Origin: Clostridia bacterium
Lineage (GTDB): Bacteria > Bacillota > Clostridia > Oscillospirales > Acutalibacteraceae
Assembly: GCA_017524165.1 (NCBI GenBank)
Contig: JAFWUH010000048.1
Span: 4,359-68,358, forward strand
Length of the DNA: 64,000 nt
Reading direction: 5' to 3'
Under the pieces are notes generated by a model that was given only the letters and a program-made list of their open reading frames with translations, did no database searches and was not told where the DNA came from. Shown in pieces: positions 1 through 64,000 of the stretch. How positions within the stretch are numbered: position 1 is the first letter of the stretch; every line of letters begins with the position of its first letter. The position numbers were made by a program, and so were the translations under genes.

Positions 1-2461
1 CCGGCATGACTGTTCCGGGGATTTCCACCATATTCCAAAGATTTCGAATCTCCGGTGCTGCCGAAGTAATTTGATTGCAAGCATTGTACGGTGCAATTGC
101 CATTGGCATTTCACCACTTCTGAAGCGGTTAAACAAATCATAAGAAAGCGGTAAGCCGGTCTCGGTAAACAAGTGCGTCCACTGAGAAAACGCATTTACG
201 GAAACCTGTGTATCCAACAGTGTTTGTGATAAATCATCGGTGAACACACGGCCGCCGTTTTGCATCAGCATCGTATAATACATAGAAACATCCACATTGA
301 TCGGGATACCGACATCCAACTGATGCAAATGCAACTGATTGGCAATATTGACAAACTCGTCCCATGTTTGCGGCACATCTAATCCCAATTCTTCAAAGAT
401 ATCGGTTCGGTAGAACAGCATATTAAAGAGTTGAGAATCGGGCAAACCGTAAACGGCATTTTGCATGCTGTAAGGTACTAAAGCGTCCTCGGTAAACCAA
501 GTGCGCACCGTGTCGAAATCCGAGAAGGAGGACAAATCCAGTAGCGCGCTGCGAACTGCCAGATTGACCGGGATATCCCGTGCTGCCTGAATGGTAAGAT
601 CCGGCGCCTGTCCTGAAAGGAAAGCCTCCACAATGGTGGCGCTGACCAATTTGACGCGTACGCCGATATGATGTTCCGGTGTAAACAAATCATTCGTCAT
701 CTGCCAAAGAACTTCTCCTTGGTCCCGACCGGTACCGAGCCAAATATCCAAGGAGACCATATCTTCGTCTTCGTTAAAACCTAAATTATTATAATCTCTG
801 GTAAAGGAAGCAAAAAATGAAAGGACGGTATGTTTAGCCTTTTGAAAGAAGTTTGCTTTGCCATTCGGCAATTTAGCGTCTTTCCCTGCAAAAATCAAGT
901 AATCGACCTGTAACGGTTGAATCCGGATTTCCCCCGCCCAAGAGGAAATACTGCCGATGTTGCTTTGCCAGGAAGAAAGGCGGAACGGAATAGATTCGGT
1001 ATCCTTGATCATACTGCGTAACTGGACAGCCGCGGTCACCAGGATCGCACTGTCGGCGGTACTGCCGCCTGCCAGTTCACTGATTTTGGCATTGCAAGCC
1101 TCCAACCGGTCGGCGCAGGATTTCAAATTACCGACAAGATCCGGTATTTCTTTGTCAATTTGATAATCACGATACTTATCCGCCGTTGTCGATGTCACCA
1201 TGATGACTGAACGGTAATAATTGTTCATTTCATAGACGATATCGTCAATTTCACGAACGATAGGTGCCAAATCACCCAAAATATTTTCCATCCGCAAGGT
1301 ATGCATGCCCTCAGTGAGATGGAACAAATAAGCATTGCCTTCGGCATCGGAGGGGGTAATGGTTTTCCAACTGTTCGTATAGGGGAACGGAATATCTTCC
1401 GCCTCTGCAAACGGTATTTCACCGTCAATCAAGATCTTTCTTCGGACCGACAAGCCCTTTAACGCATTTTGACGGTAGCGAACTGTCAGCTGATACCAAC
1501 CGTCTTTCGGTGCCTGAACCTGCCATTCTACCCATTGTCCGTGCGAACACCAGGATTCATCAATAACATTGATAACCTGTTTTTTCAAACTTTGCGGAGA
1601 ACAAAGCGGATCGCCCGCTTCACTGGCAGGGCTGATGGTAGAATCGGATTGAAGCGCAATATTCTCCGCCTCAATTTGAATAATTTGATCGTTTTTTCCC
1701 TCTGTATACGCCTGAAGATATTCTTTATAACTGCGTGCCGGTGCAGACGGAAGCAATGAAATTCCGCCGAGAATAAAGCCGTTGTTGCCGGCCTGTTCTA
1801 AAGTCAGGTGATTCAAGCCGCTGTCAAAATAGAAAAGCAAACCGCCGTCATAATCATGATCGGGGTTGGTCAGCTCGCAATGGGTCCAATCGGTATAAAC
1901 AATGCGCCTTGCGGCAAATTCATCCCCGGCAGCAGTTTTAAACGGCTCCGGTGTTTCAGCGATATAATCGTGATATAAGTATAGCCGACCCGCTTGATCA
2001 AACGGTGTGACACCGTTTAGTTTTACAGCGACTTCCTCCGAAGCGACATCCTTATTCAGCGGATAATAATCCACCGCAATGCGATAAAGTCCTGCAACAG
2101 GGACCTCTACCCGGTAGGTGACCGACTCGTTGAAATCCTGAAGCAGCAGAGCATTCTGTCGATTTTGATATTCCGCCAATTGTTCTACCGATTGTGCGGG
2201 GACGGCGGTCTCGAAAGCGCGTGCATCTACCGAAACAGCTTCGGTCGAAAGCGGCAAATCGGTATAAGCGGATAAATAATTGCTGTAATCCACCGGCTTC
2301 TCTTCGGTTATTTTTTCGGCAGGGATCAATGTTGTCTGAACGGTCGGTGCAGCATTCTCTTCTGTTGTTTTGTCGGTATCCGGTGCGGCACAAACCGATG
2401 TTGACAAAGCAACAGCAAGAACGATTGCAAAAGCCGTTCCGCGAAACCATCCTTTATGCAT
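1..2461 (-). CDS. Large extracellular solute-binding protein with N-terminal CBM-like domains (5' part only; C-terminus lies left of the window)
   Basis: Absent from the ORF track because there is no stop codon in the window. Hand translation from the ATG at 2461 (SD GGAGAGGAG upstream) gives MHKGWFRGTAFAIVLAVALS... (signal peptide). The same frame reads AAPEIRNLWNMVEIPGTVMP at nt 2-58 and LLFYRTDIFEELGLDVPQTWDEF at nt 353-421. These match the 959-aa ORF 42183..45062 (FYRTDIFEELNLKAPKTWDEF; NRFRSGEMP in both). I did not check every intervening codon. Confidence 0.75.
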   Translation of the reverse strand, partial: MHKGWFRGTAFAIVLAVALSTSVCAAPDTDKTTEENAAPTVQTTLIPAEKITEEKPVDYSNYLSAYTDLPLSTEAVSVDARAFETAVPAQSVEQLAEYQNRQNALLLQDFNESVTYRVEVPVAGLYRIAVDYYPLNKDVASEEVAVKLNGVTPFDQAGRLYLYHDYIAETPEPFKTAAGDEFAARRIVYTDWTHCELTNPDHDYDGGLLFYFDSGLNHLTLEQAGNNGFILGGISLLPSAPARSYKEYLQAYTEGKNDQIIQIEAENIALQSDSTISPASEAGDPLCSPQSLKKQVINVIDESWCSHGQWVEWQVQAPKDGWYQLTVRYRQNALKGLSVRRKILIDGEIPFAEAEDIPFPYTNSWKTITPSDAEGNAYLFHLTEGMHTLRMENILGDLAPIVREIDDIVYEMNNYYRSVIMVTSTTADKYRDYQIDKEIPDLVGNLKSCADRLEACNAKISELAGGSTADSAILVTAAVQLRSMIKDTESIPFRLSSWQSNIGSISSWAGEIRIQPLQVDYLIFAGKDAKLPNGKANFFQKAKHTVLSFFASFTRDYNNLGFNEDEDMVSLDIWLGTGRDQGEVLWQMTNDLFTPEHHIGVRVKLVSATIVEAFLSGQAPDLTIQAARDIPVNLAVRSALLDLSSFSDFDTVRTWFTEDALVPYSMQNAVYGLPDSQLFNMLFYRTDIFEELGLDVPQTWDEFVNIANQLHLHQLDVGIPINVDVSMYYTMLMQNGGRVFTDDLSQTLLDTQVSVNAFSQWTHLFTETGLPLSYDLFNRFRSGEMPMAIAPYNACNQITSAAPEIRNLWNMVEIPGTVMP

Positions 2462-2655
2462 TCTGCCCACTCCTCTCCATGTAATATTAGTATACCATAA
2501 AGCAACCATTGATGGAAATGATAATTTTTTTCGTTTTATACCATTATTTTTCGGTCTTTTCTTACAAAAATTACGAATTTGCCGGAAATGCCACAATAAA
2601 TCGCTTTGAATCCTTTTTTGCGCAAAAAAATAATATTAATCTAAAGAAAATGGCA

Positions 2656-2684
2656 TTGCTATCCTTTTCGGAATATTCTATAAT
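2656..2684 (+). promoter_or_regulatory. Candidate sigma-A promoter for the GH3 gene
   Basis: TTGCTA (2656-2661), 17-nt spacer, TATAAT (2679-2684), about 28 nt upstream of ATG 2712. SD AAGGAGG at 2698-2704. Confidence 0.35.
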
Positions 2685-2711
2685 GAAAAAAAATCACAAG
2701 GAGGATCGGTT

Positions 2712-4961
2712 ATGTTACCTGTTTATAAGGACGCCTCTCAACCGGTTGAACTTCGCGTAAAAGATCTGCTTTCAAAAATGACCTTGGAAGAAAAAGTCGC
2801 CCAGATGCGGTTGCTCTGCTTGCATGGTACCGACGCCTATAAAACTGCTGACGGAAAACTCAATTTTGATTATTTCAAAGAGCACACCGATGCCTGCGGC
2901 GCTATTTTTAATATCATCGGTTTAACGCTGAAAGAACTGAATGAGATTCGATCCTGGTATATAGAGAATACCCGACTCGGCATTCCACCGTCGATTCATT
3001 CGGAGGGACTTCACGGCGCGATTCATAGGAACGGCACCACTTTTCCGTCCTCTGTCGCAATGGCGGCAAGCTTTGATCGGGATTTGTACCGTAAAGCCGT
3101 CGGCACGATTGGCGACCAGTTGAACGGATTAGGCGTAGATACTGTTTACGCCCCGAATTTGGATGTTTCGCGAGATCCTCGCTGGGGTCGCGTAGAAGAG
3201 CATTACGGCGAAGATCCCTATTTGATTGCTGAGTTTGGCGCCGCCTATGTAGAAGAGGTGCAAAAGCGCGGAATTTCTTCCTGCATCAAGCACTTTGCCG
3301 TCCACAGCGCTCCTGATTCCGGCATTAATTTGGCGCCGGTGCATGAAGGTCGCCGCGAAATTGAATCCATTTATTTATATCCGTTCCGTCAGGTAATAGA
3401 ACGCGCGAAACCGGAGGCGCTGATGCCTGCCTATTCCGAAGAAGACGGAGAACCGCTCCACACTTCTAAGCGTTGGATGCGCCGCATTTTACGAGACCAA
3501 TTGGGTTTTGAAGGATTTACCGTTTCGGATTACGGCGCTCTTTGGATGGTATTAGATATGCACTTTGCCGCCCGGGATGTCAAAGAAGTCGGCATCCGTG
3601 CATTAGAAGCCGGCGTAGATATGGAAGCCCCGGATCAATTTGCTTACGCGAAATGTTTGGAAGAAGCCGTAAAGAATGGCGAAGTTGATGAAGCATTGGT
3701 AGATGAGGCTGTTTCCAGACTCTTGAAACATAAATTTGAGAGCGGTATTTTTGACCGCCCCTACGATGAATCTAAACAACTCACCGCACAAACCGCAGAA
3801 GATGCCGCGTCTATTGCCCGCCAAGTCGCGGAGAATTCGGTTGTCTTGCTGAAAAATGAAAATAAAATTCTGCCTCTTTCCGAAAAGATCGGCAAAATTG
3901 CCGTTATCGGACCGAATGCCGACCGCGTTTCAGTAGGCGGCTATTCCGGCACGATCCACCGGTTTTATCAAAACAGTTTGCGCCGTGCATTGGCGCGGCG
4001 GATTGGATCGGAAAATGTCCTCTATGCAGAGGGTTGCGGTCATACGAAACAGGATCCGACTGATTTGGCAAGTGCTGTTGCGGTTGCCGAACAAGCCGAT
4101 GTGGCGGTATTGGTTTTGGGCGACTGGAACGCCGGATTTGGCGGTGTCGGCGGCGATATCAAAGACTTGAATCATCCCGGCACCTGCGGCGAGGGTTTTG
4201 ATGTCTCTTCCTTGGATCTGCCCGGTGATCAGCAACAGTTGTTAGAGGCTGTTTATCAAACCGGCACCCCGGTTATTTTGATCATGGAATCCGGTCGGCC
4301 CTATGCAATTAAGTGGGCGAAAGAACATGTTTCTGCTATTCTTCAGGCTTGGTATCCTGGCGAAGAAGGCGGCAACGCCCTTTGCCGACTATTGTTCGGC
4401 GATGTCAATCCCTCGGCAAAATTACCGATTTCCTTCCCGCAGTCGGTCGGTCATCTTCCTTGTTATTACAATCATAAACATTCCGCCAAAGGGTTTTACA
4501 AAAAGCCCGGCACGCCAACGGAACCGGGCAGGGATTATGTTTTCTCTTCCCCGGATTCCCTATTTACTTTTGGCGACGGGTTGTCCTATACCGAATTTGA
4601 ATACAGCAATTTAACCGTTTTCCCTGACCCAACTGATGAATTACCGGTCAAAGTGACCGTTACCGTAAGGAATATCGGTGAGCGTTTCGGCGGCGAACCT
4701 GTACTTCTGTTTGTTTCAGATGTTCGTTCCACGATTGCCCCCTATGTAAAACAGTTAAAAGCGTTTGATAAAGTTTTTCTCCAACCGAATGAATCCAAGA
4801 CCGTTTCTTTCACGCTGGGATTTGACGCTTTTTCTCAAATCAACGAGGATTATATTCCCGAGGCAGAAGCCGGAGAATTTATTCTTCAAGTCGGTTCTCA
4901 AAAGGCTTCCTTTATGCTGAAAAAATCAATCCAGAAGCCGGATCGCGCGCTTTCATTCTGA
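2712..4961 (+). CDS. Glycoside hydrolase family 3 beta-glucosidase-like enzyme, cytoplasmic (no signal peptide)
   Basis: 749-aa ORF with SD AAGGAGG 7 nt upstream. GH3-type N-terminus LSKMTLEEKVAQM, and KHFAVHS and GFTVSDYGA (nucleophile-Asp region) motifs. C-terminal beta-sandwich region. Confidence 0.85.
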   Translation: MLPVYKDASQPVELRVKDLLSKMTLEEKVAQMRLLCLHGTDAYKTADGKLNFDYFKEHTDACGAIFNIIGLTLKELNEIRSWYIENTRLGIPPSIHSEGLHGAIHRNGTTFPSSVAMAASFDRDLYRKAVGTIGDQLNGLGVDTVYAPNLDVSRDPRWGRVEEHYGEDPYLIAEFGAAYVEEVQKRGISSCIKHFAVHSAPDSGINLAPVHEGRREIESIYLYPFRQVIERAKPEALMPAYSEEDGEPLHTSKRWMRRILRDQLGFEGFTVSDYGALWMVLDMHFAARDVKEVGIRALEAGVDMEAPDQFAYAKCLEEAVKNGEVDEALVDEAVSRLLKHKFESGIFDRPYDESKQLTAQTAEDAASIARQVAENSVVLLKNENKILPLSEKIGKIAVIGPNADRVSVGGYSGTIHRFYQNSLRRALARRIGSENVLYAEGCGHTKQDPTDLASAVAVAEQADVAVLVLGDWNAGFGGVGGDIKDLNHPGTCGEGFDVSSLDLPGDQQQLLEAVYQTGTPVILIMESGRPYAIKWAKEHVSAILQAWYPGEEGGNALCRLLFGDVNPSAKLPISFPQSVGHLPCYYNHKHSAKGFYKKPGTPTEPGRDYVFSSPDSLFTFGDGLSYTEFEYSNLTVFPDPTDELPVKVTVTVRNIGERFGGEPVLLFVSDVRSTIAPYVKQLKAFDKVFLQPNESKTVSFTLGFDAFSQINEDYIPEAEAGEFILQVGSQKASFMLKKSIQKPDRALSF

Positions 4962-4983
4962 TTTCTGCGAAATAAAACAAAAA

Positions 4984-5016
4984 CCTGCTGAAGCAATTTG
5001 CTTCAGCAGGTTTTTT
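4984..5016. terminator. Bidirectional rho-independent terminator
   Basis: Perfect 11-bp stem CCTGCTGAAGC / GCTTCAGCAGG with a 5-nt loop, then T6 on the plus strand. A-run upstream gives TTTTTGTTTTATTT on the minus strand. Lies between the convergent GH3 gene and the 38-codon ORF. Confidence 0.75.
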
Positions 5017-5021
5017 CAGTT

Positions 5022-5138
5022 TTAGAAGATTGGTGTTTCCTCATCGTCGCCGCCATGCGGACGACTAATGGTAATGATATCTTCTTCTGCTAACTGATCC
5101 ACTGAAATTTCAGGTTCAGAATACTCTTTTCGATTCAT
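5022..5138 (-). CDS. 38-aa acidic small protein (MNRKEYSEPEISVDQLAEEDIITISRPHGGDDEETPIF), unknown function
   Basis: Below the ORF-track size cutoff; found by hand. ATG at 5138 preceded by AGGAGG with an 8-nt spacer. Stop TAA at 5022-5024, 6 nt from the terminator hairpin. Lies 42 nt downstream of the 1548-aa gene. Confidence 0.45.
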   Translation of the reverse strand: MNRKEYSEPEISVDQLAEEDIITISRPHGGDDEETPIF

Positions 5139-5180
5139 ATTTAATTCCTCCTATCTACTGCTTAAATCTCAACCTTAACA

Positions 5181-8100
5181 TTAACCAAGCGGTTCCCAAT
5201 CATCCATTCCTTGATTATTGTATATAGCTTCAAAGTAAGTCTTGGAATTCAAATACAAATTCGTTAAGCGAAGCAAGAGATCGCGCAGATTGTTGCTGAC
5301 GCCGTGACCGCCAACACCATCGTCATAGGTATCCAGGACGCGGCTGACATAACCCAATGCGCTGACATTCAAGCCATCGGAAACAGTCAGTGTCGTTCCG
5401 CCATTTTTGACCTTGATATTGAAGATCGCGTCTAATTTTGCCGGGCAAAGACCGCTGATCTCTACACAGTAGATACTCTTTGAAGCACTATAGACTGTCG
5501 GTGCGCTGACGCTGTAATCAACATTTTCGATCATTCCCGGGGAGCTTACCTGAACCGTCTTCCCGGCAACATCGCCTTGCAGATATACCTTTAAGGAAAT
5601 GCTGGACTGCAAGACTAAGCTGGTACCGTACAGGTAAACCGACTCGCTTCCTTGTTGTCCCTTCGCGGAATCCGGTGTGACCTGAACATTGATTTTGCCA
5701 TCAACGGCAGCATTATACTGGCTATTTCCAACCGACCAAACATTAATATTTCCTTTGTTGGTGCGGTAGGACGGGTCACCGGCTTTAGTAGCACAATCTT
5801 CAAGATTGACATCCGGATAGGTTCCGATATGCTCGCTCGGATCATTATCACCCGGACAAATTGCGTAACCCGGATGCGCGCAGGTACTATCAACTCTGAA
5901 ATAAATCTGTGCGATACGACCGTATTCTAACAGAGCCGTGACCGCTTTCTTTAACTCTTCCGAATAATCTTCAGAAGTTTCATGAGACAAAATCTTTTCG
6001 GCGTATTCCTGAATCGAACCGCCGACAATTTCCTCTTTGACATCACCGTTTTTGAAATACACCGTAACATGTTTCGCCATTTGCGTTGAGGATAACGGCA
6101 ATTGATAGCGCAACAAATTATCACCTTGAGTTATACCGGAAAGGGCAGTCTCTACCCCAGCAATATCGCAATAAAGTTGCTTGCTTTCATTTGAAGTTTT
6201 GTAGTAGAAGTTCATGCCAAGCGAGTTGTTACCGGATTCCGGCAGCAGCGAAACGCTGGTACCGTAATAGTATTCGGTAGCTTCTCCCACCTCGGTGATC
6301 GACGGATTCACGAAAACGCCGGCAGTTGAACTTTCGGAATCCTCACTCCATGATTCAAAACGGATAATTTCGCCTTGTTGTAAAGTGATATTAAAGGCGT
6401 CGAAAGAAACGGTTTCGCTATTTGCAGTCAACTGCTTCGTCGTGCCGTCGGTCGGCCATACCTGCGAACCGTTCCGGGTCACAACGATATTGACCTTCGT
6501 TCCGGCACCGTACTTTTGAATGATCGGACAAGTCACGCTGTAGGTAGCGTCCGCGGGCGCCGTAAAGGTTAATGCGGCACGCTCTTTCGCGTCAGCGGAA
6601 GAAGTCTTGCGGGCATAAAGAACATAACCCTGTGCGGCATAATCGTTGGTAGCCGTCGGACCCGTCCAAACATCAGAAGTATCTGCCTCTTGAGCATAGA
6701 AATTTCTGACATTATTGTTATCAAAAATCTTCATCTGCTGCCATTCCAAATTGGTAGCGGTTGAACGGTAATCAACCGACCAATCCGACTTGGCGAAACT
6801 AAACAGTGCACTACGCCAAGTTCCGCCATACAACGAATACGCAAAGGCGTTGCTGTCAATTTCGTCAGCAACATTGGCATAGGTCGTCTTTTCACCGTCA
6901 AGCGACATGCGGGCAATTTCGACCGTGCCGTAAGTACGGTTAAAATAGGAATATTTCGGATTGCCAAAAACGGTAAATTCCACACGAAGAACATCGCCCT
7001 CATTCAGGTGGAAATTCAACAGCGTCGGAATATCAACCGGATTACCTGCGCTAAAAACGCAGTATCCGTTTTGCGGATTATCGCCGTTCCAGAAGGTCTT
7101 GCCGTTGACGGTAATACGAACACCGTAATCGCAACCCCGTGCTTCTTCAGTATTATTTTCATACAGAATAAATTGCGAATCACTTGCTGACGGACCAAAA
7201 CCGTAGGTTCCGGAATCGGGTGCGGTAAAGGTATACGCCATATCCTGATGGTGCTCCTGGTAAATCACAGGGGAAATAAAGCCACGGTAACCGACATTCT
7301 CATAACGGCTGCCCGTCGGCGCCCAATAGGCAATGTTCGGGTAGGCTAATTCGCCGGATTCTTTGTCATCAATATAATGTAATGACTGACTGTAGTTTAT
7401 TTCATTGGATGAATGCCTGAGCGGGAAATCCTCCCAGCCGTTGTTGTTCCAGTTATCATTCATCTGCACCTTCCAGGGCGAGGTGACAACCGGATCAAAG
7501 AATCTGAATTCCCATGTATTTTGTTCATTTGTCGCAGAAGGGGCTGTCGCCTGATATACCGTTTCAATCTGGCGGTGCATATCGCCAAGACGGTAGGTCT
7601 TGGCATTGGCGCCAAAGGTACTGCGCTCCATCAAACGCATGCGGAAAGAACCGGTAATGCGTGTGAGCCACGGGTCTGAAGACAAAACATCGTTACTGTG
7701 GAATTCCAAACGGAAAATATCGCCCTGATCCAAGACCAAATCTAATTCCGGAATCAGCAACGGATGGTAATAATCAAAGGTGCCGGAATATACCGTTTCT
7801 CCATTGACCGTTGCATTCAGTGTAAACAAGTGCTCGGAAGAACTGATTATCCGGAAAAAGTTATTTTCCGTAGCGCTGCGCACCGCGTTTATAGCATCCG
7901 CACCAAAATGGTACTTGCCGGTTTCGGGCGTTGTAAAGCTGTAAGCGGCGTCACTATTCGGCGAAATGATATTGATCATTTTCTTAGAGCCAAGTGTAAA
8001 ACCAAAGCCGGGATATGCTATAGCGTTTGCATATCCAACATAGAAATGTCCGCTTTCTGTTCCGCCGTCCTCCGGACAAGCAAAACCACCCGCAAAGGTG

Positions 8101-9827
8101 AAATCTTGCCAATTGCCGGCATTCTTGGTCTGTACACGCCAAGGAGAGGTGGAATTGACCGTACCAATGGTATAATTTCCGTTTCCTGCCTCAGGAACAG
8201 CGGCACCGTTGGAGGTAACGGCTTTGATATCATTACAATAAGCCGAAATCGGGTAATTTGACACTGTGGTATCGCCGGATGCAGCGGTCAAATCCATTCT
8301 GAAATTAGTGAAAACGCCATCCAAGTACGCATCTCTGGATTCAAAACAGACGATTTCCACACGAAATACATCGCCCGCTTTTAAATCAAAGGTTTTATTT
8401 TTGAGCATATATAAATGCGATTGGTTGGTAAACTGTGCATAGGCGGTGGTAGTGCAACCATTATTCCAAACCATTTTTCCATTGACGGTGAAACGAACGC
8501 CGAATTTAACTGTATGTTCGCCATCGACGGTGGGATAAGCACCCGGTTTCCACCAAGAGTCGCCTTCTTGTTCCTCACTGCCCAACGGAACAAAGGTATA
8601 GGTTCCGGAGACCGCCGGCTTAAAGGTCAGTGCGGTTTCAAGCGACCAGTTCACACCGTCGGTCAAACCACGGGAAGGAATGACATTTAAGAAACTGTAT
8701 GTGTTGTCTTTATGATACATCATCAACGGGAGGTCAAGGTCGTGGTTCAAAAAATAATCACCGCTGGCCCCCATCGCGCTATTCGTTGCAATTCCTTTAT
8801 TCGTTAGTAAAGTTTGCGTTTGCTCCACCGTACGAGACACAACACCGGTCGGTGCATAGGTTATCCAAGGTGTGGTATTATCTACCGCCGATGCTGCACC
8901 ATCCCAAAAAGAACGGGTATCGGTCAATCTACGGTATTGCAGACTCCACAGCGACTTGGAATTAAAGGCGTTAACGGAAGACCCGCTTTCATTATCCGCT
9001 ACTTCTTTGACATAATCCAAGGGACCGCCAGCTGAAATCATTTCAGTCTCTTCCGGGTCTTCGGGATCTTCAGGATCTCCGCCGGCGTTCGGATTGGATT
9101 GATACAAAACAGCGTCCGCGGAAACGGAAGCAACGGTGTTCCCTTGCGCGTCATACCAAGTAGTCACGCCACCGGCAGACGCAGATGTTGCACCATTCTG
9201 TCCGTAAAAATATCTGTTCGTACCGTTATCAAATTTATATTGGACTAAATAAGGGTTTGTATTTGATGCAAGATAAGAAGCATTAGTTAAAGAGCCTTTA
9301 ACTGAAACAATCTCAACCGTGCTATTTAAACCGCTTACAAGTATATAAATACCAACGGTACTGCCAGATAGCATTGCCGACAATTCATACACGGTATCGG
9401 AAGTAGTAGTATATTGTTCGGATTGAGCAAAAATAGTAAATGTTGCGGATGGTGAAGTGCCTTTTACACCTAATCCAACCTGTGCGTAATTGTTTGAACC
9501 AATATTGGTAACCCTATATTGAATAACCAAAGGAGCCTTTGCAGCGAGGTTTTGTGATGAAATTTTCACATAAGTGGTCGAAGACGGTCCCATATCCGAA
9601 CTTACCGTCGGCGTAATAGAAAAACTATTAGTTCCTGTCGACAAATAATCGCAATTCTTCCTATTTGCGCTATTGGAAGCGTTTGATTTTGCTGTGCTCG
9701 TTACATCATTCGTTATTTCGGTTTGAGTAGCGGCTGCCGAGACAAACAGTCCGCCGAGGCAGGTGAAGAGCGAGAACACCATGGCAACTGCGAGGACGAT
9801 TGCCAACGATTTTTTGAATTTACGCAT
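5181..9827 (-). CDS. 1548-aa secreted repeat protein of unknown function
   Basis: SD AGGAGG 8 nt upstream. Signal peptide MRKFKKSLAIVLAVAMVFSLFTCLGGLFVSAAA. Four tandem modules of about 230 aa. No LPXTG, dockerin or TM anchor seen. Confidence 0.85.
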   Translation of the reverse strand: MRKFKKSLAIVLAVAMVFSLFTCLGGLFVSAAATQTEITNDVTSTAKSNASNSANRKNCDYLSTGTNSFSITPTVSSDMGPSSTTYVKISSQNLAAKAPLVIQYRVTNIGSNNYAQVGLGVKGTSPSATFTIFAQSEQYTTTSDTVYELSAMLSGSTVGIYILVSGLNSTVEIVSVKGSLTNASYLASNTNPYLVQYKFDNGTNRYFYGQNGATSASAGGVTTWYDAQGNTVASVSADAVLYQSNPNAGGDPEDPEDPEETEMISAGGPLDYVKEVADNESGSSVNAFNSKSLWSLQYRRLTDTRSFWDGAASAVDNTTPWITYAPTGVVSRTVEQTQTLLTNKGIATNSAMGASGDYFLNHDLDLPLMMYHKDNTYSFLNVIPSRGLTDGVNWSLETALTFKPAVSGTYTFVPLGSEEQEGDSWWKPGAYPTVDGEHTVKFGVRFTVNGKMVWNNGCTTTAYAQFTNQSHLYMLKNKTFDLKAGDVFRVEIVCFESRDAYLDGVFTNFRMDLTAASGDTTVSNYPISAYCNDIKAVTSNGAAVPEAGNGNYTIGTVNSTSPWRVQTKNAGNWQDFTFAGGFACPEDGGTESGHFYVGYANAIAYPGFGFTLGSKKMINIISPNSDAAYSFTTPETGKYHFGADAINAVRSATENNFFRIISSSEHLFTLNATVNGETVYSGTFDYYHPLLIPELDLVLDQGDIFRLEFHSNDVLSSDPWLTRITGSFRMRLMERSTFGANAKTYRLGDMHRQIETVYQATAPSATNEQNTWEFRFFDPVVTSPWKVQMNDNWNNNGWEDFPLRHSSNEINYSQSLHYIDDKESGELAYPNIAYWAPTGSRYENVGYRGFISPVIYQEHHQDMAYTFTAPDSGTYGFGPSASDSQFILYENNTEEARGCDYGVRITVNGKTFWNGDNPQNGYCVFSAGNPVDIPTLLNFHLNEGDVLRVEFTVFGNPKYSYFNRTYGTVEIARMSLDGEKTTYANVADEIDSNAFAYSLYGGTWRSALFSFAKSDWSVDYRSTATNLEWQQMKIFDNNNVRNFYAQEADTSDVWTGPTATNDYAAQGYVLYARKTSSADAKERAALTFTAPADATYSVTCPIIQKYGAGTKVNIVVTRNGSQVWPTDGTTKQLTANSETVSFDAFNITLQQGEIIRFESWSEDSESSTAGVFVNPSITEVGEATEYYYGTSVSLLPESGNNSLGMNFYYKTSNESKQLYCDIAGVETALSGITQGDNLLRYQLPLSSTQMAKHVTVYFKNGDVKEEIVGGSIQEYAEKILSHETSEDYSEELKKAVTALLEYGRIAQIYFRVDSTCAHPGYAICPGDNDPSEHIGTYPDVNLEDCATKAGDPSYRTNKGNINVWSVGNSQYNAAVDGKINVQVTPDSAKGQQGSESVYLYGTSLVLQSSISLKVYLQGDVAGKTVQVSSPGMIENVDYSVSAPTVYSASKSIYCVEISGLCPAKLDAIFNIKVKNGGTTLTVSDGLNVSALGYVSRVLDTYDDGVGGHGVSNNLRDLLLRLTNLYLNSKTYFEAIYNNQGMDDWEPLG
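6260..9005 (-). repeat. Four tandem protein-level repeats of about 230 aa inside the 1548-aa ORF (approximate bounds)
   Basis: Each unit carries three recurring motifs. (1) SxW-x-[VL]-[QD]: SLWSLQY, SPWRVQT, SPWKVQM, SDWSVDY. (2) A-[YL]-[TS]-F-[TK]-x-P-x-x-G-x-Y: ALTFKPAVSGTY, AYSFTTPETGKY, AYTFTAPDSGTY, ALTFTAPADATY. (3) V-x-[VR]-NG and L-x-x-GD-[VI]-[FLI]-R-[VLF]-E. Confidence 0.7.
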
Positions 9828-9989
9828 GTAAATTACCTCCTGAAAAACTAATCTATTTAAAAATGCGTTGTTTTTTTAACAAGGCGCAGATTTTTCGCAG
9901 ATTGACCGGAAAAGCCAACTTATGCACGAAAGAGCCGGTACGGCGAAATTTTTCGCGACCGACTTTTCAGAGGGGCTTCCCTCACAGAT

Positions 9990-10018
9990 ATTATATCAAA
10001 CGAACAGGATGAAGTCAA
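9990..10018 (-). promoter_or_regulatory. Candidate sigma-A promoter for the 1548-aa gene
   Basis: Minus strand reads TTGACT (10018-10013), 17-nt spacer, TGaTATAAT (extended -10; TATAAT at 9995-9990). Implies a 5' UTR of about 155 nt. Confidence 0.5.
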
Positions 10019-10156
10019 GTGCATAATTACCTTTTTTTATCAAAATTAAGGGATAGTTTTTGTTGAATTTTTATAATTTTTCCGGTCCATTCCCGCCGTA
10101 TGTCGCCTTTTCGTGCGGTACAGGTGTTCTATAAAAATGTGTATTTGGCTGTCCTC

Positions 10157-10753
10157 TCAAAGCCTCGCAACCGCCAAATCCTTTTCCGCTTGCGCGCGGA
10201 TTTGTTCGACTCCTTCCCCGTTCAATGCCGAAAAGGGAATGACGGCAACGCCGTCTGCCGGGGTGCCAAGTTCCGCCCGCATCGCCGAAAGCCGCGCCGC
10301 AAATTCGGTTTTATTCAATTTATCGCACTTGGTCAGCACCACGGTATAGGGAATACCGCTTTGTTGCAGAAAATCCAGCATTGCCCAATCAAATTCGGTA
10401 GGCGGATGGCGCATATCCATCAGCTGAAAGACGCGGACGATCTTTCTGCCGGAGCGAAAATAGGTCTCCATCAAATCCGACCAGCGATCTTTTTCGGCAA
10501 AGGGCACCTTGGCATAGCCGTAGCCCGGCAGATCCACCAAGCGGCATTCGGGCAGGCGGTAAAAATTGACCGTTACGGTCTTGCCCGGCTTACTGCTGAC
10601 CCTTGCCAACGATTTTCGACCGAGCACCCGGTTGATCAGGGAAGATTTCCCGACATTGGATCTGCCCGAAAAGCAGATTTCAGGCAGATCGGAAACCGGC
10701 AACTGGCTTGCGGTGCCGAATGACTGTTCAAAAGTGACCTGCTGCCAGTTCAT
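10157..10753 (-). CDS. engB: Ribosome-biogenesis GTPase EngB/YsxC
   Basis: G1 GRSNVGKSSLIN, G3 DLPGYG, G4 TKCDK. ATGA overlap with the lon stop. lon-ysxC order is typical of Firmicutes. Confidence 0.9.
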   Translation of the reverse strand: MNWQQVTFEQSFGTASQLPVSDLPEICFSGRSNVGKSSLINRVLGRKSLARVSSKPGKTVTVNFYRLPECRLVDLPGYGYAKVPFAEKDRWSDLMETYFRSGRKIVRVFQLMDMRHPPTEFDWAMLDFLQQSGIPYTVVLTKCDKLNKTEFAARLSAMRAELGTPADGVAVIPFSALNGEGVEQIRAQAEKDLAVARL

Positions 10754-13089
10754 GACCGACTCCCCGCCGACCGCAGGGCGCGGTCGATGATCTCCCCGAC
10801 ATGGGAGACCGGCACAAACTGCAGATGCGCCCGCACGGTTTCATCCACTTCATCAATATCGGGCTCATTTTCCTTGGGAATAAAGACGGTGGTCACACCG
10901 CCGCGATACGCCGCCATCGACTTTTCCTTTAAACCGCCGATGGGCAGGACGCATCCGCGGATGGTCACCTCGCCGGTCATGGCAATATCCCGCTTGATTT
11001 CCCGACCGGTCAACGCTGAAATCAAGGCGGTGGTAATGGTCACCCCCGCCGAGGGTCCGTCCTTCGGCACCGCGGCTTCGGTGGCGTGAATATGGATATC
11101 GGTATTTTGATAAAAGGCGGCGTCGATGCCGTACCGTTCGGCATTGGCGCGAACAAAGCTGACCGCCGCTTTTGCCGATTCTTTCATGACATCCCCCAGC
11201 GACCCGGTCAATTCGATCTTACCGGTGCCGGGCATGGCGGCTACCTCCAACTGCATGATCTCGCCGCCGACCGCCGTCCACGCCAGACCGTTGATGAGTC
11301 CGACCTCGTCCTGTGCCGGAATCTGTTCTTTACGGTACCGCTTTTTGCCGAGCAGGGATTCCAAATCGTCCTCGCGGATACGGATCTTTTCCGCTTCCCC
11401 GGCGGCAATTTTTTTCGCTGATTTGGCGCACAGGGAGGCAATCGCGCGCTCCAGTCGGCGCACGCCCGCCTCGCGGGTATAGGAATCAATCAAGCCGTAC
11501 AAGGCGCTGTCGGTCACGGTCAGCTGTTTTTTGGTCAGACCGTGCCGCGCCAGCTCTTTTGCCACCAAATGCCGTTTGGCAATTTGGAATTTTTCTTCGC
11601 GGGTATAGCCCTCCAGCTCAATAATCTCCATTCGGTCTTGCAAGGGCGCCGGAATATCGGCTAAATTATTGGCGGTCATCAAAAAGACGACATGGCTTAA
11701 ATCAAACGGTAATTCGATAAAATTATCGCAGAAGGTGTGGTTTTGTTCCGGGTCTAACACCTCCAGCAACGCCGCCGAGGGGTCGCCGCGATAATCGTTG
11801 CTGACCTTATCAATTTCATCCAACAGCAACAGCGGATTGTTGTTTCCTGCTTGTTTCACCGCCGAAATAATTCTGCCGGGCATGGCGCCGATATAGGTTT
11901 TGCGGTGGCCGCGAATCTCGGCTTCATCGTGCAATCCGCCGAGTGCCACGCGGGCATAACTGCGCCCCATACATTCCGCCACCGTTTTGCCGATAGAGGT
12001 TTTCCCGACGCCGGGCGGTCCGACCAGGCAGAGGATCTGACCGGTGATATCGGGCGAAAGCGCATAAACCGAAAGCATTTCGAGAATGCGTTCCTTGACC
12101 TTTTTCATGCCGTAGAAATCACGATCCAAGATCTTTTCGGCTTTTTCGATATCCACCGTCGCGGCGGAACGCTTGCGCCACGGCAAACATAAACAGGTAT
12201 CCAGCCAGGTGCGGACAACCGTACCGTCATGCGCTCCCTGCGGCATTTTGGAGAGGCGGTTGACCTCTGTGCGGAGCCGTTCTTTGACCGCGTCATCGGC
12301 ATCCAACTGCGCAATGCTTTCATAATAACGGTCGATTTCATCGGCGCTGTCATCGCCGTACAGTTCATCGCTGATGACCCGCATCTGTTCTTTTAAATAA
12401 TACTCGCGTTGGCTATCGTCAATCTGCCGGCGGGTCTGTTCCCCGATTTTATGGTCAATGACGGCGATTTCCCGCTCTTTACTCAACAGCTCCAACAACA
12501 GTTTGGCGCGGGAAACGGGCGAAAGCTGTTCCAAAAGATACTGTTTATCGTCATAGGGCGCCGCAATGCCGTCGGCAATTCGGTCGCAAAGCAGTTCCAA
12601 ATCCGTTTCGGATGCGATCGCCATCATCAATTCGGGCGAAAGGTTCTGCGCGACCTTAGCATAGCGCTCTAATTCATTTTTAATTCGTCGAATCAGGCTT
12701 TCCAAATAAACCGCGCGGCGGTTGACCGGTTTCGGGAAGCAGGGAACAAATTCCCCCACCAAAAAACGATCCTGTACCGAAAGCGAAAGCAATTCGGCAC
12801 GCACCTTTCCTTCGGCAATCACCTTGACCGAACCGTCGGGCAGTTTCAGCAGCTGTCGCACCACGGCAACACAGCCAATTTTATATAAATCTTTTTTGGT
12901 CGGTTCGTCGACCGTCAAATCGCGCTGTGCCACCAAAAGCACCCGCTGATTCTTCCCCATCGCGGCTTCCAGTGCCGCCACCGAGCGGTCGCGACCGGCA
13001 TCAAAGGTTAAAATCGTCCCCGGAAAAGCCACCACACCGCGCATGGCGATGACGGGCAGAGAACGAACTTCGGTATTCAATGTCGGCAT
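10750..13089 (-). CDS. lon: ATP-dependent Lon protease (LonA type)
   Basis: Walker A GPPGVGKTS and catalytic-Ser motif DGPSAGVT. N-terminus MPTLNTEVRSLPVIAMRGVVAFPG. I prefer ATG 13089 (AAGGAG upstream) over the ORF-track TTG at 13128, which overlaps the preceding gene. Confidence 0.9.
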   Translation of the reverse strand: MPTLNTEVRSLPVIAMRGVVAFPGTILTFDAGRDRSVAALEAAMGKNQRVLLVAQRDLTVDEPTKKDLYKIGCVAVVRQLLKLPDGSVKVIAEGKVRAELLSLSVQDRFLVGEFVPCFPKPVNRRAVYLESLIRRIKNELERYAKVAQNLSPELMMAIASETDLELLCDRIADGIAAPYDDKQYLLEQLSPVSRAKLLLELLSKEREIAVIDHKIGEQTRRQIDDSQREYYLKEQMRVISDELYGDDSADEIDRYYESIAQLDADDAVKERLRTEVNRLSKMPQGAHDGTVVRTWLDTCLCLPWRKRSAATVDIEKAEKILDRDFYGMKKVKERILEMLSVYALSPDITGQILCLVGPPGVGKTSIGKTVAECMGRSYARVALGGLHDEAEIRGHRKTYIGAMPGRIISAVKQAGNNNPLLLLDEIDKVSNDYRGDPSAALLEVLDPEQNHTFCDNFIELPFDLSHVVFLMTANNLADIPAPLQDRMEIIELEGYTREEKFQIAKRHLVAKELARHGLTKKQLTVTDSALYGLIDSYTREAGVRRLERAIASLCAKSAKKIAAGEAEKIRIREDDLESLLGKKRYRKEQIPAQDEVGLINGLAWTAVGGEIMQLEVAAMPGTGKIELTGSLGDVMKESAKAAVSFVRANAERYGIDAAFYQNTDIHIHATEAAVPKDGPSAGVTITTALISALTGREIKRDIAMTGEVTIRGCVLPIGGLKEKSMAAYRGGVTTVFIPKENEPDIDEVDETVRAHLQFVPVSHVGEIIDRALRSAGSRS

Positions 13090-13115
13090 TGAAAAATAAT
13101 CTCCTTGTCGGTAAT

Positions 13116-13673
13116 TTACATTGCCCAATACTGCGGATCATACAGCACGATTCCGCAAAGGGCGTTTTCTTGAAACACAAAATTGAGCACATATTCTCCA
13201 AAGGTATAAGAAATGCAGGTGGTATCCTGCGCAAACGGCAGGAAGAAGGTCTCCTCCTCTGTTGCCGGATGTTCCTTGCCTTCATACGCGGAAAGCTGTT
13301 CGGTCACCTCGACCGTCACGCTGTTCTGCGGAAAGCCGAAACCGCCGTCCAAACAGACAATACAGGCAATTCCCTTTTCCTCGTGCCCTTTTTCGTAATA
13401 AAAGCTATACTGATCGGTCGAAATCCGAACGGTTTGTTCCCCCTCGGTCAGGTCATAAAAACCCTCTTCGCCCGCTTCTTCCGCCTTGGCGGACAGATCG
13501 GCTTTCAATTTCTCAATATCCATCCCGAGCCGATATTCGGTTTCCGGAATCTGTCCAAGCTTGGCAAAATATGCCACATCCAAACCGTCTTCCGGTTTCT
13601 TGGCGTCTCTTCCGCAAGCGGTCAGCGCGCAAACAAGCATCAGGCAAAGTCCGACGGCAAATAGTTTTTTCAT
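13116..13673 (-). CDS. Hypothetical lipoprotein
   Basis: MKKLFAVGLCLMLVCALTACGRD has a lipobox (LTAC). 185 aa, no recognisable domain. 4-nt overlap with the pncB stop. Confidence 0.7.
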   Translation of the reverse strand: MKKLFAVGLCLMLVCALTACGRDAKKPEDGLDVAYFAKLGQIPETEYRLGMDIEKLKADLSAKAEEAGEEGFYDLTEGEQTVRISTDQYSFYYEKGHEEKGIACIVCLDGGFGFPQNSVTVEVTEQLSAYEGKEHPATEEETFFLPFAQDTTCISYTFGEYVLNFVFQENALCGIVLYDPQYWAM

Positions 13674-15127
13674 CCTTTTTCTCCTTGTTTAGAAATTTGT
13701 TTCAGCAAATCCTCGCGTTGCTTCCACAGTTTTTCGGACAAGTCCACATAATAGGTGTGCGGTTTTTCAAAGCGCGTTACCTCGTCCCACAAGGAATCGA
13801 CCTGCTTGACGCGGCGCGCACAGATTTCTTTGATTGAGGGCAGTTCATAGACCAGTTTTCCCTTTTCAAATATTTTGGACTGCAATTTGACCGCTACAAA
13901 ATCGGTCACGACCTTGCGTTTCCAGGTATAGACCGGATCAAACAGCTCATACGGTTCGGCATCGTCAATCTTTTCGTCATGCAGTGCAATGACATCGGCG
14001 ATCGCCTTTCCGGTAGCGCGATCATAGAACCGCCACGGAATCTTTACCCCCGGCAGGGTGACCTTTTCCGGATTTTCGCTCACCTTGATTTTCGGGATCA
14101 GCTCGCCGCCGCGCTCAATCGCCGACAGCTTATAAACACCGCCGAAAACCGCCTCGCTCGACGCGGTGATCAGCCGCACGCCGACGCCGAAGCTATCGAC
14201 CTGCGCGCCCTGGAAAATCATATCGCGGATCAGGTATTCATCCAACGAGTTTGACACACAGATTTTACAATCGGGATACCCGGCGTCATCCAACATTTTA
14301 CGCACTTTTTTCGATAAATAGGTAATATCGCCGCTGTCGATACGGATCCCGAGCGGACGAATGCCGCGCGGTTTCAAAACCTCATCAAAAACGCGAATGG
14401 CGTTCGGAATGCCGGAATGCAGTACATTATAGGTATCGACCAGCAACAGACAGCTGTCGGGATACTGTTCGGCATAGGTTTTAAACGCCAAATACTCATC
14501 GTCAAACAACTGCACCCAGCTATGCGCCATCGTTCCGGACGCCTTTACTCCGAAATCCTTGGCGACCTTGACCACCGAAGTGCCGCTGCAACCGGCAATA
14601 ATAGCCGACCGCGCGCCGAAATAGGCGGCGTCATACCCCTGCGCCCGACGGGCGCCGAATTCCATGACCGGCCGTCCCTGTGCCGCGCGGACAATGCGGT
14701 TGGCTTTGGTCATGATGAGCGACTGATGGTTGACGGTCAACAAGACCATGGTTTCGACCATTAACGCCTGCATGATCGGTCCGCGCACCGTAACGATCGG
14801 TTCCTGCGGGAAGATGACCGTGCCCTCCGGCACCGCCCAAACATCGCAGGTAAACTTAAATTCCGCTAAATAATTGATAAAATCCTCCGAAAAGAGGTTT
14901 AACGAACGCAGATAGGCAATATCGTCCGCATCAAAATGCAGATGCTGTAAATAGTCGACCAGTTGCTCTACCCCGCCCATCAGCGCAAAACCGCCCTGAT
15001 CGGGAACCCGGCGGAAAAACATATCAAAATAGGCGATCGTATTACGCCAATCGGTCTCAAAAACACCGTTTGCCATGGTCAGTTCATAAAGATCCATCAA
15101 CATGGTCAAATTTCTTTTATCCTGCAT
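13670..15127 (-). CDS. pncB: Nicotinate phosphoribosyltransferase
   Basis: MQDKRNLTMLMDLYELTMANG N-terminus and SGTMAHSW motif. Start moved to ATG 15127 (GAAAGGAAG SD, 6-nt spacer). The ORF-track start at 15148 is a GTG inside the argS stop region. Confidence 0.85.
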   Translation of the reverse strand: MQDKRNLTMLMDLYELTMANGVFETDWRNTIAYFDMFFRRVPDQGGFALMGGVEQLVDYLQHLHFDADDIAYLRSLNLFSEDFINYLAEFKFTCDVWAVPEGTVIFPQEPIVTVRGPIMQALMVETMVLLTVNHQSLIMTKANRIVRAAQGRPVMEFGARRAQGYDAAYFGARSAIIAGCSGTSVVKVAKDFGVKASGTMAHSWVQLFDDEYLAFKTYAEQYPDSCLLLVDTYNVLHSGIPNAIRVFDEVLKPRGIRPLGIRIDSGDITYLSKKVRKMLDDAGYPDCKICVSNSLDEYLIRDMIFQGAQVDSFGVGVRLITASSEAVFGGVYKLSAIERGGELIPKIKVSENPEKVTLPGVKIPWRFYDRATGKAIADVIALHDEKIDDAEPYELFDPVYTWKRKVVTDFVAVKLQSKIFEKGKLVYELPSIKEICARRVKQVDSLWDEVTRFEKPHTYYVDLSEKLWKQREDLLKQISKQGEKG

Positions 15128-15144
15128 GATAAACTTCCTTTCAG

Positions 15145-16833
15145 TCACATTTTTTCGGGGGCTTCAATTTTCATCAGCGAAAGCACATTACGCAGTACCG
15201 TCGCCGTTGCCACGCAAAGATGAAGGCGTGCCTGCATCAGCGATTCTTCACTGCCTTTCACGCGGCAGGCGTCATAAAACTTATGGAACCGCGTGGCGAC
15301 TTCCACCACATAATGGGTCAGTCGTGCTGGATCATAGGTTTTCGCGGCAGTAATGATTTCATCGGTCAAGCCGCCGAGCAGAAGAATCAGCTCGCGTTCG
15401 GTCGGCTGGCAAAGCAGACCGAATTCCTCCGCCGAGACGGGGCGAAGCGCGATCCCCTCCTCCCCGAGATTTCGCAGTACGCTGCAAATCCGGGCATGGG
15501 CATACTGCACATAGTGGATCGGGTTGGTATTCTTCTCGCTGACCGCCAAATCCAAATCAAAATCGAAGTGACTGTTCGGCTCGCGCAGATTAAAGAAGAA
15601 TCTCGCGGCGTCCACCGGCACTTCCTCCAGCAGAGTCACCAGCGTAATGGCTTTGCCCGAGCGTTTGGAAGCCTTGACCACCTCGCCGTCCCGCACCAGG
15701 CGCACCATCTGCATCAGCACGACATCCAAACGGTCGGCATCGACGCCGAGCGCCGTTAACGCTGCTTTCAGCCGCGGTACATAGCCGTGATGATCCGCAC
15801 CCAAAACATCAATCGCTTTATCGAAACGGCGCACCTCCAATTTATTATAATGATACGCGATATCGGGCACAACATAGGTCGGCACCCCGTTGGCACGCAC
15901 CAAAACAAAATCTTTATCACAACCGAAATCGGTGGCGCGGAACCACAGCGCGCCTTCCTGCTCATAGGTATGTCCGCTTTCCTTCAACCGCTCGATCACC
16001 CGTGCGGTTTCTCCGTTTTGATGCAGGGTACTTTCCCGGAACCAGGTATCATACTCGATCCGGTATTTCCGCAGATCGTCCTGCAATCCCTGAATATTTT
16101 TCGGCAGTGCAAAATCCACCAGCGCCTGACGGCGTTCTTCCTCGCTGACCCCCATCAACGCGTCGCCGTTTTGTTCGGCATACGCTTTTGCATGAGCGAT
16201 GATATCGGCGCCGTGATAGGAATCCTCCGGCATTTCCACGCCGTCACGGAACAACTGCTGATAGCGCAGATCCAGCGACAGCCCGAATTTATTGATTTGA
16301 TTTCCGGCGTCATTAATATAAAACTCGCGTTCGGTATAGAATCCCGCCGCATCCAAAGCCGCCGCCAGACAGTCGCCCAACGCGCCGCCGCGCGCATTGC
16401 CGATATGCATCGGTCCGGTCGGATTAGCGGACACAAACTCCACCAACACGCGTTTGCCCGCACCGTATTGACTGCGGCCGTACCCATCGCCCTTTTCCTC
16501 GATATCCCGCAGAATATCGGTATAATATTTTGCCGCTAAAAAGAAGTTGATAAAACCGGGTCCGGCAATTTCAACCCGCTCAATATAACTATCGGTAATA
16601 TCCATTTGCTCGGTCAAAACCGTTGCAATTGCCCGCGGCGCTTGGTGCAGTTGTCTCGCCCAAACCATCGCGGCGTTGGCGGCATAATCGCCGTGACTGC
16701 GGTCTGCCGGTGCTTCCACCGTGAAATCAGGCAGATCCGTCTGCGGAAAAATTTCCTGCGTCATGGCCTGTCCCGCCGCCGATTTTAAGAGCGATACAAT
16801 TTGCTGTTTAGCTTGTTCTACGATAACTGACAT
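15145..16833 (-). CDS. argS: Arginine--tRNA ligase
   Basis: 562 aa with class-I HIGH-type motif PMHIGNARGG. Length and overall layout are typical of ArgRS. SD AGGAGGA upstream. Confidence 0.95.
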   Translation of the reverse strand: MSVIVEQAKQQIVSLLKSAAGQAMTQEIFPQTDLPDFTVEAPADRSHGDYAANAAMVWARQLHQAPRAIATVLTEQMDITDSYIERVEIAGPGFINFFLAAKYYTDILRDIEEKGDGYGRSQYGAGKRVLVEFVSANPTGPMHIGNARGGALGDCLAAALDAAGFYTEREFYINDAGNQINKFGLSLDLRYQQLFRDGVEMPEDSYHGADIIAHAKAYAEQNGDALMGVSEEERRQALVDFALPKNIQGLQDDLRKYRIEYDTWFRESTLHQNGETARVIERLKESGHTYEQEGALWFRATDFGCDKDFVLVRANGVPTYVVPDIAYHYNKLEVRRFDKAIDVLGADHHGYVPRLKAALTALGVDADRLDVVLMQMVRLVRDGEVVKASKRSGKAITLVTLLEEVPVDAARFFFNLREPNSHFDFDLDLAVSEKNTNPIHYVQYAHARICSVLRNLGEEGIALRPVSAEEFGLLCQPTERELILLLGGLTDEIITAAKTYDPARLTHYVVEVATRFHKFYDACRVKGSEESLMQARLHLCVATATVLRNVLSLMKIEAPEKM

Positions 16834-17267
16834 GTTTTTTTGTCCTCCTGTCGCGCCACGCGAATTTCAATGGTATTTTGGCTTAAAAGCCTGCCCTGAG
16901 AGGCGAGAATATACCCGGCAAAAAACCGTCCGCCGGTTTCGTTCAACCGGTTTTCGACCGTCTCGCCGACAGTTTCAAGCGCCAGCTGTCCCTGCGGTGC
17001 CGGATAAAAGCAAATGTTTTTTTTGCCCTGTTGGATCACCAGGCGGGAAGCCGCCGCGCCGTCACGCAAGACCGAAACCGTGCCGTCCTGTTTCACATAG
17101 ATCTTGGTCTGCACACCCGCCATGCCGAAGCTTTCCGGCTCCTCATAGCAAAGCAGCCATTCCCCGTTCCTCTCCCCAAAACGACCGACCGTCACCGATT
17201 CAATCGTATCGCGTTCGCCGTCCATCATTTGGGTACCGATAATGGTAAAAACCGCGTCGTACATCAT
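16818..17267 (-). CDS. DUF1934 (YwiB-like) beta-barrel protein
   Basis: 149 aa, directly upstream of and overlapping argS by 16 nt, as ywiB-argS is in Bacillus. Sequence (TIIGTQ...DGE...) is consistent with DUF1934. Confidence 0.65.
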   Translation of the reverse strand: MMYDAVFTIIGTQMMDGERDTIESVTVGRFGERNGEWLLCYEEPESFGMAGVQTKIYVKQDGTVSVLRDGAAASRLVIQQGKKNICFYPAPQGQLALETVGETVENRLNETGGRFFAGYILASQGRLLSQNTIEIRVARQEDKKTCQLS

Positions 17268-18082
17268 ATGCCGTTGATATCCACCTGTTCCACCCTGCCG
17301 TCGCAGAGGTCTTCTCCCAACAACACCGAAGCAATTTTACGGAAAGAAGCAGCCTTATCGCTGACATAAAAACGGTGTATGCCGGTTTCCTTGCGATCGG
17401 TCGCCAAACCGAATTTTGCTAATCGTTCCACCACAGCCAACGCCGTCGCCGTACCCATATTGATCAAGGTAACGGCCTCGCCCATCACGCGGTGAATCGC
17501 CTCACTCAAGACCGGAAAATGGGTACAACCCAGGATCACGGTATCGACCTGTGCGTCGATCATCGGTTGCAGATACCGCCGCACCGTCTCCAGCACAACG
17601 GGATCGTCTGCCGAGAACCATCCCTCTTCCACCAGCGGCACAAAAAGCGTCGCGCTGTTTTCCACCACGGTGGCGTCGGGCAACTGTTCCAGAATCTGCC
17701 GACGATGTGCGCCGCTGCGAATGGTCGCCGCCGTGCCAAGCACCCCGATTTTCTTGTTTTTGGTGGCTTTGACCGCCGCCGAAACCGAATGGGACACTAC
17801 TTCCACAAACGGCACCGGTAATCCCTCCGCCGCATCTACCGCCACCGAAGAAACAGTACCGCAGGCCGCAACGATCAGTTTGACATCCTTTTGCAGTAAA
17901 AACCGTTCATCCTCGCGTGCATATTTACAAATGGTCTCCCGACTGCGGGTTCCGTATGGTACCCGGCCGGTATCCCCGAAATAAACAATATCCTCCTGCG
18001 GTAAGAGCTTCACGATTTCTTTAACAACCGTTAAACCGCCGAGTCCCGAATCGAAAATGCCGATGGCGCGTTGATCTCCCAC
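17264..18082 (-). CDS. murI: Glutamate racemase
   Basis: IGIFDSGLGGLTV, and catalytic Cys motifs AACGTVSS and LGCTHFP. GTG start with GAGGTGG SD. Confidence 0.9.
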   Translation of the reverse strand: MGDQRAIGIFDSGLGGLTVVKEIVKLLPQEDIVYFGDTGRVPYGTRSRETICKYAREDERFLLQKDVKLIVAACGTVSSVAVDAAEGLPVPFVEVVSHSVSAAVKATKNKKIGVLGTAATIRSGAHRRQILEQLPDATVVENSATLFVPLVEEGWFSADDPVVLETVRRYLQPMIDAQVDTVILGCTHFPVLSEAIHRVMGEAVTLINMGTATALAVVERLAKFGLATDRKETGIHRFYVSDKAASFRKIASVLLGEDLCDGRVEQVDINGI

Positions 18083-18119
18083 AGTTCCACCTCAAAATCT
18101 TTCGATAATGTTTCATAAT

Positions 18120-18148
18120 ATCATACCATACGACAATCCATTTTGCAA
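18120..18148 (-). promoter_or_regulatory. Candidate promoter of the murI-to-engB housekeeping operon
   Basis: Minus strand reads TTGCAA (18148-18143), 17-nt spacer, TGgTATGAT (TATGAT at 18125-18120). Confidence 0.4.
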
Positions 18149-18216
18149 CCTTTTTATCAAGATTTCCCCCAATTTTCGTCTTTCGGACACAACCCGCTGT
18201 TTTCGGAAACTATTCC

Positions 18217-18245
18217 TTGATTCCCCTGTCGAAAAATGATAAAAT
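18217..18245 (+). promoter_or_regulatory. Candidate promoter of yhaO-yhaN
   Basis: TTGATT (18217-18222), 17-nt spacer ending in TGa, TAAAAT (18240-18245). Confidence 0.35.
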
Positions 18246-18278
18246 AAAGAAAATCCAAGCAACAATGGGAGGAACCCC

Positions 18279-19412
18279 GTGAACGAAATTAAATTTTTAC
18301 ACTGTGCCGACCTTCATCTCGGCGCTTCTTGCTCTTATTTGGGCGCAAAGGCAAAAAAGCGCCGTATGGAGACCTTGCTGACCTTTGAAAAAATCATTGA
18401 TACCGCCCAAGAAAACCGGGTGGATTTTCTGCTGATTGCGGGTGATTTATTGGACAGCAACACGGTCGAAGCCGCATGGATTGACCGCGTTTTTGACGGG
18501 TTTCGGCAGATTCCGGAAATTGAGATTATTTATGCCGCCGGCAATCATGATCCCCTGGATGCAACTTCCCCGTTTCGCACCAAGCTGTTGCCCGATAATG
18601 TGCATATTTTAGGCACCGCGGATACCGTTCTGCATTTCCCGCGTCTGCATACCGATATCTACGGTCGCTCGTTCGGCGAATGTTATTTGACCGGAGAAGA
18701 GCGATTTTCTCTGCCCACCGATCTCAACGCTGTTTCTCTAATGGTACAGCACGGTGATTTTCCCGGCAGTTCGGCGGGAAATTACAATCCTATCACGCCG
18801 GATTTTATCAAAACCAGCGGCATGGATTATATTGCGCTCGGTCACATCCACCAGCGAACCGATTTACAACAGCTCGGCGGCACCGCGTTTAGTTATTGCG
18901 GTTGTCCCGAGGGACAGGGCTTTGACGAATCCGGCGAAAAGGGTGTTTACCTTGGCACCGTTGCAAAAGGAAACTGCTCGTTGCAGTTTATTCCCTTGGC
19001 AAAACGGCGGCACGAACGGATGACGGTCGATATTTCACCCTATGAAACCACCGCCGAAACGGCAACTGCCATTCTGCAAGCCGCGGAATCCCTCTATGGA
19101 GAAGATTATGCGGAAAATCTTTATCGTATTACGCTGACCGGTGCATTAGCTGAAAATCAAGATCTTTCGATGACTGAATTATCCGCTCGACTGAATGATA
19201 TTCTTTACTTTGCCAAGGTGAAAAATCGCACCACCGTCCAAGCGGATTTGGCAGTACTGGCGAACGAGCCGAGTTTAAAGGGAATTTTTGTCCGAAAAAT
19301 GCTGTCAGCGCTTTCGCAGGCAAGCGAAACCGATCGACCAACGGTCGAGGCGGCGTTACAGTTGGGTCTGCGCGCTTTCAGAGGGGAGGTCGACGATTTT
19401 GATACTGAATAA
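18279..19412 (+). CDS. yhaO: SbcD/Mre11-family metallophosphoesterase (YhaO-like DNA repair exonuclease)
   Basis: Phosphoesterase motifs CADLHLG, AGDLLD, AGNHD and GHIH. GTG start after GGGAGGA. Confidence 0.8.
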   Translation: MNEIKFLHCADLHLGASCSYLGAKAKKRRMETLLTFEKIIDTAQENRVDFLLIAGDLLDSNTVEAAWIDRVFDGFRQIPEIEIIYAAGNHDPLDATSPFRTKLLPDNVHILGTADTVLHFPRLHTDIYGRSFGECYLTGEERFSLPTDLNAVSLMVQHGDFPGSSAGNYNPITPDFIKTSGMDYIALGHIHQRTDLQQLGGTAFSYCGCPEGQGFDESGEKGVYLGTVAKGNCSLQFIPLAKRRHERMTVDISPYETTAETATAILQAAESLYGEDYAENLYRITLTGALAENQDLSMTELSARLNDILYFAKVKNRTTVQADLAVLANEPSLKGIFVRKMLSALSQASETDRPTVEAALQLGLRAFRGEVDDFDTE

Positions 19413-21747
19413 AATTCATATTGGCGCTTTTGGAAAACTGGAAGATTATACCCTCGATTTTCAAGACGGATTTCAAATCATCTACGGCGATAACGAGGAC
19501 GGCAAAACCACGCTGATGGTTTTTTTACGCATGATGTTCTACGGCAACAAAGGAAAGCTCGCCCGCAATTACCGAAAAAAGTATCAACCGTGGTCGGGTC
19601 GTACTATGGGTGGCAGTATCTTCTTTACGCAGGACGGTCACCGTTACTGTCTGGAACGGGAATTTCGCGGTTCGGACGCAACCGACCGCGTTACCCTGCG
19701 GGATTTGGATCTCGGAACCGCCGAACATGTCGGCTCGGATATCGGCAGTCGCTTTTTCGGGTTGAGTGCCGGTGCCTTTGAACGAAGCGTATTTATCGGT
19801 CAAAGCGGTGCCCTTGCCGCCGATGCGGAAGCCGAGGGAGAGCTGAACAACCGTCTTTCCAATCTGGCATTGACCGGGGATGAGGATGTGTCCTTTCAAA
19901 CCGTAAACGGTCGCTTGGAAACCGCCGCGCAACACCTGATCTCTCCCCGCCATGTGGGTATTTACGATAAAGGGCTTGCCGAATTAGACGCTCTGCAATC
20001 CCGGTCGGAACAAGCTGCTTTGCTTGCCCGGGAAAAGGAAGAACGGGTGATTCGCTCGGCACAGTTGAAAGACCACCTGACCGGCGTCAAAAAACAGTAC
20101 GAAAAAGTCAAACAAACGGTCGACCGCGAACAAGACTTCAACAATGCTGAAAAACTGCGGGAATATCTTGCGGAAAAAGAACGGCTGGATGAATTAAATC
20201 GCGATTTTCTGTTAGCCGACGGTAAACCGTTTGATGAAATCTTTCTCGGGAAAATCAATTTTTGCCTTGCCAAATATCGCACAGCACAAACCCGTGCCGA
20301 CGAAAAAGCCGCCGAGTGTAATGCCTTAAAAAGGGAAATTGCCTTGATCGAGCAAGCACAGAACGAACCCGGCGAGGGAAAAATAAAGCAATTAGAGGAA
20401 CAGGTTGCAGCACAGCAAAAGGATCTTGCACGGGCAACCGAAAGTCTTCACCGTGCCGAACAAGACAAGCAACAAAAAACAGCCGATTGCGAAGCCGCAA
20501 AAAGCAGAAAAAAACCGTTTCATCCGGTTCTTTTCCTGCTCGGTATCGTGGCAACGGTCGGCGCCGTGATCCTATGGTTTTTTGCCCCCTATGCCGCAAT
20601 TGGATGCGGCACCGCCGCCTTTGTCCTGCTGTTGCTTAGTTTTCTGTTACGGCCTTCCGACCGCAAAAATCTTCTGCGATGTGAACAAGCCCTTTCGGCG
20701 GCACAATTGGCGCTGGCGGAAGCCAAAACCGCCGAAGCACAACAATACAGCAGTTTGACCGAACTGCAACGGCAGTTGACCGAGCTTTCCGCAGCACAGC
20801 ATGCCGATACAGCTGTTTTAAATGAGAAGAAACAACAGTTGGCGGATCGAACAGCTCTGGCGGATACCGCCGCCGATGCCGCCGCCAAACAGGAAACGAT
20901 CCTCTGCGAGCTTTTTGCTCAGTACAAGCCAGCGCAAGACGCCGCCGAAATTGAAGCACTTTTACCGGCGCTGACCGAACAGGTGGAAGCGCAAAAGCAA
21001 TGCAAGCTGAAATTGAAATTTTTAAGCGATGATTTGTCGCATATTTCCTACCAAGATGCCGCAAAAAAATTAGCCGAAATCGGCAATTTCCCGTTTAATG
21101 CCGAGGAATTACAAAAAGCCCATACGGAATTGGCACAGCTAAATGAACAGGGACAGCGATTGACCGCTGAACTGACCGAAATTCTAACCGAACTCCGTAC
21201 CAAATACACGCAAATTCCCCCCACCGATTCGCTTCAGCAAAGGATTGCTGACCTGAAACAACGCTTGAACGAACAGAAAGCATTTTACGATGCCGCTAAG
21301 TACGCACAAAAAATTTTGACGGATAGCTTTGCAGAATTACATCAAAGCTATGGCACCACATTGGAAAGGGAAACTTTACAGCTGTTTTCCCGCTTGACCG
21401 ATGGACGCTATCAAGCCGTTTCGATTTCTCCTTCCCTAACACTCGCCGCTTCGGCAAAGGGTGATTTTGCTTCCCGCGATGCGGATTTATTAAGTCTCGG
21501 AACCGGAGACCAAGCCTATTTAAGCCTACGATTGGCACTTTCGGCTCTTTTATGCAAAGACAACCCGATGCCGATTTTACTGGATGATGTTTTGGCACAG
21601 TATGATGATACACGCGCGGCACAGGCACTTACCGTTTTAAAAGAACAAGCCGCGCATTCACAGATTTTGTTTTTCACCTGTCATCATGCTATTTGTGACA
21701 TGGCTGAACAAAAGGATATTCCTGTGATACATCCGTTTGCTCCATAA
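19399..21747 (+). CDS. yhaN: YhaN-like AAA/SMC-type ATPase with coiled coils and a central hydrophobic hairpin
   Basis: Walker A GDNEDGKTT, signature-like LSLGTGDQ, Walker B ILLDDVLAQYD, long Q/E/A/L-rich coiled-coil regions. Start moved to TTG 19399 (GGGGAGG SD, 9-nt spacer). The ORF-track start at 19288 lies deep inside yhaO. Confidence 0.8.
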   Translation: MILNKIHIGAFGKLEDYTLDFQDGFQIIYGDNEDGKTTLMVFLRMMFYGNKGKLARNYRKKYQPWSGRTMGGSIFFTQDGHRYCLEREFRGSDATDRVTLRDLDLGTAEHVGSDIGSRFFGLSAGAFERSVFIGQSGALAADAEAEGELNNRLSNLALTGDEDVSFQTVNGRLETAAQHLISPRHVGIYDKGLAELDALQSRSEQAALLAREKEERVIRSAQLKDHLTGVKKQYEKVKQTVDREQDFNNAEKLREYLAEKERLDELNRDFLLADGKPFDEIFLGKINFCLAKYRTAQTRADEKAAECNALKREIALIEQAQNEPGEGKIKQLEEQVAAQQKDLARATESLHRAEQDKQQKTADCEAAKSRKKPFHPVLFLLGIVATVGAVILWFFAPYAAIGCGTAAFVLLLLSFLLRPSDRKNLLRCEQALSAAQLALAEAKTAEAQQYSSLTELQRQLTELSAAQHADTAVLNEKKQQLADRTALADTAADAAAKQETILCELFAQYKPAQDAAEIEALLPALTEQVEAQKQCKLKLKFLSDDLSHISYQDAAKKLAEIGNFPFNAEELQKAHTELAQLNEQGQRLTAELTEILTELRTKYTQIPPTDSLQQRIADLKQRLNEQKAFYDAAKYAQKILTDSFAELHQSYGTTLERETLQLFSRLTDGRYQAVSISPSLTLAASAKGDFASRDADLLSLGTGDQAYLSLRLALSALLCKDNPMPILLDDVLAQYDDTRAAQALTVLKEQAAHSQILFFTCHHAICDMAEQKDIPVIHPFAP

Positions 21748-21785
21748 GCAGACACTCATTTAAACAAAGCTTTCCCGACAAAAAG

Positions 21786-21830
21786 AACAGGCAGTTACCG
21801 AAAACGGTAACCGCCTGTTTGTTTTTCTCA
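21786..21830. terminator. Bidirectional terminator between yhaN and the end of operon A
   Basis: 14-bp stem ACAGGCAGTTACCG / CGGTAACCGCCTGT (one mismatch) with loop AAAA, then TTTGTTTTTCTC on the plus strand and TTCTTTTTGTC on the minus strand. Confidence 0.65.
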
Positions 21831-21853
21831 GACCATAAGTCTATGGTTTCGTT

Positions 21854-23812
21854 TTACAGCTTAACAACCTGTGTCCAGCCTTGTGTATTTAATACCGGAT
21901 AATCAACTTTTTCAAAAGAAATGCCAACAAGCAATTTTCTCATGCAAACCAAGTCGTCGGTATCGACTACGCCGGAACCGTCCAAATCAGCAACAGTCTC
22001 ATTGAAGGTAACCGTGTTGTCTGCCAAGTAAGCCTTAAAGCGGAGCAAGTCTTTGATGTCCACTGCATGATCCGCGTTTATATCGCCTTCCTCCAGCGGT
22101 ACAGACGGAATCGCCGCAATGCTGTCGATTCTCAAATAGCCGTTAGGAACGGTAGTGTCAATATAAGCACCGTCGGTAACCTGGAAGGTGAAACTCTTCA
22201 ACTGGGTGAAATCCAAAGCCGAAGCTGCCGCCAAATCCACCGTCATGGTGTACCATCCGGCAGTAGCGGTCTCCTCAACAGCGATATCGTTTAACATATA
22301 ACTATACGATTTGCCGAGGTTATCGGTCAAGGTTGCCTTGATATAATCGGCATAAGCGGTTGAAACTGTTTCCCACATATCCGGATAAGTCGGAGCATTC
22401 ATGAAACGAACCTTCCAGCTTAATCTGCCATGACGGCTGATATTTACCGGATTTTCAAAGGTGTACTTTAACGGACCGATCTTGCAGCTTCCGCCAAATA
22501 CCTGCACGGTGCCGCCGCTGAATCCGTTGGGATTGCTTGTCATATTTTCATGGTCTGCTACACCGTAATAGGTCCAGCCGGAGAGATCAGAACAGTCTTC
22601 GATTACCAGTTCTGCAACTGCCGCATAATCATAACCGTTCGGAGTTACTTTAGCAACGGTGATATTGATATTGTCAAATTTGTAAATTGTATTGGCAAGA
22701 TTGGTATCCCCGGCGCCGTTTTCATTCGTGTAAATAACGAAGGAAGAAATGTTGGTTAAATCCAAGCCGGAATTTTCCAACGAAAGTGCCACATGCCACC
22801 AGCTTGCATCAATATTGGAGAATTCCATATCCAGCAGGGAGAATTTCTTCGTATTGGTGCCGTCGCCCACTTCGACACCGATTTTATCAGAATAGGCTGC
22901 CAAAATATCGGTCATCTGGTCGGTCAGGGCGCCGACGCGCAGTGCCGTCATATCCCACTCCAATGTTTTGTATCCGTCCGCATTAATCGGATCCGCCAAA
23001 TTGTAGGTCAAGCGACGCAAAATACCGTAACCGCCTTCCAACATAACAGCGTTTCCGTTTCTGCCGGAAGAACTGTTGGTAATCGCGGCTGTACCGCTGT
23101 AAACCCAACCGGCGGTGTTTTCGCACGCACACAGCGCAATCGGATCTTTGCCCGGCTCCTGATAACCGGTAGCAACAATGTTATCTAAACGGATAACACC
23201 GTCCGAAACGGTGGATACAGTCGCGCCGTCGGTCGTTGCAAAGTAGAACGCCGTGATCGCACTCTTGTCAAAGGTTCCCATCGGCGTATTGGGAGCATCG
23301 ATTTGGACGCGGAAATGTACCCATTCCGAATTAGTAGCGCTGACTGTTGTAGTCATGGTCGACAGACGGAATACATTATAGTCCGTTGCCGAAGAAGAAA
23401 GCTTTAAGAGCATCTGGTTGTTACCGTTTGTACCGTAAGCCGCCTTGATTTGCTCCCACATGGTACCTGTTCCGCCATTGTTCTTATTTTCATAAAAACG
23501 AACATCCCACTCCAAATATTTGTAGTTGGATAAATCAAGCGGTGTTTCTCCGAAACTTAATGTTACGGTGCGGAAAGCACCGTAGTTTACCGCACAGCCG
23601 ATAGCCGAATCGGAACCGTAACCGTTGTTGTTAACATTTAACGTACCGCCGCCGCCGGTTTTGGTCCAACCGTCCAAAGAGCTGCAGTCATTGACCATTA
23701 ACGGGTCTTCACCAACCGCAGAAACGGTTAAAGCACCTGTGAAAATGGACGCGCAGAGAATTGCCAATGAAAGAGATAATGCCAGGATTTTGCTGAGTTG
23801 AATTGTTTTCAT
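21854..23812 (-). CDS. Secreted protein with three type-A CBM-like modules and a C-terminal dockerin
   Basis: Start moved to ATG 23812 (AGGAGGAAG SD) giving MKTIQLSKILALSLSLAILCASIFTGALTVSA. Three modules begin DCSSLDGW, CENTAGW and DCSDLSGW. Dockerin at the C-terminus. Confidence 0.85.
   Translation of the reverse strand: MKTIQLSKILALSLSLAILCASIFTGALTVSAVGEDPLMVNDCSSLDGWTKTGGGGTLNVNNNGYGSDSAIGCAVNYGAFRTVTLSFGETPLDLSNYKYLEWDVRFYENKNNGGTGTMWEQIKAAYGTNGNNQMLLKLSSSATDYNVFRLSTMTTTVSATNSEWVHFRVQIDAPNTPMGTFDKSAITAFYFATTDGATVSTVSDGVIRLDNIVATGYQEPGKDPIALCACENTAGWVYSGTAAITNSSSGRNGNAVMLEGGYGILRRLTYNLADPINADGYKTLEWDMTALRVGALTDQMTDILAAYSDKIGVEVGDGTNTKKFSLLDMEFSNIDASWWHVALSLENSGLDLTNISSFVIYTNENGAGDTNLANTIYKFDNINITVAKVTPNGYDYAAVAELVIEDCSDLSGWTYYGVADHENMTSNPNGFSGGTVQVFGGSCKIGPLKYTFENPVNISRHGRLSWKVRFMNAPTYPDMWETVSTAYADYIKATLTDNLGKSYSYMLNDIAVEETATAGWYTMTVDLAAASALDFTQLKSFTFQVTDGAYIDTTVPNGYLRIDSIAAIPSVPLEEGDINADHAVDIKDLLRFKAYLADNTVTFNETVADLDGSGVVDTDDLVCMRKLLVGISFEKVDYPVLNTQGWTQVVKL
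21923..22087 (-). other. Type-I-like dockerin module
   Basis: Duplicated Ca-binding loop plus helix: GDINADHAVDIKDLLRFKAYL ... DLDGSGVVDTDDLVCMRKLLVG. Confidence 0.75.
22112..23704 (-). repeat. Three tandem type-A CBM-like modules (protein-level repeat)
   Basis: Each has the shared layout D-C-x-x-x-x-GW ... GYG-x-[LF]-R ... Y-K-x-LEWD ... W-[VW]-H ... [FY]-x-x-x ... [LF]-DN-I. Confidence 0.65.
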
Positions 23813-23834
23813 CGTTCTTCCTCCTATTAAAATT

Positions 23835-26800
23835 TTACAGCCACCACGACTGTGATTGGGAAATATACCCACCGCTTCTCGAATACGGAATAATCCCGAT
23901 ATTGTTCGGCGGCGTGTTTACCGTGAGTTGTTTAACGCTGTCTGCAACCAAACGAATGCGTCCGTTTTTGTTGGTCGTGATTGAAACATTTTTTATCGGC
24001 AAAATAGAACTGGAAAGGTATAAGGAACCGCTGTTTACTTCAGCAATATGCGTTGTTTGTTCCAAATTATAATAGGTCATTTGGCAAACCAAAACCTTTC
24101 CGCCGTCTACTTGAATGGAAGCCGTACGCGGCTGACCCCATGCCTGTGTATTAAAGAGCGCCAGCGTTCCTGTTGCGGTACTGTTCATCACAATATGATG
24201 CATATCATCGGTAGCATTCATTGAAACCAATTCGGCATTGATCATTGCCACGCAATCTATTTCATGAACGACCAAGGCAGTTCTGCATCCGTCAGAACCG
24301 TGTCCGATGAAAACACCGTTGGTGCCGCCTTTCCCTTGTGAACGGAAAACCAATAAATCCTTTCCGCCGTATCCAAAGGTTCCAAGCACATGTTCCGAAG
24401 CATTATCGCCGAAAATCATGGCTTCCAAGGTCAGATTGATGGCATTGTTCAGCGCGTCGGCATTGGTCTCGCTTACGCTCAAAGTCTGGAAGTTTGCCCG
24501 CTTCCAATAATGCGGATTAAACTGAACATTTTCGACCCATCCGTTACTGTCGTTATTGCCGACAAAAATCCCCCTTCTTAACGGAGACCCGCTGACATAA
24601 CTGATATAGTGTCCATCAGACGGATTGGTGCCGAAATCCAACGCATTATACGAATTAATAAATACCGTATTAATCGCCCAGCAGTTTTGTCCGAGACTGC
24701 GTACGGTCCAGGGGTACGGAATAAAGTTTTCATAATTCTGTTCCGGATAGTAAAAACTGATTCCGTTCACGCCGGCGCCTTCTTGCAGGGAGATCAACGG
24801 CGCGGCATTTTCATTGTTTTTGCCCAAGGTGGTGCAAAGAACCGAGCCCGCCACAATCGAATGGGTCGGCACATTATAAATTCCCCGCAGTTCCACCCCG
24901 GTCGGCACGGTTAAGGGAGATGAAATATAGAACTCACCCAACGGGACATAAACCGTTCCGCCCGTTTGCGCGGCGGCGGCTAATGCCGACTGGAAAGCCG
25001 CAGTGGAATCGGTTCCGCTGACTGCGCCGTACTTGGTGACATCATATACATATTTTGAGGTCGGCGTCGGTACCGTGCGCCGATAGGTATGTGTGAAATC
25101 AGCAACCGGAAGATTCAGCGGTGTATCATCCACCAAAACAAATTTTTCCTTTCCGGCAGTCCGGGAGATGTCTTCAATAAACGGGAAGGTACATCCCAAT
25201 ACCGAAACCGATCCGGCATTTTGTTCCACTCGGACATGTTTGGTGTTCTGTGCAAAACTGCACTGCTGCAAACTCAAATTGCCGGCAGTCACCAAAACGG
25301 CATAATTCGTAACATCTTGGCAAGAAAAGTTGGAATTGGTTACTGTTACCTTTCCGTTATCTTGCGAATTCATCACAATCGGACAATTTACACTGCCGGA
25401 AAATGTTAGATTTGCGATCTCAAAACTTGCCATAAACTCCGGCTCAAATAAAAATCCGTTGGTACAGTCGGCAATCGAGACGCCCGTTAAGGCGTATCCG
25501 ATCGCATTGGTATACCGCACATCAAACGCCGTTGTGCAGTCGTGGATCGACAAATCAAATGCCTGACCGTTACTGCCGCGAACACGACCGTCGTCATTGG
25601 TATCAATATATTTTTCAAGCACGATACCACGGCTTACTCCCGAAATATCCACCTGATAAAAATACTCCCAGTCCGAACGCTGGATATAAATTCCGGTGGC
25701 ATTTTCACGGAAATATTGACGAATATTGGCGGCATTCGTTGAACTGACCGGAGAGCAGGAATTCCCGATCAAATATTCCGGGCTGATATGAATGTTTTCC
25801 AGTCTCCCGATATCCGTTACATTATTAATGCGAATCGCTTCATTTAACGAAGAAATATATACATTTTTTAAATAGTGCAATTCACTCCACGCCGTGGCGG
25901 CGTCATAGCCGACGCTGCCGCCCAGGATCGTGAGATTCATAACTGTATAGCTGTCACTGCCGACCGCAGGCAACTCGGCAATCGTCGAGCTGTATTCCGC
26001 CGTCAATCCTTTGGCGGAATCAGGATAGACAATGGTCATATTCCGAATACCGCCGCCGTTTTTTAAATTAAAGAACGGATCGGTGCATTTTGAAATATTT
26101 CCGGTTTGTACCATTAAAATCGTACCGCAACTGGCGGGTGCCGCCTCGTCCGGAGAGCGCCATTCTCCGCGCAACGTCACGCCGCTCGGAATGGTCATCG
26201 GCTTTTCACAGCGATACATGCCGGACGGCAGATATACCACACCGCCGCCCTTTGCTTTGGCGGCGTTTAACGCCCGTTGGATTGCCACAGACGAATCTCT
26301 GCTTAAATTGTTGACCGGTACGGCAAAATCACGCACCGCGTTGTAAATAGCAATGCAAAGCCCGGTACCGTCATCATACTGGAGATCCACCGCTTGCGGC
26401 TCGCCCGCTTTATAGTTTCTTTTTACCGATGCCGGCACATCTTCAACCGAAACAATCGGCGTATTATCCGTAATTTGCCGGATCCCCTGCAATTGATCGG
26501 TTGCCTCTTGCGCCGCGGTTGACGCGTAAATATCGTCCATGGAGATAACATAACCGCCGCACAGATCATCTTCTGAATAAAAGACGGAAGCGTTTCCGTT
26601 ATAATCGGTCGCACAGATATACGCACGGAACGCCAATTTTGTATTGGGTGCAAGCGACGAGAAATAGTGCGACAACGGAAGCACAAAAGCCAGCGTCTCT
26701 GCGTCATTCGGTAATGCATAAACCGTTCCGGCAGAATAATTACCTAAAAGCTTTGCATTGCCGAATTCTACCGGTTCCCCGACAAAGTTGGCGGCAACGC

Positions 26801-27557
26801 CGATCAAATACCCGACTTCCACCAACATGTAGTTATTTTTCAACTGGTCGAATGTCGCCTTTGAAACCGTTGCCATAATACGAACTTCGTCGGTTGCGTT
26901 TTTTTGAAATCCGACAATTTTAGGTGAATAATTGTGATCCATATTGGCGACAAAAGAATCAATTTGACATGTTACCGCCGGAATCGAATTGTTGAATCCG
27001 TTGGTTTCACAAACCGCCACACCAACAGCGGTAATCCTTGTTAAATCCAGCCCTACGCAATCGGAAAGGCGCACGATACCGTGATACCATCCGTTTGCGG
27101 TCACAGTAAAGTTTATTTTCTTTTGCGGGAATTTATACTCTCTTCCTGCCGCATCTTTCAAGACAAAGCAAAAAGTATCTTTATAAGCATTCCGGACATC
27201 GGGAAACAAATCGGTTTGTCCGCTTTTGGAAAAAATACGCATGTCCCAATCAATACGGTCAAATTCCGTCAAATCGCTTGCCGCGAAAGAATAGGTTAAC
27301 CGTCGAACAGAACCGTAACCGGCTGTAACCTCCAGACCCGTTCCGTCTGTTCCCTCCACGCTGTAATCTATCTCGCTGTTTCCGCGGTACTGCCAACCGG
27401 AAGTACAGTCGGACAGCACCAACTGCTTTGCAGCGGCAGAAACGGAAGCAAACGGCATCGTGACCGCCAGCAAAACAACGGCAAGCAAAACCGAGAAGAA
27501 CCGTATGGAAAAAGAATACCTTTTCTCATTCATACCGATCTTATTATCTTTTTCCAT
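23835..27557 (-). CDS. Secreted 1240-aa enzyme: one type-A CBM-like module, a beta-sandwich, and two tandem right-handed beta-helix domains (Pectate_lyase_3 type, GH55-like architecture)
   Basis: Signal peptide ...FFSVLLAVVLLAVTMPFASVSAAA. Two copies of the beta-helix N-cap signature: SSVAIQRALNAAKAKGGGVVYLPSGMYRCEKPMTIPSGVTLRGEW and YDVTKYGAVSGTDSTAAFQSALAAAAQTGGTVYVPLGEFYISSPLTVPTGVELRG. Paralog of ORF 53520..56327. Confidence 0.8.
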   Translation of the reverse strand: MEKDNKIGMNEKRYSFSIRFFSVLLAVVLLAVTMPFASVSAAAKQLVLSDCTSGWQYRGNSEIDYSVEGTDGTGLEVTAGYGSVRRLTYSFAASDLTEFDRIDWDMRIFSKSGQTDLFPDVRNAYKDTFCFVLKDAAGREYKFPQKKINFTVTANGWYHGIVRLSDCVGLDLTRITAVGVAVCETNGFNNSIPAVTCQIDSFVANMDHNYSPKIVGFQKNATDEVRIMATVSKATFDQLKNNYMLVEVGYLIGVAANFVGEPVEFGNAKLLGNYSAGTVYALPNDAETLAFVLPLSHYFSSLAPNTKLAFRAYICATDYNGNASVFYSEDDLCGGYVISMDDIYASTAAQEATDQLQGIRQITDNTPIVSVEDVPASVKRNYKAGEPQAVDLQYDDGTGLCIAIYNAVRDFAVPVNNLSRDSSVAIQRALNAAKAKGGGVVYLPSGMYRCEKPMTIPSGVTLRGEWRSPDEAAPASCGTILMVQTGNISKCTDPFFNLKNGGGIRNMTIVYPDSAKGLTAEYSSTIAELPAVGSDSYTVMNLTILGGSVGYDAATAWSELHYLKNVYISSLNEAIRINNVTDIGRLENIHISPEYLIGNSCSPVSSTNAANIRQYFRENATGIYIQRSDWEYFYQVDISGVSRGIVLEKYIDTNDDGRVRGSNGQAFDLSIHDCTTAFDVRYTNAIGYALTGVSIADCTNGFLFEPEFMASFEIANLTFSGSVNCPIVMNSQDNGKVTVTNSNFSCQDVTNYAVLVTAGNLSLQQCSFAQNTKHVRVEQNAGSVSVLGCTFPFIEDISRTAGKEKFVLVDDTPLNLPVADFTHTYRRTVPTPTSKYVYDVTKYGAVSGTDSTAAFQSALAAAAQTGGTVYVPLGEFYISSPLTVPTGVELRGIYNVPTHSIVAGSVLCTTLGKNNENAAPLISLQEGAGVNGISFYYPEQNYENFIPYPWTVRSLGQNCWAINTVFINSYNALDFGTNPSDGHYISYVSGSPLRRGIFVGNNDSNGWVENVQFNPHYWKRANFQTLSVSETNADALNNAINLTLEAMIFGDNASEHVLGTFGYGGKDLLVFRSQGKGGTNGVFIGHGSDGCRTALVVHEIDCVAMINAELVSMNATDDMHHIVMNSTATGTLALFNTQAWGQPRTASIQVDGGKVLVCQMTYYNLEQTTHIAEVNSGSLYLSSSILPIKNVSITTNKNGRIRLVADSVKQLTVNTPPNNIGIIPYSRSGGYISQSQSWWL

Positions 27558-27578
27558 GCACTTTCCCCTTTTTTTACA

Positions 27579-29651
27579 TTATTTTGTTTGCAAAAAAACA
27601 AATTGATGACCGTATAAAACGCCATCCGAAAAACCGCCGGAAGCGTAAGCCTTTTTAAATGCTGTGTTGACTTCATATTCATACGGTGTATGGTTAATGA
27701 TCAACATTCCGTTTTCAAACGGTATGCGTTCAATATTGCGCTCCACACCGTCCGAAAGCTTTAAATCCTCTGTGAACCATTTTTCAACCGGTGTACGACG
27801 AATCATGGTCAAGGGATACTGTGCCTGTCTGCCATAAGCCACCGGCACCGGCTTTTGGGCGCGTTCGCAATAGCATCGACCGAAATCAATGCCGGAGACA
27901 TAGACCTGTCCTTTGCCGATTTTCTTGCATCCGAGTGCCGTCAAACCGTCGCTGCAGTAAGGTGCAAGGGTCTCTACGCCTTTAAAACTCATAAAGCGTT
28001 CCGAAAACTCGGTCACTTCTTCTTCAAAGATAAAGGAATCCGATTTATGCGGCACCGCGGTAATTCCAAAGATTTCATGTAACCCGCAGGTCGCGCCTGC
28101 CAAAACCGTTCCGCCGTTTTCGACATAGTGTTTCAATGCCGTTTCCAACGAAGCATCGGGCAGGTAAGCATAGAACGGATCACTCGGCAGGACGATCAGT
28201 TGATAGTCTGCCAGCGTCTGTTCGCTAATCTGTGAACGATCCAAAATATCCGGGTTGATACCCAGATCTGCCAACTGCTGATAATGACCTAAAAGGTCGT
28301 TACGGCTGGCACGGAACAAGGCGTCATCTATACGACGGTTATCCATTGTAAAAGAGGCGTAAGGAAACACGATTGCCGCCTTTTTATCGGCAATACGCTT
28401 GCCGGAAACCTGACGAACCTCAGCAAACCAATCCAGTGCCTTTTTCACCGATTGCTTCCGGTTTTTCTCCCACTTGCCGAAATTGCCGCCGTCATCCAAA
28501 CCGCTGTAACCGTAGAAAAACATATCGGTTGCACCGGCGCCGTAACAGGAGGCAATGGACTCTGCCGGCGTGACATAAGCGTAAATATCATTGTATAAAT
28601 AGCGACCGAGGAAAAGTCCCGCAACCGGATCTTTTCCGTTACAGGCACTGCGTAAAATCGAGTTCTCGCAGGATACGGCATAGCAGTTTGCTTCCCCGTA
28701 AGCGTCGGCGGGCAGGGTGTAAAAAGAGGGCGAATCCAAATATTTTGCCAAACGCCACAAATCCAAGCCGCGCTCGCTGATCTCCACCCAGTCGGTCATA
28801 TAATACTTCCATTGTGACAGGCAGTCATATAAAAAGATTCCGGGCAGTTCTTTTCGCACCTGATCGGTGAGTTTTGCATAGAATTCTTCCATATAATCCT
28901 GTCGGAAAAGCATATTGTCGCGGTGCATCAGCATCCGCGGCGTCGGTTGGGCGGCTTTGTAATCCTCCGCCGTCATGACCGGCCAAAGATCGGTCATAGA
29001 CAACGCTTCAAAGCTTTCCGCCGTCCATCCGTAGGTTTGATTCAGCGCCCCAATCGTTTGATAGCGACACTGTAACCAATCCAGATATACCGCTTTCCCA
29101 TCTTCGTCAAAGGATGGGAAAATAGCGGGACTGTGATAAAAATAACAGGGAATCTTTTCGTTGCCGTTTTCATCGACGGCCTTCGCCGCCGCTTCTTTCG
29201 CCAATTTACGGTAAAGATTTACCGTGTGATCGGTCATGGCACGAATCTGTTCCTCATCCCACATACGGTAGCCGCGAAACGGCTTGCCGTCGCGATCGGT
29301 CACCGGACGAATAAAGTCGGGCGCGCTGTCGCGAATGTGCGGATAGAGGTTATCCCCGTTATAAAACAAGGTCAAGAAGTTGATACCCATGCCGTTTTCA
29401 GCACATTTTTCCACCATAAAGCGTTGCATGGCAACATAATCCGATTCTGTCCCGTTTTGGAAAAAGTCTGTAAAATCTTCCCACAGTTTGGAATCCAGAA
29501 TAATGGAATTGAAGCCCATGTCCGCAATCTCTTTCATGCCTTCGCAAACCAACTCCCGGTTGGAATGATAAGGTTCAAAAAAGTTGCCGAACCAAAGGGA
29601 AAAATGAGGTCTTTGTTTTCCTTCGGAACATTTTTCTTGACTGAAAAGCAT
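27579..29651 (-). CDS. Cytoplasmic GH42-like (clan GH-A TIM-barrel plus amidotransferase-like trimerisation-type domain) putative glycosidase
   Basis: No signal peptide. MKEIADMGFNSIILDSKLWEDF and YLDWLQCRYQTIGALNQTYGW resemble the GH42 N-terminal barrel. The C-terminal segment AAIVFPYASF...YQLIVLPSDPF...ENGGTVLAG resembles the GH42 middle domain. Family call is tentative. Confidence 0.5.
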   Translation of the reverse strand: MLFSQEKCSEGKQRPHFSLWFGNFFEPYHSNRELVCEGMKEIADMGFNSIILDSKLWEDFTDFFQNGTESDYVAMQRFMVEKCAENGMGINFLTLFYNGDNLYPHIRDSAPDFIRPVTDRDGKPFRGYRMWDEEQIRAMTDHTVNLYRKLAKEAAAKAVDENGNEKIPCYFYHSPAIFPSFDEDGKAVYLDWLQCRYQTIGALNQTYGWTAESFEALSMTDLWPVMTAEDYKAAQPTPRMLMHRDNMLFRQDYMEEFYAKLTDQVRKELPGIFLYDCLSQWKYYMTDWVEISERGLDLWRLAKYLDSPSFYTLPADAYGEANCYAVSCENSILRSACNGKDPVAGLFLGRYLYNDIYAYVTPAESIASCYGAGATDMFFYGYSGLDDGGNFGKWEKNRKQSVKKALDWFAEVRQVSGKRIADKKAAIVFPYASFTMDNRRIDDALFRASRNDLLGHYQQLADLGINPDILDRSQISEQTLADYQLIVLPSDPFYAYLPDASLETALKHYVENGGTVLAGATCGLHEIFGITAVPHKSDSFIFEEEVTEFSERFMSFKGVETLAPYCSDGLTALGCKKIGKGQVYVSGIDFGRCYCERAQKPVPVAYGRQAQYPLTMIRRTPVEKWFTEDLKLSDGVERNIERIPFENGMLIINHTPYEYEVNTAFKKAYASGGFSDGVLYGHQFVFLQTK

Positions 29652-29661
29652 AAGTATTACC

Positions 29662-32223
29662 TCACTTCAACAGTAATGTCTTGATCTCTTTCGGAGAGAA
29701 TTGAAGCGTAACGGTTTGTGCGGTTACCGCCATCGGGGCACCGGTCGCTTCTTCCAGCAAATTCGCTTCGCAAACCGTCGTCAATCCCTGCGGCAGACGC
29801 AGGGAAACGGCGTTTTCGGTCTCGCGCAAATTGTAAAGACGCAAAACGAGCTGATCGCTGTGATCCGCTTTCTTAAAAGCGGTATTCCAAACACCGCTGC
29901 CGTCGATCGAGAACAAGCCGTTTTCAAATGATCCGTCACAGACCTCCGGATGGCGGATCTGATGCGTATACAGATCCCCCGAAGCAAACTGCAATGCCGA
30001 AATTTCAAATTGCTCAAACTCATCGGCGGCGCCGACATAAATCTCATACGCCGCGGTATTTACACCCTTGCATTGTGCGTCAGGCGTCGGGAAATCGCCC
30101 CAGTCGCCTAACTGATCCACACAACGAAGCAGATTCAGGCAAAGCGTATTACTGCCGTCACGCAACACCTCATATTCATACAGCGCGCGTGTGCCGATCA
30201 ACAGGGAATCAGTACTTCCCTGCAATCCGACAAAGCTCTGTGCTCTTTGTTCGTTGGTCGGCCATTTCCACGCCGGACGGGTTGCAATCGTACGGCGCAC
30301 CACATCAAACTGACCGTGTGCCAAAACATCGGATGTGTCGATTTGATTACGGAAAATTGCTCTCAAACGGTGACACTCACTGGCGTTATCCATTTGAACC
30401 GAAACCGCGATTTTACGGCTGAATTTTGTCAGCGTAACCTCAGTTTTAATGCCAAACGGCACCTTCTTGTCACTGTAACAATTTTGTTTACGGTCGAAAC
30501 TTTCAGGCAAAAGCAATTCCTGCGCAATGCCGAAAGTGACGAAATCTTTACCGACATGTTCCACCGTGATCTCGGCTTTTTTGCCCTCGGTGGTCACGGC
30601 TTCACCGCCGTTGCCTTTATAGAGATACTCATCCCCGATATCGGCGGTGTCTTCATAAATATTCAAGCCGTCATAGACCTTGCCGGTCTTTTTATCGGTG
30701 ACGGTCAGACTGCCGTCCTCTTTGATTTGCAATGCAATCCATTCATTTTCGGCACCCTGTGCGGTATGCGCCATCTTTTCAAGATCGGCTTTCGGTACGG
30801 TTGCATAGTAAACACGGTAACCGAACGCCGGAACATCTTGCGCCGCAAAGCGGAAGATATAACGGTTGACATACTGCACCACGCGGAACGCATCATCCGG
30901 TAAAGTATAGGTAAAGGTATGCGGGAACACCTGCGGATTTTCAGCAACTGTATTGCCGTTTTCATCCACCAGGACCAAAGATTCACAACCGTCTTCTTCC
31001 GGCACATCGACCACCGCCGTCACGATATCGGAGCGGCAATAAGCCGTTTGGTTAAAGACAGCCACAGGATAACCGTTATCGGTCTTTACCGACAACTTCT
31101 GCGCTACAACAGCCACCGATTCATCAATCATGGAGGTAGCACCCTCAATGACTTCGCCGAAACGAGTCATCATATCGCTGTGCACGATATCAACGCTGCA
31201 CCCGCAAATTGAGTCATGCGCATGGTTTTCCAACAGGTGTTTCCAACTGAATTTCAGATAATCGGACGGATAGTCCGCACCGAACAGATACGCTGTCGCG
31301 CCAAACGGTTCGGCGAGGCGTTCTAAGGTGTTCTGTGCCGTCCAATTCTTTTGTTTTAAATAGATTCGGGAACTTGCGGTCGAAATCAACAAACTGATTC
31401 CCGCGGTATTTTGACCGGTCATTTCTTCCGCAACCACCGGATATTGATCCTGATTCTTCTTAATCTCGTTGATATAATCGGTCAAATTACTGTGAATGAA
31501 GCACACATTGTCATCGGTCACCGCGTTTAATGCTTGCAACGCTTCGCCGAGATCCAACTGAACCGGCTGATGGTCACTGCCGTTCATGCCGAGGTAGCAT
31601 CCGCCGCTTTTAGAAGCGTTACGGAAGGCACCCAACATTTTATCGGCGCGCGCTTTTGCCTCTTGCTCGTTGCAGGGAAGCTCAGCGGCATTATTGTACC
31701 ACGGTGTGAAATGACCGCCAACCACCCGACTGCCGTCGGGTGACTGCCAAATGATTTCCGCTGTGTTTTCTACCCCTCGGCCGAAAACAACAGCATCGAT
31801 CCCGCACTTCTTGAAAATTTGCGGCATCTGCGAAATATTACCAAAGCTGTCAGGAAGGTAGCCGATTTTCTGGACTTCTACCCCAAAATCGGCTCCTGTT
31901 TGCATCCCTAACACCATATTGCGGACATTGGCTTCATCACTGGTCAGAAATTCATCCTGTAACACATACCACGGTCCCACTTTGATCCTGCCGGCGTCGA
32001 TCAACCTTTTCAAGCGTTCCCACATATAGGGCTTGATCTTCAGGTAATCTTCCAGCACAATCATCTGTCCGTCGAGGTGATAAAACTTGTATTCCGGATC
32101 CTGTTCCATTTTCTCAATCAACGCATCCATCAATTTGATCAAACGGAAACGATGTTTTTCAAAAGACATATACCACTCTCGATCCCAATGGGAGTGCGGT
32201 ACAACATGGATAATTTCTTTCAT
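29662..32223 (-). CDS. GH38 alpha-mannosidase (MngB/SpGH38-like), cytoplasmic
   Basis: N-terminal metal-site motif VVPHSHWDREWY, then GPWYVLQDEF and LPDSFG. 853 aa, no signal peptide. Confidence 0.85.
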   Translation of the reverse strand: MKEIIHVVPHSHWDREWYMSFEKHRFRLIKLMDALIEKMEQDPEYKFYHLDGQMIVLEDYLKIKPYMWERLKRLIDAGRIKVGPWYVLQDEFLTSDEANVRNMVLGMQTGADFGVEVQKIGYLPDSFGNISQMPQIFKKCGIDAVVFGRGVENTAEIIWQSPDGSRVVGGHFTPWYNNAAELPCNEQEAKARADKMLGAFRNASKSGGCYLGMNGSDHQPVQLDLGEALQALNAVTDDNVCFIHSNLTDYINEIKKNQDQYPVVAEEMTGQNTAGISLLISTASSRIYLKQKNWTAQNTLERLAEPFGATAYLFGADYPSDYLKFSWKHLLENHAHDSICGCSVDIVHSDMMTRFGEVIEGATSMIDESVAVVAQKLSVKTDNGYPVAVFNQTAYCRSDIVTAVVDVPEEDGCESLVLVDENGNTVAENPQVFPHTFTYTLPDDAFRVVQYVNRYIFRFAAQDVPAFGYRVYYATVPKADLEKMAHTAQGAENEWIALQIKEDGSLTVTDKKTGKVYDGLNIYEDTADIGDEYLYKGNGGEAVTTEGKKAEITVEHVGKDFVTFGIAQELLLPESFDRKQNCYSDKKVPFGIKTEVTLTKFSRKIAVSVQMDNASECHRLRAIFRNQIDTSDVLAHGQFDVVRRTIATRPAWKWPTNEQRAQSFVGLQGSTDSLLIGTRALYEYEVLRDGSNTLCLNLLRCVDQLGDWGDFPTPDAQCKGVNTAAYEIYVGAADEFEQFEISALQFASGDLYTHQIRHPEVCDGSFENGLFSIDGSGVWNTAFKKADHSDQLVLRLYNLRETENAVSLRLPQGLTTVCEANLLEEATGAPMAVTAQTVTLQFSPKEIKTLLLK

Positions 32224-32245
32224 ACAATTCCCAATCCTAACTTAT

Positions 32246-33670
32246 TTATCTTCTGGAGTTGATGACTTCGTCAATCAAGGTCTGTACGGCTTCCTTACCG
32301 GAATTGATAATGGTTGCCGCGTCAGCGTTCGGGTCACGGGCGATCGGCTTAAAGATCGCCGTAATGGTCTGTGCTTCAAAGCTCTTATCAATACGGCTGT
32401 ACATAAAGACCGGGTCATAGATCAAATTCGGTAAAATGTATTTGCCGAGAACCTCTGCCGATTCATCGTCGCGATAATAAAGCGCGGCAATTTCATCCTG
32501 CCATACATCCAATTCACTGTAGGAAGTAGCGGCAAGCGCTTCCAAAATCAAACCGGTTGCTTCCGGATTGTCGATCGAGCTCGGCACGCAGACGATCGGG
32601 GTGTTGTGGTCGATCGCACTGTAGTACTGTTTTACATCCGGGCCCATCGGAATCGGCACAAAGCCGAAGTCATCCTTCATTTCACGCAGCGCCTGACCGC
32701 GGGTAGTCAGGTTGATGTAGAAGGTGATCTGACCGTTGATAAACATATCGGTGCAGAGTGAGGAGTCACCGCCGCCATAGTAGTAAGCACCCGGAGCGGA
32801 GAACATGCTCTTTAATTTGGTTAAGGTCGGGATAACATTTTCATCGGTCATCGCATAACGGACAAAACCGTTGTCATCAATATCAAACATGTTCAAGCCG
32901 TTGGCAAGATAGAACGCGGTGATACCGCCGTCCAAACCACCGGTAATGGACCAGATATCGTTGTCATCAAAGGTAGCGTCGCTGTTGCTGTCTTTCATAG
33001 CGCCGTTGACCAATGTAGCAAAATGTTCCCAATCCCACTTGTTTTCTTCTAACAGTTTATAGGGGTCTTCCAAGCCGAGCTCGGAAATTAAACGCTTGTT
33101 GAAATACAGACCGAAACCGTGTGTTGACGGATTGGCAAATGCCGCTGAACCACCGAAACGCTCGCCGGTCGGCAGTGCCACGGTATCGTCATAAAGCTTC
33201 AGCCAATGATCTTGCTTGAAGTCGACATGCGGCAATGTAGCCATATCATAGAGATATTCGCCGACAGAAAGTTTGCCGTAGGTGAACAGCGTGACATCCA
33301 TGATGTCCGCAACTTTTTCGCCCGACATGATGATCGGATACATTTCATCATAGAAACTGGTCGGATCATAATACTCGTACGAAATGGTGCAGTTGAACTT
33401 TTTCTCGATAGCCTTGTTGCGCGCCAGGATGGCGTCGGAAAGCTCGGAAGCGCCGGCTTCCATGTTCGGACGGTCGTCACTGCTGTAGTAGCAAGCTTCC
33501 GCAATGACGAAATTATAGCCTTCCAGGTCTACATCGGGCATTTTGTTCAGGTATTCAAACCCGGATGCTTTTCCGCTTTTGCCACCTTTGCCGCCTTCGC
33601 CGCCGCAACCGCATAAAACCGTTGTCAGCAATACGGCGCAGATAAGTAAACTGATAATTCTTTTTTTCAT
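32246..33670 (-). CDS. ABC transporter extracellular solute-binding lipoprotein (CUT1 type)
   Basis: MKKRIISLLICAVLLTTVLCGCGG lipobox, AGGAGG SD, 474 aa, directly downstream of a permease pair. Confidence 0.8.
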   Translation of the reverse strand: MKKRIISLLICAVLLTTVLCGCGGEGGKGGKSGKASGFEYLNKMPDVDLEGYNFVIAEACYYSSDDRPNMEAGASELSDAILARNKAIEKKFNCTISYEYYDPTSFYDEMYPIIMSGEKVADIMDVTLFTYGKLSVGEYLYDMATLPHVDFKQDHWLKLYDDTVALPTGERFGGSAAFANPSTHGFGLYFNKRLISELGLEDPYKLLEENKWDWEHFATLVNGAMKDSNSDATFDDNDIWSITGGLDGGITAFYLANGLNMFDIDDNGFVRYAMTDENVIPTLTKLKSMFSAPGAYYYGGGDSSLCTDMFINGQITFYINLTTRGQALREMKDDFGFVPIPMGPDVKQYYSAIDHNTPIVCVPSSIDNPEATGLILEALAATSYSELDVWQDEIAALYYRDDESAEVLGKYILPNLIYDPVFMYSRIDKSFEAQTITAIFKPIARDPNADAATIINSGKEAVQTLIDEVINSRR

Positions 33671-33718
33671 GAGATAACCTCCTGTTTATTGATACTCTTT
33701 CCAGAGTAATTTCAACTG

Positions 33719-34660
33719 TTAACCGACGATACCGCTGCGTTCAATACCCTGAATCAGCTTGCGTTGGAAAATTAAGTAGAAGATGAAAATGGGCAGAATG
33801 ATCATGACGACCGCGGTATTCTGCATAACCGAGGACATCATAGTCCCGTTGGAAATCGACTCGGTCGCAATGGCGGTAACCTTGTTCAGGATCATCGGCA
33901 ACACCGTCATACTGCGGTTAAACAGTCCCGAGTAGAAGGTATCTGTCCATTGCCATGCAAACGAAAGCAAGAATACCGAAATCAACATAGATTTCGACAG
34001 CGGAATCATAATTTCAAAGAATGCACGAATGGGATTACATCCGTCCACCCAAGCCGCCTCGTTTAATTCCTGCGGTACACCCTTAAAGAACTGACGGAAA
34101 ACAAAGATGTATAAACCGTTTTTCAGTCCCAAAGCGGTCGCCGAAAGAATGGTCGAGGGCAAAATGGTCTCCACAAACTTCACTTTGCCAACGCCCAGCA
34201 GTCCCAGGATACCGAAAATATCAAAATAGCGGAACTTCATGTACATTGCAAGATAAAGCGTTTGCGGCGGAATAACGATGGTAAACACCGACATCAAAAA
34301 GAAGAAGTTTCTGCCGCGGAATTTAAACTTTGCAAAACCGTATCCGACCATACAGCAGGTAAAGGTCTGCAAGGTGGCGCACAGCGTCGAGATCAACAAA
34401 GAGTTGCCGAACGCCGGCAAATAACCGCCGTATTTAAAGACGCGTTTGACATTGTCCAGCGTCGGATTCAACGGAACCATCCATACGGTTGGATTCTGCA
34501 AATCAGACGGGCTCATAAACATAGCGGATATTTTTTGCAGGAAGGGCGAAATAATGACATAGCAAAGTCCCAACAACAGGATAAATCTGAAAATTGCCCA
34601 AACGATTTCGGATATGGCGGGCAGTTTTAACGCTCGTTGTTTTGGATTCTTTTTTTTCAA
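33719..34660 (-). CDS. Carbohydrate ABC transporter permease (MalG-like)
   Basis: EAA loop NEAAWVDGCNPIRAFFEIMIPLSKS, six hydrophobic segments. Start moved to TTG 34660 (AAGGGGG SD, 8-nt spacer), which removes a 47-nt overlap with the upstream gene. Confidence 0.85.
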   Translation of the reverse strand: MKKKNPKQRALKLPAISEIVWAIFRFILLLGLCYVIISPFLQKISAMFMSPSDLQNPTVWMVPLNPTLDNVKRVFKYGGYLPAFGNSLLISTLCATLQTFTCCMVGYGFAKFKFRGRNFFFLMSVFTIVIPPQTLYLAMYMKFRYFDIFGILGLLGVGKVKFVETILPSTILSATALGLKNGLYIFVFRQFFKGVPQELNEAAWVDGCNPIRAFFEIMIPLSKSMLISVFLLSFAWQWTDTFYSGLFNRSMTVLPMILNKVTAIATESISNGTMMSSVMQNTAVVMIILPIFIFYLIFQRKLIQGIERSGIVG

Positions 34661-34673
34661 ACTGCTCACCCCC

Positions 34674-35612
34674 TTAATCTCTTTCCTGATAGAAGGTAAA
34701 GCGATAGCAAATAAATGCAACCACCCCTAAAATCACCATAACCAAAGCAAGATAGAGCCATGCCATTGCCGAGGACGCACTGTAATTCATTTTACTGAAC
34801 GCCACATCGTCGATCAACGCCATGATTTGGTTATCCGAGCGTGTAAATCCGTCAATTACCGTGTAGATAATGTTGACTAAAATGATCGGGCTTAACAGCG
34901 GAACGGTGATCTTCCAGAAAGATTCCCAACCGTTGGCGCCCTCTACCCGGGCAGACTCGTAAACCGCGGGCGAAATGCCCTGCAAGCCGGAGAGGAACAG
35001 AATGATCTGTACGCCCGAATAGTTTACCACACTGTAAATGTTGTTGACTAAATTGACGATATAATCGACCGCTTCGGTCGGGATGTACATCTCTTGCAGC
35101 ATGATTTTGACATTGGAAATATCAAAGCCGCCTGCCGTTAATGTGGCGCCTGTTTCAATACCGGCGGCACTGCCCATGCTCTCCAAAACGGCGTTGGACA
35201 TATCGGCCTTCAAGACAATACCGGTCGCCATAACAACAGGCAGGAAGAAGATGGCACGGAACAGTCCGCGCGCCGGCATTTTTTGGTTTAAAATAACGGC
35301 AATAAACAGACTGAAAATAATAATCGCAGGGCTTTGTAACAACAGGTTGCCCACCAGAGAGACCGTGTCCCGCACGAAAGTAGCATGGGTGAAAAGCGCG
35401 TATTTGTAACTGGAAAGTCCGACAAAGCTCAACTCATATCCGCTGTTGCCAAGCTTAATATCATTCAAACTGAACCAGAATGAATTGGCAATGATCGAAA
35501 CATAAATCAGCAAGAAACCAATCACAAACGGAGCAATGAAAAACCAGCCGTACAACCCGTTTTTACGGGTTAATGCGCCTTCTTTTATTTTCTTTTTTGC
35601 ATCTTTTTTCAT
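34674..35612 (-). CDS. Carbohydrate ABC transporter permease (MalF-like)
   Basis: EAA loop YESARVEGANGWESFWKITVPLLSP, multi-TM. ATGA overlap with the upstream gene. Confidence 0.85.
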   Translation of the reverse strand: MKKDAKKKIKEGALTRKNGLYGWFFIAPFVIGFLLIYVSIIANSFWFSLNDIKLGNSGYELSFVGLSSYKYALFTHATFVRDTVSLVGNLLLQSPAIIIFSLFIAVILNQKMPARGLFRAIFFLPVVMATGIVLKADMSNAVLESMGSAAGIETGATLTAGGFDISNVKIMLQEMYIPTEAVDYIVNLVNNIYSVVNYSGVQIILFLSGLQGISPAVYESARVEGANGWESFWKITVPLLSPIILVNIIYTVIDGFTRSDNQIMALIDDVAFSKMNYSASSAMAWLYLALVMVILGVVAFICYRFTFYQERD

Positions 35613-38200
35613 TGCGCACTCCCCCGTTCTGCACGATAGTAACCGTTAGCCGGTACCGTTATTCCATCCGCTTCAATATCGGTTGCGTTATAATTGACAT
35701 AAACAGCCGTTGACGAAGCATAAACGGTTTTGAAAACGCCGTCTGCGACCTGACTGTGGTCAATGATCGGTTCCGCGGCAAGATCGCCGACCGCCTTTTG
35801 CACTTCCTGATAACATTCGACGATACGATCCTTCCATGTACCGTAATCGACCGAATACGCATTGGCAAAATCGGTAGATTTTAAGATCTCGGCATTTTCA
35901 TAAGCAAGTTCAAAGTAAAGTCCCGAACCATTTTCGATGGCTTTCAGCACCTCGGCGCGATAATTGCCCGAAAGATTCACTGCCTTGGTAGTATAATGAA
36001 CCTTTCCGTGCAAGACCATCGGTAAAAACGGAATCGCATAATCCGCGTCGGTGTAGCCGCTTGCGCTTAACGGTAGGTCGATAATTTGCGCAGCCGATTC
36101 ATAACAGTAACGGTTGCCGCCGTCTACCATCAAGCGGTACTCTTTCGACGCACTGCTCAAAACCTCTTGGGCATAGCGCTGTGCGATATCACGATTGACG
36201 CCGTTTTTCGCGTTTTTGTTACTGTTCAGATTGTTGCCCATGGTCGACAGGGACAATCCCTTGATACCGAGTTTCTGATAAGAAGTATCAAACTTCTTGA
36301 AGAATTGCAGCATCACTTCCGGGCGAAGCGCATATTTGAACGCCTTGCCGTTGACCAAGCCGGAACTGAAACGAATTTTCGTAAATCCGGCATAGGTTTT
36401 ATCCAGCATTCTGCCGGTATCTCCGGAAGCATTAAAGGCATCGAACATACCGTTACTACCGACATAAACCATATCGGCATCCATGTATAGTCCGATATTC
36501 TTTTCCTCCAATTGTTTGTTCAGCTTTTTCAGCGCTGATTTTCCGCCCAACGCCTTTTGAACCGAAGCGTCGGTATAGGCGCGTCCGGCAAGACCGTTCT
36601 TCGACCAGCCAATGTACCGCAAATCCAGCGCTTCAACGCCTTTTTCGGTCATTTCATCCGAGATAATACCGGCATCCTTAAAGGTGGTCAACGGAATCTG
36701 CCGTTTTACCGGCACAAACAGGATCTGATCCTGATAACGAACCGTGCCGTATAATCCCAACACCAACCGTAATGCCGCGTCATCCGTCTCTTTCAGGTTC
36801 AAGCTGTCACGGTAATATGCCGCCATTTGCGGATAACCCGCACCTGCATCCAAAAGCGCATACCGTATGCGGTAGGTTCCTTCGTAGCGGGATTTTTCAG
36901 AAAGTGTCCAGGAATATTTGGTATTGACATCCTTGTATTCAAAGCTGTCATAATCACTGTAGGCAAAGGATACGCCGACACGGGCATAACAGCTGGTGTT
37001 GCCGCCGGAGCTCACCACGATATCACCCATGGCTGCACCGTCTTCCACGATAGCAAACAAGCTGCCGGAAGGCGATACCATACCGAAAACAGGGATGGTC
37101 GCCGTCATTAATTTTTCGTAGCCGGCGTTATAGGATAATGCCCGGTCATAACCGTAAATCGGAATACGGACATCATTGCCGAGTTTGGTTCCCTGACTGT
37201 TGAAGCCAATCACAGCACCGCTGCCGTCGGGTACGACCGCATATCCGTCCTGCGTGCAGTCCGCCGCCGCAAAGTACTCCAATATACCGATTTCAAGTAA
37301 TTGGAAATGGCTGTCGTCATACTTGATTAAAGAGGTCGGAACGCTGACAGATAGCTCGCCGTTACTTAATTCGTATCGCACGCTGATTTCAAAGCGCGGA
37401 TTGACGCTTTCAGTTTCGGAAGCGCCGACCGTTTTTAAGTCGCGATCCATATCGTCAAAGGTATATCCGCCTTCGGCTAAATAGCCCTCCAACTCCGCCA
37501 TTTCGTTTTCGGTGACCTGCTTTAACACATAAATCGGCATTTCATCAATGACAGGGAATTTTTCCCGAATCAATTCAATTTGATTTTCAGGTGTTTTCTC
37601 GGCGTCATACAATTTGTAAAATGCCTTCATTCTGGTCTGTTGACGCTTGGAAAGTTGTTCGAGGACTTTATCAAAGCTATCCGTCGGCATGGCGGCAGGT
37701 AAAAGCGTACGCTGTTCCGCACGACCGATCACCATGTCGACCTGAACCCCGTTCTCCAGCCGTTTCAAGGTGTATTGACCTTTCGCAATACACTCGTTAA
37801 AGCTGAAGATCTCCGCAATATTTTGCTGTGCGTTCATATAGGTCAAGTGCAATTGAGAAGCAATTTTTACTTTTTGCGTCTCCACCGATTTGCTGTCTGC
37901 AGCCAGATTCCACGGTGTGGAGAAATACAAACCGCTGTCGGATTGCAAAGCAATATCGCAGGTAGCCGGGTCAAAATACAATCGGTTTTTGCCGTCAGCG
38001 GCGACTTCGGTCATCTGTGACAACCGTTGCTCAGCCGATTCATAAGCGGTAATGGACGATGCAAAACTGTCAACCTTCCACTCCTTGCCGTCGTTGTTCG
38101 CAAACGGTTCATAGGATATTTTGAGCTGTGCCGCTGACGAACAACCGCAAAGGAAAACCGCAATGAGAAGGAATGCAGTTATTATTCGAATTTTTTTCAT
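35609..38200 (-). CDS. 863-aa lipoprotein, DUF5696-like (uncharacterised, possibly glycosidase-like)
   Basis: Lipobox MKKIRIITAFLLIAVFLCGCSS and GGGGGAG SD. Segments VVPDGSGAVIGF and AIPFLPMVLHGKVHY recall the DUF5696 family. This is from memory, not verified. Confidence 0.55.
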   Translation of the reverse strand: MKKIRIITAFLLIAVFLCGCSSAAQLKISYEPFANNDGKEWKVDSFASSITAYESAEQRLSQMTEVAADGKNRLYFDPATCDIALQSDSGLYFSTPWNLAADSKSVETQKVKIASQLHLTYMNAQQNIAEIFSFNECIAKGQYTLKRLENGVQVDMVIGRAEQRTLLPAAMPTDSFDKVLEQLSKRQQTRMKAFYKLYDAEKTPENQIELIREKFPVIDEMPIYVLKQVTENEMAELEGYLAEGGYTFDDMDRDLKTVGASETESVNPRFEISVRYELSNGELSVSVPTSLIKYDDSHFQLLEIGILEYFAAADCTQDGYAVVPDGSGAVIGFNSQGTKLGNDVRIPIYGYDRALSYNAGYEKLMTATIPVFGMVSPSGSLFAIVEDGAAMGDIVVSSGGNTSCYARVGVSFAYSDYDSFEYKDVNTKYSWTLSEKSRYEGTYRIRYALLDAGAGYPQMAAYYRDSLNLKETDDAALRLVLGLYGTVRYQDQILFVPVKRQIPLTTFKDAGIISDEMTEKGVEALDLRYIGWSKNGLAGRAYTDASVQKALGGKSALKKLNKQLEEKNIGLYMDADMVYVGSNGMFDAFNASGDTGRMLDKTYAGFTKIRFSSGLVNGKAFKYALRPEVMLQFFKKFDTSYQKLGIKGLSLSTMGNNLNSNKNAKNGVNRDIAQRYAQEVLSSASKEYRLMVDGGNRYCYESAAQIIDLPLSASGYTDADYAIPFLPMVLHGKVHYTTKAVNLSGNYRAEVLKAIENGSGLYFELAYENAEILKSTDFANAYSVDYGTWKDRIVECYQEVQKAVGDLAAEPIIDHSQVADGVFKTVYASSTAVYVNYNATDIEADGITVPANGYYRAERGSAQ

Positions 38201-38217
38201 GTTGCACTCCCCCTACT

Positions 38218-40383
38218 CTATAGTCTGAATGTAATTTCGTTGTAAATGTTGCTGAACATGGATATCATTTGACCGATCAAGTTGACAAACAACATCATTA
38301 AGAAGACAATGATGATCATGCCAACCAGGGTCAATGCCACGGTGATCACATTCGTGCCGAATTGATAGTCGTGTGTGGAAAGAACGGCACAGAATAACAG
38401 GAACGCCGCCCACAAATAACCTACCGTAAAGAAAAAGTTCACAAACATCAATTCGTTATGTGTTACAAAGTTACTGAGTATCGTGGCAGGGATCGTGAAG
38501 AAGACGATCGGCATCAATGCGTAGCAAGAGGCAATATAAATATCCTTCAAACCGCCTTCGCCGTACATCAAGCTGGTTAAGCACCAGTTGGAAATGCACC
38601 AGATTGCCACAACGCCCAGGATCACAACCAAAGTCAAAAATAAATTGGAATCATTTTCCGGTTGACCGGTATAAATATAACCCAGTCCGACTGTACGGAA
38701 CAACAGCGAAACAATCACCAAAGCAAGAATCGTGTTTGCGCCGCGAATACTGCCGCGTTTGGATCGCTTTAATTCCCAGAAGCCGTCAAACGGATGGAAA
38801 ATCACATGGAATACATACATAAACTCCTGTGCAAAGGTGCGTTTGGCATCCCGTTGCATCGGTGTTTTTTTATTGAATTTATTTGCAAACTTAAAGAATG
38901 AGCTGACACCGAAGCAGATCAACACGATTACGATCGGGATCAATAAGATCCAGTTGCCCAAAAGCTGCCGACGGTATTCGGAATAAGCCAAAGAGTAGTT
39001 TTCCACATCGTTGGCAAGCTTGTAGTAATACATGGCTTCCTTGTACTTGCCTTGACGCACCATTGCGGTACCGATGCCGACATTGGCAAGGTCAAAGTTT
39101 GCGTTTTCTAAGAGGATTTGCTCATAAACGGGAACTACTTCCTCGTATTTCCGGTTATCAGACAACCGAATGGCTTCCTGTACCAGACTGCCGTAGCCGG
39201 TCGGAGAGAAGACCGTGATTTTTCCGGAGTTGGCGTCTAATGCAATCAGATTTTTTTCGGCGTCATATTCTACTGCGGCAAGTTGACGGAAGGTACCCAT
39301 TTGGTATCCCGAGCCGCCAAAAGCATAGAGCAGATTGCCGTTACTGTCATAGGTAAACAGCTTTCCGCGCTTCTGATCGGCAAGCGTATAAACCCCGTTG
39401 GGTCCGACCGCGACATCCACGATGCTGGACGGACCGTAAAAAATGTCGGTGTTGGTAGCATTTCCGTCGGTCGATAATGAAATTTCAACATCACCGGCAG
39501 GCGGATAGGCACCGCCGCGCACCAAAACATCTTTACCGCTGGAATTCAATTTTTTGATCATCGCATAGCGGTTATCGGTACTTCTGGAAGCAATGGTTTG
39601 AACGACCGCATTAATATTGGAATAGGTCGCTGTTACATATAAAAATCCTTTTTCATCAATGGTGATGTTGTTGTAGTTCGTCGGAACATAACTTAAGGTA
39701 CGCTTTTTCTGTTCTTTGGTCAAAAATTTACGCCAAAGTTTATCAATGACCGAAACCGTAACCTTCTGTGCACCGATAAAGGTGGAGAAATTTCCTTTGT
39801 CATCTAAAGCAACCACACCGTAGGTATTACCGGCTGAAACAATATAAACTCTGCCGGCACGGTCGACCGAAATCTTGATCGGAATATAGGAAAAATCCTC
39901 CGGCAACAGACTGGATTCCGGCTTTTTGATCACGCGGACACAGGTCAAATCCTTGGAAAAAACATAAATGTTGATGCCGGTCGAATCGGCAACATAAAGC
40001 GTGTCATCCTCGGTCATAAACAGTCCCGTCGGACGGGTCAACGCATAATCGACGCCGTCCAAAGAAAATTGTGTAAGCACACGGACCGAAGACAAATCTT
40101 TACTGATCACGACAACCCTTGCATTACCGGTATCGGCAACATAGATATTGCCTTCACTGTCTAAACAAAGGTCTTCCGCCGATGTAAATTGATTCAGCCC
40201 GAAGTCCCCCGCGGCAATCACCTTATTCGGCGTGTAGGCATGCGGTGATTCCACCGGATCGCCGTCAAAATTATAGACATAGGTCGAATAAGGAACATTA
40301 TCCGAAGCAGAGGCCGTTAAGGTCAATGACAGAATGAATGTCAAAGCCAAAATAAATGCTGAAAGTTTTTTGATGATTTTCAC
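38218..40383 (-). CDS. Membrane protein: signal peptide, NHL-repeat beta-propeller, TPR-like segment, C-terminal Yip1-type multi-TM domain
   Basis: GTG start. NHL-like blades GNIYVADTGNARVVVI, TLYVADSTGINIYVF, GRVYIVSAGNTYGVVALD, GFLYVTAT, GVYTLADQKRGKLFTYD, NLIALDANSGKITVF. TPR-like MVRQGKYKEAMYYYKLA. One TM (aa 478-497) then about 5 TM segments in aa 520-721. Confidence 0.7.
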   Translation of the reverse strand: MKIIKKLSAFILALTFILSLTLTASASDNVPYSTYVYNFDGDPVESPHAYTPNKVIAAGDFGLNQFTSAEDLCLDSEGNIYVADTGNARVVVISKDLSSVRVLTQFSLDGVDYALTRPTGLFMTEDDTLYVADSTGINIYVFSKDLTCVRVIKKPESSLLPEDFSYIPIKISVDRAGRVYIVSAGNTYGVVALDDKGNFSTFIGAQKVTVSVIDKLWRKFLTKEQKKRTLSYVPTNYNNITIDEKGFLYVTATYSNINAVVQTIASRSTDNRYAMIKKLNSSGKDVLVRGGAYPPAGDVEISLSTDGNATNTDIFYGPSSIVDVAVGPNGVYTLADQKRGKLFTYDSNGNLLYAFGGSGYQMGTFRQLAAVEYDAEKNLIALDANSGKITVFSPTGYGSLVQEAIRLSDNRKYEEVVPVYEQILLENANFDLANVGIGTAMVRQGKYKEAMYYYKLANDVENYSLAYSEYRRQLLGNWILLIPIVIVLICFGVSSFFKFANKFNKKTPMQRDAKRTFAQEFMYVFHVIFHPFDGFWELKRSKRGSIRGANTILALVIVSLLFRTVGLGYIYTGQPENDSNLFLTLVVILGVVAIWCISNWCLTSLMYGEGGLKDIYIASCYALMPIVFFTIPATILSNFVTHNELMFVNFFFTVGYLWAAFLLFCAVLSTHDYQFGTNVITVALTLVGMIIIVFLMMLFVNLIGQMISMFSNIYNEITFRL

Positions 40384-40405
40384 ATTCTCCCTCTTTTCCT
40401 TCTGT

Positions 40406-41272
40406 CTAATCTTTCATGCCCGAAGTAGCGAGTGTTTCCACGATCTGAGATTGCGTAAATACGAACAAAATGATCGGTACCATCATCATCAAGACCGTCG
40501 CCGCCGCAGAAGCGCCCACACGGGTAACACCGCCTGCCAAAACCTGATGCAACGCATAGTTCAACGGTTTCAAATCCTCACGGTAAATATAGTTGGTATC
40601 GCTTAAATTCCACAGTCCCTGGAAAGAGAATATAATCAAGGTCAACCATGCGGGGCGAACCATCGGCATAACAATGGTGAAAAAGATGCGATATTCATTT
40701 GCACCCTCGATTCGTGCCGCTTCCAAAATACCGTCGGGAACCATTTGCTCGACGAACTGTTTCATCAAATACAGTCCCAAGGAAGAACCGAATGCCGGCA
40801 CCACCAACGCCGCCAACGAATCGATCCATCCGATTTTCGACATGATAATAAAGTTCGGAATAGCCGTAACGGTGGTATTGAACATTAAGGAAAGGACAAC
40901 CAAATTGAAAATGAAGTTTTTCCCGCGGAATTTGAATTTACAAATTGCATAGGCGCACATGGAAGACAAAACCACATGACCGCCGGTACCGACAATCGAC
41001 ACAAACAAGGTATTGCCGACATAGCGGGAAAACGGAATCAACGAGTCATCCAAAATGGAAAACAAATCTTTAAAGTTTTTAAAGGTGGGATTTGCCGCAA
41101 AAAAGCGCGGCGGGTAAACCCATAATTCATCGGCCGGTTTTAACGAAGTGGAAATGGCGTAAATCATCGGCAACGCCATAAAAGAGCCGAAGAGGAAGAG
41201 AAACAGCGCAATGCAGATATCTCCGCCCAAAGAACGGTTTAAACGGTGAGTATGTAATTTCATTTTTTTCAT
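40406..41272 (-). CDS. Carbohydrate ABC transporter permease (MalG-like)
   Basis: EAA loop LEAARIEGANEYRIFFTIVMPMVRP, multi-TM. Confidence 0.85.
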   Translation of the reverse strand: MKKMKLHTHRLNRSLGGDICIALFLFLFGSFMALPMIYAISTSLKPADELWVYPPRFFAANPTFKNFKDLFSILDDSLIPFSRYVGNTLFVSIVGTGGHVVLSSMCAYAICKFKFRGKNFIFNLVVLSLMFNTTVTAIPNFIIMSKIGWIDSLAALVVPAFGSSLGLYLMKQFVEQMVPDGILEAARIEGANEYRIFFTIVMPMVRPAWLTLIIFSFQGLWNLSDTNYIYREDLKPLNYALHQVLAGGVTRVGASAAATVLMMMVPIILFVFTQSQIVETLATSGMKD

Positions 41273-41273
41273 C

Positions 41274-42170
41274 TTACGAACCCACCTTTGAAATAATTTT
41301 ACGAATAACCATGTTGCTTAATACCATGATGATAAACAGCACGGTTGCAATGGCGGAAGCATAACCCAATTCGTATTTGGTATTACCGTAATCCTGCAAG
41401 TGGTTGAGGATGGTATGCGCCGCATAGTTGGTGGACGGGAATCCGCACAACTGCGTGACAATGGTGCCGACGCCGAACGCCGCGGTAATACTCAAAACCG
41501 CACTCAAGAGCATCTGCGGACGCATAAGCGGCATCGTCACATACCAAAGCTCCTGCCAACGGTTGGTCACACCGTCAATAGCGCTGGCTTCGTAATAGGA
41601 TTTATCGACGCCTTGGAAACCGGCGATAAAGGTCAGAAAGCTGGTTCCCAAGCTACTCCATAAGGAAACGATGGCGACGATGGTCAAAATATACTTTTCA
41701 TCCTTCAACCAAATAATCGGACTGGAGATAAAGCCCATATTCATCAGGAAACCGTTCAAATAACCGTAGGCGTCACCGCTGAATACAGCTCTCCAAACCA
41801 GGTACATGTTACCCGAAATAGACGGCGCATAGAAAATCAAGGTGACAATGGCTCTGCCTACGGGTTTTAACTCGTTGATAAACCACGCAAACAAAAGGCA
41901 AAGCAGATAACCGATCGGTCCTGTTATCAATGCCAGAATAAAGGTATTGCCGATAGATTTAATAAAGATATCATCCTGCAAGAACAAGCGCGTATAGTTG
42001 GATAATCCGATAAATCCGGGCATTTCCAACATATTGAAGTCGGTAAAACTCAATAAAATCGAAATCAAAACCGGCAGAACGGTAAAGACACAAAAAATGG
42101 AAAAATACGGCAAAACAAAGGTCCACGCAACAATGCCGTGATGATTAAATTTGCTTTTATTTTTACGCAT
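41274..42170 (-). CDS. Carbohydrate ABC transporter permease (MalF-like)
   Basis: EAA loop YEASAIDGVTNRWQELWYVTMPLMRP, multi-TM. AAGGAG SD. Confidence 0.85.
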   Translation of the reverse strand: MRKNKSKFNHHGIVAWTFVLPYFSIFCVFTVLPVLISILLSFTDFNMLEMPGFIGLSNYTRLFLQDDIFIKSIGNTFILALITGPIGYLLCLLFAWFINELKPVGRAIVTLIFYAPSISGNMYLVWRAVFSGDAYGYLNGFLMNMGFISSPIIWLKDEKYILTIVAIVSLWSSLGTSFLTFIAGFQGVDKSYYEASAIDGVTNRWQELWYVTMPLMRPQMLLSAVLSITAAFGVGTIVTQLCGFPSTNYAAHTILNHLQDYGNTKYELGYASAIATVLFIIMVLSNMVIRKIISKVGS

Positions 42171-42182
42171 TTATTTCACTCC

Positions 42183-45056
42183 TTACCTATCAAATCCGAA
42201 TTCTTTGCGCTTTCTGGTGATTTCCTGGTTGATCATCTCAACCTGGGTCATCAAAGCGGCAGAGGGTTCCTTGCCGTCGGCATAAACAGAGGCAAACGCA
42301 AAGTCGATCGCACGCGCCGTGTAGTAACCGCCCGGAATTTCCGGTGTTCCTTGCAGGGCTGCAATTTGCTTCTGCAATGCAGTGTACTCATCGTTGGTCC
42401 AGGACATACTGCCCATTGCATTCAGGTTGGCAGTCGCTTGTTTTGCCGCCGCGCCCAAAACGCTTTCAACTTCTACCGCATAACGGCTTTGTGTAGCATC
42501 CGAAGTGACCCAACGGATGAATTCCCAAGACTTTTTACGGTCTTTCGCATCCTTCAGCATCATGATGCCGGTGCTGGCAGCCGGAGAAGTATAGTTGATT
42601 GAACCATCCGGTTGACGGGTGCCGGGCACCGGTTCCATTTTCCAAAGTCCCTTGATTTCGGAGGCAAAAATCGTCAACTGGTTGTAGGTCGGATACTCAA
42701 CAATGCCCAGCGGCATTTCCCCGCTTCTGAAACGGTTGGCAAAGTCATAGTCTACCGGGAAACGGTACAAGGTAAAGAGCTCCGACATTTTTTCAAAGCA
42801 TTCCACATTCAAATCCTGCGACATCGCGCTGGCGGTCAATTCTTTATTATAAACGGTGCCGCCCTGCTGATACAGGAACAGTTCCAATCCATACAGATTC
42901 AGGTTGGAAACAACTGCCGTTTTGGCATTGATCGGGAAACCGATATCCAACTTCTGCTGTTGCAGTTCCCAGGTGACTTCATAAAACTCGTCCCAGGTTT
43001 TGGGTGCTTTCAAATTCAGTTCCTCAAAAATATCGGTACGGTAGAACATCATTAAGAAAGACATGGTCTCCGGAATGGCGTAAACACTGTTATTAAAGGT
43101 AAAGGGTTCCATTGCAGCGGGATGGAATCGGCCGACAACCTCGTCAAAGCCCTCCATCTTGCTCAAGTCGACCGCCGCGGAACGAATCGCAAAGTCGATC
43201 GGGATGTGGGAAGCCAAATTCATTGCAACATCCGGACCCGTACCGGCTAACGCCGACGGCAACAGCGCCGTTGCGGCAACCAACAACACATTTACTTTAA
43301 TGCCGGTTTCCGGCGTAAAGGATTGTTCGGTCAACTTCTGCATGATCTGACTTTGTTCACGACCGTTGATCATCCAAACGGTTACGACATTATTGTTCGC
43401 GTAATCTTCCTCGGAGATCTCGGTAGCAAATGATTGATAATCAGCAAAATAACTTAAGACAAAAACCTTGATTTTAAACCACAGATTGCGGAAGAAAGAA
43501 TCCCCTGCATGCGGCACTTTACTTCCCTGCGGCACAAAATAAATTCGGTCGATATCCATCGGCTGAATCATGATGCCTTGTAGCCAGGTGCCCAACGCCG
43601 AGAGGTTATCTTTATAGGTAGAGAACAATTCGGAAATCAATTCCGGATCTTTTTCGATCTGTTTGAGAATAATGATAATTTTTCCGATGGTGTTGGTAAA
43701 ATCACCCTTGACATCGGTTAAAGCTTGCAATCTGTCAATTGCATTTTGAAGTTCGGTCGCCTGTTTTTGGAAATCCTTTAAAACATCCGGGATCAACTTT
43801 TCAAAACCGTAATCACGGTAAATATCCGGGTCGGGTCCCGTGATCATCAAAATTCGACGGTAGTCGATATTTAAGGAAGCAAGCGATTTCTGAACCTTTT
43901 CGATCACTTCTGCCATATCGCCCAAGACAATTTCCATTTTGACGGTATGTTTTCCTTTTTCCAAATAGAAAAGATACGGTTTGTCTTCTTCGCCGATCGG
44001 CTGAACCGTCCAGGAGTTTGCATATTTAAAACGCAGTCTGGAGGCTTCCTCAAACGGACAAACATCGTCAATATAAAGCTTTCTCGAAACAAAACCGCCA
44101 TCGTAAGAATCCTGCTTGAAACGCGGTGCAATTTCGTATGTACCGGTTTCCGGAACATCCACTTCCCAGGTGATCCACTGTCCGACCGCAGACCATTTGT
44201 CGCCGCTGATCACATTGAGTCGGTTTTGCAACGGATCTTGCGGATAGGTTGCAGAGGAACTTCTGTCGGTCGTCGGATAAATCGTAAAGGACGATTTTTC
44301 AACGGCGTCTTCCGCTTCGACCGTAAGGATCTCTTTGCCGGATCCTGCAGCGGGATGTTGCTTTTGATAGTCCGCGTAGGAAATCAGCGTTTCTTCCGGG
44401 AAAAACCGCAGTTGGCAGACTTCCAACAATTCCTTATTGGCTTCTAAAGAAACTGTATGTGTTCCCTCGCTGAGATAAATACCCAAATTGCCCGAAACAT
44501 AACTGTTTGCATCATGTAAGTAATAGTTTAATCTTCTCGGCTTTTCTATTTGTTCCGGCATGACATCATTGCCGCGGGAATCAACCTTGATCTCGCCATC
44601 CTCAAACACGCGGGAAAACTCGATGAACCGCGCTTCATCAAACGGAACCGCACCGTCAATAGACAAGGTTCTCTCGATCGCGCCGTTTTTGGACGGTGTC
44701 GGGAAGTATTCTATCTCCAGCTGATAATAACCGGCTGAAGGCACCGAAAACTGCCAAGTAACCGTGCTGTCACTGCCGGTCTGCACCGTGCCGTCGGCGC
44801 TACCTGTAACCGTGCCGGTCGACGCGATGAAACTGCCGCCGGGGATGATGATTTCACCTTGAGCCGCCGGCTTCTCCCCAATTGTCGCACGATAATTGGT
44901 ATAGTCAAATTCCCGGCTTTCAGCAATCCCGGTTACATCTATACCGGTACTTTCCCCTGTCGGCTCATCTGCCAACGCCGGCATACAGGAAATGCTCATC
45001 ACCATTGCAAGACTTAACGCAAACAGTCGAATCCCATGGTTTTTCCCTGTTTTCAT
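42183..45056 (-). CDS. 957-aa extracellular solute-binding protein with two N-terminal CBM6/35-like beta-sandwich domains
   Basis: Start moved to the second ATG (45056; GGAGG with a 7-nt spacer) because the first ATG is only 1 nt from the SD. Signal peptide MKTGKNHGIRLFALSLAMVMSISCMPALA. Two units with W-x-[FV]-x-VP-x-[AT]G-x-Y-[QE]-[LI] and R-x-L-x-ID-[GD]. The C-terminal half is a family-1 SBP (paralog of 1..2461). Confidence 0.8.
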   Translation of the reverse strand: MKTGKNHGIRLFALSLAMVMSISCMPALADEPTGESTGIDVTGIAESREFDYTNYRATIGEKPAAQGEIIIPGGSFIASTGTVTGSADGTVQTGSDSTVTWQFSVPSAGYYQLEIEYFPTPSKNGAIERTLSIDGAVPFDEARFIEFSRVFEDGEIKVDSRGNDVMPEQIEKPRRLNYYLHDANSYVSGNLGIYLSEGTHTVSLEANKELLEVCQLRFFPEETLISYADYQKQHPAAGSGKEILTVEAEDAVEKSSFTIYPTTDRSSSATYPQDPLQNRLNVISGDKWSAVGQWITWEVDVPETGTYEIAPRFKQDSYDGGFVSRKLYIDDVCPFEEASRLRFKYANSWTVQPIGEEDKPYLFYLEKGKHTVKMEIVLGDMAEVIEKVQKSLASLNIDYRRILMITGPDPDIYRDYGFEKLIPDVLKDFQKQATELQNAIDRLQALTDVKGDFTNTIGKIIIILKQIEKDPELISELFSTYKDNLSALGTWLQGIMIQPMDIDRIYFVPQGSKVPHAGDSFFRNLWFKIKVFVLSYFADYQSFATEISEEDYANNNVVTVWMINGREQSQIMQKLTEQSFTPETGIKVNVLLVAATALLPSALAGTGPDVAMNLASHIPIDFAIRSAAVDLSKMEGFDEVVGRFHPAAMEPFTFNNSVYAIPETMSFLMMFYRTDIFEELNLKAPKTWDEFYEVTWELQQQKLDIGFPINAKTAVVSNLNLYGLELFLYQQGGTVYNKELTASAMSQDLNVECFEKMSELFTLYRFPVDYDFANRFRSGEMPLGIVEYPTYNQLTIFASEIKGLWKMEPVPGTRQPDGSINYTSPAASTGIMMLKDAKDRKKSWEFIRWVTSDATQSRYAVEVESVLGAAAKQATANLNAMGSMSWTNDEYTALQKQIAALQGTPEIPGGYYTARAIDFAFASVYADGKEPSAALMTQVEMINQEITRKRKEFGFDR

Positions 45057-45071
45057 TGTCATGCCTCCTAT

Positions 45072-45083
45072 TTTGTATTATTA
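45072..45083 (+). promoter_or_regulatory. Copy of shared element (TTTGTATTATTa, 11/12) in the operon A leader
   Basis: Read directly from the sequence. Lies between the predicted operon A promoter and the SBP start codon. Confidence 0.4.
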
Positions 45084-45144
45084 TTGATATTATTTTTTTA
45101 TTATGCAAATAAAGTATACCATGTTTCAATAAAAATTTCAACAT

Positions 45145-45174
45145 ATTATACGAAATATTTTTAAAAAAAAGCAA
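45145..45174 (-). promoter_or_regulatory. Candidate sigma-A promoter of operon A
   Basis: Minus strand reads TTGCTT (45174-45169), 18-nt spacer containing a T run, TATAAT (45150-45145). Confidence 0.5.
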
Positions 45175-45196
45175 TAGTTTTTTAAAAATTTTGTTT

Positions 45197-45208
45197 TTTG
45201 TATTATTT
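45197..45208 (+). promoter_or_regulatory. Copy of shared element TTTGTATTATTT (exact)
   Basis: Lies between the divergent -35 boxes of operon A and the regulator gene. Confidence 0.45.
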
Positions 45209-45243
45209 TTTTGTTTTTTTGTAACAAATATTTTTTCGACTCA

Positions 45244-45272
45244 TTGACAAATCATTTAAAAAATTGTATTAT
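45244..45272 (+). promoter_or_regulatory. Candidate sigma-A promoter of the regulator gene
   Basis: TTGACA (45244-45249), 17-nt spacer, TATTAT (45267-45272). The -10 overlaps aTTGTATTAT (45263-45272), a 9/12 copy of the shared element. Confidence 0.55.
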
Positions 45273-45331
45273 ATAAATGTAATCCATCTTAAAGAGGAGG
45301 GAGAATCGGCGTTACGCCGTTTAAAATTACC

Positions 45332-46417
45332 ATGCCTTATACCGGAAAAAAACTCGCCATCGTGCAAACATATCTTTTAGATTATATTCGCGCCCATTCA
45401 TTGACTGTCGGCGCTAAACTTCCTACCGAGAAAGAAATGATGGAACATACCGGCGTCAGCCGAGTCACGCTTCGCCGTTCGTTGGCAAATATGCAGGATG
45501 AAAAACTGATTTACAGTGTTCAAGGTTCCGGCTACTTTGTCGGTGACGGTTGCGATGCGTTGCGCGTCGATACCATCCCGTTGATCATTTCCTATAATCA
45601 TGAAAACTCAAAAATCCTGAACATTGTTCATGGGGCACAATCCTATCTGGAAAAGCACCATTGTCAATTGGATCTTCGCATTTCCAAGAAAAATTCCGAA
45701 ATTGAGAAGCAGACGCTCGAACAGCTTTATCAGGAAGGGTACCGCTGTGCGATCGTTTTTCCGGTTTCCAGTGAAGAAAATGCGGACTTTTACTTTGAGA
45801 TGATACAAAAGGGGATGCACCTTGTCTTTATTGACCGTAAACCGAAAGGACTTTCCTGCTGTAATCTGGTAACTTGCGATAACATGACCGGCGGATACCT
45901 TGCAACAAAACACTTGATCGAACAAGGACACCGCAACATTGTTGCTTTCGGCTTAGAACCGTTGGAACATATCTCCGCCGTTTCGGAACGGTATGCCGGT
46001 TATCGCCGCGCTCTGAAAGAACACGGTATACCCGAACCGCCAAAAAGTTATTACTACGCACAATACCGTAAATATAATGAAGATATTGAAGCAATTCTGA
46101 ATCCTGAAAACAGGATCACCGCTGTGTTTGCCATCAATGATCATGCAGCGGTTGATATTGCCACGCACGCCTACGAACACGGTCTGAAGGTGCCCGACAG
46201 CTTAGCTGTTATCGGTTTTGATAACCTCGATATCACAGCAGTTTTTTCTCCGCATCTTTCGACCATTGACCAACCATTTACGCAATTAGGTGAAGTTTCG
46301 GCGAAGCTTGCCTACAAAATTTTGACCCATGCCGTTCAGGGATTTACCCAACGCGTGTTACCCGTTAAATTGATTATCCGTGAGTCAACACAGAGAAAAT
46401 TTTCGCTTTTCCGTTAA
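45332..46417 (+). CDS. AraR-like transcriptional regulator: GntR-type winged HTH fused to a LacI/PBP1-type sugar-binding domain
   Basis: N-terminus LPTEKEMMEHTGVSRVTLRRSLANMQDEKLIYSVQGSGYFV (GntR wHTH). C-terminal part AVFAINDHAAVDIATHA...LAVIGFDN (LacI-family effector domain). Divergent from operon A. Confidence 0.8.
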   Translation: MPYTGKKLAIVQTYLLDYIRAHSLTVGAKLPTEKEMMEHTGVSRVTLRRSLANMQDEKLIYSVQGSGYFVGDGCDALRVDTIPLIISYNHENSKILNIVHGAQSYLEKHHCQLDLRISKKNSEIEKQTLEQLYQEGYRCAIVFPVSSEENADFYFEMIQKGMHLVFIDRKPKGLSCCNLVTCDNMTGGYLATKHLIEQGHRNIVAFGLEPLEHISAVSERYAGYRRALKEHGIPEPPKSYYYAQYRKYNEDIEAILNPENRITAVFAINDHAAVDIATHAYEHGLKVPDSLAVIGFDNLDITAVFSPHLSTIDQPFTQLGEVSAKLAYKILTHAVQGFTQRVLPVKLIIRESTQRKFSLFR

Positions 46418-46441
46418 ACCGATCTCGAACATTAAAAGCCA

Positions 46442-46485
46442 AGCGGTTGTCATCCTTTATGGATGACAACCGCTCTTTATTTTTT
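46442..46485. terminator. Bidirectional terminator between the regulator gene and the end of operon B
   Basis: Perfect 14-bp stem AGCGGTTGTCATCC / GGATGACAACCGCT with loop TTTAT, then CTTTATTTTTT on the plus strand and TTGGCTTTTAAT on the minus strand. Confidence 0.75.
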
Positions 46486-46490
46486 ACCAA

Positions 46491-49400
46491 TTACTCTTTT
46501 TTCTTTTTGAAGAGTAAAAAGCCAAGCACGCCGGCCGCAATCACGGTTACGCCCAAAGCGATTCCGGTCGCAATGACCGCGCGAACCAAGCCCTTCGGGA
46601 ATGCCGATAAGGCCTCGGCACGAAGACCGCCGTTCAACTTATTACCGACATTCTTGCCCGGCACGACGCTGCCGCCGATGCTGATGGTTTGACCGCCGGT
46701 TGCGGTTGCACTCTGTACCCCTGCTGTGGTGACCTGCAGATTATCCAGATTGATGACGCAATCCGGAGATCCGGGCTCTGCGCCGATGAAGTAGATACGG
46801 AAATAATTCATTGCTTTGTTATTCAGTCCGCCGCGCGCCTGATTCTGCGGTTTATCCAAATTAAAGCAGAAATGGTACCATTTATTTCCAACATCGCCGG
46901 CATTGAAATCTGCCGCCAGTTCGGGGCAAGCCGTCAGGATGGTAGACTTCATGTAACGGTTGGACTCAACATCGCAGGTGCCCGAGGAGGTCAATTCGAC
47001 CATCCATCCGGTTGTCGTGTTAAGGAAGGTAATATCCGAAAGGAACAGATCGAATTGCAGATAGTGATAATCCGAAATATCAATCGGCTTTGCCGGACGG
47101 TAAACGAGTTCTTTCAGAATACCGTTCTTCGCCGTAACGGTAATGGAAGCGTCACCCTCGGTTTTATTGTTTTTATCCGGCATAACTTCCTGACCGGAAG
47201 CCGACCAACCCGCCGCGCTGTCCGCGTTGTTGATGATCAGGTAATCCTTGGTACGGATCACATCGGGTTGTTTCTCACCCTTTGTGAATTTCATGTTATC
47301 AAACTTCACGGTGTAATCCGGCGTACCCTCTTTTACTTGAACAGAGTAGAAACGGAAATAGTCAAATCCGGTCTTATCCAAACCGCCCTTGACAGAAGCG
47401 TGCGGACGATCCAGATTCAGCTTGAAGTGATACCACTTGTTTCCGCCCTTGCCGCTTTCAACATCATCCGCAAACGAGGGGGAAGCTTCCAACATGGACG
47501 ACTTGGTGTACCGGTTGGATTCCTTGTCACAAACCCCGGCGGAGGTCAACTCAAACATGGTGCCCTCGCAGGCTTTAAACCAAGACAAATGAGAGAAGAA
47601 GACATCGAATTCCAAATACTGATAATCCGAAATATCCAACGCTGCTTTCGGTTCGAAAGAAATTTGCTTTAATACGCCGCCTTTAGCAACTGCGGAAATA
47701 GAACTGTTTCCTTCTGTTTTTTGTGCAAAATCCATGGAAACGGTCGTTCCGGAGGCTTTCCAGCAGGAGTCAGTTTCGGCATTGGTCATCCACACCGAGT
47801 TATCGTCGATCTTCTTACCGTAGGAAAGATCCGGAGAAATCACATTGCCGCCATTGTTGCCCTCTCCATTGGTGCCTTCGCGGGTAAACTTCATATTATC
47901 CAAGCGAACATCAAAATCTGATGTAGTTTGCGGAGCGCCGATCGCGAAGAAGCGGAAATAGTTCAATTTTTGGGCATTCAAACCACCGCGTGCGGTTGTT
48001 TGCGGAGCAGCCAATTTCAATTTAACATGATACCAGCCCGGTTGCGTAGAACCTGCCACACCTGCCGAATAGAGTTCCGGCACATTGTCGCGCAGATAAC
48101 CCTTCATATAACGGTTGGATTCGTTATCCGAAGATCCGGAAGAGGTCAACTCGAACATGATGCTTTCCGAAGTATTGAACCATTCCATATTTGAAGTATA
48201 TAAATCAAATTCCAAATAATCGTAGGAAGAGACATCTAACGAAGTACCCGGAGAATAGACCAACTGCTTCAACACACCCTTCGGTGCCGTAGTACCGACA
48301 GAGGCTTTTCCCTGTGTAAAGAGCGCGGTATCGTTTTGAACGGTAGAGCCGGAAGAACTCCAACCGTTTTTATTTTCAGCATCGTTGAACCACATATTGC
48401 CGTTTTTATCCAAGCTTCCCGGCGTGGTATCTTCGATCGCCTCGGCATACACATCCGTTTCACTGCCGGGTGTCGGCAATGTATCGGCACGCAAGGTCAT
48501 TGCGTCAAAGAGCACGATACCATTTTGATTATCCTCTACGCAGATTTGTAAATCCGCCAAGGTCTTCAAAATCGTAGTACTGTCGGGCAAAACCTTGCCC
48601 TCTGCATTCACCAAACGCTTGAAGTTAAAGGTGTATTGCTGATAGTCGCCGGCGTTGATTTCATAAGCCGTTGACAGCGAAGATCCGGTCACCGCGGTTG
48701 CATAGAAGGTTTCGCCTCCCGCAACCAGTCGAACCGACAGTTTCTTCGCGCGAACATCCGGGTTCTTCGCATAAAGCGAAATACCGGTATAGTGCTGATA
48801 CTGTTTGATCATTCCGCCGTAGTTCAAGACCGGCGCGAGCACTGCGGTGTCTGTACCGCTGATCTCATAGGAGAGTTTTGCCGCGGCAATACCCTCATAA
48901 CGGCTTTCCGCATCGGCTGTAACAACCGCATTCGCAGAAGTGCTGAAGGTCGGCTTGAATCCGGCGTCCAAAGAAGTCAACGCTTCCCATGTTGTGGCAC
49001 TGTCGCAGTAGCCCCAATCGGTTGAAAGATCATAGATTGACGCCACTTTGTCACTGCGATAAGGAACTGCAGGAATGCCCAACGAGTTTGCCAAATTGGC
49101 AACCATGTTGAAGGAGGACCATGCATAGGTCACCGCAACCGGTGCGGCAACGGCGTCACTCCAAACCTCTACGGTATTCGGCGAGGTGATCTTGGCATTT
49201 GCTTTGACAAAAACGCGGGAAGCGTCCGCAACAGCAAAGCCATGCAAGGTATCAGATGAATCATTGATCTTTAAGGTGTCGCCGACATTCTTAAAGGTCA
49301 AAACCGCTTTGTTGCCGTTCATTTGAACCGAAGCAACACTCGGTGCGGTAAATCCGTCGGCATTGCCGACGCCGTATACCCCGGCAAGTACCGCCGCCGC

Positions 49401-52400
49401 AAAACGGTCGGCAACATCTTTCTTGCTGTTGGGGTGGATCGGGTCGGGGTTATTGATCGGTGGATCTTTATATTGCAGGGACAAATCGTAAATCGGGATT
49501 TGGATCAACTTCGAGGATGATTTTTCGGCAACACGATTCAACATTTCAGCAAAGGTTGCCAAAACCGTAGTATAATCGTTTGCACGGATGCTGGCGTTGT
49601 TATAGGGCGCCAGATGTGCACAGACAAACGGCATATTACCGTTTTCAAAGCCGAAAAGTTTGCTGTAAGAGTCGATCAATCCGTCTAACGCATATTCATA
49701 GAAAGTATTATACCCGTCTTCGTCGGCATACTTGACATTGCTTTCGCCCTGATACCAAAGGACGCCGCTGATTTCCACACCGGCAAGCGGCGCGATTTTC
49801 GCGTTAAATAAGGTAGTCAAATAGGTCCAGTTAGAGGTCGTTTGATCCAACTGTTCCGCGGTTTTATAGATACCGCGACTCTGCAGAACGCTCTTGACCT
49901 GCGGCGTATTTTCAATAACCTCCCGCGGCATCCACGATTCAATGACCGATGCGCCCTTGGCGGTATTGAGGAACCCGACCGGGACATTCAACTGTTGCTG
50001 CAGTTCTAAAGACATATAATAGGCAATTGCGGAGATATATTTTACATCGACCGCGTTGGAGCCGTCCGCCCACTTGGCGCCTTCAATTTCACGAACCGGA
50101 GAAGAAGGCAGAATCGCCGTTACACCGCCCGGAACCAACGGAATATCAAAGAAGCGTACCTTTTCATTGAGCGGGATCAGAGAATAATCGTAATCCTTGA
50201 TCGTTTGCAACACGAAATATTCCATGTTGGACTGACCTGCGGCAAGCCACAATTCACCGATCAGAATATTCTCGATCGTTTCGGTCAATTTATCTTCGAC
50301 ATAAATTTTAATGGTATACGGGGTATACCCACCGGCGCGAGCAGCAAAAGCCAAAGAGAAACTGCCATCGCTCTGTGAAACGGTATTGACTGTCTCCAAA
50401 ACATTTGTGCCGTCCGACAATTCGGCTTTAATATTCTGTCCCGCCGTCTCCACATTACCGAAAACATTCATCGGCTTGTTTTGTTGGAACATCATGCCGT
50501 TGCTGAAGTAGGAAGAAACGATATGTTCCTCTTTCAAATTGGTGATCGCAATATCTTCAATGCGGACATTAAAGGTATCATCACCCGCGGCACGGCTGTA
50601 GAAACGGAAATAATTAATGTTGGCAAGATTCAAGCCGTTATCGTTCGCCGCATTGGAAATCAACAACTTTAAGTTGTTCCAACCGGACTTCAAGCCGAGC
50701 TTCGGCACCGACCAGTTAGCTTCCTGCTTATCGCAATTTCCCGAGGAGGTCAATTCGATCTGACCTTCATTGGTGAATTCCAGAATATTGTCACTACCGT
50801 CGGTGTTTTCAATATAAATCCGCATGGTCAAATACAGTTCATTCTTCTGATAAGCTGATAAATCCAGCGAGAACTGGTTCAGCACAAAGGAGAAGGTGCC
50901 GGTAGTATTGTTCTTCTGCATACTGCCCGGGATCTGCCAAACGCCCTCCTGCGATACCTCGGACGGCTGACCTTCGCTCAAAACCGCAATGACATTGTCA
51001 ATTTTAAAGATGGCATCCGGCAAGGTGGTATCCAACGGTGTAGTCGGCAGTGTATAGAAACAGAAGGTCTTGAAGTTAGTCAAATTGACCTTGCTGTCAG
51101 ACGGCACTTCCACCGATGCATGATACCAGTTGTTCCCGCTTTCGGTGATGGTCATATCCGAAAGGGTGAACCGTTCGGTCTGACTGCCGTCACCGATTTC
51201 AACGCCGATATAGTTTTCATAAGACGATTGGATGGCGTCCCACATTTTAAAGGAAGCGTCATTATTTTTAAAGCATTGAAAATCAAATTCAAACTGATGG
51301 TATTTGGATAGATCCAAACCGGAAGTATCGGTATAAGTTAATTTTCTCAACGCGCCGTAACCGGTGTAAACATAAACCGAATTTCCGTTCAAACCGGAGG
51401 TGTTCAGTTGCATATTCGCCGCATTGCCCGAATAAGACCAACCATCCAACGAATTACAGTCACTGACGGTAATGGATTCGTCCACCACCACATTTTCCTT
51501 ATCAAAATGCGCTACCAAATTATCCAAACGATAGATCGCCGTATTGACCGACTGATCTAATGTTGCCGTCGTATTCGTATAAACCGAGAACGAAGCAAAT
51601 TTAGAAAGATCAAGCTTTCCGGTTGAGGAAGTGGGATCCAAAGCGTTGATGGAAACATGATACCAACAATTTCCAAGTGCTTCCACCTTCCACTTGTTCA
51701 AACCGTAGGTGGCGGTCACGGTACCGTCGGAAATTTCGACTGCGATTTTATCGCTGTATGCCGCTGTGACCTCACTCCACATATCGTAGGCAGTGTCGTT
51801 CTGCTTCATACACATCATGTCAAATTCCAAGGTGTTATATTTAGACAGATCGACCTTATCCGAAAAGGTCATTTTACGCAATGCGCCGTAACCGGTATAA
51901 ATATTAATGGCACTATTGGTCATACCGTTGGTAGAAATGCCGACATTTCCAATGTTGCCGCCGTATCCCCAGCCGGTCAGATCCTCACACTGAGAAAGAA
52001 CCAAATCGTCCGTTTCCTGCGGAACTTCGGGTTCCTCCTCTTCGGAACGAAGGTTGTGCGCCACAATGTTATCCAGACGAAGGTGACCGTTGCGTACCGA
52101 AGCGCTGACTCCGCCATCTTTGGTGGAAAAATGGAAAACGGTCATTTTGGTCATATCAAAACTGCCGGTTGTGCTCGACGGATCGTCCAAATTGATCGAG
52201 AAATGATACCACAACGGGCTTTCGGTATTCTGCGCCACCGTCATTTTAGACAGACGGTAAACATTATAATCCGTTGCAGAAGAACCGATTTTGACATAAA
52301 CATCGTCATTATAAGTGGTCTTGATTTCATCCCACATACCGGCATTACCGCCCGTGTGCATCATAACATCCCATTCGATGTTCTGATAGGGAGAAATATC

Positions 52401-52655
52401 TAACGGCGTTGCCGCAGTGTAATCGCAATCGCGAAAGGCGCCACTGTTGATATCGCAGGCTATGGCACTGCCGGTGCGGCCGTTCGCATTGATTGCCAAA
52501 TTATTGCCGGAGGTTTTGGTCCATCCGGTTAAATTTTCACAATCACTGATAGTTAATGTATTCGGCAAATCATCCGTTGCCCATGCAGGGATCATGGTGA
52601 GCCCGGACAGAACAATGGCAATTGCACAAATAATCGCTATGACTCTTTTATTCAT
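46491..52655 (-). CDS. 2054-aa cell-surface multi-module protein: signal peptide, 3 type-A modules, 1 type-C module, SASA/DUF303-type SGNH esterase, further beta-sandwiches, 3 type-B modules, C-terminal TM anchor
   Basis: AGGAGG SD. Signal peptide MNKRVIAIICAIAIVLSGLTMIPAWA. Esterase motifs GELWLAAGQSNMEY, LWYQGESN and DPIHP. C-terminal LVRAVIATGIALGVTVIAAGVLGFLLFKKKKE. Confidence 0.85.
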   Translation of the reverse strand: MNKRVIAIICAIAIVLSGLTMIPAWATDDLPNTLTISDCENLTGWTKTSGNNLAINANGRTGSAIACDINSGAFRDCDYTAATPLDISPYQNIEWDVMMHTGGNAGMWDEIKTTYNDDVYVKIGSSATDYNVYRLSKMTVAQNTESPLWYHFSINLDDPSSTTGSFDMTKMTVFHFSTKDGGVSASVRNGHLRLDNIVAHNLRSEEEEPEVPQETDDLVLSQCEDLTGWGYGGNIGNVGISTNGMTNSAINIYTGYGALRKMTFSDKVDLSKYNTLEFDMMCMKQNDTAYDMWSEVTAAYSDKIAVEISDGTVTATYGLNKWKVEALGNCWYHVSINALDPTSSTGKLDLSKFASFSVYTNTTATLDQSVNTAIYRLDNLVAHFDKENVVVDESITVSDCNSLDGWSYSGNAANMQLNTSGLNGNSVYVYTGYGALRKLTYTDTSGLDLSKYHQFEFDFQCFKNNDASFKMWDAIQSSYENYIGVEIGDGSQTERFTLSDMTITESGNNWYHASVEVPSDSKVNLTNFKTFCFYTLPTTPLDTTLPDAIFKIDNVIAVLSEGQPSEVSQEGVWQIPGSMQKNNTTGTFSFVLNQFSLDLSAYQKNELYLTMRIYIENTDGSDNILEFTNEGQIELTSSGNCDKQEANWSVPKLGLKSGWNNLKLLISNAANDNGLNLANINYFRFYSRAAGDDTFNVRIEDIAITNLKEEHIVSSYFSNGMMFQQNKPMNVFGNVETAGQNIKAELSDGTNVLETVNTVSQSDGSFSLAFAARAGGYTPYTIKIYVEDKLTETIENILIGELWLAAGQSNMEYFVLQTIKDYDYSLIPLNEKVRFFDIPLVPGGVTAILPSSPVREIEGAKWADGSNAVDVKYISAIAYYMSLELQQQLNVPVGFLNTAKGASVIESWMPREVIENTPQVKSVLQSRGIYKTAEQLDQTTSNWTYLTTLFNAKIAPLAGVEISGVLWYQGESNVKYADEDGYNTFYEYALDGLIDSYSKLFGFENGNMPFVCAHLAPYNNASIRANDYTTVLATFAEMLNRVAEKSSSKLIQIPIYDLSLQYKDPPINNPDPIHPNSKKDVADRFAAAVLAGVYGVGNADGFTAPSVASVQMNGNKAVLTFKNVGDTLKINDSSDTLHGFAVADASRVFVKANAKITSPNTVEVWSDAVAAPVAVTYAWSSFNMVANLANSLGIPAVPYRSDKVASIYDLSTDWGYCDSATTWEALTSLDAGFKPTFSTSANAVVTADAESRYEGIAAAKLSYEISGTDTAVLAPVLNYGGMIKQYQHYTGISLYAKNPDVRAKKLSVRLVAGGETFYATAVTGSSLSTAYEINAGDYQQYTFNFKRLVNAEGKVLPDSTTILKTLADLQICVEDNQNGIVLFDAMTLRADTLPTPGSETDVYAEAIEDTTPGSLDKNGNMWFNDAENKNGWSSSGSTVQNDTALFTQGKASVGTTAPKGVLKQLVYSPGTSLDVSSYDYLEFDLYTSNMEWFNTSESIMFELTSSGSSDNESNRYMKGYLRDNVPELYSAGVAGSTQPGWYHVKLKLAAPQTTARGGLNAQKLNYFRFFAIGAPQTTSDFDVRLDNMKFTREGTNGEGNNGGNVISPDLSYGKKIDDNSVWMTNAETDSCWKASGTTVSMDFAQKTEGNSSISAVAKGGVLKQISFEPKAALDISDYQYLEFDVFFSHLSWFKACEGTMFELTSAGVCDKESNRYTKSSMLEASPSFADDVESGKGGNKWYHFKLNLDRPHASVKGGLDKTGFDYFRFYSVQVKEGTPDYTVKFDNMKFTKGEKQPDVIRTKDYLIINNADSAAGWSASGQEVMPDKNNKTEGDASITVTAKNGILKELVYRPAKPIDISDYHYLQFDLFLSDITFLNTTTGWMVELTSSGTCDVESNRYMKSTILTACPELAADFNAGDVGNKWYHFCFNLDKPQNQARGGLNNKAMNYFRIYFIGAEPGSPDCVINLDNLQVTTAGVQSATATGGQTISIGGSVVPGKNVGNKLNGGLRAEALSAFPKGLVRAVIATGIALGVTVIAAGVLGFLLFKKKKE
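46728..48407 (-). repeat. Three tandem type-B CBM-like modules (about 175 aa each)
   Basis: Shared motifs GVLKQ-[LI], S-x-Y-x-YLEFD, MFELTS-[SA]-G-x-x-D-x-ESNRY-x-K, WYH-[VF]-K, NYFR-[FI]/DYFRFY and DNMKFT. Confidence 0.7.
49371..50267 (-). other. SASA/DUF303-type (sialate O-acetylesterase-like, SGNH) carbohydrate esterase domain
   Basis: GQSNM encoded at 50223-50237 (checked against the nucleotides). LWYQGESN. D-P-I-H (DxxH) near the domain end. Confidence 0.7.
50979..52556 (-). repeat. Three tandem type-A CBM-like modules
   Basis: Modules begin DCENLTGW, QCEDLTGW and DCNSLDGW. They share TGYGALRK-[ML]-T, DLSKY-x-x-[LF]-EFD, WYH and [IY]-[YF]-[RK]-[LI]-DN-[LV]-[VI]-A. Confidence 0.7.
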
Positions 52656-52670
52656 TTTGTCCTCCTACCC

Positions 52671-53501
52671 TCACGAGCGTTTATTCTTACGAACAAACAA
52701 GATAATCATCACAACAATGACAGCCACAACAACCGCTGATACAGCAATTTCAACAATCAGGAGTGTTTTCAACTGACCGCTCAGCGCCGCGTTGGTGTCT
52801 TCTCTTTTTACCACATAAACGCTGGCTTCCTCTGACTCTTTCGTGTTCTCTGTTTTACTGGCATCCTTTTCTTCCTCTTCAACCGCCGGTTTATAGTTAG
52901 AAGGATTATTGGTAAAACGCATATTGTCGATACGAACGGTATAATCCGGCGTCGTGGTGATCGGATCTACCGTATAAAAACGGAAGTAGTTAAAATTGGC
53001 TTTATCTAATTTTCCGTTTGCCGTTCCCTGCGGGTTATCCAATTCAAATACAAAGTGCCACCAGTTTTGCCGGTCTTCGATCGAACCGGTTGAGAACAGA
53101 TTCTTCAACACTTTTTTCATGTAACGGTTGGATTCCTTATCGCAGGTGCCCGAGGAGGTCAACTCAAACATGACCGAACCGCACTCGGTAAACCAGGTGA
53201 TATCGCTGAAATAAATATCAAATTCCAAATAGGAATACTTGGAAGCGTCCAACGGACTTTCCGGTGTATAAACCAGCTGGTTCAACTTGCCGTTGATGGC
53301 TGTTGCGCCAATCGAACCGGTTCCCTCGGTGCAATTTGATCCGTCGGTTTCCAACGCATCCATACCCTGACTGTTTGCCGCCCAATTGGCGGAACTGTCG
53401 CAATTATTTACGATCAGATCATCGGTACCCTCGGCAAATGCCGGCATACCGAGTGAAAAGATCAGGAGTATCACAGTTAAAAATACCGTAAACTGTTTCA
53501 T
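52671..53501 (-). CDS. 276-aa surface protein: signal peptide, one type-B CBM-like module, acidic linker, C-terminal TM anchor
   Basis: GGAGGAAAAA SD. Signal peptide MKQFTVFLTVILLIFSLGMPAFA. Module motifs KYSYLEFD, MFELTSSGTCDKESNRYMK, NWWHF, NYFRFY and DNMRFT. TM LLIVEIAVSAVVVAVIVVMIILFV followed by RKNKRS (nt 52692-52763). Confidence 0.85.
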   Translation of the reverse strand: MKQFTVFLTVILLIFSLGMPAFAEGTDDLIVNNCDSSANWAANSQGMDALETDGSNCTEGTGSIGATAINGKLNQLVYTPESPLDASKYSYLEFDIYFSDITWFTECGSVMFELTSSGTCDKESNRYMKKVLKNLFSTGSIEDRQNWWHFVFELDNPQGTANGKLDKANFNYFRFYTVDPITTTPDYTVRIDNMRFTNNPSNYKPAVEEEEKDASKTENTKESEEASVYVVKREDTNAALSGQLKTLLIVEIAVSAVVVAVIVVMIILFVRKNKRS

Positions 53502-53519
53502 TTGTTTTTCCTCCGAAAC

Positions 53520-56327
53520 TCAGGACCACCAGGTTGCATTTTCGGTAACCTTGGCGCCGGTGTTTTTCATGGTGATCTTTGCGCCGTCGACCGGTGCCAT
53601 AAAGGCAAGCTCCTGACGGCAAATATTGGCATTCAACATAACTTTCGCACCGTTTTCCGCACGAACCTGACAGGCCTTGGGCGGCAACATAACCGATCCG
53701 TAATACACTTCGCCGCCGGTTGCCGTTAACAGATACGGCGTGCTGTCCATGTTGAAATAAGAAAGCTGACTGATGACCAATCTGCCACCGCACATTTTAA
53801 TGGATTCCGGTTTCGGTTGCGCCCACATCATGGAGTTGTAAAGAGCTACGGTACCGCGTACCGATTCCTTCATCAAAATGTGGTTCATATCCTTGTCGCC
53901 GTTCATGGAAACCAATTCTGCATTGATAAATTCGACCACATCGGCGTCCTCTACTACCAAAGCGTTTCGGCATCCGTCCGAGCCGTGACCGATCACGGTA
54001 CTGTTCAAACCGCCCTTGCCCTGTGAAACGAGGACCAACAAACGATTCGCGCCGTAAGCGAAGTTTCCTAACATATGTTCAGATTTGTTATCGCCGAAAA
54101 TGAAAACATCGAGGGTCTCGTTGATGACATTATTCAATTCGGTTTCTCCGGTAGCCGGTTTTTGGGAAAGCGCCGCGCGTTTCCAGTAGTGCGGGTTGAA
54201 CTGACAGTTTTCCACCCATCCGTTGCTGTCATTATTGCCGACAAACATGCCTTTGACCAACGGTGCGCCACTGCAATAATTGATGTAGTGTCCCGCCGAA
54301 GGATTGGTTGCAAAATCCATGGCCTGATAAGAGTTAATGAAAACGCTGTTGATCGCCCAGCAGTTTTTACCCAAAGAACGAACGGTCCACGGATACGGAA
54401 TGAAATCGGTATAAGACTGTTCCGGATAGTAGAACGAAATGCCGTTGATACCGGAGCCCTCCTGCAAGCTGACAAACGGCTCGCCGTTGGCATTGCCTTT
54501 GCCAAGGGTGGTAAAGATGACCGAACCCTTGGTTACACTGTGCGTCGGTACATTGTAGACGCCGCGCAATTCCACACCGGTCGGAATAACCAGATTTTTA
54601 TTGACGGTATATTCCCCGCCCGGGACATAAACGATACCGCCTGTTTTTTCCGCGGCGGCGATCGCGTCCAAAAATGCCTGTGTACTGTCCGCACCGCTCT
54701 TGGCGCCAAAATCCACAACATTGTAAACATTGGTGGAAGAGGCGGTCGGGATACTGCGGCGATAAACATGCAATCTTCCGCTTGTTACCGGCAGATTCAA
54801 CGGTGTATGATCAATTTTTACAAAGGATGCTTTGTAACTGTCATATTTAATGTCCGGCTTGTTACCGTCGAAGGTACAACCCATGATCGAAAGACCGCCG
54901 CATTCTTCGGAGAATTGAAGATGCTTGGACTTTCCTGCAAAGGAGCATTGCTGAACGCTGGCACTGCCCTTATACATAGTAAAGGCGTAGTTGCCTTGTT
55001 TCCAATCGGAAAAATGACTGTTTAATACGGTCAAATGTCCGGTGCCGTGACAAGCAAACTGTTGTTTGATCGTACCCGAAACGGTCAGATTCTGGAAATC
55101 ACAGCTTGCCGTAAATCCCGCGTTCAGCAAAACGCCGAAAGCACATTTATCGGTTCCCTTAATATTGATATCACTGAACACACAACCGATATCGTTGGTG
55201 GCTTGAATATCAATACCGATATTACAATCGTTCAAATTCACATTACAGTACTGTGCGTTGGCAGCTCTCTTTTCATTATTAAAGATTTGACGGATCGCAC
55301 AGTAAATGCCGTCGGCATGGAAATCGTAAATATATTCCCAGTCGGAACGCTGCATCCAAAGACCGACCGCATAATTAAACATATAATCACGCAAAACAGC
55401 GTCGTCTTCCTTGCTGAACGGGAACATGGTATTTTTCAAATAATAATCAGGTGAAAGATGAATGCCTTCCAAACGACCGATATCGGTAACATTATCAATC
55501 ATGATCGCGTTATTGAAGGCTGTAATATAGAGGTTTTTCAGATAGTGCAATTCACTCCAGGAAACATTGCCCTGATAGCCGTTCCAACAACCTGCGATGG
55601 TGGTATTCATCACGGTGAAGCTATCACCGCCGGCCTCTTGAATGGTCGCCGGATATTTTGCAACCTCTTCCGCCGTCTGGTCGGGGTAGATAATGGTCAC
55701 ATTACGCAATCCGGAGCCTGCCGCCATCTTGATAAAGGGCGAACCGCTTTCTCTGCCGCGGAATTTGCTCTTGACCACCATCACCGTGCCGCAGCTGCCG
55801 ACCGGCGCTTCGTCCGGGCTGACCCATTCCCCGCGCAGAGTGACACCGGCAGGAATCTGGAAGGTGTTTTCACAGAGGTAAATGCCTTCGGGCATATATA
55901 CCACGCCGCCGCCCGCTGCCGAGGCTTTCATCAAGGCGCGCTGAATGGCGGAGGTTGCATCCTTGGTGCCGTCAATGCAAGCATTGAAGTCTTCCACCAC
56001 ATTGTAAATTGCCACGCAAACGCCGGTGCCGTCATCATATTGAACATCCACGGCATACGGTTCACCGGCTTTTCTCTTGCCCGCTTCTGCTTTTTTCGGA
56101 AGGATTACCGGCGTGTCATCGTCGATAAAATTCAATCCGGAAAGGAATTCGTTACCTTGAATGTTCTCCGGTACGGCGACCTTATTTACCGCTTCGGTCG
56201 GATAGGCAAAGCTATGCTTTAAATTACCGAACGATATTGTCTGTTTTTGCTGTTTCTCTCCACAGCCGCCGAGAACACTCACCAGTAGGACTACGCATAA
56301 AATCAGGACTGATAATCTGATTTTCAT
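53520..56327 (-). CDS. 935-aa lipoprotein with two tandem right-handed beta-helix domains (paralog of 23835..27557)
   Basis: Lipobox LLVSVLGGCGEKQ. TSAIQRALMKASAAGGGVVYMPEGIYLCENTFQIPAGVTLRGEW and YNVVDFGAKSGADSTQAFLDAIAAAEKTGGIVYVPGGEYTVNKNLVIPTGVELRG. Long blocks near-identical to the paralog (FIPYPWTVRSLGKNCWAINSVFINSY, VGNNDSNGWVENCQFNPHYWKRA). Confidence 0.8.
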   Translation of the reverse strand: MKIRLSVLILCVVLLVSVLGGCGEKQQKQTISFGNLKHSFAYPTEAVNKVAVPENIQGNEFLSGLNFIDDDTPVILPKKAEAGKRKAGEPYAVDVQYDDGTGVCVAIYNVVEDFNACIDGTKDATSAIQRALMKASAAGGGVVYMPEGIYLCENTFQIPAGVTLRGEWVSPDEAPVGSCGTVMVVKSKFRGRESGSPFIKMAAGSGLRNVTIIYPDQTAEEVAKYPATIQEAGGDSFTVMNTTIAGCWNGYQGNVSWSELHYLKNLYITAFNNAIMIDNVTDIGRLEGIHLSPDYYLKNTMFPFSKEDDAVLRDYMFNYAVGLWMQRSDWEYIYDFHADGIYCAIRQIFNNEKRAANAQYCNVNLNDCNIGIDIQATNDIGCVFSDINIKGTDKCAFGVLLNAGFTASCDFQNLTVSGTIKQQFACHGTGHLTVLNSHFSDWKQGNYAFTMYKGSASVQQCSFAGKSKHLQFSEECGGLSIMGCTFDGNKPDIKYDSYKASFVKIDHTPLNLPVTSGRLHVYRRSIPTASSTNVYNVVDFGAKSGADSTQAFLDAIAAAEKTGGIVYVPGGEYTVNKNLVIPTGVELRGVYNVPTHSVTKGSVIFTTLGKGNANGEPFVSLQEGSGINGISFYYPEQSYTDFIPYPWTVRSLGKNCWAINSVFINSYQAMDFATNPSAGHYINYCSGAPLVKGMFVGNNDSNGWVENCQFNPHYWKRAALSQKPATGETELNNVINETLDVFIFGDNKSEHMLGNFAYGANRLLVLVSQGKGGLNSTVIGHGSDGCRNALVVEDADVVEFINAELVSMNGDKDMNHILMKESVRGTVALYNSMMWAQPKPESIKMCGGRLVISQLSYFNMDSTPYLLTATGGEVYYGSVMLPPKACQVRAENGAKVMLNANICRQELAFMAPVDGAKITMKNTGAKVTENATWWS

Positions 56328-56337
56328 CTGCTACACC

Positions 56338-59301
56338 TCATTTATTTGATTCAATTTGAAACGAATGAATTTCAAAAGGACGGTAATCGGTTTCGTCGGT
56401 TACCCGTTCTTCCTTTTCTTCGCAAAGATTGCAACGGTATACGGTCTCGCCGTCTAATCCGTTCAGCTTTGCCTTGGTACGGCGACCGGTCGCCTCGTAG
56501 GTACGAACAACCAATCCGTCGGAATTTTCCGCCTTTTTCACGCCGTCAATAATAACATTATCGGCGCTGATCGAAAGATAGCTGTGTGCGGTCTCTCCGT
56601 CGCCGACGGCAACCTCGCACATCTGCGGCTCGGTGTTGAAGCAAGCCGCGGCACGAACGGTTTGCAACAGCGAAGCCTCTGCATCCGAATAAATGCCGTA
56701 ACGGAAGGTTTGTTTGCCGAAATCCAAATCGGTTGCCGGATAATTGGTGCCGCGCAGGGCATTCAATTCAATGACATTGTCCTCCACGCCGTATCCGTAC
56801 TTGCAATCGTTCAAGAGTGCAAAGTTCAAGCCGGTTTCGGACAGGGCGATCCAACGATGCGCCGCCATCTCAATTTGTGCCTGCTGTTCGGTCGTGTTGT
56901 TGCGCGTCGAACGCTTGACCGTACCGAATTGCGTTTCACAACGCACATCATCCGAATCAATTACCGTATGAAAGGCAATTCGGAGCATTTTGTGCATTTC
57001 ATGCCAATCAACATCGGCTTTTACTTCCAACACGCGATCATTCGGTCCGAGTGAAAGTGAAAGCACCATATCCGAAGTGCCGTAATGATATTTCTGTATC
57101 ACCGTGACGCCGCAAGGTCCGACCTCGGTACGACTTTCCACCAACGGCACACGATCCGGCGTCTGATTGCGGTAATCGTACTGCAAATTCCACGCGTTTT
57201 CCATATCGTCATAAATATAGAGGATATTGGACGGACCGTTCAACAACTCCCTGCCGATTTCTTTATTGTAAATACTTTGAATACTACCGTCTTCAGCCAA
57301 GGTAACCTTTACATAAGCGTTTTCCAATGCCGTCATGTCGGATCGAACGGTTTCACCCGCCAAGTCGACCACCGCATATCCCATCGGCGGCAAGGTTACG
57401 GTCATCATACCTTCATCGGATTCCACCGTGTATTCACGCGCAAAGGAGAGCGTATTGAAAATCGCCGCCGGACGCTTTTGCGCCGGAACGGAAATCTGCT
57501 TTGCCAATACTGAAACCGCTTCATCGCGCAACGCTTTTGTCTCTTCATAGAGTGCTTGATAGCGTTCTAAACATTCATTGTAGACCCGTTGAATGGAAGA
57601 ACCGGGTAAAATATCATGGAATTGATACAACAGGACTTCTTTCCAAATTCTTTCAAAGTCCTCCGCCGGATAAGCAAACCCGGCTTCCCGATGGGCTATT
57701 GCGGCAAAAAATTCCGCATCACGCAAGGTTTTTTCCATCAGTCGGTTGTAGTATTTATTTCTCGCTGCCGAGGTGTAAACGCCCAAATGGCGTTCCAAAT
57801 ACATTTCATCCGCCCAAACCGGCAGTTCGTCGGCGCGTTCTTTTAAGCGTTCAAAGAAGTCTGCCATTTTACCCGGTGTGATGGGGCACAGTCCCGGCAA
57901 ATTGCGTTCACGCTTTAAATATTCCAGATGGGAAGGACTCGGTCCGCCGCCGCCGTCACCAATGCCGAACGGCAACAGCGCTTCGCCAAATTGACCGTTT
58001 TGCGCCAAACGGCGGGTTGCCCGCCGTACCGAGCGTGCCGTACCTTCGCTGACATAACTGCCTTCCGGCGGCATATGTACCAAAACTTCGGAGCCGTCGA
58101 TTCCCTTCCAACGGAAGTTGGTATACGGGAAATCGTTGATCAGATTCCAAGACATTTTGATCGTTGCAAAGTATTCAATACCCGCTTTGCGGAAGATCTG
58201 CGGCAAAGCCGCCGAATAGCCGAAGGTGTCCGGCGTCCAGACATAGTTGGTACGCTGACCGAATTCTTTCTGCCAAAAAGCATTTCCGTAGAGGATCTGA
58301 CGAACGACCGACTCGCCCGAAATGAGGTTTAGATCCGGTTCTACCCAAACGCCGCCCAGCAATTCCCAGCGACCGTCAGCAATGGTTTTTTTTACTTTTG
58401 CGTACAAATCCGGATGATCTTCCTTCACCCAATCGTACAACTGGGGCTGACTGGCACCGAAGAGATAATCCGGATAACGGTTCATCAATTCCAATGCGGT
58501 TGCGAAGGTTCTGGCACCCTTTCTTCGGGTTTCACGAAGCGGCCACAGCCACGCCAGGTCAATGTGCGCATGACCGAACGCCGTCAACGAAACAGCGGGA
58601 TTTTCACCGCCCTGCATTGCCAATCTTTTGCCGGTGATCTCAAGACATTTTTTCATTTCACTCTCATCGAAATGAATTAATTCTTTCCGGCATTGACTTA
58701 ATACATTTAAAATTTCATATTTGATCGGATCCTCGTTCGGCGTGTTTTCCGCCTGAACCAGTAAGACGATCATATCATAAAAAAGTGTTCTTGCAATGTC
58801 ATTACAGCTGGCTAAAAAGGCTTCTTTGATTCTGCCGTTTTCTTTCAGATTTCCGGTCAGATCGTTACAGCCGGCGTCCATCCAAAAATCAACCGGATCA
58901 CCGCCTTGAGCAGCTTCCTTAAACTGAATGATTCTTTTGCCGGGATTTCCCATCGCACGGTCGAAGGTGGAGTTGACATTTGTCACTCCGCGAAGGGGAC
59001 ATCCGCTATCGTCATAAATCAGACCCTCACCGTTGATATCAATGACATAAACGATCTTTTTGCCCTTTGCCTCTTCCGGCACTCTGCCGGTGAAATGAAA
59101 CCATGCACAGTCAAAAAGCTCGCCCCAGGATTCACCGACCTGAACCTTGCGATATTCGCCCGTTGTCCGTTGTGCAAAGGGAATCGGTTCTTTTGATTTG
59201 TATATTTCAATATCCAAATCCGAAACCTTTGTGTACACGCGGTTTTTTACCCGTTGCACGCAATTCCGCAGATTTTCAAACACGTATTTTTCATTAAACA
59301 T
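56338..59301 (-). CDS. GH38 alpha-mannosidase (Ams1/MngB-like long form), cytoplasmic
   Basis: FGHAHIDLAWLWPLRETRRKGARTF, GGVWVEPD and TPDTFGYSAALPQI. Start moved to ATG 59301 (MFNEKYVF...; GGAGGA SD, 7-nt spacer). The ORF-track start at 59322 is a TTG with no SD. Confidence 0.85.
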   Translation of the reverse strand: MFNEKYVFENLRNCVQRVKNRVYTKVSDLDIEIYKSKEPIPFAQRTTGEYRKVQVGESWGELFDCAWFHFTGRVPEEAKGKKIVYVIDINGEGLIYDDSGCPLRGVTNVNSTFDRAMGNPGKRIIQFKEAAQGGDPVDFWMDAGCNDLTGNLKENGRIKEAFLASCNDIARTLFYDMIVLLVQAENTPNEDPIKYEILNVLSQCRKELIHFDESEMKKCLEITGKRLAMQGGENPAVSLTAFGHAHIDLAWLWPLRETRRKGARTFATALELMNRYPDYLFGASQPQLYDWVKEDHPDLYAKVKKTIADGRWELLGGVWVEPDLNLISGESVVRQILYGNAFWQKEFGQRTNYVWTPDTFGYSAALPQIFRKAGIEYFATIKMSWNLINDFPYTNFRWKGIDGSEVLVHMPPEGSYVSEGTARSVRRATRRLAQNGQFGEALLPFGIGDGGGGPSPSHLEYLKRERNLPGLCPITPGKMADFFERLKERADELPVWADEMYLERHLGVYTSAARNKYYNRLMEKTLRDAEFFAAIAHREAGFAYPAEDFERIWKEVLLYQFHDILPGSSIQRVYNECLERYQALYEETKALRDEAVSVLAKQISVPAQKRPAAIFNTLSFAREYTVESDEGMMTVTLPPMGYAVVDLAGETVRSDMTALENAYVKVTLAEDGSIQSIYNKEIGRELLNGPSNILYIYDDMENAWNLQYDYRNQTPDRVPLVESRTEVGPCGVTVIQKYHYGTSDMVLSLSLGPNDRVLEVKADVDWHEMHKMLRIAFHTVIDSDDVRCETQFGTVKRSTRNNTTEQQAQIEMAAHRWIALSETGLNFALLNDCKYGYGVEDNVIELNALRGTNYPATDLDFGKQTFRYGIYSDAEASLLQTVRAAACFNTEPQMCEVAVGDGETAHSYLSISADNVIIDGVKKAENSDGLVVRTYEATGRRTKAKLNGLDGETVYRCNLCEEKEERVTDETDYRPFEIHSFQIESNK

Positions 59302-59339
59302 CTTTTCGTCCTCCATGCCCAACGAATTTTGTTTTATAA

Positions 59340-59351
59340 AAATAATACAAA
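59340..59351 (-). promoter_or_regulatory. Copy of shared element TTTGTATTATTT (exact, minus strand) in the operon B leader
   Basis: The plus strand reads AAATAATACAAA. Lies about 23-34 nt downstream of the predicted operon B transcription start. Confidence 0.45.
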
Positions 59352-59380
59352 TACAATGTGTCCAGCTTATTTTTCACGCT

Positions 59381-59409
59381 ATTATATCATATTACAAAAA
59401 TATTGTCAA
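59381..59409 (-). promoter_or_regulatory. Consensus sigma-A promoter of operon B
   Basis: Minus strand reads TTGACA (59409-59404), 17-nt spacer, TGaTATAAT (TATAAT at 59386-59381). Confidence 0.6.
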
Positions 59410-59448
59410 CAAAATGAAGAACATTTTTGGCGATTTTTCAAAAAGTTA

Positions 59449-59477
59449 TTGCAATAAAAAGGATGATGTGTTATAAT
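59449..59477 (+). promoter_or_regulatory. Near-consensus sigma-A promoter of the FAD-oxidoreductase gene
   Basis: TTGCAA (59449-59454), 17-nt spacer, TGtTATAAT (TATAAT at 59472-59477). Confidence 0.6.
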
Positions 59478-59486
59478 ATAGAAAAA

Positions 59487-59498
59487 TTTGTATTATTT
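59487..59498 (+). promoter_or_regulatory. Copy of shared element TTTGTATTATTT (exact)
   Basis: Starts 10 nt after the -10 box of the oxidoreductase promoter, an operator-like position around +4 to +15. Confidence 0.45.
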
Positions 59499-59507
59499 GG
59501 TGATTCT

Positions 59508-60812
59508 ATGAAAATTTCTTATGAAAAAAGTATCCCGGTAAAGTACGAAACGGATGTCTTTGTTGCCGGCGGCGGACCTGCCGGTGTTGCGGCGGCATAC
59601 ACTGCGGCAAAGAACGGTGCTTCTGTTTTTTTGGCAGAAACATTCGGCGCGTTTGGCGGTGCCGGCGTTCATGCCTTGGTGCCGGCATTCATGCAGTTCG
59701 GTGACGGCGTTAATTTTTTGGCAGGGGATGTCGGGCATTATGTCCGCGATTTTCTCCGCGAAAATGCCCCCGAAGAGTATAAAAAATTCTGTCCTGACAG
59801 TATTCCGGTGGAAGTCTTAAAGCTCTGCTACGATAAAATGTTGGTCGAAGCCGGCGTGCAGTTTGAGTTTTTTTCCCCTGTTTCCGATGTCATTGCCGAA
59901 AACGGACATATTCAGTATGTCATCTGTGCCGCAAAGGGCGGCAGTTATGCCGTTAAAGCCAAAACCTTTATCGATTGTACCGGTGACGGCGATCTTGCCG
60001 CACTTGCCGGTGCAGAATTTGCTAAAGGTGATGAAAACGGCGATATGATGGCGGCAACGCTTTGCGCTCTATGGAACGGTATTGATTGGAAAAATGTTGT
60101 CCGCCCTGACAGCCGTCGGCTGGACGACGCCTTTGCCGATAAGATCTTTACCAACGAGGACCGTCACCTTCCCGGCATCTGGCCGATCAGTACCTCGACC
60201 GGCGGTTCCAATGCCGGACATGTTTATGATATCGACGGTACGACCGCTGAATCCCTGACCAGAGGAATGATCGAGGGAAGAAAACAACTTCTTGAATATC
60301 GTAAATACTATAAAGAGTATCTTTCGGGCTATGAAAATTCCGAGCCGGTTATCAGCGGAACCCAAATCGGTGTTCGCGAGACCAGACGGATTATCGGCGA
60401 TTATATTTTAACTGTTGATGACTTTCTCAACCGTTCCAGTTTTGAAGATGAAATCGGTCGTTATGCATACCCGATTGATATTCACTCCGGCAAAAATTCT
60501 TCGGCAGGATATGCTGAATATGCTAAAAAATTTGCGGAACTGCGTTACAAAAAAGGCGAAAGCTACGGCATCCCCTACCGTTCACTTTTAGTGAAAGGTA
60601 TCGACAATTTATTGACCGCCGGCCGTTGTATCTCGGCAGACCGTTCGATGCAGGCTTCGGTTCGTGTAATGCCCTGCTGCTTTATTACCGGTCAAGCCGC
60701 CGGCACTGCCGCCGCTTTGGCGCAAGATAAAAACGGTGAAACACGGGCGATTGATATACAACAACTTCGCGCCGTGCTGAAAGAAAACGGTGGATTTATT
60801 CAAGACAGATAA
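59508..60812 (+). CDS. FAD-dependent oxidoreductase (FAD_oxidored/PF12831-like), cytoplasmic
   Basis: Start moved to ATG 59508 (MKISYEKSIPVKYETDVFVAGGGPAGVAAAYTAAKNG, dinucleotide-binding GGGPAG). DCTGDGDLA motif. About 434 aa. Confidence 0.75.
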   Translation: MKISYEKSIPVKYETDVFVAGGGPAGVAAAYTAAKNGASVFLAETFGAFGGAGVHALVPAFMQFGDGVNFLAGDVGHYVRDFLRENAPEEYKKFCPDSIPVEVLKLCYDKMLVEAGVQFEFFSPVSDVIAENGHIQYVICAAKGGSYAVKAKTFIDCTGDGDLAALAGAEFAKGDENGDMMAATLCALWNGIDWKNVVRPDSRRLDDAFADKIFTNEDRHLPGIWPISTSTGGSNAGHVYDIDGTTAESLTRGMIEGRKQLLEYRKYYKEYLSGYENSEPVISGTQIGVRETRRIIGDYILTVDDFLNRSSFEDEIGRYAYPIDIHSGKNSSAGYAEYAKKFAELRYKKGESYGIPYRSLLVKGIDNLLTAGRCISADRSMQASVRVMPCCFITGQAAGTAAALAQDKNGETRAIDIQQLRAVLKENGGFIQDR

Positions 60813-60821
60813 AAATAATTT

Positions 60822-60870
60822 CTTTATAAAAAAAGCAAGAGCGGCACCATCCTTTCGGATGACGCCGCCC
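60822..60870 (-). terminator. Terminator for the convergent SASA/dockerin gene (may also stop plus-strand transcription)
   Basis: 12-bp stem GCGGCACCATCC / GGATGACGCCGC (2-nt internal mismatch) with loop TTTC. The minus strand continues CTTGCTTTTTTTAT. No T run on the plus strand. Confidence 0.5.
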
Positions 60871-60893
60871 TTATTGAAAAAATGGGACATCAA

Positions 60894-63800
60894 TTAAGAA
60901 GCGTAACCACTCATAACCCTCTTCATGTGAACCAAGCCACGAACATCCAAAGAAGATTCATTATCATTGCGCTTTGCAGCTTCAAAGAAGTATCCCTGCA
61001 ACGAATTATTGCCAAGCAAGTGCTGACGGAAGCGAACCAGGTCGGTTGCGCCGCGAACACCGTCGCCGTCCAGATCACCGTAAACGATGGCGTAAACGGT
61101 CTTGGTACCGTTGCTTGCATAGTCGCCGGTACCAATTGCGGCACCTGCCGCCAAAGCGGTATTGCCACGATAGACGGTTACCGAGGAGGCAAATCCATTT
61201 GCCGAAAGGAACTGCGAAATGGTCTGACCAAGCGTTGCTTTTACCGAAAGAATTTCGGTTGCAATTGCAGTACCGAGACGAATATCATCCAAGTGGATCG
61301 TACCGGCTGTGTTAACAGTAAACTTCAACACATTGGAGTTGACGGCGGTTAAGGCGTTCGCCGCGGAAACAGCTGTAGTTCCGGCAGCGGTTGTCTTTAA
61401 GTTGGTCAAATCAAAGGTGTAGGTGGTAAATCCGCTGTTTGCCGGCAAAGTAACGGTTGTAGCGCCGTCTGTAGTGCAGACAAAGTAGCTGGAATTGCTG
61501 ATATTCAAAGAGAAGGTCTTCGCGGTATTATCATCGTTCTTAACCTTTACAGACAAGTATCTGTAGTTGCCGAGTTTGTTTGCCAACATGGTCTTCAGAC
61601 CGAGTACCGGGCCCACTGCGGCGGTTCCGCTGGAGGATACAACCTTTACAGAAGAATTACCCTGCGCCTTGACGCCGGTATCAAATGTAACGGTAGCGGT
61701 ACCGGATTTCTTATCCCATGTTGCAACACTTTCGCCTTTGCAGTTTGCGCCGGCGCTGGTGTTGTCAGCGATCCAAATGGTCGAATGATCCGCATTCATC
61801 CAGTCGTTGTCACCGACATGAACCGATGCAACTTCATCCGAACGGAACGGAACGACCGGCAAACCGAAGGAATTCTTCAGGTTCGCGTTCATATTGAACG
61901 AACTGAACGCATAAGCGACTGCAACCGGATTGTTGATCAACGGGCTGTAAACTTCAACCGTATCGTTGGCAATGATCTGAGCATAGGCATTACCGAAGAC
62001 ACGGTCACTGCCGCAGATGGTAAAGCCTTCCAAGTCGGAATTTACATCGCGCAAAGACAAGCCGGAGCCGACATTGTCAAATTTCACACGGATCTTATTG
62101 CCAACAACCGTCATGCTCTTGAAGGTGGCGGCGGCGAATCCGGGAGTGCCCTGATTATAGAATTTGCTCAAAATAGCAGCGGCAAAATTCTTTCCAACCG
62201 GCTCTTTTGTGCGCGGGTGGATCGGGAAGTTATCCGAGCAATATTCCAAAGACTGGTCATAAATCGGAATCTGAACCATCGAATTCGGATGAGCGGCGCA
62301 TGCTTTAGACATGGCTTCGGACAACATCGGAATGGTAACATCAAAGTCATTTGCACGAACATTGTTGTAGTTATACGGTGCAATGTGGGCAAAGACAAAC
62401 GGCATATCGCCGGCGTTAAAGTTAAAGAGAACGCCCCAATCTTCTGCCATCTGTTTTAAGGCCGCTTCATAGAAGCTGTTGGTTCCGTTTGTGTCGGCAT
62501 ACTTGATATTGCTTTCGCCCTGATACCAGAGAACGCCGGCAATATTCATACCGCCAAGCGGCGCCAATTTGGAGTTGTAAAGTGCTGTCATACTGTTCCA
62601 GTTACCGGCAACCGCCATTTGCTGTTCGGTGCGATACAAGCCTTTTTTCTGCAAGATACTCTTAACAGTTGCATTGTTTTCGATGCTTTCGCGGGACATC
62701 CAGGTTTCAATAACCGAGCTGCCGCGGCTGACATTCAGGAAACCGACCGGGACATTTAAGGTCTTACGCAGTTCTAAAGCGGTGTAGTATGCAACCGCAG
62801 AAGAATAAATAACATTGGTAAAGGTGCTGCCGTCTGTCCAGTGAACTTCACGCATCTGCGCCGAAGAAGCACTGGTATCAGGTTCAACATCATAATACGG
62901 TGTCGCAGCAATGGTGCTGTTTGTGCCGCCCGGAACAGAGGGTTCCATCATGACGCGGATATATTGGTCTGCTAAATTTTTAGATGTAAACTCAGCCATT
63001 CTGCCGGCAAGATTTGTTGCTTCAAAAGAAGTACCGAGGAAGTATTCCATGTTGGACTGACCGGAAGCTAACCACAGTTCACCGATCAAAATGTTGCCGA
63101 TTTCTTTAACCACAGTACCGTCCATCAATACTTTAATAGAATAGTTATCATAGCTACCGGCACGGGCAGGTAATTTTACTTCCCAATTGCCGTCCGTGTC
63201 AACGGTGGTGTTGGCAGAGCTTACCAGCGTATTTGCTTTGTAAAGCTCAACTCTCACGGTAGAGCCGGTGCCACCCACACCCCAGAGGTTCATGGTCTTG
63301 TTCTGCTGGAACATCATGTTATCGGCAAAGAAGGACGGCATGACTGCTTTTTCCTTCTCATTCGTGAGATACATCTGTTCTACGCGAACGGTGTAAACAT
63401 CGGTATTGCCCGAAACCGGATTCAGATAAAAACGCATATAATTGACATCCGAAAGGGACAAGCCGTTATCATTGCTCGCGCTATCCAAAGCCAGATAAAG
63501 ATTGTTCCAACCGTCATGCAGATTCAATTTACCCAAAGACCAGTTTGCTTCATTTACATCCGAACCGCCCGAGCTGGTCAATTCTAACTGACCGCCGGAA
63601 AGCAGATTGCCGGTCTGACCGGGATTGGTCTTGTTCTCAATATAGATCTTTGCAACCAACCAAAGCGTGCTCTTGGTATATGCGGAAAGATCATAGGAGA
63701 ATGTATTCGAGCAAACATAGTTTGCGCTGGTGATGGTTTTCTCGTTCGGAGAATCAATCAAATTCCATTTCTGCGGTCCCGAAACAACAACGGTCTGTTT

Positions 63801-64000
63801 CTTGGTGGAAGCACAGAGGTTATCAATACCCATAAAGCCGTTAGCAACATCGCTGTTAATTGTGGTGCCTTGCGGGCAAACGGCAATGGTGAAGGTGGTT
63901 AACGCACTCGGATTAAAGCCGTTGTCCTGCGTAAAGGTATCCAGGTTGACCGCCATTTTGTACCAAGCGGCGGAAGAAGAGGAAACGACCAATTTGTCTA
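60894..64000 (-). CDS. Surface multi-module protein (N-terminus beyond the right window edge): type-A module end, type-C module, SASA/DUF303 esterase, beta-sandwiches, C-terminal dockerin. Paralog of the central part of 46491..52655
   Basis: The frame stays open to nt 64000. GQLELTSSGGSDVNEANW, VNYMRFY, GELWLASGQSNMEYF (GQSNM at 63048-63062), LWYQGESN, and dockerin GDLDGDGVRGATDLVRFRQHLLG. Confidence 0.85.
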   Translation of the reverse strand, partial: DKLVVSSSSAAWYKMAVNLDTFTQDNGFNPSALTTFTIAVCPQGTTINSDVANGFMGIDNLCASTKKQTVVVSGPQKWNLIDSPNEKTITSANYVCSNTFSYDLSAYTKSTLWLVAKIYIENKTNPGQTGNLLSGGQLELTSSGGSDVNEANWSLGKLNLHDGWNNLYLALDSASNDNGLSLSDVNYMRFYLNPVSGNTDVYTVRVEQMYLTNEKEKAVMPSFFADNMMFQQNKTMNLWGVGGTGSTVRVELYKANTLVSSANTTVDTDGNWEVKLPARAGSYDNYSIKVLMDGTVVKEIGNILIGELWLASGQSNMEYFLGTSFEATNLAGRMAEFTSKNLADQYIRVMMEPSVPGGTNSTIAATPYYDVEPDTSASSAQMREVHWTDGSTFTNVIYSSAVAYYTALELRKTLNVPVGFLNVSRGSSVIETWMSRESIENNATVKSILQKKGLYRTEQQMAVAGNWNSMTALYNSKLAPLGGMNIAGVLWYQGESNIKYADTNGTNSFYEAALKQMAEDWGVLFNFNAGDMPFVFAHIAPYNYNNVRANDFDVTIPMLSEAMSKACAAHPNSMVQIPIYDQSLEYCSDNFPIHPRTKEPVGKNFAAAILSKFYNQGTPGFAAATFKSMTVVGNKIRVKFDNVGSGLSLRDVNSDLEGFTICGSDRVFGNAYAQIIANDTVEVYSPLINNPVAVAYAFSSFNMNANLKNSFGLPVVPFRSDEVASVHVGDNDWMNADHSTIWIADNTSAGANCKGESVATWDKKSGTATVTFDTGVKAQGNSSVKVVSSSGTAAVGPVLGLKTMLANKLGNYRYLSVKVKNDDNTAKTFSLNISNSSYFVCTTDGATTVTLPANSGFTTYTFDLTNLKTTAAGTTAVSAANALTAVNSNVLKFTVNTAGTIHLDDIRLGTAIATEILSVKATLGQTISQFLSANGFASSVTVYRGNTALAAGAAIGTGDYASNGTKTVYAIVYGDLDGDGVRGATDLVRFRQHLLGNNSLQGYFFEAAKRNDNESSLDVRGLVHMKRVMSGYAS
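60906..61079 (-). other. Dockerin module (second repeat degenerate)
   Basis: GDLDGDGVRGATDLVRFRQHLL ... RNDNESSLDVRGLVHMKRVM. Confidence 0.65.
62157..63092 (-). other. SASA/DUF303-type SGNH esterase domain
   Basis: GQSNMEYF, GVLWYQGESN and FPIHP, collinear with the esterase domain of the 2054-aa protein. Confidence 0.7.

Follow-up and report, generated by a model that had tools for sequence, protein, structure and literature searches.

What kind of system is encoded by a run of twelve genes in a Clostridia bacterium (Acutalibacteraceae), and do these genes belong together at all? We analyzed a 64,000-nt stretch of its assembly (GCA_017524165.1, contig JAFWUH010000048.1, positions 4,359–68,358 of the forward strand), hereafter the window. 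A preliminary description made from the sequence had proposed a single polysaccharide-utilization operon, and ORF and domain calls returned exactly the gene order that it listed, with twelve co-directional minus-strand ORFs (g1 to g12) filling positions 21854–45062 (Table 1). Gaps from g1 to g12 are 12, 1, 22, 17, -4 (an overlap), 4, 48, 22, 10, 21 and 22 nt, as calculated with RBS-supported starts for g7 (GTG at 34669, preferred over the longest ORF starting at 34720) and g12 (ATG at 23812). The packing is therefore as tight as had been claimed, with no gap above 48 nt and one overlap.

The ends of the transcription unit were also largely as predicted. The terminator placed at 21786–21830 was recovered as a tool-detected hairpin, and no comparable hairpin was found in the internal intergenic gaps; terminator-like matches within the operon were short and intragenic (37 observed versus 25 ± 5 expected). 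At the other end, the promoter motif proposed at 45145–45174 is present, but its -35 element falls under the scanner threshold and a rival site lies beside it. Gene order from the upstream esterase to g11 is kept in seven independent Oscillospiraceae/Ruminococcaceae MAGs (L001, L002/L007, L005, L006, L008, L009 and L011) from rumen, horse and rabbit at 42–89% amino-acid identity, a recurrence that makes the arrangement more than chance, and the AraR-like regulator occupies the same position in all of them. Based on spacing, a single strong terminator without strong internal ones and the seven syntenic MAGs, the region is best read as one operon, and it is conserved in herbivore-gut Clostridia.

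Table 1. Features of the operon and its surroundings (positions are those of the window; a dot marks features without assigned strand)
Feature	Position	Strand	Basis or remark
Intrinsic terminator closing the operon	21786..21819	-	15-bp stem, 8 GC pairs, T-tail
g12, secreted, three ~165-aa modules, C-terminal type I dockerin	21854..23812	-	likely ATG 23812
g11, secreted protein, 1240 aa	23835..27557	-	two PF12708 beta-helix stretches
g10, predicted cytosolic clan GH-A protein, GH42/GH35-related, trimerisation-type domain	27579..29651	-	weak GH42, GH42M matches
g9, predicted cytosolic GH38 alpha-mannosidase, EfMan/SpGH38/MngB type	29662..32223	-	all five GH38 domains
g8, small lipoprotein solute-binding protein (SBP), 474 aa	32246..33670	-	weak SBP_bac_1
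g7, ABC permease P4	33719..34669	-	BPD_transp_1; likely GTG start
g6, ABC permease P3	34674..35612	-	weak BPD_transp_1
g5, DUF5696 lipoprotein, 863 aa	35609..38200	-	DUF5696 E 2e-155
g4, NHL/TPR-like + Yip1 membrane protein, 721 aa	38218..40383	-	domain calls
g3, ABC permease P2	40406..41272	-	BPD_transp_1
g2, ABC permease P1	41274..42170	-	BPD_transp_1
g1, large secreted SBP (SBPL), 959 aa	42183..45062	-	first cassette gene
Divergent AT-rich promoter/operator region, g1 versus regulator gene	45063..45331	.	269 bp
Candidate promoter TTGAAA-17-TATACT with TG extension	45141-45113	-	sequence scan
Candidate promoter TTGCTT-18 nt-TATAAT	45174-45145	-	sequence scan
Divergent regulator, GntR-type HTH + LacI/PBP-type sugar-binding domain (AraR-like architecture)	45332..46417	+	
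Bidirectional terminator hairpin, regulator versus upstream esterase operon	46441..46475	.	
u1, secreted, 2054 aa, C-terminal TM anchor	46491..52655	-	SASA-type (SGNH) esterase domain
u2, 276 aa, signal peptide, one ~165-aa module, C-terminal TM anchor	52671..53501	-	
u3, lipoprotein, 935 aa	53520..56327	-	paralogue of g11 double beta-helix
u4, predicted cytosolic Ams1-type GH38 alpha-mannosidase	56338..59322	-	Ams1 E 1e-146
u6, second SASA-esterase protein	60894..63992	-	ORF continues past window end

The main new result concerns the first seven genes. The NHL/Yip1 protein, the DUF5696 protein and two ABC systems had been listed as separate parts, but g1–g7 are one evolutionary unit and not two unrelated ABC systems. 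We surveyed 96 loci, with denominators varying by position, for the order large SBP, P1, P2, NHL/TPR-Yip1, DUF5696, P3, P4. The Yip1 gene lies immediately upstream of DUF5696 in 80/80 loci and P3 with P4 immediately downstream in 70/70, while P1 and P2 precede it in 57/62 and the large SBP does so in 48/51. The Yip1-DUF5696-P3-P4 order stays constant down to ~24–30% identity, and in 9 loci NHL and Yip1 are encoded by two distinct ORFs, a fusion/fission pattern that signals interaction. This cassette is found in thousands of gut bacteria, usually alone amid housekeeping genes outside this clade: in 17 other loci, 20/20 sampled flanking genes were housekeeping (including mnmA four times, ClpB, radical SAM, IscS-like, SufBD, citrate synthase and VanY) and none were CAZymes. 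The cassette thus exists independently of any CAZyme cluster, and the operon is the cassette plus clade-specific add-ons. Similar company is kept in L012, L013 and L016, where it sits with regulators and glycan-degrading GHs; partners are GH38 in this clade, GH43/GH51 in L013 and GH78 in L012. In L003/L004, the cassette abuts polysaccharide-synthesis genes (Bac_transf, GT4, Wzy_C). We found no published locus of the same composition and no paper mentioning DUF5696 or PF18952, which fits a cassette undescribed before.

Signal peptides or lipoboxes were assigned to g1, g4, g5, g8, g11 and g12. Protein g1 carries an SPase-I-type signal, two CBM6/35-like repeats (CBM35/Golvesin_C matches below threshold) and SBP_bac_1 at residues 572–858. 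In g4, a signal peptide is followed by an extracellular NHL beta-propeller, a helical (TPR-like) region, a TM helix and a C-terminal multi-TM Yip1 domain. All four permeases of the operon are BPD_transp_1 proteins; in g6, a ~95-aa segment that is not hydrophobic separates predicted TM helices. The small SBP g8 is an optional accessory, found downstream of the cassette in 13/51 loci. By a crude heuristic classification of signal types, the small SBP is a lipoprotein in 20/22 cases, whereas large SBPs and most DUF5696 proteins carry SPase-I-type signals and would therefore need a tether. Neither an ATPase gene nor a cohesin partner for the g12 dockerin was found within the 64-kb window.

The signal-bearing proteins had been described as outside characterized families, which is true at ordinary thresholds; remote homology made two of them less opaque. 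Calling g5 DUF5696-like named the right family yet understated a full-length match. Its AF2 model (pLDDT 87) is predicted to comprise an N-terminal beta-sandwich with a helical insertion, a (beta/alpha)8 barrel and a C-terminal beta-sandwich, and Foldseek returned GH129 (E 1.8e-28 and 3e-24), then GH101 (1e-15), then GH36/GH31. Independent, collinear sequence-profile matches to GH129 chains in three segments (E 2.5e-4 and 3e-3), along with precomputed PF18952 matches on GH129 fragments, agree with the model. At an identity of only 12–13%, DUF5696 is predicted to be a remote GH129/GH101-like (beta/alpha)8 relative. No GH129 sequence match was detectable in the C-terminal half of the barrel, where catalytic residues would be expected, and these could therefore not be mapped.

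For g11, the AF2 model (pLDDT 93.5) shows two beta-helices. The protein starts with a signal peptide and one ~165-aa module, followed by a linker domain and a GH55-like double beta-helix (residues ~395–1240). Profile and fold searches both ranked GH55 Lam55A first in the PDB (E 2e-14, covering both helix caps, and E 5e-9, respectively); the fold match is weak (TM 0.33–0.37), and similarity is centered on the helix N-caps. Together with its paralogue u3, an orthologue of which is named 'GH55 protein' at NCBI, g11 appears closest to GH55 as a distant relative. The ~165-aa module has no Pfam match and is a putative carbohydrate-binding module; 12 copies occur in four secreted proteins (one in g11, three in g12, seven in u1 and one in u2). 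The esterase domains expected from the preliminary description were found as SASA-type domains adjoining the operon, in u1 flanked by its seven modules and in u6, whose visible N-terminal part resembles the C-terminal half of the module.

The recognizable glycosidases are cytosolic, as had been noted: g9 and g10 bear neither signal peptide nor lipobox. By sequence, g9 (EfMan/SpGH38, E 1e-150) and u4, the other GH38 protein, are genuine members of that family; for g10, the matches are to GH35/GH42 (E 2.8e-8 and 6.5e-6). A GH3 previously mentioned as nearby lies 17 kb off behind housekeeping genes, and nothing found ties it to the operon. The earlier interpretation is partly supported: this is a Gram-positive polysaccharide-utilization locus, and its GH38 and GH42/35-like enzymes are cytosolic, but the surface proteins are less opaque than described, the two ABC systems belong to one cassette, and GH3 membership is unsupported.

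Overall, we lean, with modest confidence, towards a two-layer operon with which an uncultured Oscillospiraceae bacterium of the herbivore gut would harvest an alpha-mannoside-containing heteroglycan, possibly O-acetylated; that the substrate cannot be named from sequence had already been said, and we agree. The genes present, their order and conservation, the distant homologies and the fixed makeup of the cassette are observations, from which we infer a physical complex, a scaffold role, enzymatic activities and a substrate. The first layer, g1–g7, would be an ancient, fixed cell-surface "process-and-import" machine, in which the Yip1 protein may be a membrane scaffold, a complex suggested by gene order alone. 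The NHL/TPR ectodomain of g4 would keep the anchor-less large SBP and DUF5696 beside the two permease pairs, and a shared ATPase encoded elsewhere would energize both. DUF5696 would be a GH129/GH101-type ecto-protein that acts as an alpha-glycosidase, or perhaps just as a glycan-binding derivative in the case of this MAG. The second, clade-specific layer would add the lipoprotein SBP g8, g11 as a secreted GH55-like depolymerase and g12 as a dockerin-tethered triple-module binding protein, with imported oligosaccharides finished by the cytosolic exo-enzymes g9 (GH38) and g10 (GH42/35-like). The ~165-aa module is common to this layer and the neighboring esterase/GH55-like/Ams1-GH38 operon, and the AraR-type regulator probably governs both operons.

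The same logic of signal-bearing endo-enzymes and esterases outside the cell, SBP/ABC uptake and cytosolic trimming is described for the xanthan locus of Ruminococcaceae UCG13, where the trimming step involves a pair of GH38 alpha-mannosidases and a pair of acetyl esterases for an acetylated alpha-mannose (bioRxiv 10.1101/2021.06.02.446819). Compared with the UCG13 components named in that source, our locus lacks GH5, PL8, GH88 and GH94, its extracellular enzymes are GH55-like beta-helices, and its seven-gene Yip1/DUF5696 double-permease cassette is not among them. YknW, also a Yip1-family protein beside an ABC transporter, is a non-transporting accessory modulating complex assembly in Bacillus YknWXYZ and sets a precedent for such a role (PMC4887032). 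YknWXYZ, however, belongs to the MacB-type exporters and carries a peptide toxin outward, whereas g4 accompanies SBP-dependent type I importers and has a large NHL/TPR ectodomain. DUF5696 shares its three-domain fold with GH129 (NagBb alpha-N-acetylgalactosaminidase; ZgGH129 3,6-anhydro-D-galactosidase) and GH101 endo-alpha-GalNAc-ases, but its catalytic barrel half is unalignable by sequence, the window copy lacks Asp661, and DUF5696 genes invariably lie between a Yip1 gene and genes for ABC permeases. Similarly, GH55 exo/endo-beta-1,3-glucanases (PcLam55A 3EQN, CtLam55 5M5Z, MnLam55A 8JHH) resemble g11 in having two tandem right-handed beta-helices in one chain, a likeness known from fold and profile, while the partner genes here point to mannosides and not laminarin. 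Bacteroidota Sus-like systems (SusC/D core) share the concept of an invariant uptake core with varying CAZyme sets; the cassette proteins and envelope are entirely different, and most cassettes are without adjacent CAZymes.

Cutting at the surface, part of the earlier scheme, is uncertain for g5 itself, which reads NSNKN at residues 659–663 where the family motif is NSDKD. Position 661 is the family's most conserved barrel Asp (144/151 representatives, and all syntenic orthologues), and the window protein has D661N plus D663N. A catalytically dead g5, acting as surface glycan-binding protein or adaptor and leaving cutting to the GH55-like proteins, is possible but doubtful, and would be compatible with the preferred reading. 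Both substitutions use AAC codons and are thus not a single miscall, although errors in a single-MAG assembly are possible. Asn also occurs in 4/151 sequences, including the window's own, so the position may tolerate it; the remainder of g5 is well conserved, and a role of Asp661 as nucleophile or acid/base is unsupported given the lack of alignable GH129 sequence there. That g11 and u3 are instead lyases, epimerases or adhesins is quite unlikely. Mannuronan C5-epimerases, PL6 alginate lyases, RbmB lyase and PfbA adhesin score only slightly weaker than GH55 (tailspikes also match), and the TM-score to GH55 is low. Yet GH55 ranks first by profile and by fold, both helix domains are aligned only by GH55 and lower-scoring two-domain PL6 alginate lyases, the partner genes (GH38, GH42-like) are hydrolases for neutral sugars, and the locus holds no uronate-processing genes (GH88, GH105, kdu).

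At the level of the whole operon, two independent CUT1 importers, each with its own SBP, could simply lie beside unrelated NHL/Yip1 and DUF5696 proteins that each bind or cut on their own. The two permease pairs and the two SBPs fall into commonplace Pfam families, and in this clade g8 directly follows P3/P4; but most loci have no such second SBP, and the rigid Yip1-DUF5696-P3-P4 order is unexpected for unrelated neighbors, which makes this arrangement very unlikely. A primarily housekeeping envelope function, in turnover or recycling of the cell's own wall, exopolysaccharide or a ubiquitous community glycan, is unlikely as well, though less so. Loci with only housekeeping flanks suggest that the primary role of the cassette may not be dietary glycan foraging, and the polysaccharide-synthesis neighbors in L003/L004 point the same way. 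Exopolysaccharide depolymerization typically involves beta-helix enzymes and O-acetyl esterases, and the g11 fold search returns tailspikes and RbmB. On the other hand, SBP-dependent BPD_transp_1 systems import external solutes, plant- or glycan-degrading GHs accompany the cassette in this clade and three further loci, and a dedicated sugar-responsive regulator is present. If the envelope function were nevertheless the original one, the cassette would have been co-opted here, and the operon might act on exopolysaccharide, bacterial or self, instead of a dietary or host glycan.

Twelve minus-strand open reading frames (g1 to g12) occupy positions 21854-45062 of the window (see table). The preliminary description had called them a packed, co-directional operon, and ORF calls, Pfam domains, intergenic gaps and a terminator hairpin all agree with that gene order. 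With RBS-supported start codons, the gaps from g1 to g12 are 12, 1, 22, 17, -4, 4, 48, 22, 10, 21 and 22 nt, and terminator-like matches inside the operon are all short and intragenic. The promoter proposed earlier is present in the sequence, though a rival site competes with it. Inspection of signal peptides and lipoboxes (found on g1, g4, g5, g8, g11 and g12, and on neither g9 nor g10) likewise upheld the division between a signal-bearing extracellular set and two signal-less glycosidases. Transporter, regulator and CAZyme genes are co-localised and co-oriented, and the operon is an unusual yet recognisable Gram-positive polysaccharide-utilisation locus (PUL). Scanning the window for Rfam families and tRNAs gave no match, and an NCBIfam search of its proteins returned nothing beyond sub-threshold matches.

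Features of the window; domain assignments of g1 to g12 are from Pfam
Feature	Position	Strand	Description
GH3 gene	2712-4961
Secreted protein gene	5181-9827	-	1548 aa, adjoining GH3
Housekeeping block	10000-18000		EngB-like GTPase, Lon, NAPRTase, ArgRS
Terminator hairpin	21819-21786		15-bp stem, T-tail
g12	21854-23812	-	dockerin
g11	23835-27557	-	PF12708 beta-helix, two stretches
Module copy in g11	~26950-27420		~165-aa module
g10		-	weak GH42/GH42M
g9		-	GH38
g8		-	weak SBP
g7		-	permease, pair with g6
g6	34674-35612	-	permease, pair with g7
g5	35609-38200	-	full-length DUF5696, E 2e-155
g5 residues 659-663	36212-36226		NSNKN
g4		-	NHL + Yip1
g3		-	permease, pair with g2
g2		-	permease, pair with g3
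g1		-	SBP_bac_1; CBM35/Golvesin_C below threshold
Competing promoter candidate	45141-45113		TTGAAA-17-TATACT
Proposed promoter	45174-45145		TTGCTT-18-TATAAT
Bidirectional hairpin	46441-46475		beyond regulator
u1	46491-52655	-	2054 aa, SASA esterase, C-terminal TM anchor
u2	52671-53501	-	276 aa, anchored protein
u3		-	935-aa beta-helix lipoprotein
u4		-	Ams1-type GH38
FAD-dependent oxidoreductase	59427-60812	+	PF12831, E 3e-101

Upstream of the operon, a divergent regulator joins a GntR HTH to a LacI-type sugar-binding domain, an architecture shared with B. subtilis AraR. Past the regulator and its hairpin lies a second minus-strand unit (u1 to u4), followed by the oxidoreductase, which is encoded on the plus strand and separates u4 from the gene for a second SASA-esterase protein (u6). 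Downstream, the operon is followed by SbcCD and further housekeeping genes. A nearby GH3 had been counted as part of the glycan system; this found no support, the two being separated by some 17 kb that carry genes for Lon, EngB, NAPRTase, ArgRS, a racemase and SbcCD. G+C is 0.51-0.545 in the housekeeping block versus 0.44-0.50 in the flanking glycan loci, and the sole Pfam match to the secreted protein adjoining GH3 is a sub-threshold PA14. Loci of other MAGs (L001, L002/L007, L005, L006, L008, L009 and L011) share the whole gene order, beginning with the esterase and running past the regulator to g11, at 42-89 % amino acid identity, with the permeases, g4, g8 and g10 best conserved and the DUF5696 and beta-helix proteins least. 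The nearest genomic relatives were Oscillospiraceae/Ruminococcaceae MAGs of rumen (RUG), horse faeces and rabbit; a genome scan with the closer DUF5696 alignment (A2) returned only 7 near relatives, and exact look-ups of two proteins, the DUF5696 of the window and P0052 (a g11 paralogue), gave no record.

The first seven genes recur well beyond this clade. Distant DUF5696 homologues (24-30 % identity) are found in the same order: large solute-binding protein (SBP), permeases P1 and P2, NHL/TPR-Yip1 protein, DUF5696, permeases P3 and P4. A different DUF5696 subfamily then served to retrieve 80 metagenomic loci; all ORFs were typed by HMMs built on the proteins of the window, and counts over the 96 loci in all were limited to those with sufficient flank. 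The Yip1 gene lies directly upstream of DUF5696 in 80/80, P3 and P4 directly downstream in 70/70, P1 and P2 upstream in 57/62 and the large SBP upstream in 48/51. Only 13/51 have a small SBP after the cassette, and 6 more have one upstream of it. In 9 loci (L014, L070, L079, L081, L085, L087, L091, L093, L095) the NHL/TPR and Yip1 parts are separate adjacent ORFs. Overall, DUF5696 and the Yip1 protein are genetically inseparable from a four-permease type I ABC importer set, and the cassette is widespread, rigid and uncharacterised. SBP_bac_1 receptors and four permeases, as in CUT1-type importers, are present, with no ATPase in the operon or window; a missing ATPase gene is usual in those Firmicutes systems that rely on shared MsmK/MsmX-type ATPases, as may be so here. 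A heuristic classification assigned cleavable-type signals to the large SBP and to the majority of DUF5696 proteins, and a lipoprotein signal to 20/22 small SBPs. In distant loci (L003, L014), P3 and P4 are 386-426 aa against 288-298 aa for P1 and P2, atypically long or with extra loops, and in g6, the P3 of the window, ~95 non-hydrophobic residues separate two predicted TM helices.

Gene content around the cassette varies. All 20 flanking genes sampled from 17 loci are housekeeping genes and none encodes a CAZyme; they include mnmA (x4), ClpB, radical SAM, citrate synthase, IscS-like, helicase, U32, M24, VanY and ABC-F genes. The long-DUF5696 subfamily occupies recurring chromosomal sites, next to mnmA in 4 loci (L057, L061, L076 and L077, upstream of the cassette), ClpB in 2 and radical-SAM genes in 2 (L044/L055, L048/L083), CAZymes being absent nearby. 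Exceptional CAZyme-rich contexts are those of the window clade (GH38, GH42-like, GH55-like), of L013 (GH43/GH51 and AraC) and of L012 (GH78 and dockerin). In L003/L004, polysaccharide-synthesis genes (Bac_transf priming transferase, GT4 and Wzy_C polymerase, 16266-20281) directly follow a distant cassette.

The extracellular DUF5696 protein had been listed as of unclear family; fold and profile searches now place it remotely. An AF2 model of g5 built from 23 homologues (pLDDT 87, pTM 0.84) consists of three domains, the middle one a (beta/alpha)8 barrel, and its top Foldseek matches in the PDB are GH129 enzymes, 5opq (ZgGH129, E 1.8e-28) and 5wzp (NagBb, E 3e-24), at target-normalised TM of 0.64-0.70; GH101 (~1e-15) and then GH36/GH31 rank next. 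An independent sequence profile matched GH129 chains (E 2.5e-4 and 3e-3) at 12-13 % identity, the aligned segments being collinear, and PF18952 is precomputed on GH129 fragments in a large protein database. At E<=10, Pfam returned PF18952 alone for g5, with no GH101 or GH129, and DUF5696 does not belong to either family at the HMM level. Model and profile together thus make DUF5696 a remote relative of GH129/GH101, outside those families proper. Single-sequence phmmer of DUF5696 against the PDB gave nothing useful, a profile of the C-terminal half of the barrel had 0 matches there, and GH129 retrieval with a NagBb fragment brought up only short, frameshifted fragments. The family comprises 6,543 clusters at 50 % identity (E<=1e-3), mainly in gut and digester Clostridia, and named members are "hypothetical protein" entries of Oscillospiraceae or Bacillota MAGs. 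Our literature search found no mention of DUF5696 or PF18952, and nothing relevant for Yip1 combined with SBP and GH.

Polar residues conserved across the family include D325 and D352 from the N-domain, D574 (D/E) and D661 in the barrel, and R670, N696, H731 and N742. Asp661 is the most conserved barrel carboxylate, kept in 144/151 representatives and in every syntenic orthologue. Where the family has NSDKD, the window protein carries two Asp-to-Asn changes, both with AAC codons. With N661 in this position, the DUF5696 of this MAG may be catalytically dead, a catalytic role of Asp661 being putative: barrel profile, GH129 retrieval and Pfam at E<=10 gave no alignment that would match the catalytic residues of NagBb or ZgGH129 to positions of DUF5696.

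Among the remaining enzymes, g9 and u4 are cytosolic GH38 members with all GH38 Pfam domains above cut-off; g9 matches 3lvt (E 9e-151) and is close to EfMan and SpGH38, and u4 matches Ams1 (E 1e-142 to 3e-146). The g10 protein scores 23.1 bits for Glyco_hydro_42 (cut-off 21) and 38.5 bits for GH42M; its orthologue profile finds GH35 (7vkw, E 2.8e-8) and GH42 (4ucf, E 6.5e-6), matches reached via the profile only, as single-sequence phmmer against the PDB gave none. Two related CBM6/35-like repeats lie in the N-terminus of g1. In g12, a type I dockerin reaches 27.9 bits (cut-off 22.9) and has counterparts among the dockerins of the PDB, while the large ORFs of the window include no cohesin. Finally, a ~165-aa module (DC..L.GW ... 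hRhDNh) occurs in 12 copies across two adjacent operons and four secreted proteins (7 in u1, 3 in g12 and 1 each in u2 and g11). Pfam at E<=10 returned nothing for it or for the g11 N-terminus, and we consider it a candidate new carbohydrate-binding module family.

In g11, the AF2 model of residues 395-1240 (pLDDT 93.5) shows two beta-helices, so that, as in GH55, two tandem beta-helices share one chain, in agreement with the two PF12708 stretches. The best PDB match is the GH55 enzyme Lam55A (3eqn; profile E 2e-14, fold E 5e-9), yet TM is only 0.33-0.37 and single-sequence phmmer did not find GH55. Since epimerases, PL6 lyases, tailspikes and an adhesin score close behind, g11 and its paralogue u3 could instead be lyases, epimerases or adhesins; this seems quite unlikely to us, as their partners act on neutral sugars and uronate genes are absent from the locus. 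One u3 orthologue is named "GH55 protein" by NCBI. The best homologue of g11 in our search was 66 % identical, with no identical entry, while g5 of the same contig was found at 100 %. Another contig of the MAG carries a 54 %-identical g11 paralogue (IKI29_05165), so the genome, with g11 and u3, encodes no fewer than three proteins of this GH55-like clade.

As for the substrate, the presence of two GH38 enzymes speaks for alpha-mannosides, and that of SASA domains for O-acetyl groups. The resemblance to GH55 would fit beta-1,3-glucan-like or fungal-wall material, but too weakly to be relied upon. Secreted proteins would capture the polymer via the shared module and the dockerin, then de-esterify and depolymerise it; the cassette would process and import the fragments, and the GH38 and GH42/35-like enzymes would complete their breakdown in the cytosol. 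Having cleavable-type signals and no lipobox, the large SBP of the cassette and the majority of DUF5696 proteins would need a tether in a Gram-positive cell. The Yip1 protein may be the scaffold: NHL and TPR domains mediate interactions, the NHL and Yip1 parts occur both fused and split, which points to an interaction, and a Yip1-family protein, YknW, is known to assist the assembly of an ABC transporter (PMC4887032). More speculatively, DUF5696 may feed P3/P4 directly, since these usually lack an SBP of their own and P3 has the extra ~95-aa loop.

Taken to its full extent, the cassette would be an unrecognised surface cleave-and-import complex, a Firmicutes counterpart of Sus in which a Yip1 scaffold seats a GH129-like ecto-enzyme, the founder of a new GH family, on P3/P4 and couples hydrolysis to uptake; we advance this tentatively, as possible but somewhat unlikely. 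That the cassette instead serves a housekeeping or self-glycan role and was co-opted in the window clade is a little harder to credit: the stand-alone occurrences and, in L003, the neighbouring EPS genes favour it, but regulators and dietary-type glycosidases in several loci, together with the importer chemistry, oppose it. Two independent importers with unrelated neighbours are contradicted by the invariant gene order and are decidedly unlikely.

Among Gram-positive PULs, loci such as the UCG13 xanthan locus are nearest in logic to the window operon; there, endo-enzymes and esterases act outside the cell, uptake is by an ABC system and GH38s work in the cytosol (bioRxiv 10.1101/2021.06.02.446819). 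The enzyme set of the window operon differs, and identity with the xanthan locus was rejected, GH5, PL8, GH88 and GH94 being absent here. We found no paper describing the transporter core. For rumen glycan degradation, the new GH55-like clade, the likewise new ~165-aa putative CBM and the unusual Asp-to-Asn DUF5696 variant offer leads. Three results take DUF5696 from an anonymous domain to testable hypotheses: it is GH129/GH101-like, it belongs to an invariant seven-gene cassette with a Yip1 membrane protein and two ABC permease pairs, and this cassette either stands alone or forms the core of a PUL. If the cassette is a coupled processing-uptake machine, it would change the view of glycan capture by Gram-positive gut bacteria, would probably extend the GH classification by one family and would improve the annotation of thousands of "hypothetical" genes.

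Follow-up and report, generated by a model that had tools for sequence, protein, structure and literature searches.

An NHL-TPR-Yip1 membrane protein and a DUF5696 protein as candidate subunits of a conserved twin ABC glycan-uptake cassette in Bacillota

Introduction

Glycan uptake by the Gram-positive bacteria of the gut and rumen is usually pictured as the work of a lipoprotein solute-binding protein (SBP) and one permease pair. Permeases of this type dock the ABC ATPase through a conserved motif, the EAA loop, and shared orphan ATPases are usual in the CUT1 importer family. Among the Bacteroidota, Sus-like surface complexes bring together glycan-binding proteins and a glycosidase around a dedicated importer, all encoded in one locus. 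A Yip1-family protein, YknW, has furthermore been described as a component of YknWXYZ, where it modulates the assembly of its ABC transporter (PMC4887032).

The locus described here was analysed within a window of 64,000 nucleotides (the whole stretch of DNA under analysis). With the CUT1 importers MalEFGK2, MsmEFGK and RafEFG, and with Gram-positive polysaccharide-utilisation loci, it has in common an SBP_bac_1 protein, F-type and G-type BPD_transp_1 permeases with EAA loops, an ATPase usually encoded elsewhere and shared, a sugar-responsive regulator and glycoside hydrolases encoded nearby. Unlike these importers, the cassette combines two permease pairs in one fixed unit, an SBP of ~960 amino acids with two CBM35-like modules, a coiled coil and usually no lipid anchor, and two obligatory extra components, an NHL-TPR-Yip1 membrane protein and a DUF5696 protein, encoded between the permease pairs.

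The likeness to YknWXYZ is that of a shared Pfam family, both systems encoding a bacterial Yip1-family multi-TM protein together with an ABC transporter; YknYZ, however, is not a type I importer but an exporter of the MacB type that includes a membrane-fusion protein (MFP), and an NHL or TPR ectodomain of YknW is not mentioned in its description (PMC4887032). A four-component transporter of the YknWXYZ type was considered for the cassette and rejected, as its permeases belong to the BPD_transp_1 importer type and it contains neither an MFP nor a MacB gene. The Mycobacterium tuberculosis kinase PknD (1rwi/1rwl) likewise carries an extracellular six-bladed NHL propeller on a TM anchor, but couples it to a cytoplasmic kinase, whereas in the cassette protein the propeller is joined to TPR repeats and a Yip1 bundle and no output domain is known. 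Sus-like complexes represent a functional analogy only: the cassette has unrelated components without SusC/SusD, belongs to monoderm bacteria and relies on ABC import. A literature search retrieved no paper that mentions DUF5696 or PF18952, connects any Yip1 protein to sugar uptake, or describes a role for the NHL-TPR-Yip1/DUF5696 pair, in agreement with the first-pass annotation of this DNA, which knew of no established role in sugar uptake for either architecture.

Results

Organization of the locus

The cassette comprises seven genes in the fixed order large SBP, permease A, permease B, NHL-TPR-Yip1, DUF5696, permease C and permease D (Table 1). The two central ORFs were found where they had initially been placed on the minus strand, with the DUF5696 ORF 17 nt downstream of its neighbor. 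As both are long and give highly significant family matches, they are not chance features. The ATG of the DUF5696 gene is preceded by a strong Shine-Dalgarno sequence (GGGGGAG) and its stop overlaps the permease C gene by 4 nt, while the true start of permease D is probably a GTG near position 34669. The large SBP gene has an AT-rich leader and a TAGGAGG ribosome-binding site. A promoter-like element, TTGAAA-17-TATACT with an upstream TG (10/12 matches; consensus match only), is located in the AT-rich divergent intergenic region common to this gene and a regulator gene transcribed divergently from the cassette. The GH38 and GH42-like genes follow on the cassette strand with gaps of 10-22 nt and are specific to the locus in the window.

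Table 1. Features of the cassette and its flanks; positions are those of the window
Feature	Position	Strand	Evidence or remarks
GH42-like protein	27579-29651	-	downstream of GH38 gene
GH38 alpha-mannosidase without signal peptide	29662-32223	-	downstream of small SBP
Small SBP lipoprotein, 474 aa	32246..33670	-	weak SBP_bac_1 match; optional eighth cassette gene
Permease D, 333 aa as listed	33719..34720	-	G-type subunit of translocon 2; EAAWVDG at residue 221
Permease C, 312 aa	34674..35612	-	F-type subunit of translocon 2; ESARVEG at residue 219
DUF5696 protein, 863 aa, lipobox Cys20	35609..38200	-	Pfam DUF5696; model; Foldseek; profile matches
Codon AAC (N661), LNS(D) motif	36218..36220	-	candidate equivalent of GH129 catalytic Asp
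NHL-TPR-TM-Yip1 membrane protein, 721 aa, GTG start	38218..40383	-	Pfam; AF2 model; Foldseek; family profile; hydropathy
Yip1-type five-TM domain, residues 546-721	38221..38748	-	Pfam; model; hydropathy
TM helix 1 (479-506) and basic cytoplasmic linker (507-545)	38749..38949	-	linker holds HPFDGFWELKR
TPR-like helical repeats, extracytoplasmic, residues 396-475	38959..39198	-	model helices; family profile
Six-bladed NHL beta-propeller, extracytoplasmic, residues 30-395	39199..40296	-	Pfam; AF2 model; Foldseek
Signal peptide, residues 1-26	40306-40383	-	
Permease B, 288 aa	40406..41272	-	BPD_transp_1; MalG/G-type subunit of translocon 1; EAARIEG at residue 184
Permease A, 298 aa	41274..42170	-	BPD_transp_1; MalF/F-type subunit of translocon 1; EASAIDG at residue 194
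Large SBP, 959 aa	42183..45062	-	signal peptide; two CBM35-like modules; coiled coil; CUT1-type SBP domain
Promoter-like -35/-10 elements 5' of large SBP gene	45100..45141	-	consensus match only
Regulator, GntR-type HTH and LacI-like sugar-binding domain	45332..46417	+	GntR 8e-13; Peripla_BP_3 6e-30

Conservation of the cassette

With the HPFDGFWELKR motif as search pattern, a scan of species-representative genomes gave at least 590 matches, for 80 of which the locus was fetched: 62 were complete, 18 were cut by contig ends and none had a broken order. Absence of a conserved co-occurrence from other genomes had been set beforehand as what would refute the proposal; this was clearly not borne out, gene order and strand proving identical in 80/80 loci, at 37-57% identity. 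Among the homologues checked, the most distant DUF5696 matches (23-25% identity) and the most distant Yip1 matches lie in the same cassette, and searches begun with DUF5696, or with only the Yip1 domain, lead to it as well. It occurs in hundreds of Gram-positive bacteria from gut, rumen and soil, including Oscillospiraceae, Lachnospiraceae, Anaerotaenia and Bacillus; isolates that carry it are found in Butyrivibrio and Paenibacillus, together with Bacillus sp. FJAT-28004. The initial description of the pair as inserted between two importers is thus correct as regards the permease pairs on both sides, but not as regards an insertion, since permeases C and D belong to the cassette.

The flanks are less uniform. 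Flanking CAZymes vary between lineages, the neighbors in most loci are housekeeping genes rather than CAZymes, and the regulators at other loci are of the LacI, AraC, ROK or two-component type. Mirror-tree partial correlations, a signal that is confounded by gene adjacency and does not link the NHL and Yip1 halves to each other, were 0.57 [0.43-0.65] for NHL/Yip1-DUF5696, 0.40 for NHL/Yip1-SBP and 0.29 for NHL/Yip1-permC. Similar values were obtained for known partners (permA-permB: 0.50; permC-permD: 0.59; SBP-permB: 0.43).

Permeases and solute-binding proteins

All four permeases contain a BPD_transp_1 domain and an EAA motif of the pattern E-A/S-A-x-x-D/E-G, and the cassette therefore encodes two complete translocons. 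Permease C shares 25% identity with permease A, and permease D shares 25% with permease B. No ABC ATPase gene of the MsmK/MalK/UgpC type was found in the cassette or elsewhere in the window; in P. cellulosilyticus a ugpC-like gene is located directly upstream.

The CBM-fused SBP of the first-pass annotation was confirmed by Pfam and structure-profile matches. Two CBM35-like modules (residues ~60-390; CITase CBM35, 5x7g: 1.3e-6) are followed by a coiled coil (~446-506) and a CUT1-type SBP domain (~555-860), for which Pfam reports SBP_bac_1 over residues 572-858 (3.2e-22) and which matches CUT1 SBP structures, the best being Lin1841 (5ysb; 3.5e-13). Among 38 homologues, CBM_35 was found in 17 and Golvesin_C in 25. 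By heuristic calls, a C-terminal TM helix is absent from all 68 large SBPs examined, and a lipobox-like motif is present in at most 12/72. The small SBP of the window is orthologous to the small SBPs adjoining the cassette in loci L081, L085, L086, L088 and L089. Within the fetched flanks, a small SBP was found in only 5/80 loci, and translocon 2 has no adjoining SBP in most loci.

The NHL-TPR-Yip1 protein

The NHL, TPR and Yip1 domains initially assigned to the 721-aa product were borne out by Pfam, Foldseek and the family profile. Pfam detects NHL repeats (43 bits; cut-off 20) and Yip1 (PF04893; residues 525-695; 46.4 bits; cut-off 28.6). In the AF2 model (pLDDT 83.6) the propeller resembles six-bladed NHL domains (Foldseek target TM-scores 0.77-0.83), including that of TRIM71 (0.80), with the PknD sensor domain also among the structural matches. 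The family profile of the protein matches Pizza6, TRIM71 and PknD and, at residues 403-455, consensus TPR proteins. Hydropathy indicates a signal peptide and six TM segments, five of which, by model and hydropathy, form the Yip1 region (residues 546-720) after the basic linker. This linker is the best-conserved stretch of the protein, with 41% of its columns at least 90% conserved; the NHL, TPR and Yip1 regions reach 20-23%, and TM1 11%. In Lachnospiraceae and Paenibacillus the Yip1 domain is encoded by a separate, overlapping gene; the break is invariably located after TM1, and both genes remain side by side.

The DUF5696 protein

The 863-aa product matches DUF5696 over residues 259-854 (E=2e-155), a family of ~6,500 clusters at 50% identity and the fastest-evolving component of the cassette, with large insertions. 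Its designation as a lipoprotein holds for the clade of the window, where a lipobox is present (L17-C18-G19-C20), but not for the family: by heuristic calls on 150 representatives, a signal peptide lacking a lipobox is present in 139 and a lipobox in nine, a C-terminal TM helix is absent from all, and some signal peptides may act as uncleaved anchors. No SLH, LysM or SH3 wall-binding domain was found, long variants included.

Pfam gave no cross-hit to a glycoside hydrolase model, and the protein had initially been regarded as lacking an assignable catalytic family. The fold can nonetheless be assigned: the structural model (pLDDT 86.3; pTM 0.83) and the profile matches predict a GH129/GH101/GH36-like (beta/alpha)8 glycosidase fold. 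The best matches of the model are GH129, GH101 and GH36 glycosidases, with E values from 6e-29 to 1e-24 at only 11-14% identity (5opq: 6e-29, target TM-score 0.65-0.67; 5wzp: 9e-25; 5wzn: 2.6e-24, target TM-score 0.71), and the family profile matches GH129 NagBb (4.7e-6) and DagB (2e-4) over part of the protein. The N-terminal part (residues ~39-450) forms a split beta-sandwich that carries a helical insert, the (beta/alpha)8 barrel spans residues ~475-807, and residues 812-857 make up a C-terminal beta-sandwich. The sandwich-barrel-sandwich arrangement is common to GH101, GH36 and the GH129 or GH129-like enzymes NagBb (alpha-N-acetylgalactosaminidase; 5wzn) and DagB/ZGAL_3152 (3,6-anhydro-D-galactosidase; 5opq), and DUF5696 has invariant Asp residues in its N-domain, as D202 in DagB. 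Unlike the GH129 enzymes, DUF5696 has additional sequence at its N-terminus as well as a helical insert, is extracellular and is tied to a transporter cassette.

By approximate interpolation from the profile alignments, the catalytic D486 of DagB (D435 of NagBb) would fall within residues 638-672 of the protein in the window. Position 661 in this range is Asp in 143/150 representatives and is replaced in ~5%, including the isolate Bacillus sp. FJAT-28004 and the window, where it is Asn. Other polar residues are as strongly conserved (D325: 149; D352: 149; R670: 147; N696: 149; H731: 148; N742: 150, each of 150). No conserved acid/base residue was found among the 150 representatives, position 693 being variable. 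Since N661 replaces a 95%-conserved Asp, the putatively lipid-anchored protein of the window may, judging by its sequence, bind its substrate rather than cleave it.

Discussion

We consider it about an even chance (roughly 0.5) that the NHL-TPR-Yip1 and DUF5696 proteins belong to a conserved "twin" CUT1-type ABC machine for glycan uptake in the Bacillota, as integral subunits that are not themselves transporters. We infer that the former is a membrane organiser that holds the GH129-like enzyme and the CBM-bearing SBP at the two ABC translocons. Anchored through TM1 and the Yip1 bundle, its NHL-TPR ectodomain would tether the unanchored DUF5696 enzyme and SBP to the cell surface, while the Yip1 domain and the conserved cytoplasmic HPFDGFW linker would dock the assembly to the translocons, especially to permeases C and D. 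Glycan captured by the CBM35 modules may then be cleaved or trimmed by DUF5696 beside the membrane, and the products would enter through the two translocons, A/B being served by the large SBP and C/D by the small SBP where present, with energy from an MsmK/UgpC-type ATPase encoded elsewhere. A surface complex, as first proposed, is plausible in view of the missing anchors and the co-evolution.

An ordinary co-regulated polysaccharide-utilisation operon without a physical complex appears rather unlikely. DUF5696 would here be secreted and act as an exo- or endo-glycosidase on a single common plant glycan, such as galactose-decorated arabinogalactan or galactomannan, with the importers taking up the products and the NHL-TPR-Yip1 protein playing a separate, minor role. 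The GH129-like fold and the conserved polar residues of DUF5696, the CBM35-like modules on the SBP and the recurrence of GH43, GH35, GH51, GH42-like and mannan-degrading enzymes beside the cassette all fit such an operon, and the small SBPs orthologous across lineages, together with the conserved DUF5696 residues, suggest one substrate class. Left unexplained are the rigid position of NHL/Yip1 between the permease pairs at every locus, the strong conservation of its cytoplasmic linker and the retention of unanchored proteins at a monoderm surface; moreover, most loci are adjoined by housekeeping genes and not by CAZymes. The linker conservation, the likeness of the propeller to the extracellular NHL sensor domain of PknD and the modulation of transporter assembly by YknW (PMC4887032) could instead point to a sensor or gate, in which the propeller detects glycan or loaded SBP and the Yip1 bundle relays this to the HPFDGFW motif, modulating the shared ABC ATPase or the translocons. 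We hold this to be improbable, as the protein lacks a recognisable output domain (kinase, GGDEF or HTH), a dedicated regulator is already present at this locus and regulators occur at others, and DUF5696, rather than any permease, shows the strongest co-evolutionary link to it.

It is also distinctly improbable that DUF5696 does not act on the nutrient, but either serves for binding or structure without catalysis or remodels the cell's own wall polymers and so opens a path to the translocons for large oligosaccharides. In its favor, the core residues are the same despite neighboring CAZymes for beta-mannan, possibly beta-glucan, arabinan/arabinogalactan and alpha-mannosides, some members, the window and an isolate among them, naturally carry another residue in place of the candidate nucleophile, and no conserved acid/base residue was found. 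The 95% conservation of D661 and the many near-invariant polar residues of the barrel loops are, however, as expected of an active enzyme, the fast evolution and large insertions fit adaptation to varying substrates, and none of the wall-binding domains named above was found. A coincidental adjacency of two unrelated ABC importers flanking two unrelated genes draws on the frequent clustering of sugar ABC operons and on nothing further, and is effectively refuted by the identical order and strand in all loci, distant Bacilli and Lachnospiraceae included.

Beyond the twin uptake machine, the cassette might tentatively represent a previously unrecognised glycan-import supercomplex, very widespread in Gram-positive bacteria. 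Here the Yip1-anchored NHL/TPR scaffold would be a new class of ABC-importer subunit, physically coupling a GH129-like surface enzyme of a new GH family and a CBM-bearing SBP to two translocons. The second of these would receive its substrate straight from the enzyme-scaffold unit in place of a classical SBP, and the whole would be a monoderm counterpart of Sus-like machines.

The cassette is very common, and with its two translocons, oversized CBM-bearing SBP and two additional proteins it departs from the usual picture of Gram-positive glycan uptake. Should the role proposed for these proteins be correct, DUF5696 would join a glycosidase superfamily and be a candidate for a new GH family, a second functional setting would be known for bacterial Yip1 domains, and the cassette would offer a tractable model of how monoderm bacteria retain enzymes and binding proteins at their importers.

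Conservation of the cassette

Our analysis shows the NHL-TPR-Yip1 (NHL-Yip1) and DUF5696 proteins to be obligatory parts of a sugar-uptake cassette that is very widespread and has twin translocons; in it, they are encoded together with a large solute-binding protein (SBP) and four permeases. A profile scan for NHL-Yip1 across one genome per GTDB species gave at least 600 matching stretches and at least 590 confirmed relatives, from which 80 loci were kept and their six-frame ORFs searched with the window proteins. The order large SBP-permA-permB-NHL-Yip1-DUF5696-permC-permD and the strand were identical in 80/80 of these loci (62 complete, 18 cut by a contig end yet consistent, none with a broken order), at an identity to the window protein of only 37-57%. 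The gene-neighbourhood survey proposed in the first-pass annotation thus bears out the co-occurrence in every locus kept. The same cassette surrounds the most distant DUF5696 matches (homologues P0153 and P0150; 23-25% identity), and stand-alone Yip1 proteins of ~206 amino acids, retrieved with the Yip1 part alone as query, also lie within it. It was furthermore found in the annotated isolate Butyrivibrio fibrisolvens D1 (pNP243) and in Paenibacillus cellulosilyticus (27% identity), where a ugpC-like ATPase gene is located directly upstream; in annotated isolates the cassette genes bear generic names only. As this order is conserved across loci, distant homologues and isolates, the second permease pair belongs to the unit, and the earlier view that NHL-Yip1 and DUF5696 lie between two importers, the second being a neighbour, was not upheld.

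In the window, the genes of the cassette run on the minus strand with gaps of -4 to 48 nt, bar a nominal overlap at permD. For the latter gene, a GTG at ~34669, 4 nt past the permC stop, is a more likely start than the listed TTG. A GntR/LacI-type regulator gene is transcribed divergently from the cassette, and promoter-like hexamers and an AT-rich leader are located upstream of the large SBP gene. An Rfam search of the window found no RNA family, and no convincing intergenic terminator was found within the operon. The window DUF5696 protein has a 100% identical counterpart, P0121 (locus tag IKI29_03905), from its source, a Clostridia metagenome-assembled genome, while the exact NHL-Yip1 sequence is not in a collection of 5.8 billion proteins, where the best match is 75% identical; the source annotation probably gave this gene another start or left it uncalled.

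Coordinates of the cassette and of other features in the window
Feature	Position	Strand	Remark
1548-aa ORF	5181-9827	minus	no Pfam match at E<=1e-4
Dockerin-bearing protein	21854-23872	minus	type I dockerin domain, E=2.8e-6; ~170-aa repeat
Other proteins with the ~170-aa repeat	46491-52655, 52671-53501, 60894-63992	minus	
GH38 and RHGA-like genes	23835-27557, 53520-56327, 56338-59322, 29662-32223	minus	
Small SBP, 474 aa	32246-33670	minus	followed by a GH38 gene and a GH42-like gene
Permease D	33719-34720	minus	listed start TTG, overlapping permC by 47 nt
Permease C	34674-35612	minus	
DUF5696, 863 aa	35609-38200	minus	17-nt gap to the upstream 721-aa gene
Codon 661 of DUF5696	36218-36220		AAC (Asn)
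NHL-Yip1, 721 aa	38218-40383	minus	start codon GTG
Point equivalent to the NHL-TPR/Yip1 gene split	38749-38949		
Permease B	40406-41272	minus	
Permease A	41274-42170	minus	
Large SBP, 959 aa	42183-45062	minus	

Genomic context and the small solute-binding protein

The immediate neighbours of the cassette in the 80 loci, which are mostly of the Oscillospiraceae type, are mostly housekeeping genes, with class-V aminotransferase (IscS-like), MnmA, ROK and VanY genes upstream and AlaRS, CPSase and other genes downstream, often on the opposite strand. Clustering of the genes flanking these loci found no conserved flanking gene. Outside the 80, the cassette sits in CAZyme loci whose content differs: GH5, two GH26, GDSL esterase and GH2 genes (beta-mannan type) in Paenibacillus (loci L085 and L087), GH16 and GH3 in Butyrivibrio sp. 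MC2013 (L088), and GH43, in some cases with GH35 or GH51, in Lachnospiraceae and others (L081, L086, L089 and L083). The window encodes a GH42-like protein, two SASA esterases and one dockerin protein, together with an unusual combination of two GH38 alpha-mannosidases and two large RHGA/pectate-lyase-like beta-helix proteins around the cassette.

Bacillus sp. FJAT-28004, the window and the CAZyme-locus lineages have a small SBP of 450-500 amino acids next to the cassette, its gene lying upstream of the large SBP gene in some and following that of permease D in others (loci L020, L067, L081, L083 and L085-L089). Across lineages, most of these small SBPs are orthologs, with 43-73% identity within the Lachnospiraceae and 22-26% to that of the window. 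In retrieved flanking sequence of at most 10 kb, the gene was found in only 5/80 Oscillospiraceae-type loci; its absence from the flanks of the remaining 75 leaves the second translocon there without an obvious binding protein.

Several window proteins also carry a ~170-aa repeat module that has no Pfam match, with motifs that read roughly DC..GW, NYFRFY and DNMxFT. At least seven copies are present in a 2054-aa SASA-esterase surface protein, one each in the dockerin-bearing protein and in the second SASA protein, and a 276-aa protein consists of one copy and a C-terminal transmembrane (TM) anchor. The repeat may represent a type of carbohydrate-binding or display module not described so far. 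The dockerin suggests that the organism has cellulosome-type surface assemblies alongside the ABC-centred cassette.

Transport components and membrane anchoring

The N-terminal 550 residues of the large SBP contain two CBM35-like modules. Among its homologues, Pfam CBM_35 was matched in 17/38 and Golvesin_C in 25/38, while the large SBP profile matches the CITase CBM35 (5x7g; 1.3e-6). A coiled-coil-like segment follows these modules, and the C-terminal part is a CUT1-type SBP, nearest to Lin1841 and RafE-type proteins. EAA motifs are present in all four cassette permeases, and permeases A and C are alike, as are B and D, at ~25% identity, indicating two complete but old and distinct translocons. 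No ATPase gene is found in the cassette.

In a monoderm cell, a binding protein normally requires an anchor. By heuristic signal-peptide and anchor calls, the signal peptides of most large SBP and DUF5696 homologues end in A-x-A-like sites, without a lipobox. A loose lipobox motif was called in at most 12/72 large SBPs and in 3/78 DUF5696 ORFs of the loci, a stricter motif in 9/150 DUF5696 cluster representatives, and a C-terminal TM helix in 0/68, 0/69 and 0/150, respectively. NHL-TPR-Yip1 is the only obligatory cassette protein that joins a protein-binding ectodomain (propeller and TPR) to a membrane anchor.

The NHL-TPR-Yip1 protein

The first-pass annotation had read the pair as a membrane protein with an NHL propeller, a TPR-like segment and a Yip1 domain, followed by a DUF5696-like lipoprotein, and every element of this description was recovered (Pfam, AF2 model, Foldseek, family profile, lipobox). 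Both Pfam NHL and Yip1 score above their cut-offs in the 721-aa protein, and its AF2 model (pLDDT 83.6) comprises a signal peptide, a propeller (residues 30-395), helical repeats (396-475), a TM helix (481-506), a basic linker and five more TM helices. Foldseek matched the model to six-bladed NHL propellers, the PknD sensor among them, and the family profile matches consensus TPR proteins over residues 403-455. Conservation is greatest in the cytoplasmic linker harboring the HPFDGFWELKR motif, where 41% of the columns are at least 90% conserved; the figure is 20-23% for the NHL, TPR and Yip1 regions and drops to 11% for TM1.

NHL-TPR and Yip1 are encoded by two genes, most of them overlapping, in Lachnospiraceae, Butyrivibrio, Anaerotaenia, Paenibacillus and some other contigs, including one metagenomic (loci L072, L081, L084 and L085-L089). 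At these loci the NHL-TPR product, of ~500 amino acids, is a type-I membrane protein that retains the TM anchor, while the Yip1 gene product (~206 aa) begins at the HPFDGFW motif (HVIFHPFDGFWDLK). The split thus points to two modules that remain together.

Fold and candidate active site of DUF5696

Pfam assigns the 863-aa protein, which carries a lipobox (L-C-G-C20), to DUF5696 (E=2e-155). In its AF2 model, built on 22 homologues (pLDDT 86.3, pTM 0.83), a (beta/alpha)8 barrel stands between a C-terminal beta-sandwich and a split N-terminal one that bears a helical insert; as modelled, the protein shows a GH129-type glycosidase fold. Foldseek comparison against the PDB recovered the GH129-like DagB/ZGAL_3152 (5opq; E=6e-29), the GH129 enzyme NagBb (5wzp/5wzn; E about 1e-24), GH101 endo-alpha-GalNAc-ases (about 1e-15), FpGalactosaminidase (about 3e-15), GH36 alpha-galactosidases (about 1e-12) and GH31 (about 6e-11). 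Sequence profiles agree only partly with the fold: the whole-family profile matches DagB (E=2e-4), and a catalytic-region profile of 38 sequences matches NagBb (E=4.7e-6) over the sandwich end and barrel strands 1-3. A Pfam scan of 22 members at E-values up to 10 gave no glycoside-hydrolase-related cross-hit, and the long variants (1,300-2,000 aa) contain no further Pfam domain, and hence no substrate clue. DUF5696 shares the fold type of GH129, yet is not filed here as a member because its catalytic features are so far only candidates.

Among 1.84 billion cluster representatives, a profile search for the family matched 6,547 at E<=1e-3, of which 3,987 reached E<=1e-30. A set of 71 DUF5696 proteins was aligned with hmmalign. 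The near-invariant polar residues among the best 150 representatives (window numbering) are D325 (149), D352 (149), D661 (143), R670 (147), N696 (149), H731 (148), N742 (150) and E756 (148). They are retained in the mannan, GH16/GH3 and GH43 contexts alike. In DagB, the N-domain aspartate D202, D486 and E517 are essential, and D486, corresponding to D435 of NagBb, is the sole one of these common to NagBb (PMC5698469). The DUF5696/GH129 profile alignments end before the catalytic strands, and by interpolation between the blocks that do align, D486 would fall within window residues 638-672, a range that includes D661 of the LNSD motif. From the sequence, we infer that position 661 is the leading candidate for the place of the catalytic aspartate of GH129. 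D693 was considered as acid/base and dropped, the position being variable, and no conserved acid/base residue was found among the 150 representatives. The window protein has asparagine at position 661, where its close homologues all have aspartate; asparagine occurs in 4/150 representatives and also in Bacillus sp. FJAT-28004. With N661, the window copy may lack catalytic activity; this residue could also stem from a variant of the assembly or consensus.

Co-evolution of the cassette proteins

Mirror-tree comparison was based on the distance matrices of the seven proteins from 57 loci and the window, with partial correlations and with intervals obtained by resampling 70% of the taxa repeatedly; the values are inflated by gene adjacency and shared history. 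Known partners gave 0.50 (permA-permB), 0.59 (permC-permD) and 0.43 (SBP-permB). NHL-Yip1 correlated with DUF5696 at 0.57 (0.43-0.65), with the SBP at 0.40 (0.28-0.48) and with permC at 0.29 (0.19-0.37), while SBP-permC (-0.19) had an interval spanning zero and SBP-permD (-0.04) showed no link. Splitting by domain gave 0.48 for the NHL/TPR ectodomain with DUF5696 and recovered no link between the two halves of NHL-Yip1, marking the method as a weak one. Among the cassette proteins, DUF5696 evolves fastest and PermA/B slowest.

Proposed function and alternatives

We suggest, at a probability of about 0.5 for the picture as a whole, that NHL-TPR-Yip1 organises the machine. It would hold the unanchored enzyme and the CBM-bearing SBP at the membrane, with Yip1 and the cytoplasmic linker making its contacts to the translocons. 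The glycan would be captured by the CBM35 modules and processed by DUF5696, with the products entering by permeases A/B, served by the large SBP, and by C/D, for which the small SBP would serve where there is one. Among Yip1 proteins that act as ABC-transporter subunits, the nearest precedent is YknW, which modulates assembly of the YknXYZ exporter (PMC4887032); the cassette is, however, not a YknWXYZ-type system.

Adjacency by coincidence is effectively excluded, as the conservation survey counts against it. A less likely reading than the one above is an ordinary operon whose products form no physical complex. NHL-Yip1 could alternatively serve as a sensor or gate, and DUF5696 could be non-catalytic or directed at the cell wall. 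With regard to substrate, the orthologous small SBPs and the invariant DUF5696 core argue for one substrate class; the variation in neighbouring CAZymes speaks for a platform of more general use. A substrate-agnostic platform, prompted by these differing contexts, was weakened by the orthology of the small SBPs across lineages.

The components are already catalogued as protein families (extracellular solute-binding protein, YIP1 family protein and DUF5696). Within the full-text library searched, no paper was found to mention DUF5696 or PF18952, and none to tie a Yip1 protein to sugar uptake. We class the cassette as a CUT1 ABC importer, or Gram-positive PUL, in which the translocon is doubled and obligatory subunits of a new kind are present.

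Follow-up and report, generated by a model that had tools for sequence, protein, structure and literature searches.

Jelly-roll modules of cell-surface acetyl-esterases in an uncultured rumen Clostridia bacterium: a candidate new family of carbohydrate-binding modules

What are the repeated modules with ELTSSG and NYFRFY motifs that an uncultured rumen Clostridia bacterium joins to its cell-surface acetyl-esterases? The window, that is, the whole 64-kb stretch of DNA analyzed, holds 4 motif-bearing modules of type B, 2 of type C, and 6 of a motif-less type A (Table 1). The 6 B and C copies were recovered with HMM i-E values of 1e-40 to 1e-82, all on the minus strand and all where the earlier note had placed them. 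The layout it described was recovered as well: 3 type B modules in tandem, spanning aa 1418-1978 of a 2,054-aa ORF; a single type B module in a 276-aa anchored protein; and one type C module upstream of each of 2 esterase domains. The N-terminus of C1 is shortened, and the family profile matched it only from about position 34-57. The ORF carrying C2 runs past the window end and includes a SASA match. The window end also truncates a type-A-like fragment, and the profile search returned 2 further weak matches in the window (i-E about 1e-3).

Table 1. Modules, motifs, and associated features in the window.
Feature	Position	Strand	Details
B1	47877..48404	-	aa 1418-1593 of ORF 46491..52655; HMM i-E 2e-78
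B1 ELTSSG	48135..48152	-	
B1 NYFRFF	47946..47963	-	
B2	47277..47804	-	aa 1618-1793 of ORF 46491..52655; HMM i-E 2e-80
B2 ELTSAG	47535..47552	-	
B2 DYFRFY	47346..47363	-	
B3	46722..47249	-	aa 1803-1978 of ORF 46491..52655; HMM i-E 2e-78
B3 ELTSSG	46980..46997	-	
B3 NYFRIY	46791..46808	-	
Lone type B module	52905..53426	-	276-aa protein, ORF 52671..53501; HMM i-E 6e-82
C1	50535..50960	-	aa 566-707 of ORF 46491..52655, directly upstream of CE20-like esterase; HMM i-E 7e-42
C2	63354..63782	-	upstream of second esterase, ORF 60894..63992; HMM i-E 8e-40
Three type A modules	52065..52562, 51543..52013, 50991..51479	-	ORF 46491..52655; family-profile i-E 3e-18 to 4e-12
Three further type A modules	22199..23707	-	ORF 21854..23872; profile matches
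CE20-like SGNH/SASA acetyl-esterase region	49038..50534	-	catalytic partner; Pfam SASA 2e-8; PDB 7kmm 1.7e-40, 9h4u 2.9e-38
C-terminal membrane helix of 2,054-aa protein	46512..46595	-	followed by KKKKE; read from translation
276-aa protein	52671..53501	-	signal peptide, module, acidic linker, C-terminal membrane helix (about 52698..52775), basic tail

The gene for the 276-aa protein lies just upstream of the giant-esterase gene. More than 26 orthologues of the small protein (271-291 aa) are present in databases, all unnamed or annotated as "hypothetical," and with close orthologues as query we found 5 related loci in which the 2 genes are adjacent, or 6 including one (L006) in which the esterase is split over 2 genes. 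Elsewhere in the locus, the ORF with 3 type A modules ends in a dockerin (Dockerin_1, 2.8e-6), and 2 GH38 proteins, 1 GH3 protein, a GH42-like protein, a DUF5696 protein, and sugar-binding proteins are encoded. An ABC-importer binding protein is also encoded nearby.

The modules were scored with a profile built from the 6 window copies (4 B and 2 C); i-E values fall between 1e-78 and 1e-82 for type B and between 1e-40 and 1e-42 for type C. Type B modules are 40% to 46% identical to one another and 27% to 32% identical to type C. Repeats at the DNA level, spaced by 555 and 600 nt, are confined to the motif-coding stretches, and the repeat signal thus reflects conservation of the protein rather than recent duplication. 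B1, B2, and B3 each belong to a separate orthologous group, sharing 58% to 74% identity with their orthologues as opposed to 40% to 44% with their paralogues; B1, for instance, groups with the B module that comes first in the esterases of 5 related loci from metagenome-assembled genomes (MAGs; 58% to 71% identity). The motifs themselves are less rigid than first described. ELTSSG, proposed to be invariant, is not strictly so, B2 carrying ELTSAG; the pattern D-x-E-[SA]-N-[RW] following it holds for type B as D-x-E-S-N-R, but type C reads D-x-x-E-A-N-W, and the family consensus at this place is D-x-x-E-x-x-W. The Cys after ELTSSG, thought to be strongly conserved, is found in only 16% of 590 family domains.

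The suggestion that types A and B/C are branches of a single jelly-roll superfamily is borne out by profile searches, profile-profile alignment, and predicted folds. The B/C profile matches 3 type A modules at i-E 1e-7 to 1e-10, and hhalign aligns the type A and motif-bearing alignments over 160 columns with a probability of 99.9% (E 7e-32). AlphaFold models of the type B module of the 276-aa protein (pLDDT 92.4, pTM 0.88) and of C1 (pLDDT 88.9) are both beta jelly rolls, and both are confident and discrete, as expected of the contiguous, separately folding unit by which carbohydrate-binding modules (CBMs) are recognized. In Foldseek searches against the PDB, the top match of both models was CBM11 of Clostridium thermocellum Lic26A-Cel5E (PDB 1V0A, 6R3M with tetrasaccharide, 2LRO), a distorted jelly roll that has a concave cleft, with E 5e-7 and TM 0.62 for type B. 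The type B model next retrieved the CBM-like domains of GH50 agarases, whose N-terminal domains rank high, followed by CBM30 (E 1.5e-5), CBM4, CBM28, and CBM8, and for the type C model CBM11 (E 5e-5) and CBM30 (E 1e-4) occupy ranks 1 to 10. Identity in the structural alignments with CBM11 is only 12% to 16%, and no sequence match to CBM11 was obtained in the Pfam scans or against PDB 1V0A or 6R3M. The best explanation of these results is that each unit is a beta jelly-roll domain of 140-180 residues from the same superfamily as CBM30 and CBM11. A catalytic jelly roll of the GH16/PL7 kind was considered and rejected: neither model has one in its top 50 Foldseek matches, and arrays with as many as 18 tandem copies speak against catalysis.

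At the sequence level, neither Pfam nor NCBIfam matched any window module, whether whole proteins or single modules were scanned, and PDB sequence searches with a 6-sequence profile, a 44-sequence profile, and one CBM30-like member yielded nothing significant (best CBM30, E 0.34). The possibility that the family had already been described with a known ligand was thus not borne out: none covers the window modules in these Pfam, NCBIfam, and PDB sequence searches. Among the closest known families is CBM30 (PF21582; C. thermocellum Cel9D-Cel44A/CelJ; PDB 2C24, 1WMX), likewise a beta jelly roll of similar size, on which the predicted folds can be superposed (17% to 19% identity for type C). The Pfam model, whose gathering score is 27 bits, has no match at E ≤ 10 on the 6 B/C modules scanned singly with homologues and none at E ≤ 1 on whole window proteins. 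Elsewhere in the family it picks up 5 of 44 diverse sequences, the best at E 2e-5; some other proteins are borderline or positive, with 28.2 bits for P0077 and a sum of 66.8 bits over the 10 copies of P0035, and hhalign relates the 590-domain profile to a CBM30 fragment with a probability of 94% (E 1.2e-7). The YLEFD strand, the W-x-H-V-x-x-P-L strand, and the last 2 strands are common to both, and type B modules possess the E, D, H, and W residues of CBM30 strands D and G. In contrast to CBM30, the present family is far larger and typically forms tandem arrays in giant surface proteins. Other weak Pfam matches were to the xyloglucan-binding domain of SGBP-B (SGBP_B_XBD, PF18329; 6 of 44 members), Agarase_CBM (PF17992; GH50 PDB 4BQ2, 5Z6P; 1 of 44), and the CBM-like domain III of PL4 (PF14683; 1 of 44 members and 10 of 43 whole proteins), all below or near threshold and none on window modules.

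Because a word-indexed protein search returned almost only proteins shorter than 340 aa, most of them orthologous to the 276-aa protein, family size was determined by exhaustive search. The family proved to be large, comprising at least 1,635 clusters at 50% identity, and a single protein can carry up to 18 copies. In the window, the modules are appended to a carbohydrate-active enzyme, the CE20-like esterase, and relatives occur with GDSL, SASA, and GH5 domains: among 25 giant family proteins, 6 carry a GDSL/SGNH esterase, 2 SASA, 1 GH5, and 2 a beta-helix. Among the larger proteins scanned, SGNH, SASA, and CE20-type esterases are all represented as partners. Mid-size family proteins (n = 43) display few recognized catalytic domains and no esterases.

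The conserved blocks could be assigned to strands, with YLEFD as strand D, MFELT as E, SNRYM as F, WYHF as G, NYFRFY as H, and RIDNMRFT as I, every second residue of the mapped strands belonging to the hydrophobic core. Coevolution across the 590 domains yielded the D-G, D-I, E-F hairpin, and E-H ladders of a canonical jelly roll; couplings between strand H and a flanking N-terminal strand were weak. The family signature comprises E89, S92, G94, D97, E/S100, and R150. E89, S92, G94, D97, and position 100 are each 73% to 91% conserved, all 6 residues occur together in 366 of the 590 domains, and the tabulation of E89 by R150 over the same set reads 472/26/46/46. Direct couplings link E89 to position 100 (3.9) and to R150 (2.45), T91 and G94 to Y148 (2.3 and 2.1), S92 to N147 (1.8), and D97 to R150 (1.2), some of this covariation among highly conserved columns possibly stemming from subfamily structure rather than contact. 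The alternation of hydrophobic and polar residues puts the signature on the non-core face, where flanking positions are highly variable (columns 84, 99, and 101, 0.45-0.6 bits). Coevolution and residue periodicity together would place the signature on the sheet formed by strands E, F, and H, on the side opposite the core. Concern that the motif block might simply map to the hydrophobic core of a known domain is justified for YLEFD, WYHF, NYFRFY, and DN-x-FT, which are core strands common to CBM30, but not for the polar signature, which lies outside the core.

By analogy with CBM65, CBM30, and CBM11, the E/F/H sheet would be the concave face. CBM11, a type B CBM, accommodates one glucan chain on its concave sheet (PMC5849603, PMC5686792). 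In CBM65 of Eubacterium cellulosolvens Cel5A, the concave ligand sheet has the order beta2, beta8, beta4, beta5, and CBM65 and CBM30 are reported to have their binding sites in the same place (PMC3576085); in the strand letters used here, that order may be read as C-H-E-F. CBM65, retrieved by none of the searches, shares the sandwich topology of the family, although it binds through 5 aromatic residues, whereas the family has a charged cluster and 2 Tyr. CBM30 lacks counterparts of E89, S92, G94, D97, and R150 in the profile alignment, the N-terminal half of which is of low confidence, so the signature cannot borrow the known binding residues of CBM30. The earlier proposal of a ligand- or metal-binding ELTSSG loop thus survives in part: the Asp/Glu portion is conserved, covaries with R150, and would lie on the sheet that is concave in CBM65, but the Cys drops out. 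A different residue, the lone conserved Cys10, had led us to consider a thioester or isopeptide adhesin domain, which was rejected on the lack of a conserved Gln, Lys, or Asn partner and on the CBM-type jelly-roll fold.

We consider it reasonably probable (roughly 60%) that the modules bind glycans and have no catalytic role, the signature being a candidate for the binding patch. Outward-facing Glu89, Thr91, Glu/Ser100, Tyr148, Arg150, and Tyr152, together with the turn Ser92-Ser93-Gly94-x-x-Asp97, would form one polar and aromatic patch on the sheet that serves as the concave ligand-binding face in related modules. Within it, the Arg150/Glu89/Asp97/Glu100 network would form hydrogen bonds with sugar hydroxyls and the 2 Tyr would stack on sugar rings. 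A structural Ca2+ site is usual in the CBM-type jelly-roll fold, and in these modules it is probably formed by the N-terminal conserved Cys-Asp, the E/Q-Gly loop, and Asp168. At the level of the locus, the N-terminal A and C modules would steer the CE20-type acetyl-esterase to its polysaccharide, and the 3 B modules next to the anchor, along with the single-B protein, would keep glycan or oligosaccharide on the cell surface, close to the ABC-importer binding protein.

Several observations have to be weighed against a binding role. The membrane helix of the 2,054-aa protein lies about 45 residues past B3, a distance at which long polysaccharide chains may be out of reach of the B modules. Retention of the polar cluster across most of more than 1,000 divergent clusters, and in arrays of up to 18 copies, would sooner be expected of a structural motif than of a site that sets specificity; a salt-bridge or Ca2+ role alone may account for the signature. 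The modules could then be a stalk or spacer that projects the esterase from the membrane through the wall and binds no ligand, with E89, R150, D97, and E100 as a salt-bridge clasp of the E-F hairpin. Such a role would suit the near-invariance of the signature in a very diverse tandem family, the many members with no recognized catalytic domain, the position of the B modules beside a C-terminal membrane helix, and the C-terminal hydrophobic anchor that a crude pattern search found in 47 of 149 family proteins. However, nearly all of the nearest folds and relatives (CBM11, CBM30, SGBP-B XBD, agarase CBM-like) are glycan binders, the variable positions beside the signature fit a binding face, B1-B3 keep distinct orthologous identities that a mere spacer would not need, and a single B module also stands alone as an anchored protein in a conserved gene pair; we regard a pure stalk as unlikely. 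It is less likely still that S92, D97, E100, E89, and N147 bind Ca2+ or another metal at the E-F hairpin, whether structurally or in contact with ligand as in CBM35, CBM36, and CBM60. Domains of this fold class often have calcium sites, and the 3 carboxylates, Ser, and Asn are 67% to 91% conserved and mutually coupled. Arg150, however, lies directly opposite Glu89 and shows coupling to both D97 and position 100, which would be unusual at the center of a metal site, the Glu of type B is shifted by one residue (D-x-E-S), and couplings indicate a more conventional Ca2+ candidate elsewhere, at D11, E35-G36, and D168.

Contacts between proteins offer a very improbable account, in which the small anchored B protein, for example, docks to the B array of the esterase or to other surface proteins in the manner of cohesins. 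Cohesins are jelly rolls too, the genes for the small anchored protein and the giant esterase form a conserved pair, and dockerin-bearing proteins are present in the window; yet these dockerin proteins themselves carry type A or C modules, Pfam gave no cohesin (PF00963) match on the window modules, and for neither model did a cohesin appear in the 50 best Foldseek matches. A further scheme, in which the modules do bind glycans, we advance as a long shot: the E89/R150/D97/E100 patch with Tyr148 and Tyr152 would recognize a single chemical feature that many substrates share, for example an O-acetylated or anionic sugar. The family would then be a decoration-reading binding module accompanying SGNH and CE20 esterases, and the single-module anchored protein would play, in a Gram-positive cell, the part of the surface glycan-binding proteins of Bacteroidota, passing oligosaccharides to the adjacent ABC importer.

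Judged from sequence and predicted structure, the modules represent a candidate new CBM family rather than a novel type of system; that surface enzymes carry beta-sandwich binding modules is familiar, and general concepts are unchanged. Defining the family would provide a candidate new CBM family for CAZy, annotate multi-kilobase genes in herbivore-gut metagenomes, and help to find the polysaccharide targets of Firmicutes CE20-type esterases, and E89, S92, G94, D97, E100, R150, Y148, and Y152 constitute a residue set for mutagenesis. The family accounts for much of the giant "hypothetical" surface proteins in its hosts, uncultured Oscillospiraceae and Ruminococcaceae of the rumen and of horse and rabbit gut.

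A profile built from the six motif-bearing modules described in the earlier note recovered all of them, namely the tandem trio and the copy in a 276-aa protein (type B, i-E 1e-78 to 1e-82) and the single copy before each of two esterase domains (type C, i-E 1e-40 to 1e-42). The same profile matched six relatives lacking the ELTSSG signature (type A), 3 in the 2054-aa open reading frame (ORF) that also houses the tandem trio and one type C module (i-E 1e-7 to 1e-10), and 3 in ORF 21854..23872 (minus strand), where they are followed by a type I dockerin (Dockerin_1, 2.8e-6) and no catalytic domain was found. The domain order of the 2054-aa ORF was read from the translation together with profile searches. 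The second esterase ORF is incomplete at the window end; its type C module precedes the SASA domain, and its C-terminus gives a weak, sub-threshold dockerin-like match (Dockerin_1 E 0.17). A cohesin partner should exist elsewhere in the genome.

Features of the module-bearing proteins and associated genes
Feature	Position	Strand	Evidence or content
Two secreted acetyl-esterases	46491-52655 (2054-aa ORF), 60894-63992 (second esterase)	-	
Signal peptide	N-terminus of 2054-aa ORF	-	Translation and profile searches
Three type A modules	After signal peptide of 2054-aa ORF, within 50991..52562	-	Profile searches
One type C module	aa 566-707 of 2054-aa ORF	-	Profile searches
CE20-like SGNH/SASA acetyl-esterase	Follows type C module, 2054-aa ORF	-	Pfam SASA 2e-8; PDB 7kmm 1.7e-40; 9h4u 2.9e-38
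Beta-rich sequence	Between esterase and B array, 2054-aa ORF	-	Translation and profile searches
Three tandem type B modules	aa 1418-1978, nt 46722..48404	-	Profile searches
Linker of ~45 residues, then membrane helix, then KKKKE	C-terminus of 2054-aa ORF	-	Translation
276-aa protein	52671..53501	-	Signal peptide, one B module, acidic linker, membrane helix, basic tail
Two GH38 alpha-mannosidases	29662-32223, 56338-59322		

The beta-rich stretch ahead of the B array (48405-49037, aa ~1207-1417; '...WGYCDSATTWEAL...') has a counterpart in the second esterase (aa 756-908) and matches the family profile only marginally (i-E 1e-3 for the stretch in the second esterase); it could represent a fourth type of module that has diverged strongly.

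An exhaustive profile search over 1.84 billion cluster representatives identified 1,635 family proteins at E<=1e-3 (1,092 of them at E<=1e-10); a single protein has as many as 18 matched stretches. The best 183 of the 1,635 proteins contain 738 domain copies, from which 590 near-full copies (effective number 554) were aligned. Close relatives come from rumen, horse faeces, and rabbit, in metagenome-assembled genomes (MAGs) assigned to Oscillospiraceae, Ruminococcaceae, and Acutalibacteraceae. In a set of 25 giant family proteins, GDSL/SGNH esterases are carried by 6, SASA by 2, GH5 by 1, beta-helix domains by 2, and cohesin plus dockerin by 2; 43 mid-size members contain few recognised catalytic domains and no esterase domain.

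None of the window modules matched Pfam, NCBIfam, or PDB sequences. The AlphaFold2 model of the 276-aa protein's module (19-sequence alignment; pLDDT 92.4, pTM 0.88) comprises twelve beta-strands, and in Foldseek searches of the PDB it retrieved CBM11 first (6r3m, 1v0a; E 5e-7, TM 0.62), followed by the N-terminal CBM-like domains of GH50 agarases, CIA30, CBM30, CBM4, CBM28, and CBM8. For the type C model (pLDDT 88.9), ranks 1-10 were occupied exclusively by CBM11 and CBM30. Remote homology is also detectable at the sequence level: the Pfam CBM30 model weakly matched 5 of 44 diverse family members (best 2e-5) and SGBP_B_XBD matched 6 of the 44, one module of P0077, a family protein from outside the window, scored 28.2 bits on the CBM30 model against a cut-off of 27 bits, and the ten copies of another such protein, P0035, summed to 66.8 bits. 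In hhalign, the 590-domain profile aligned with a CBM30 fragment (1wmx 35-180, its sequence pieced together from search outputs) with 94% probability and E 1.2e-7 over 132 columns. The D-x-S-x-Y...YLEFD segment, the G-W-x-H-V-x-x-P-L strand, and the last two strands are common to both, whereas E89, S92, G94, D97, and R150 (numbered after the 276-aa protein's module) have no counterpart in CBM30 in this profile alignment.

The suggestion that a single jelly-roll superfamily unites types A and B/C as branches is borne out, since in hhalign the motif-less type A alignment matched the motif-bearing one with 99.9% probability and E 7e-32. Among the conserved blocks of the earlier note, YLEFD corresponds to strand D, WYHF to G, NYFRFY to H, and DN-x-FT to I; because their alternate residues form a hydrophobic core common to CBM30, the flanking blocks do map to the core of a known domain, but the polar signature is family-specific and does not. 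Only ELTSSG-x-x-D-x-(x)-E and the Arg of NYFRFY distinguish the family among these blocks. The motif is present across the copies, although not invariant (B2, the middle tandem copy, reads ELTSAG), and the spacing proposed for its acidic residues, D-x-E-S-N-R, applies to type B, with D-x-x-E-x-x-W in type C and the wider family. In the Cys/Asp/Glu/Asn cluster that the note describes as strongly conserved after ELTSSG, D97 is kept in 87% and E at position 100 in 73% of family domains; the Cys occurs in only 16%. A search of about 8 million papers gave no occurrence of the string ELTSSG. Beta-sandwich CBMs on surface carbohydrate-active enzymes are a well-known kind; this sequence family and its signature are undescribed in Pfam, NCBIfam, the PDB, and the searchable literature, a comparison that reaches no further into CAZy than the families with a structure.

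Across the 590 domains, the conserved residues are C10 (73%), D/E11, W16, G36 (94%), D61, Y73 (86%), E89 (86%), L90, S92 (91%), S93, G94 (80%), D97, G122, W123 (99%), N147, R150 (88%), Y152, and D168 (93%); type B has S at position 100, Y at 103 (W in 68% of the family), and W or Y at 124 (N in 87%). Mean-field direct-coupling analysis of the same domains yielded clean antiparallel ladders in agreement with the predicted secondary structure. With beta6, beta7, beta8, beta9, beta11, and beta12 labelled D, E, F, G, H, and I, the beta6-beta9 and beta6-beta12 pairs make up the canonical jelly-roll sheet B-I-D-G, and the beta7-beta8 hairpin, beta7-beta11, and beta8-beta10 the C-H-E-F sheet. The strongest couplings in the latter are E89 to position 100 (3.9), E89-R150 (2.45), T91-Y148 (2.3), G94-Y148 (2.1), G94-N147 (2.0), S92-N147 (1.8), and D97-R150 (1.2), covariation of such highly conserved columns reflecting in part subfamilies. 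All six signature residues (E89, S92, G94, D97, E/S at position 100, and R150) occur together in 366 of the 590 domains, and the cross-tabulation of E89 by R150 gives 472/26/46/46.

Residue periodicity separates the two sides of these strands: F88, L90, F149, F151, and position 103, with 96-99% hydrophobic residues, belong to the core; E89, T91, position 100, and R150 (3-9% hydrophobic) face the opposite way, and Y148 and Y152, though aromatic, are placed on this outward face because they are in phase with R150. Columns 84, 99, and 101 on the same face are highly variable. The concave ligand-binding sheet of CBM65 has the strand order beta2, beta8, beta4, beta5, and the location of its binding site is conserved in CBM30 (PMC3576085); CBM11 likewise binds ligand on its concave side (PMC5849603). 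We read the CBM65 order as C, H, E, F, and by analogy with these three families the signature would lie on the concave face, with the S-S-G-x-x-D hairpin turn at one end.

Taken with the fold, these data suggest that the modules are a divergent CBM30/CBM11-like glycan-binding family outside the domain libraries searched, a reading to which we assign a probability of about 0.6. Its candidate binding site is the patch of Glu, Arg, Asp, Glu, and Tyr. Targeting of the CE20-type esterase would fall to modules A and C, and the membrane-proximal B modules, with the stand-alone anchored B protein, would keep the glycan at the cell surface for hand-over. The modules could instead be a structural stalk with a salt-bridge clasp, which is unlikely in a fold whose nearest relatives are CBMs, and a metal site at the hairpin is somewhat less probable still. 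Protein-protein docking appears very improbable.

A lone Cys lies near the N-terminus, in x-x-C-[DE]-x-x-x-G-W, and is present in 73% of copies with that position, for instance at 53399..53404 (C34-D35 of the 276-aa protein) and as ISDCE, LSQCE, and VSDCN in the type A modules (50991..52562). No other column holds a conserved Cys partner, and the residue shows covariation with the E/Q-G36 loop; this region and D168 together may mark a structural Ca2+ site, putatively at D11/G36/D168. The strongest covariation in the family lies on the other sheet (strands D and G; 69-125, 4.0; 71-125, 3.7), where positions 69, 71, and 125 form two alternative triads, E, D, H in type B and CBM30 and H, W, E in most other members. 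These adjoin the nearly invariant Y73 and W123 (e.g., 'YLEFD' and 'WWHF' in 52905..53426) and could constitute a second functional surface.

The gene of the 276-aa protein, which shares 100% identity with the NCBI entry 'MAG: hypothetical protein IKI29_03940 [Clostridia bacterium]' and is found as well on XIEF21-labelled assembled metagenome contigs in ENA, is the immediate upstream neighbour of the 2054-aa ORF. A small anchored protein directly precedes the giant esterase in 5 related MAG loci, and a sixth (L006) keeps this order, its esterase being divided between two genes. Esterases of the related loci carry 1-3 A, one C, and 3-4 B modules. B1, B2, and B3 each group with their positional orthologues (58-74% identity, against 40-44% between paralogues), so the triplication is old and each position separately constrained; at the DNA level, repeats spaced 555 and 600 nt apart do not extend beyond motif-coding segments.

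In the surrounding locus there are genes for two GH38 alpha-mannosidases, GH3, a GH42-like protein, DUF5696, a pair of two-domain beta-helix proteins, permeases alongside sugar-binding proteins, and a regulator of the GntR/LacI type. Ruminococcaceae UCG13 has a xanthan-gum locus that likewise contains two GH38 and two carbohydrate esterases, and whose GH5 xanthanase (RuGH5a) is active only with its three unclassified tandem CBMs; no GH5, PL8, GH88, or GH94 was matched among the window ORFs scanned with Pfam. ORF 5181-9827 (minus strand, 1548 aa) matches nothing in Pfam at E<=1e-4. The 959-aa ABC solute-binding protein at 42183-45062 (minus strand) has an N-terminal extension of ~500 aa with weak CBM35 and Golvesin_C matches, which resembles a tandem pair of CBM-like modules joined to the binding protein. 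The large secreted proteins at 53520-56327 and 23835-27557 (both minus strand) each contain two stretches matching PF12708 (pectate-lyase-like beta-helix), a two-beta-helix arrangement found in GH55-type enzymes, and one of the two is conserved as the neighbour upstream of the small anchored protein (related locus L009).
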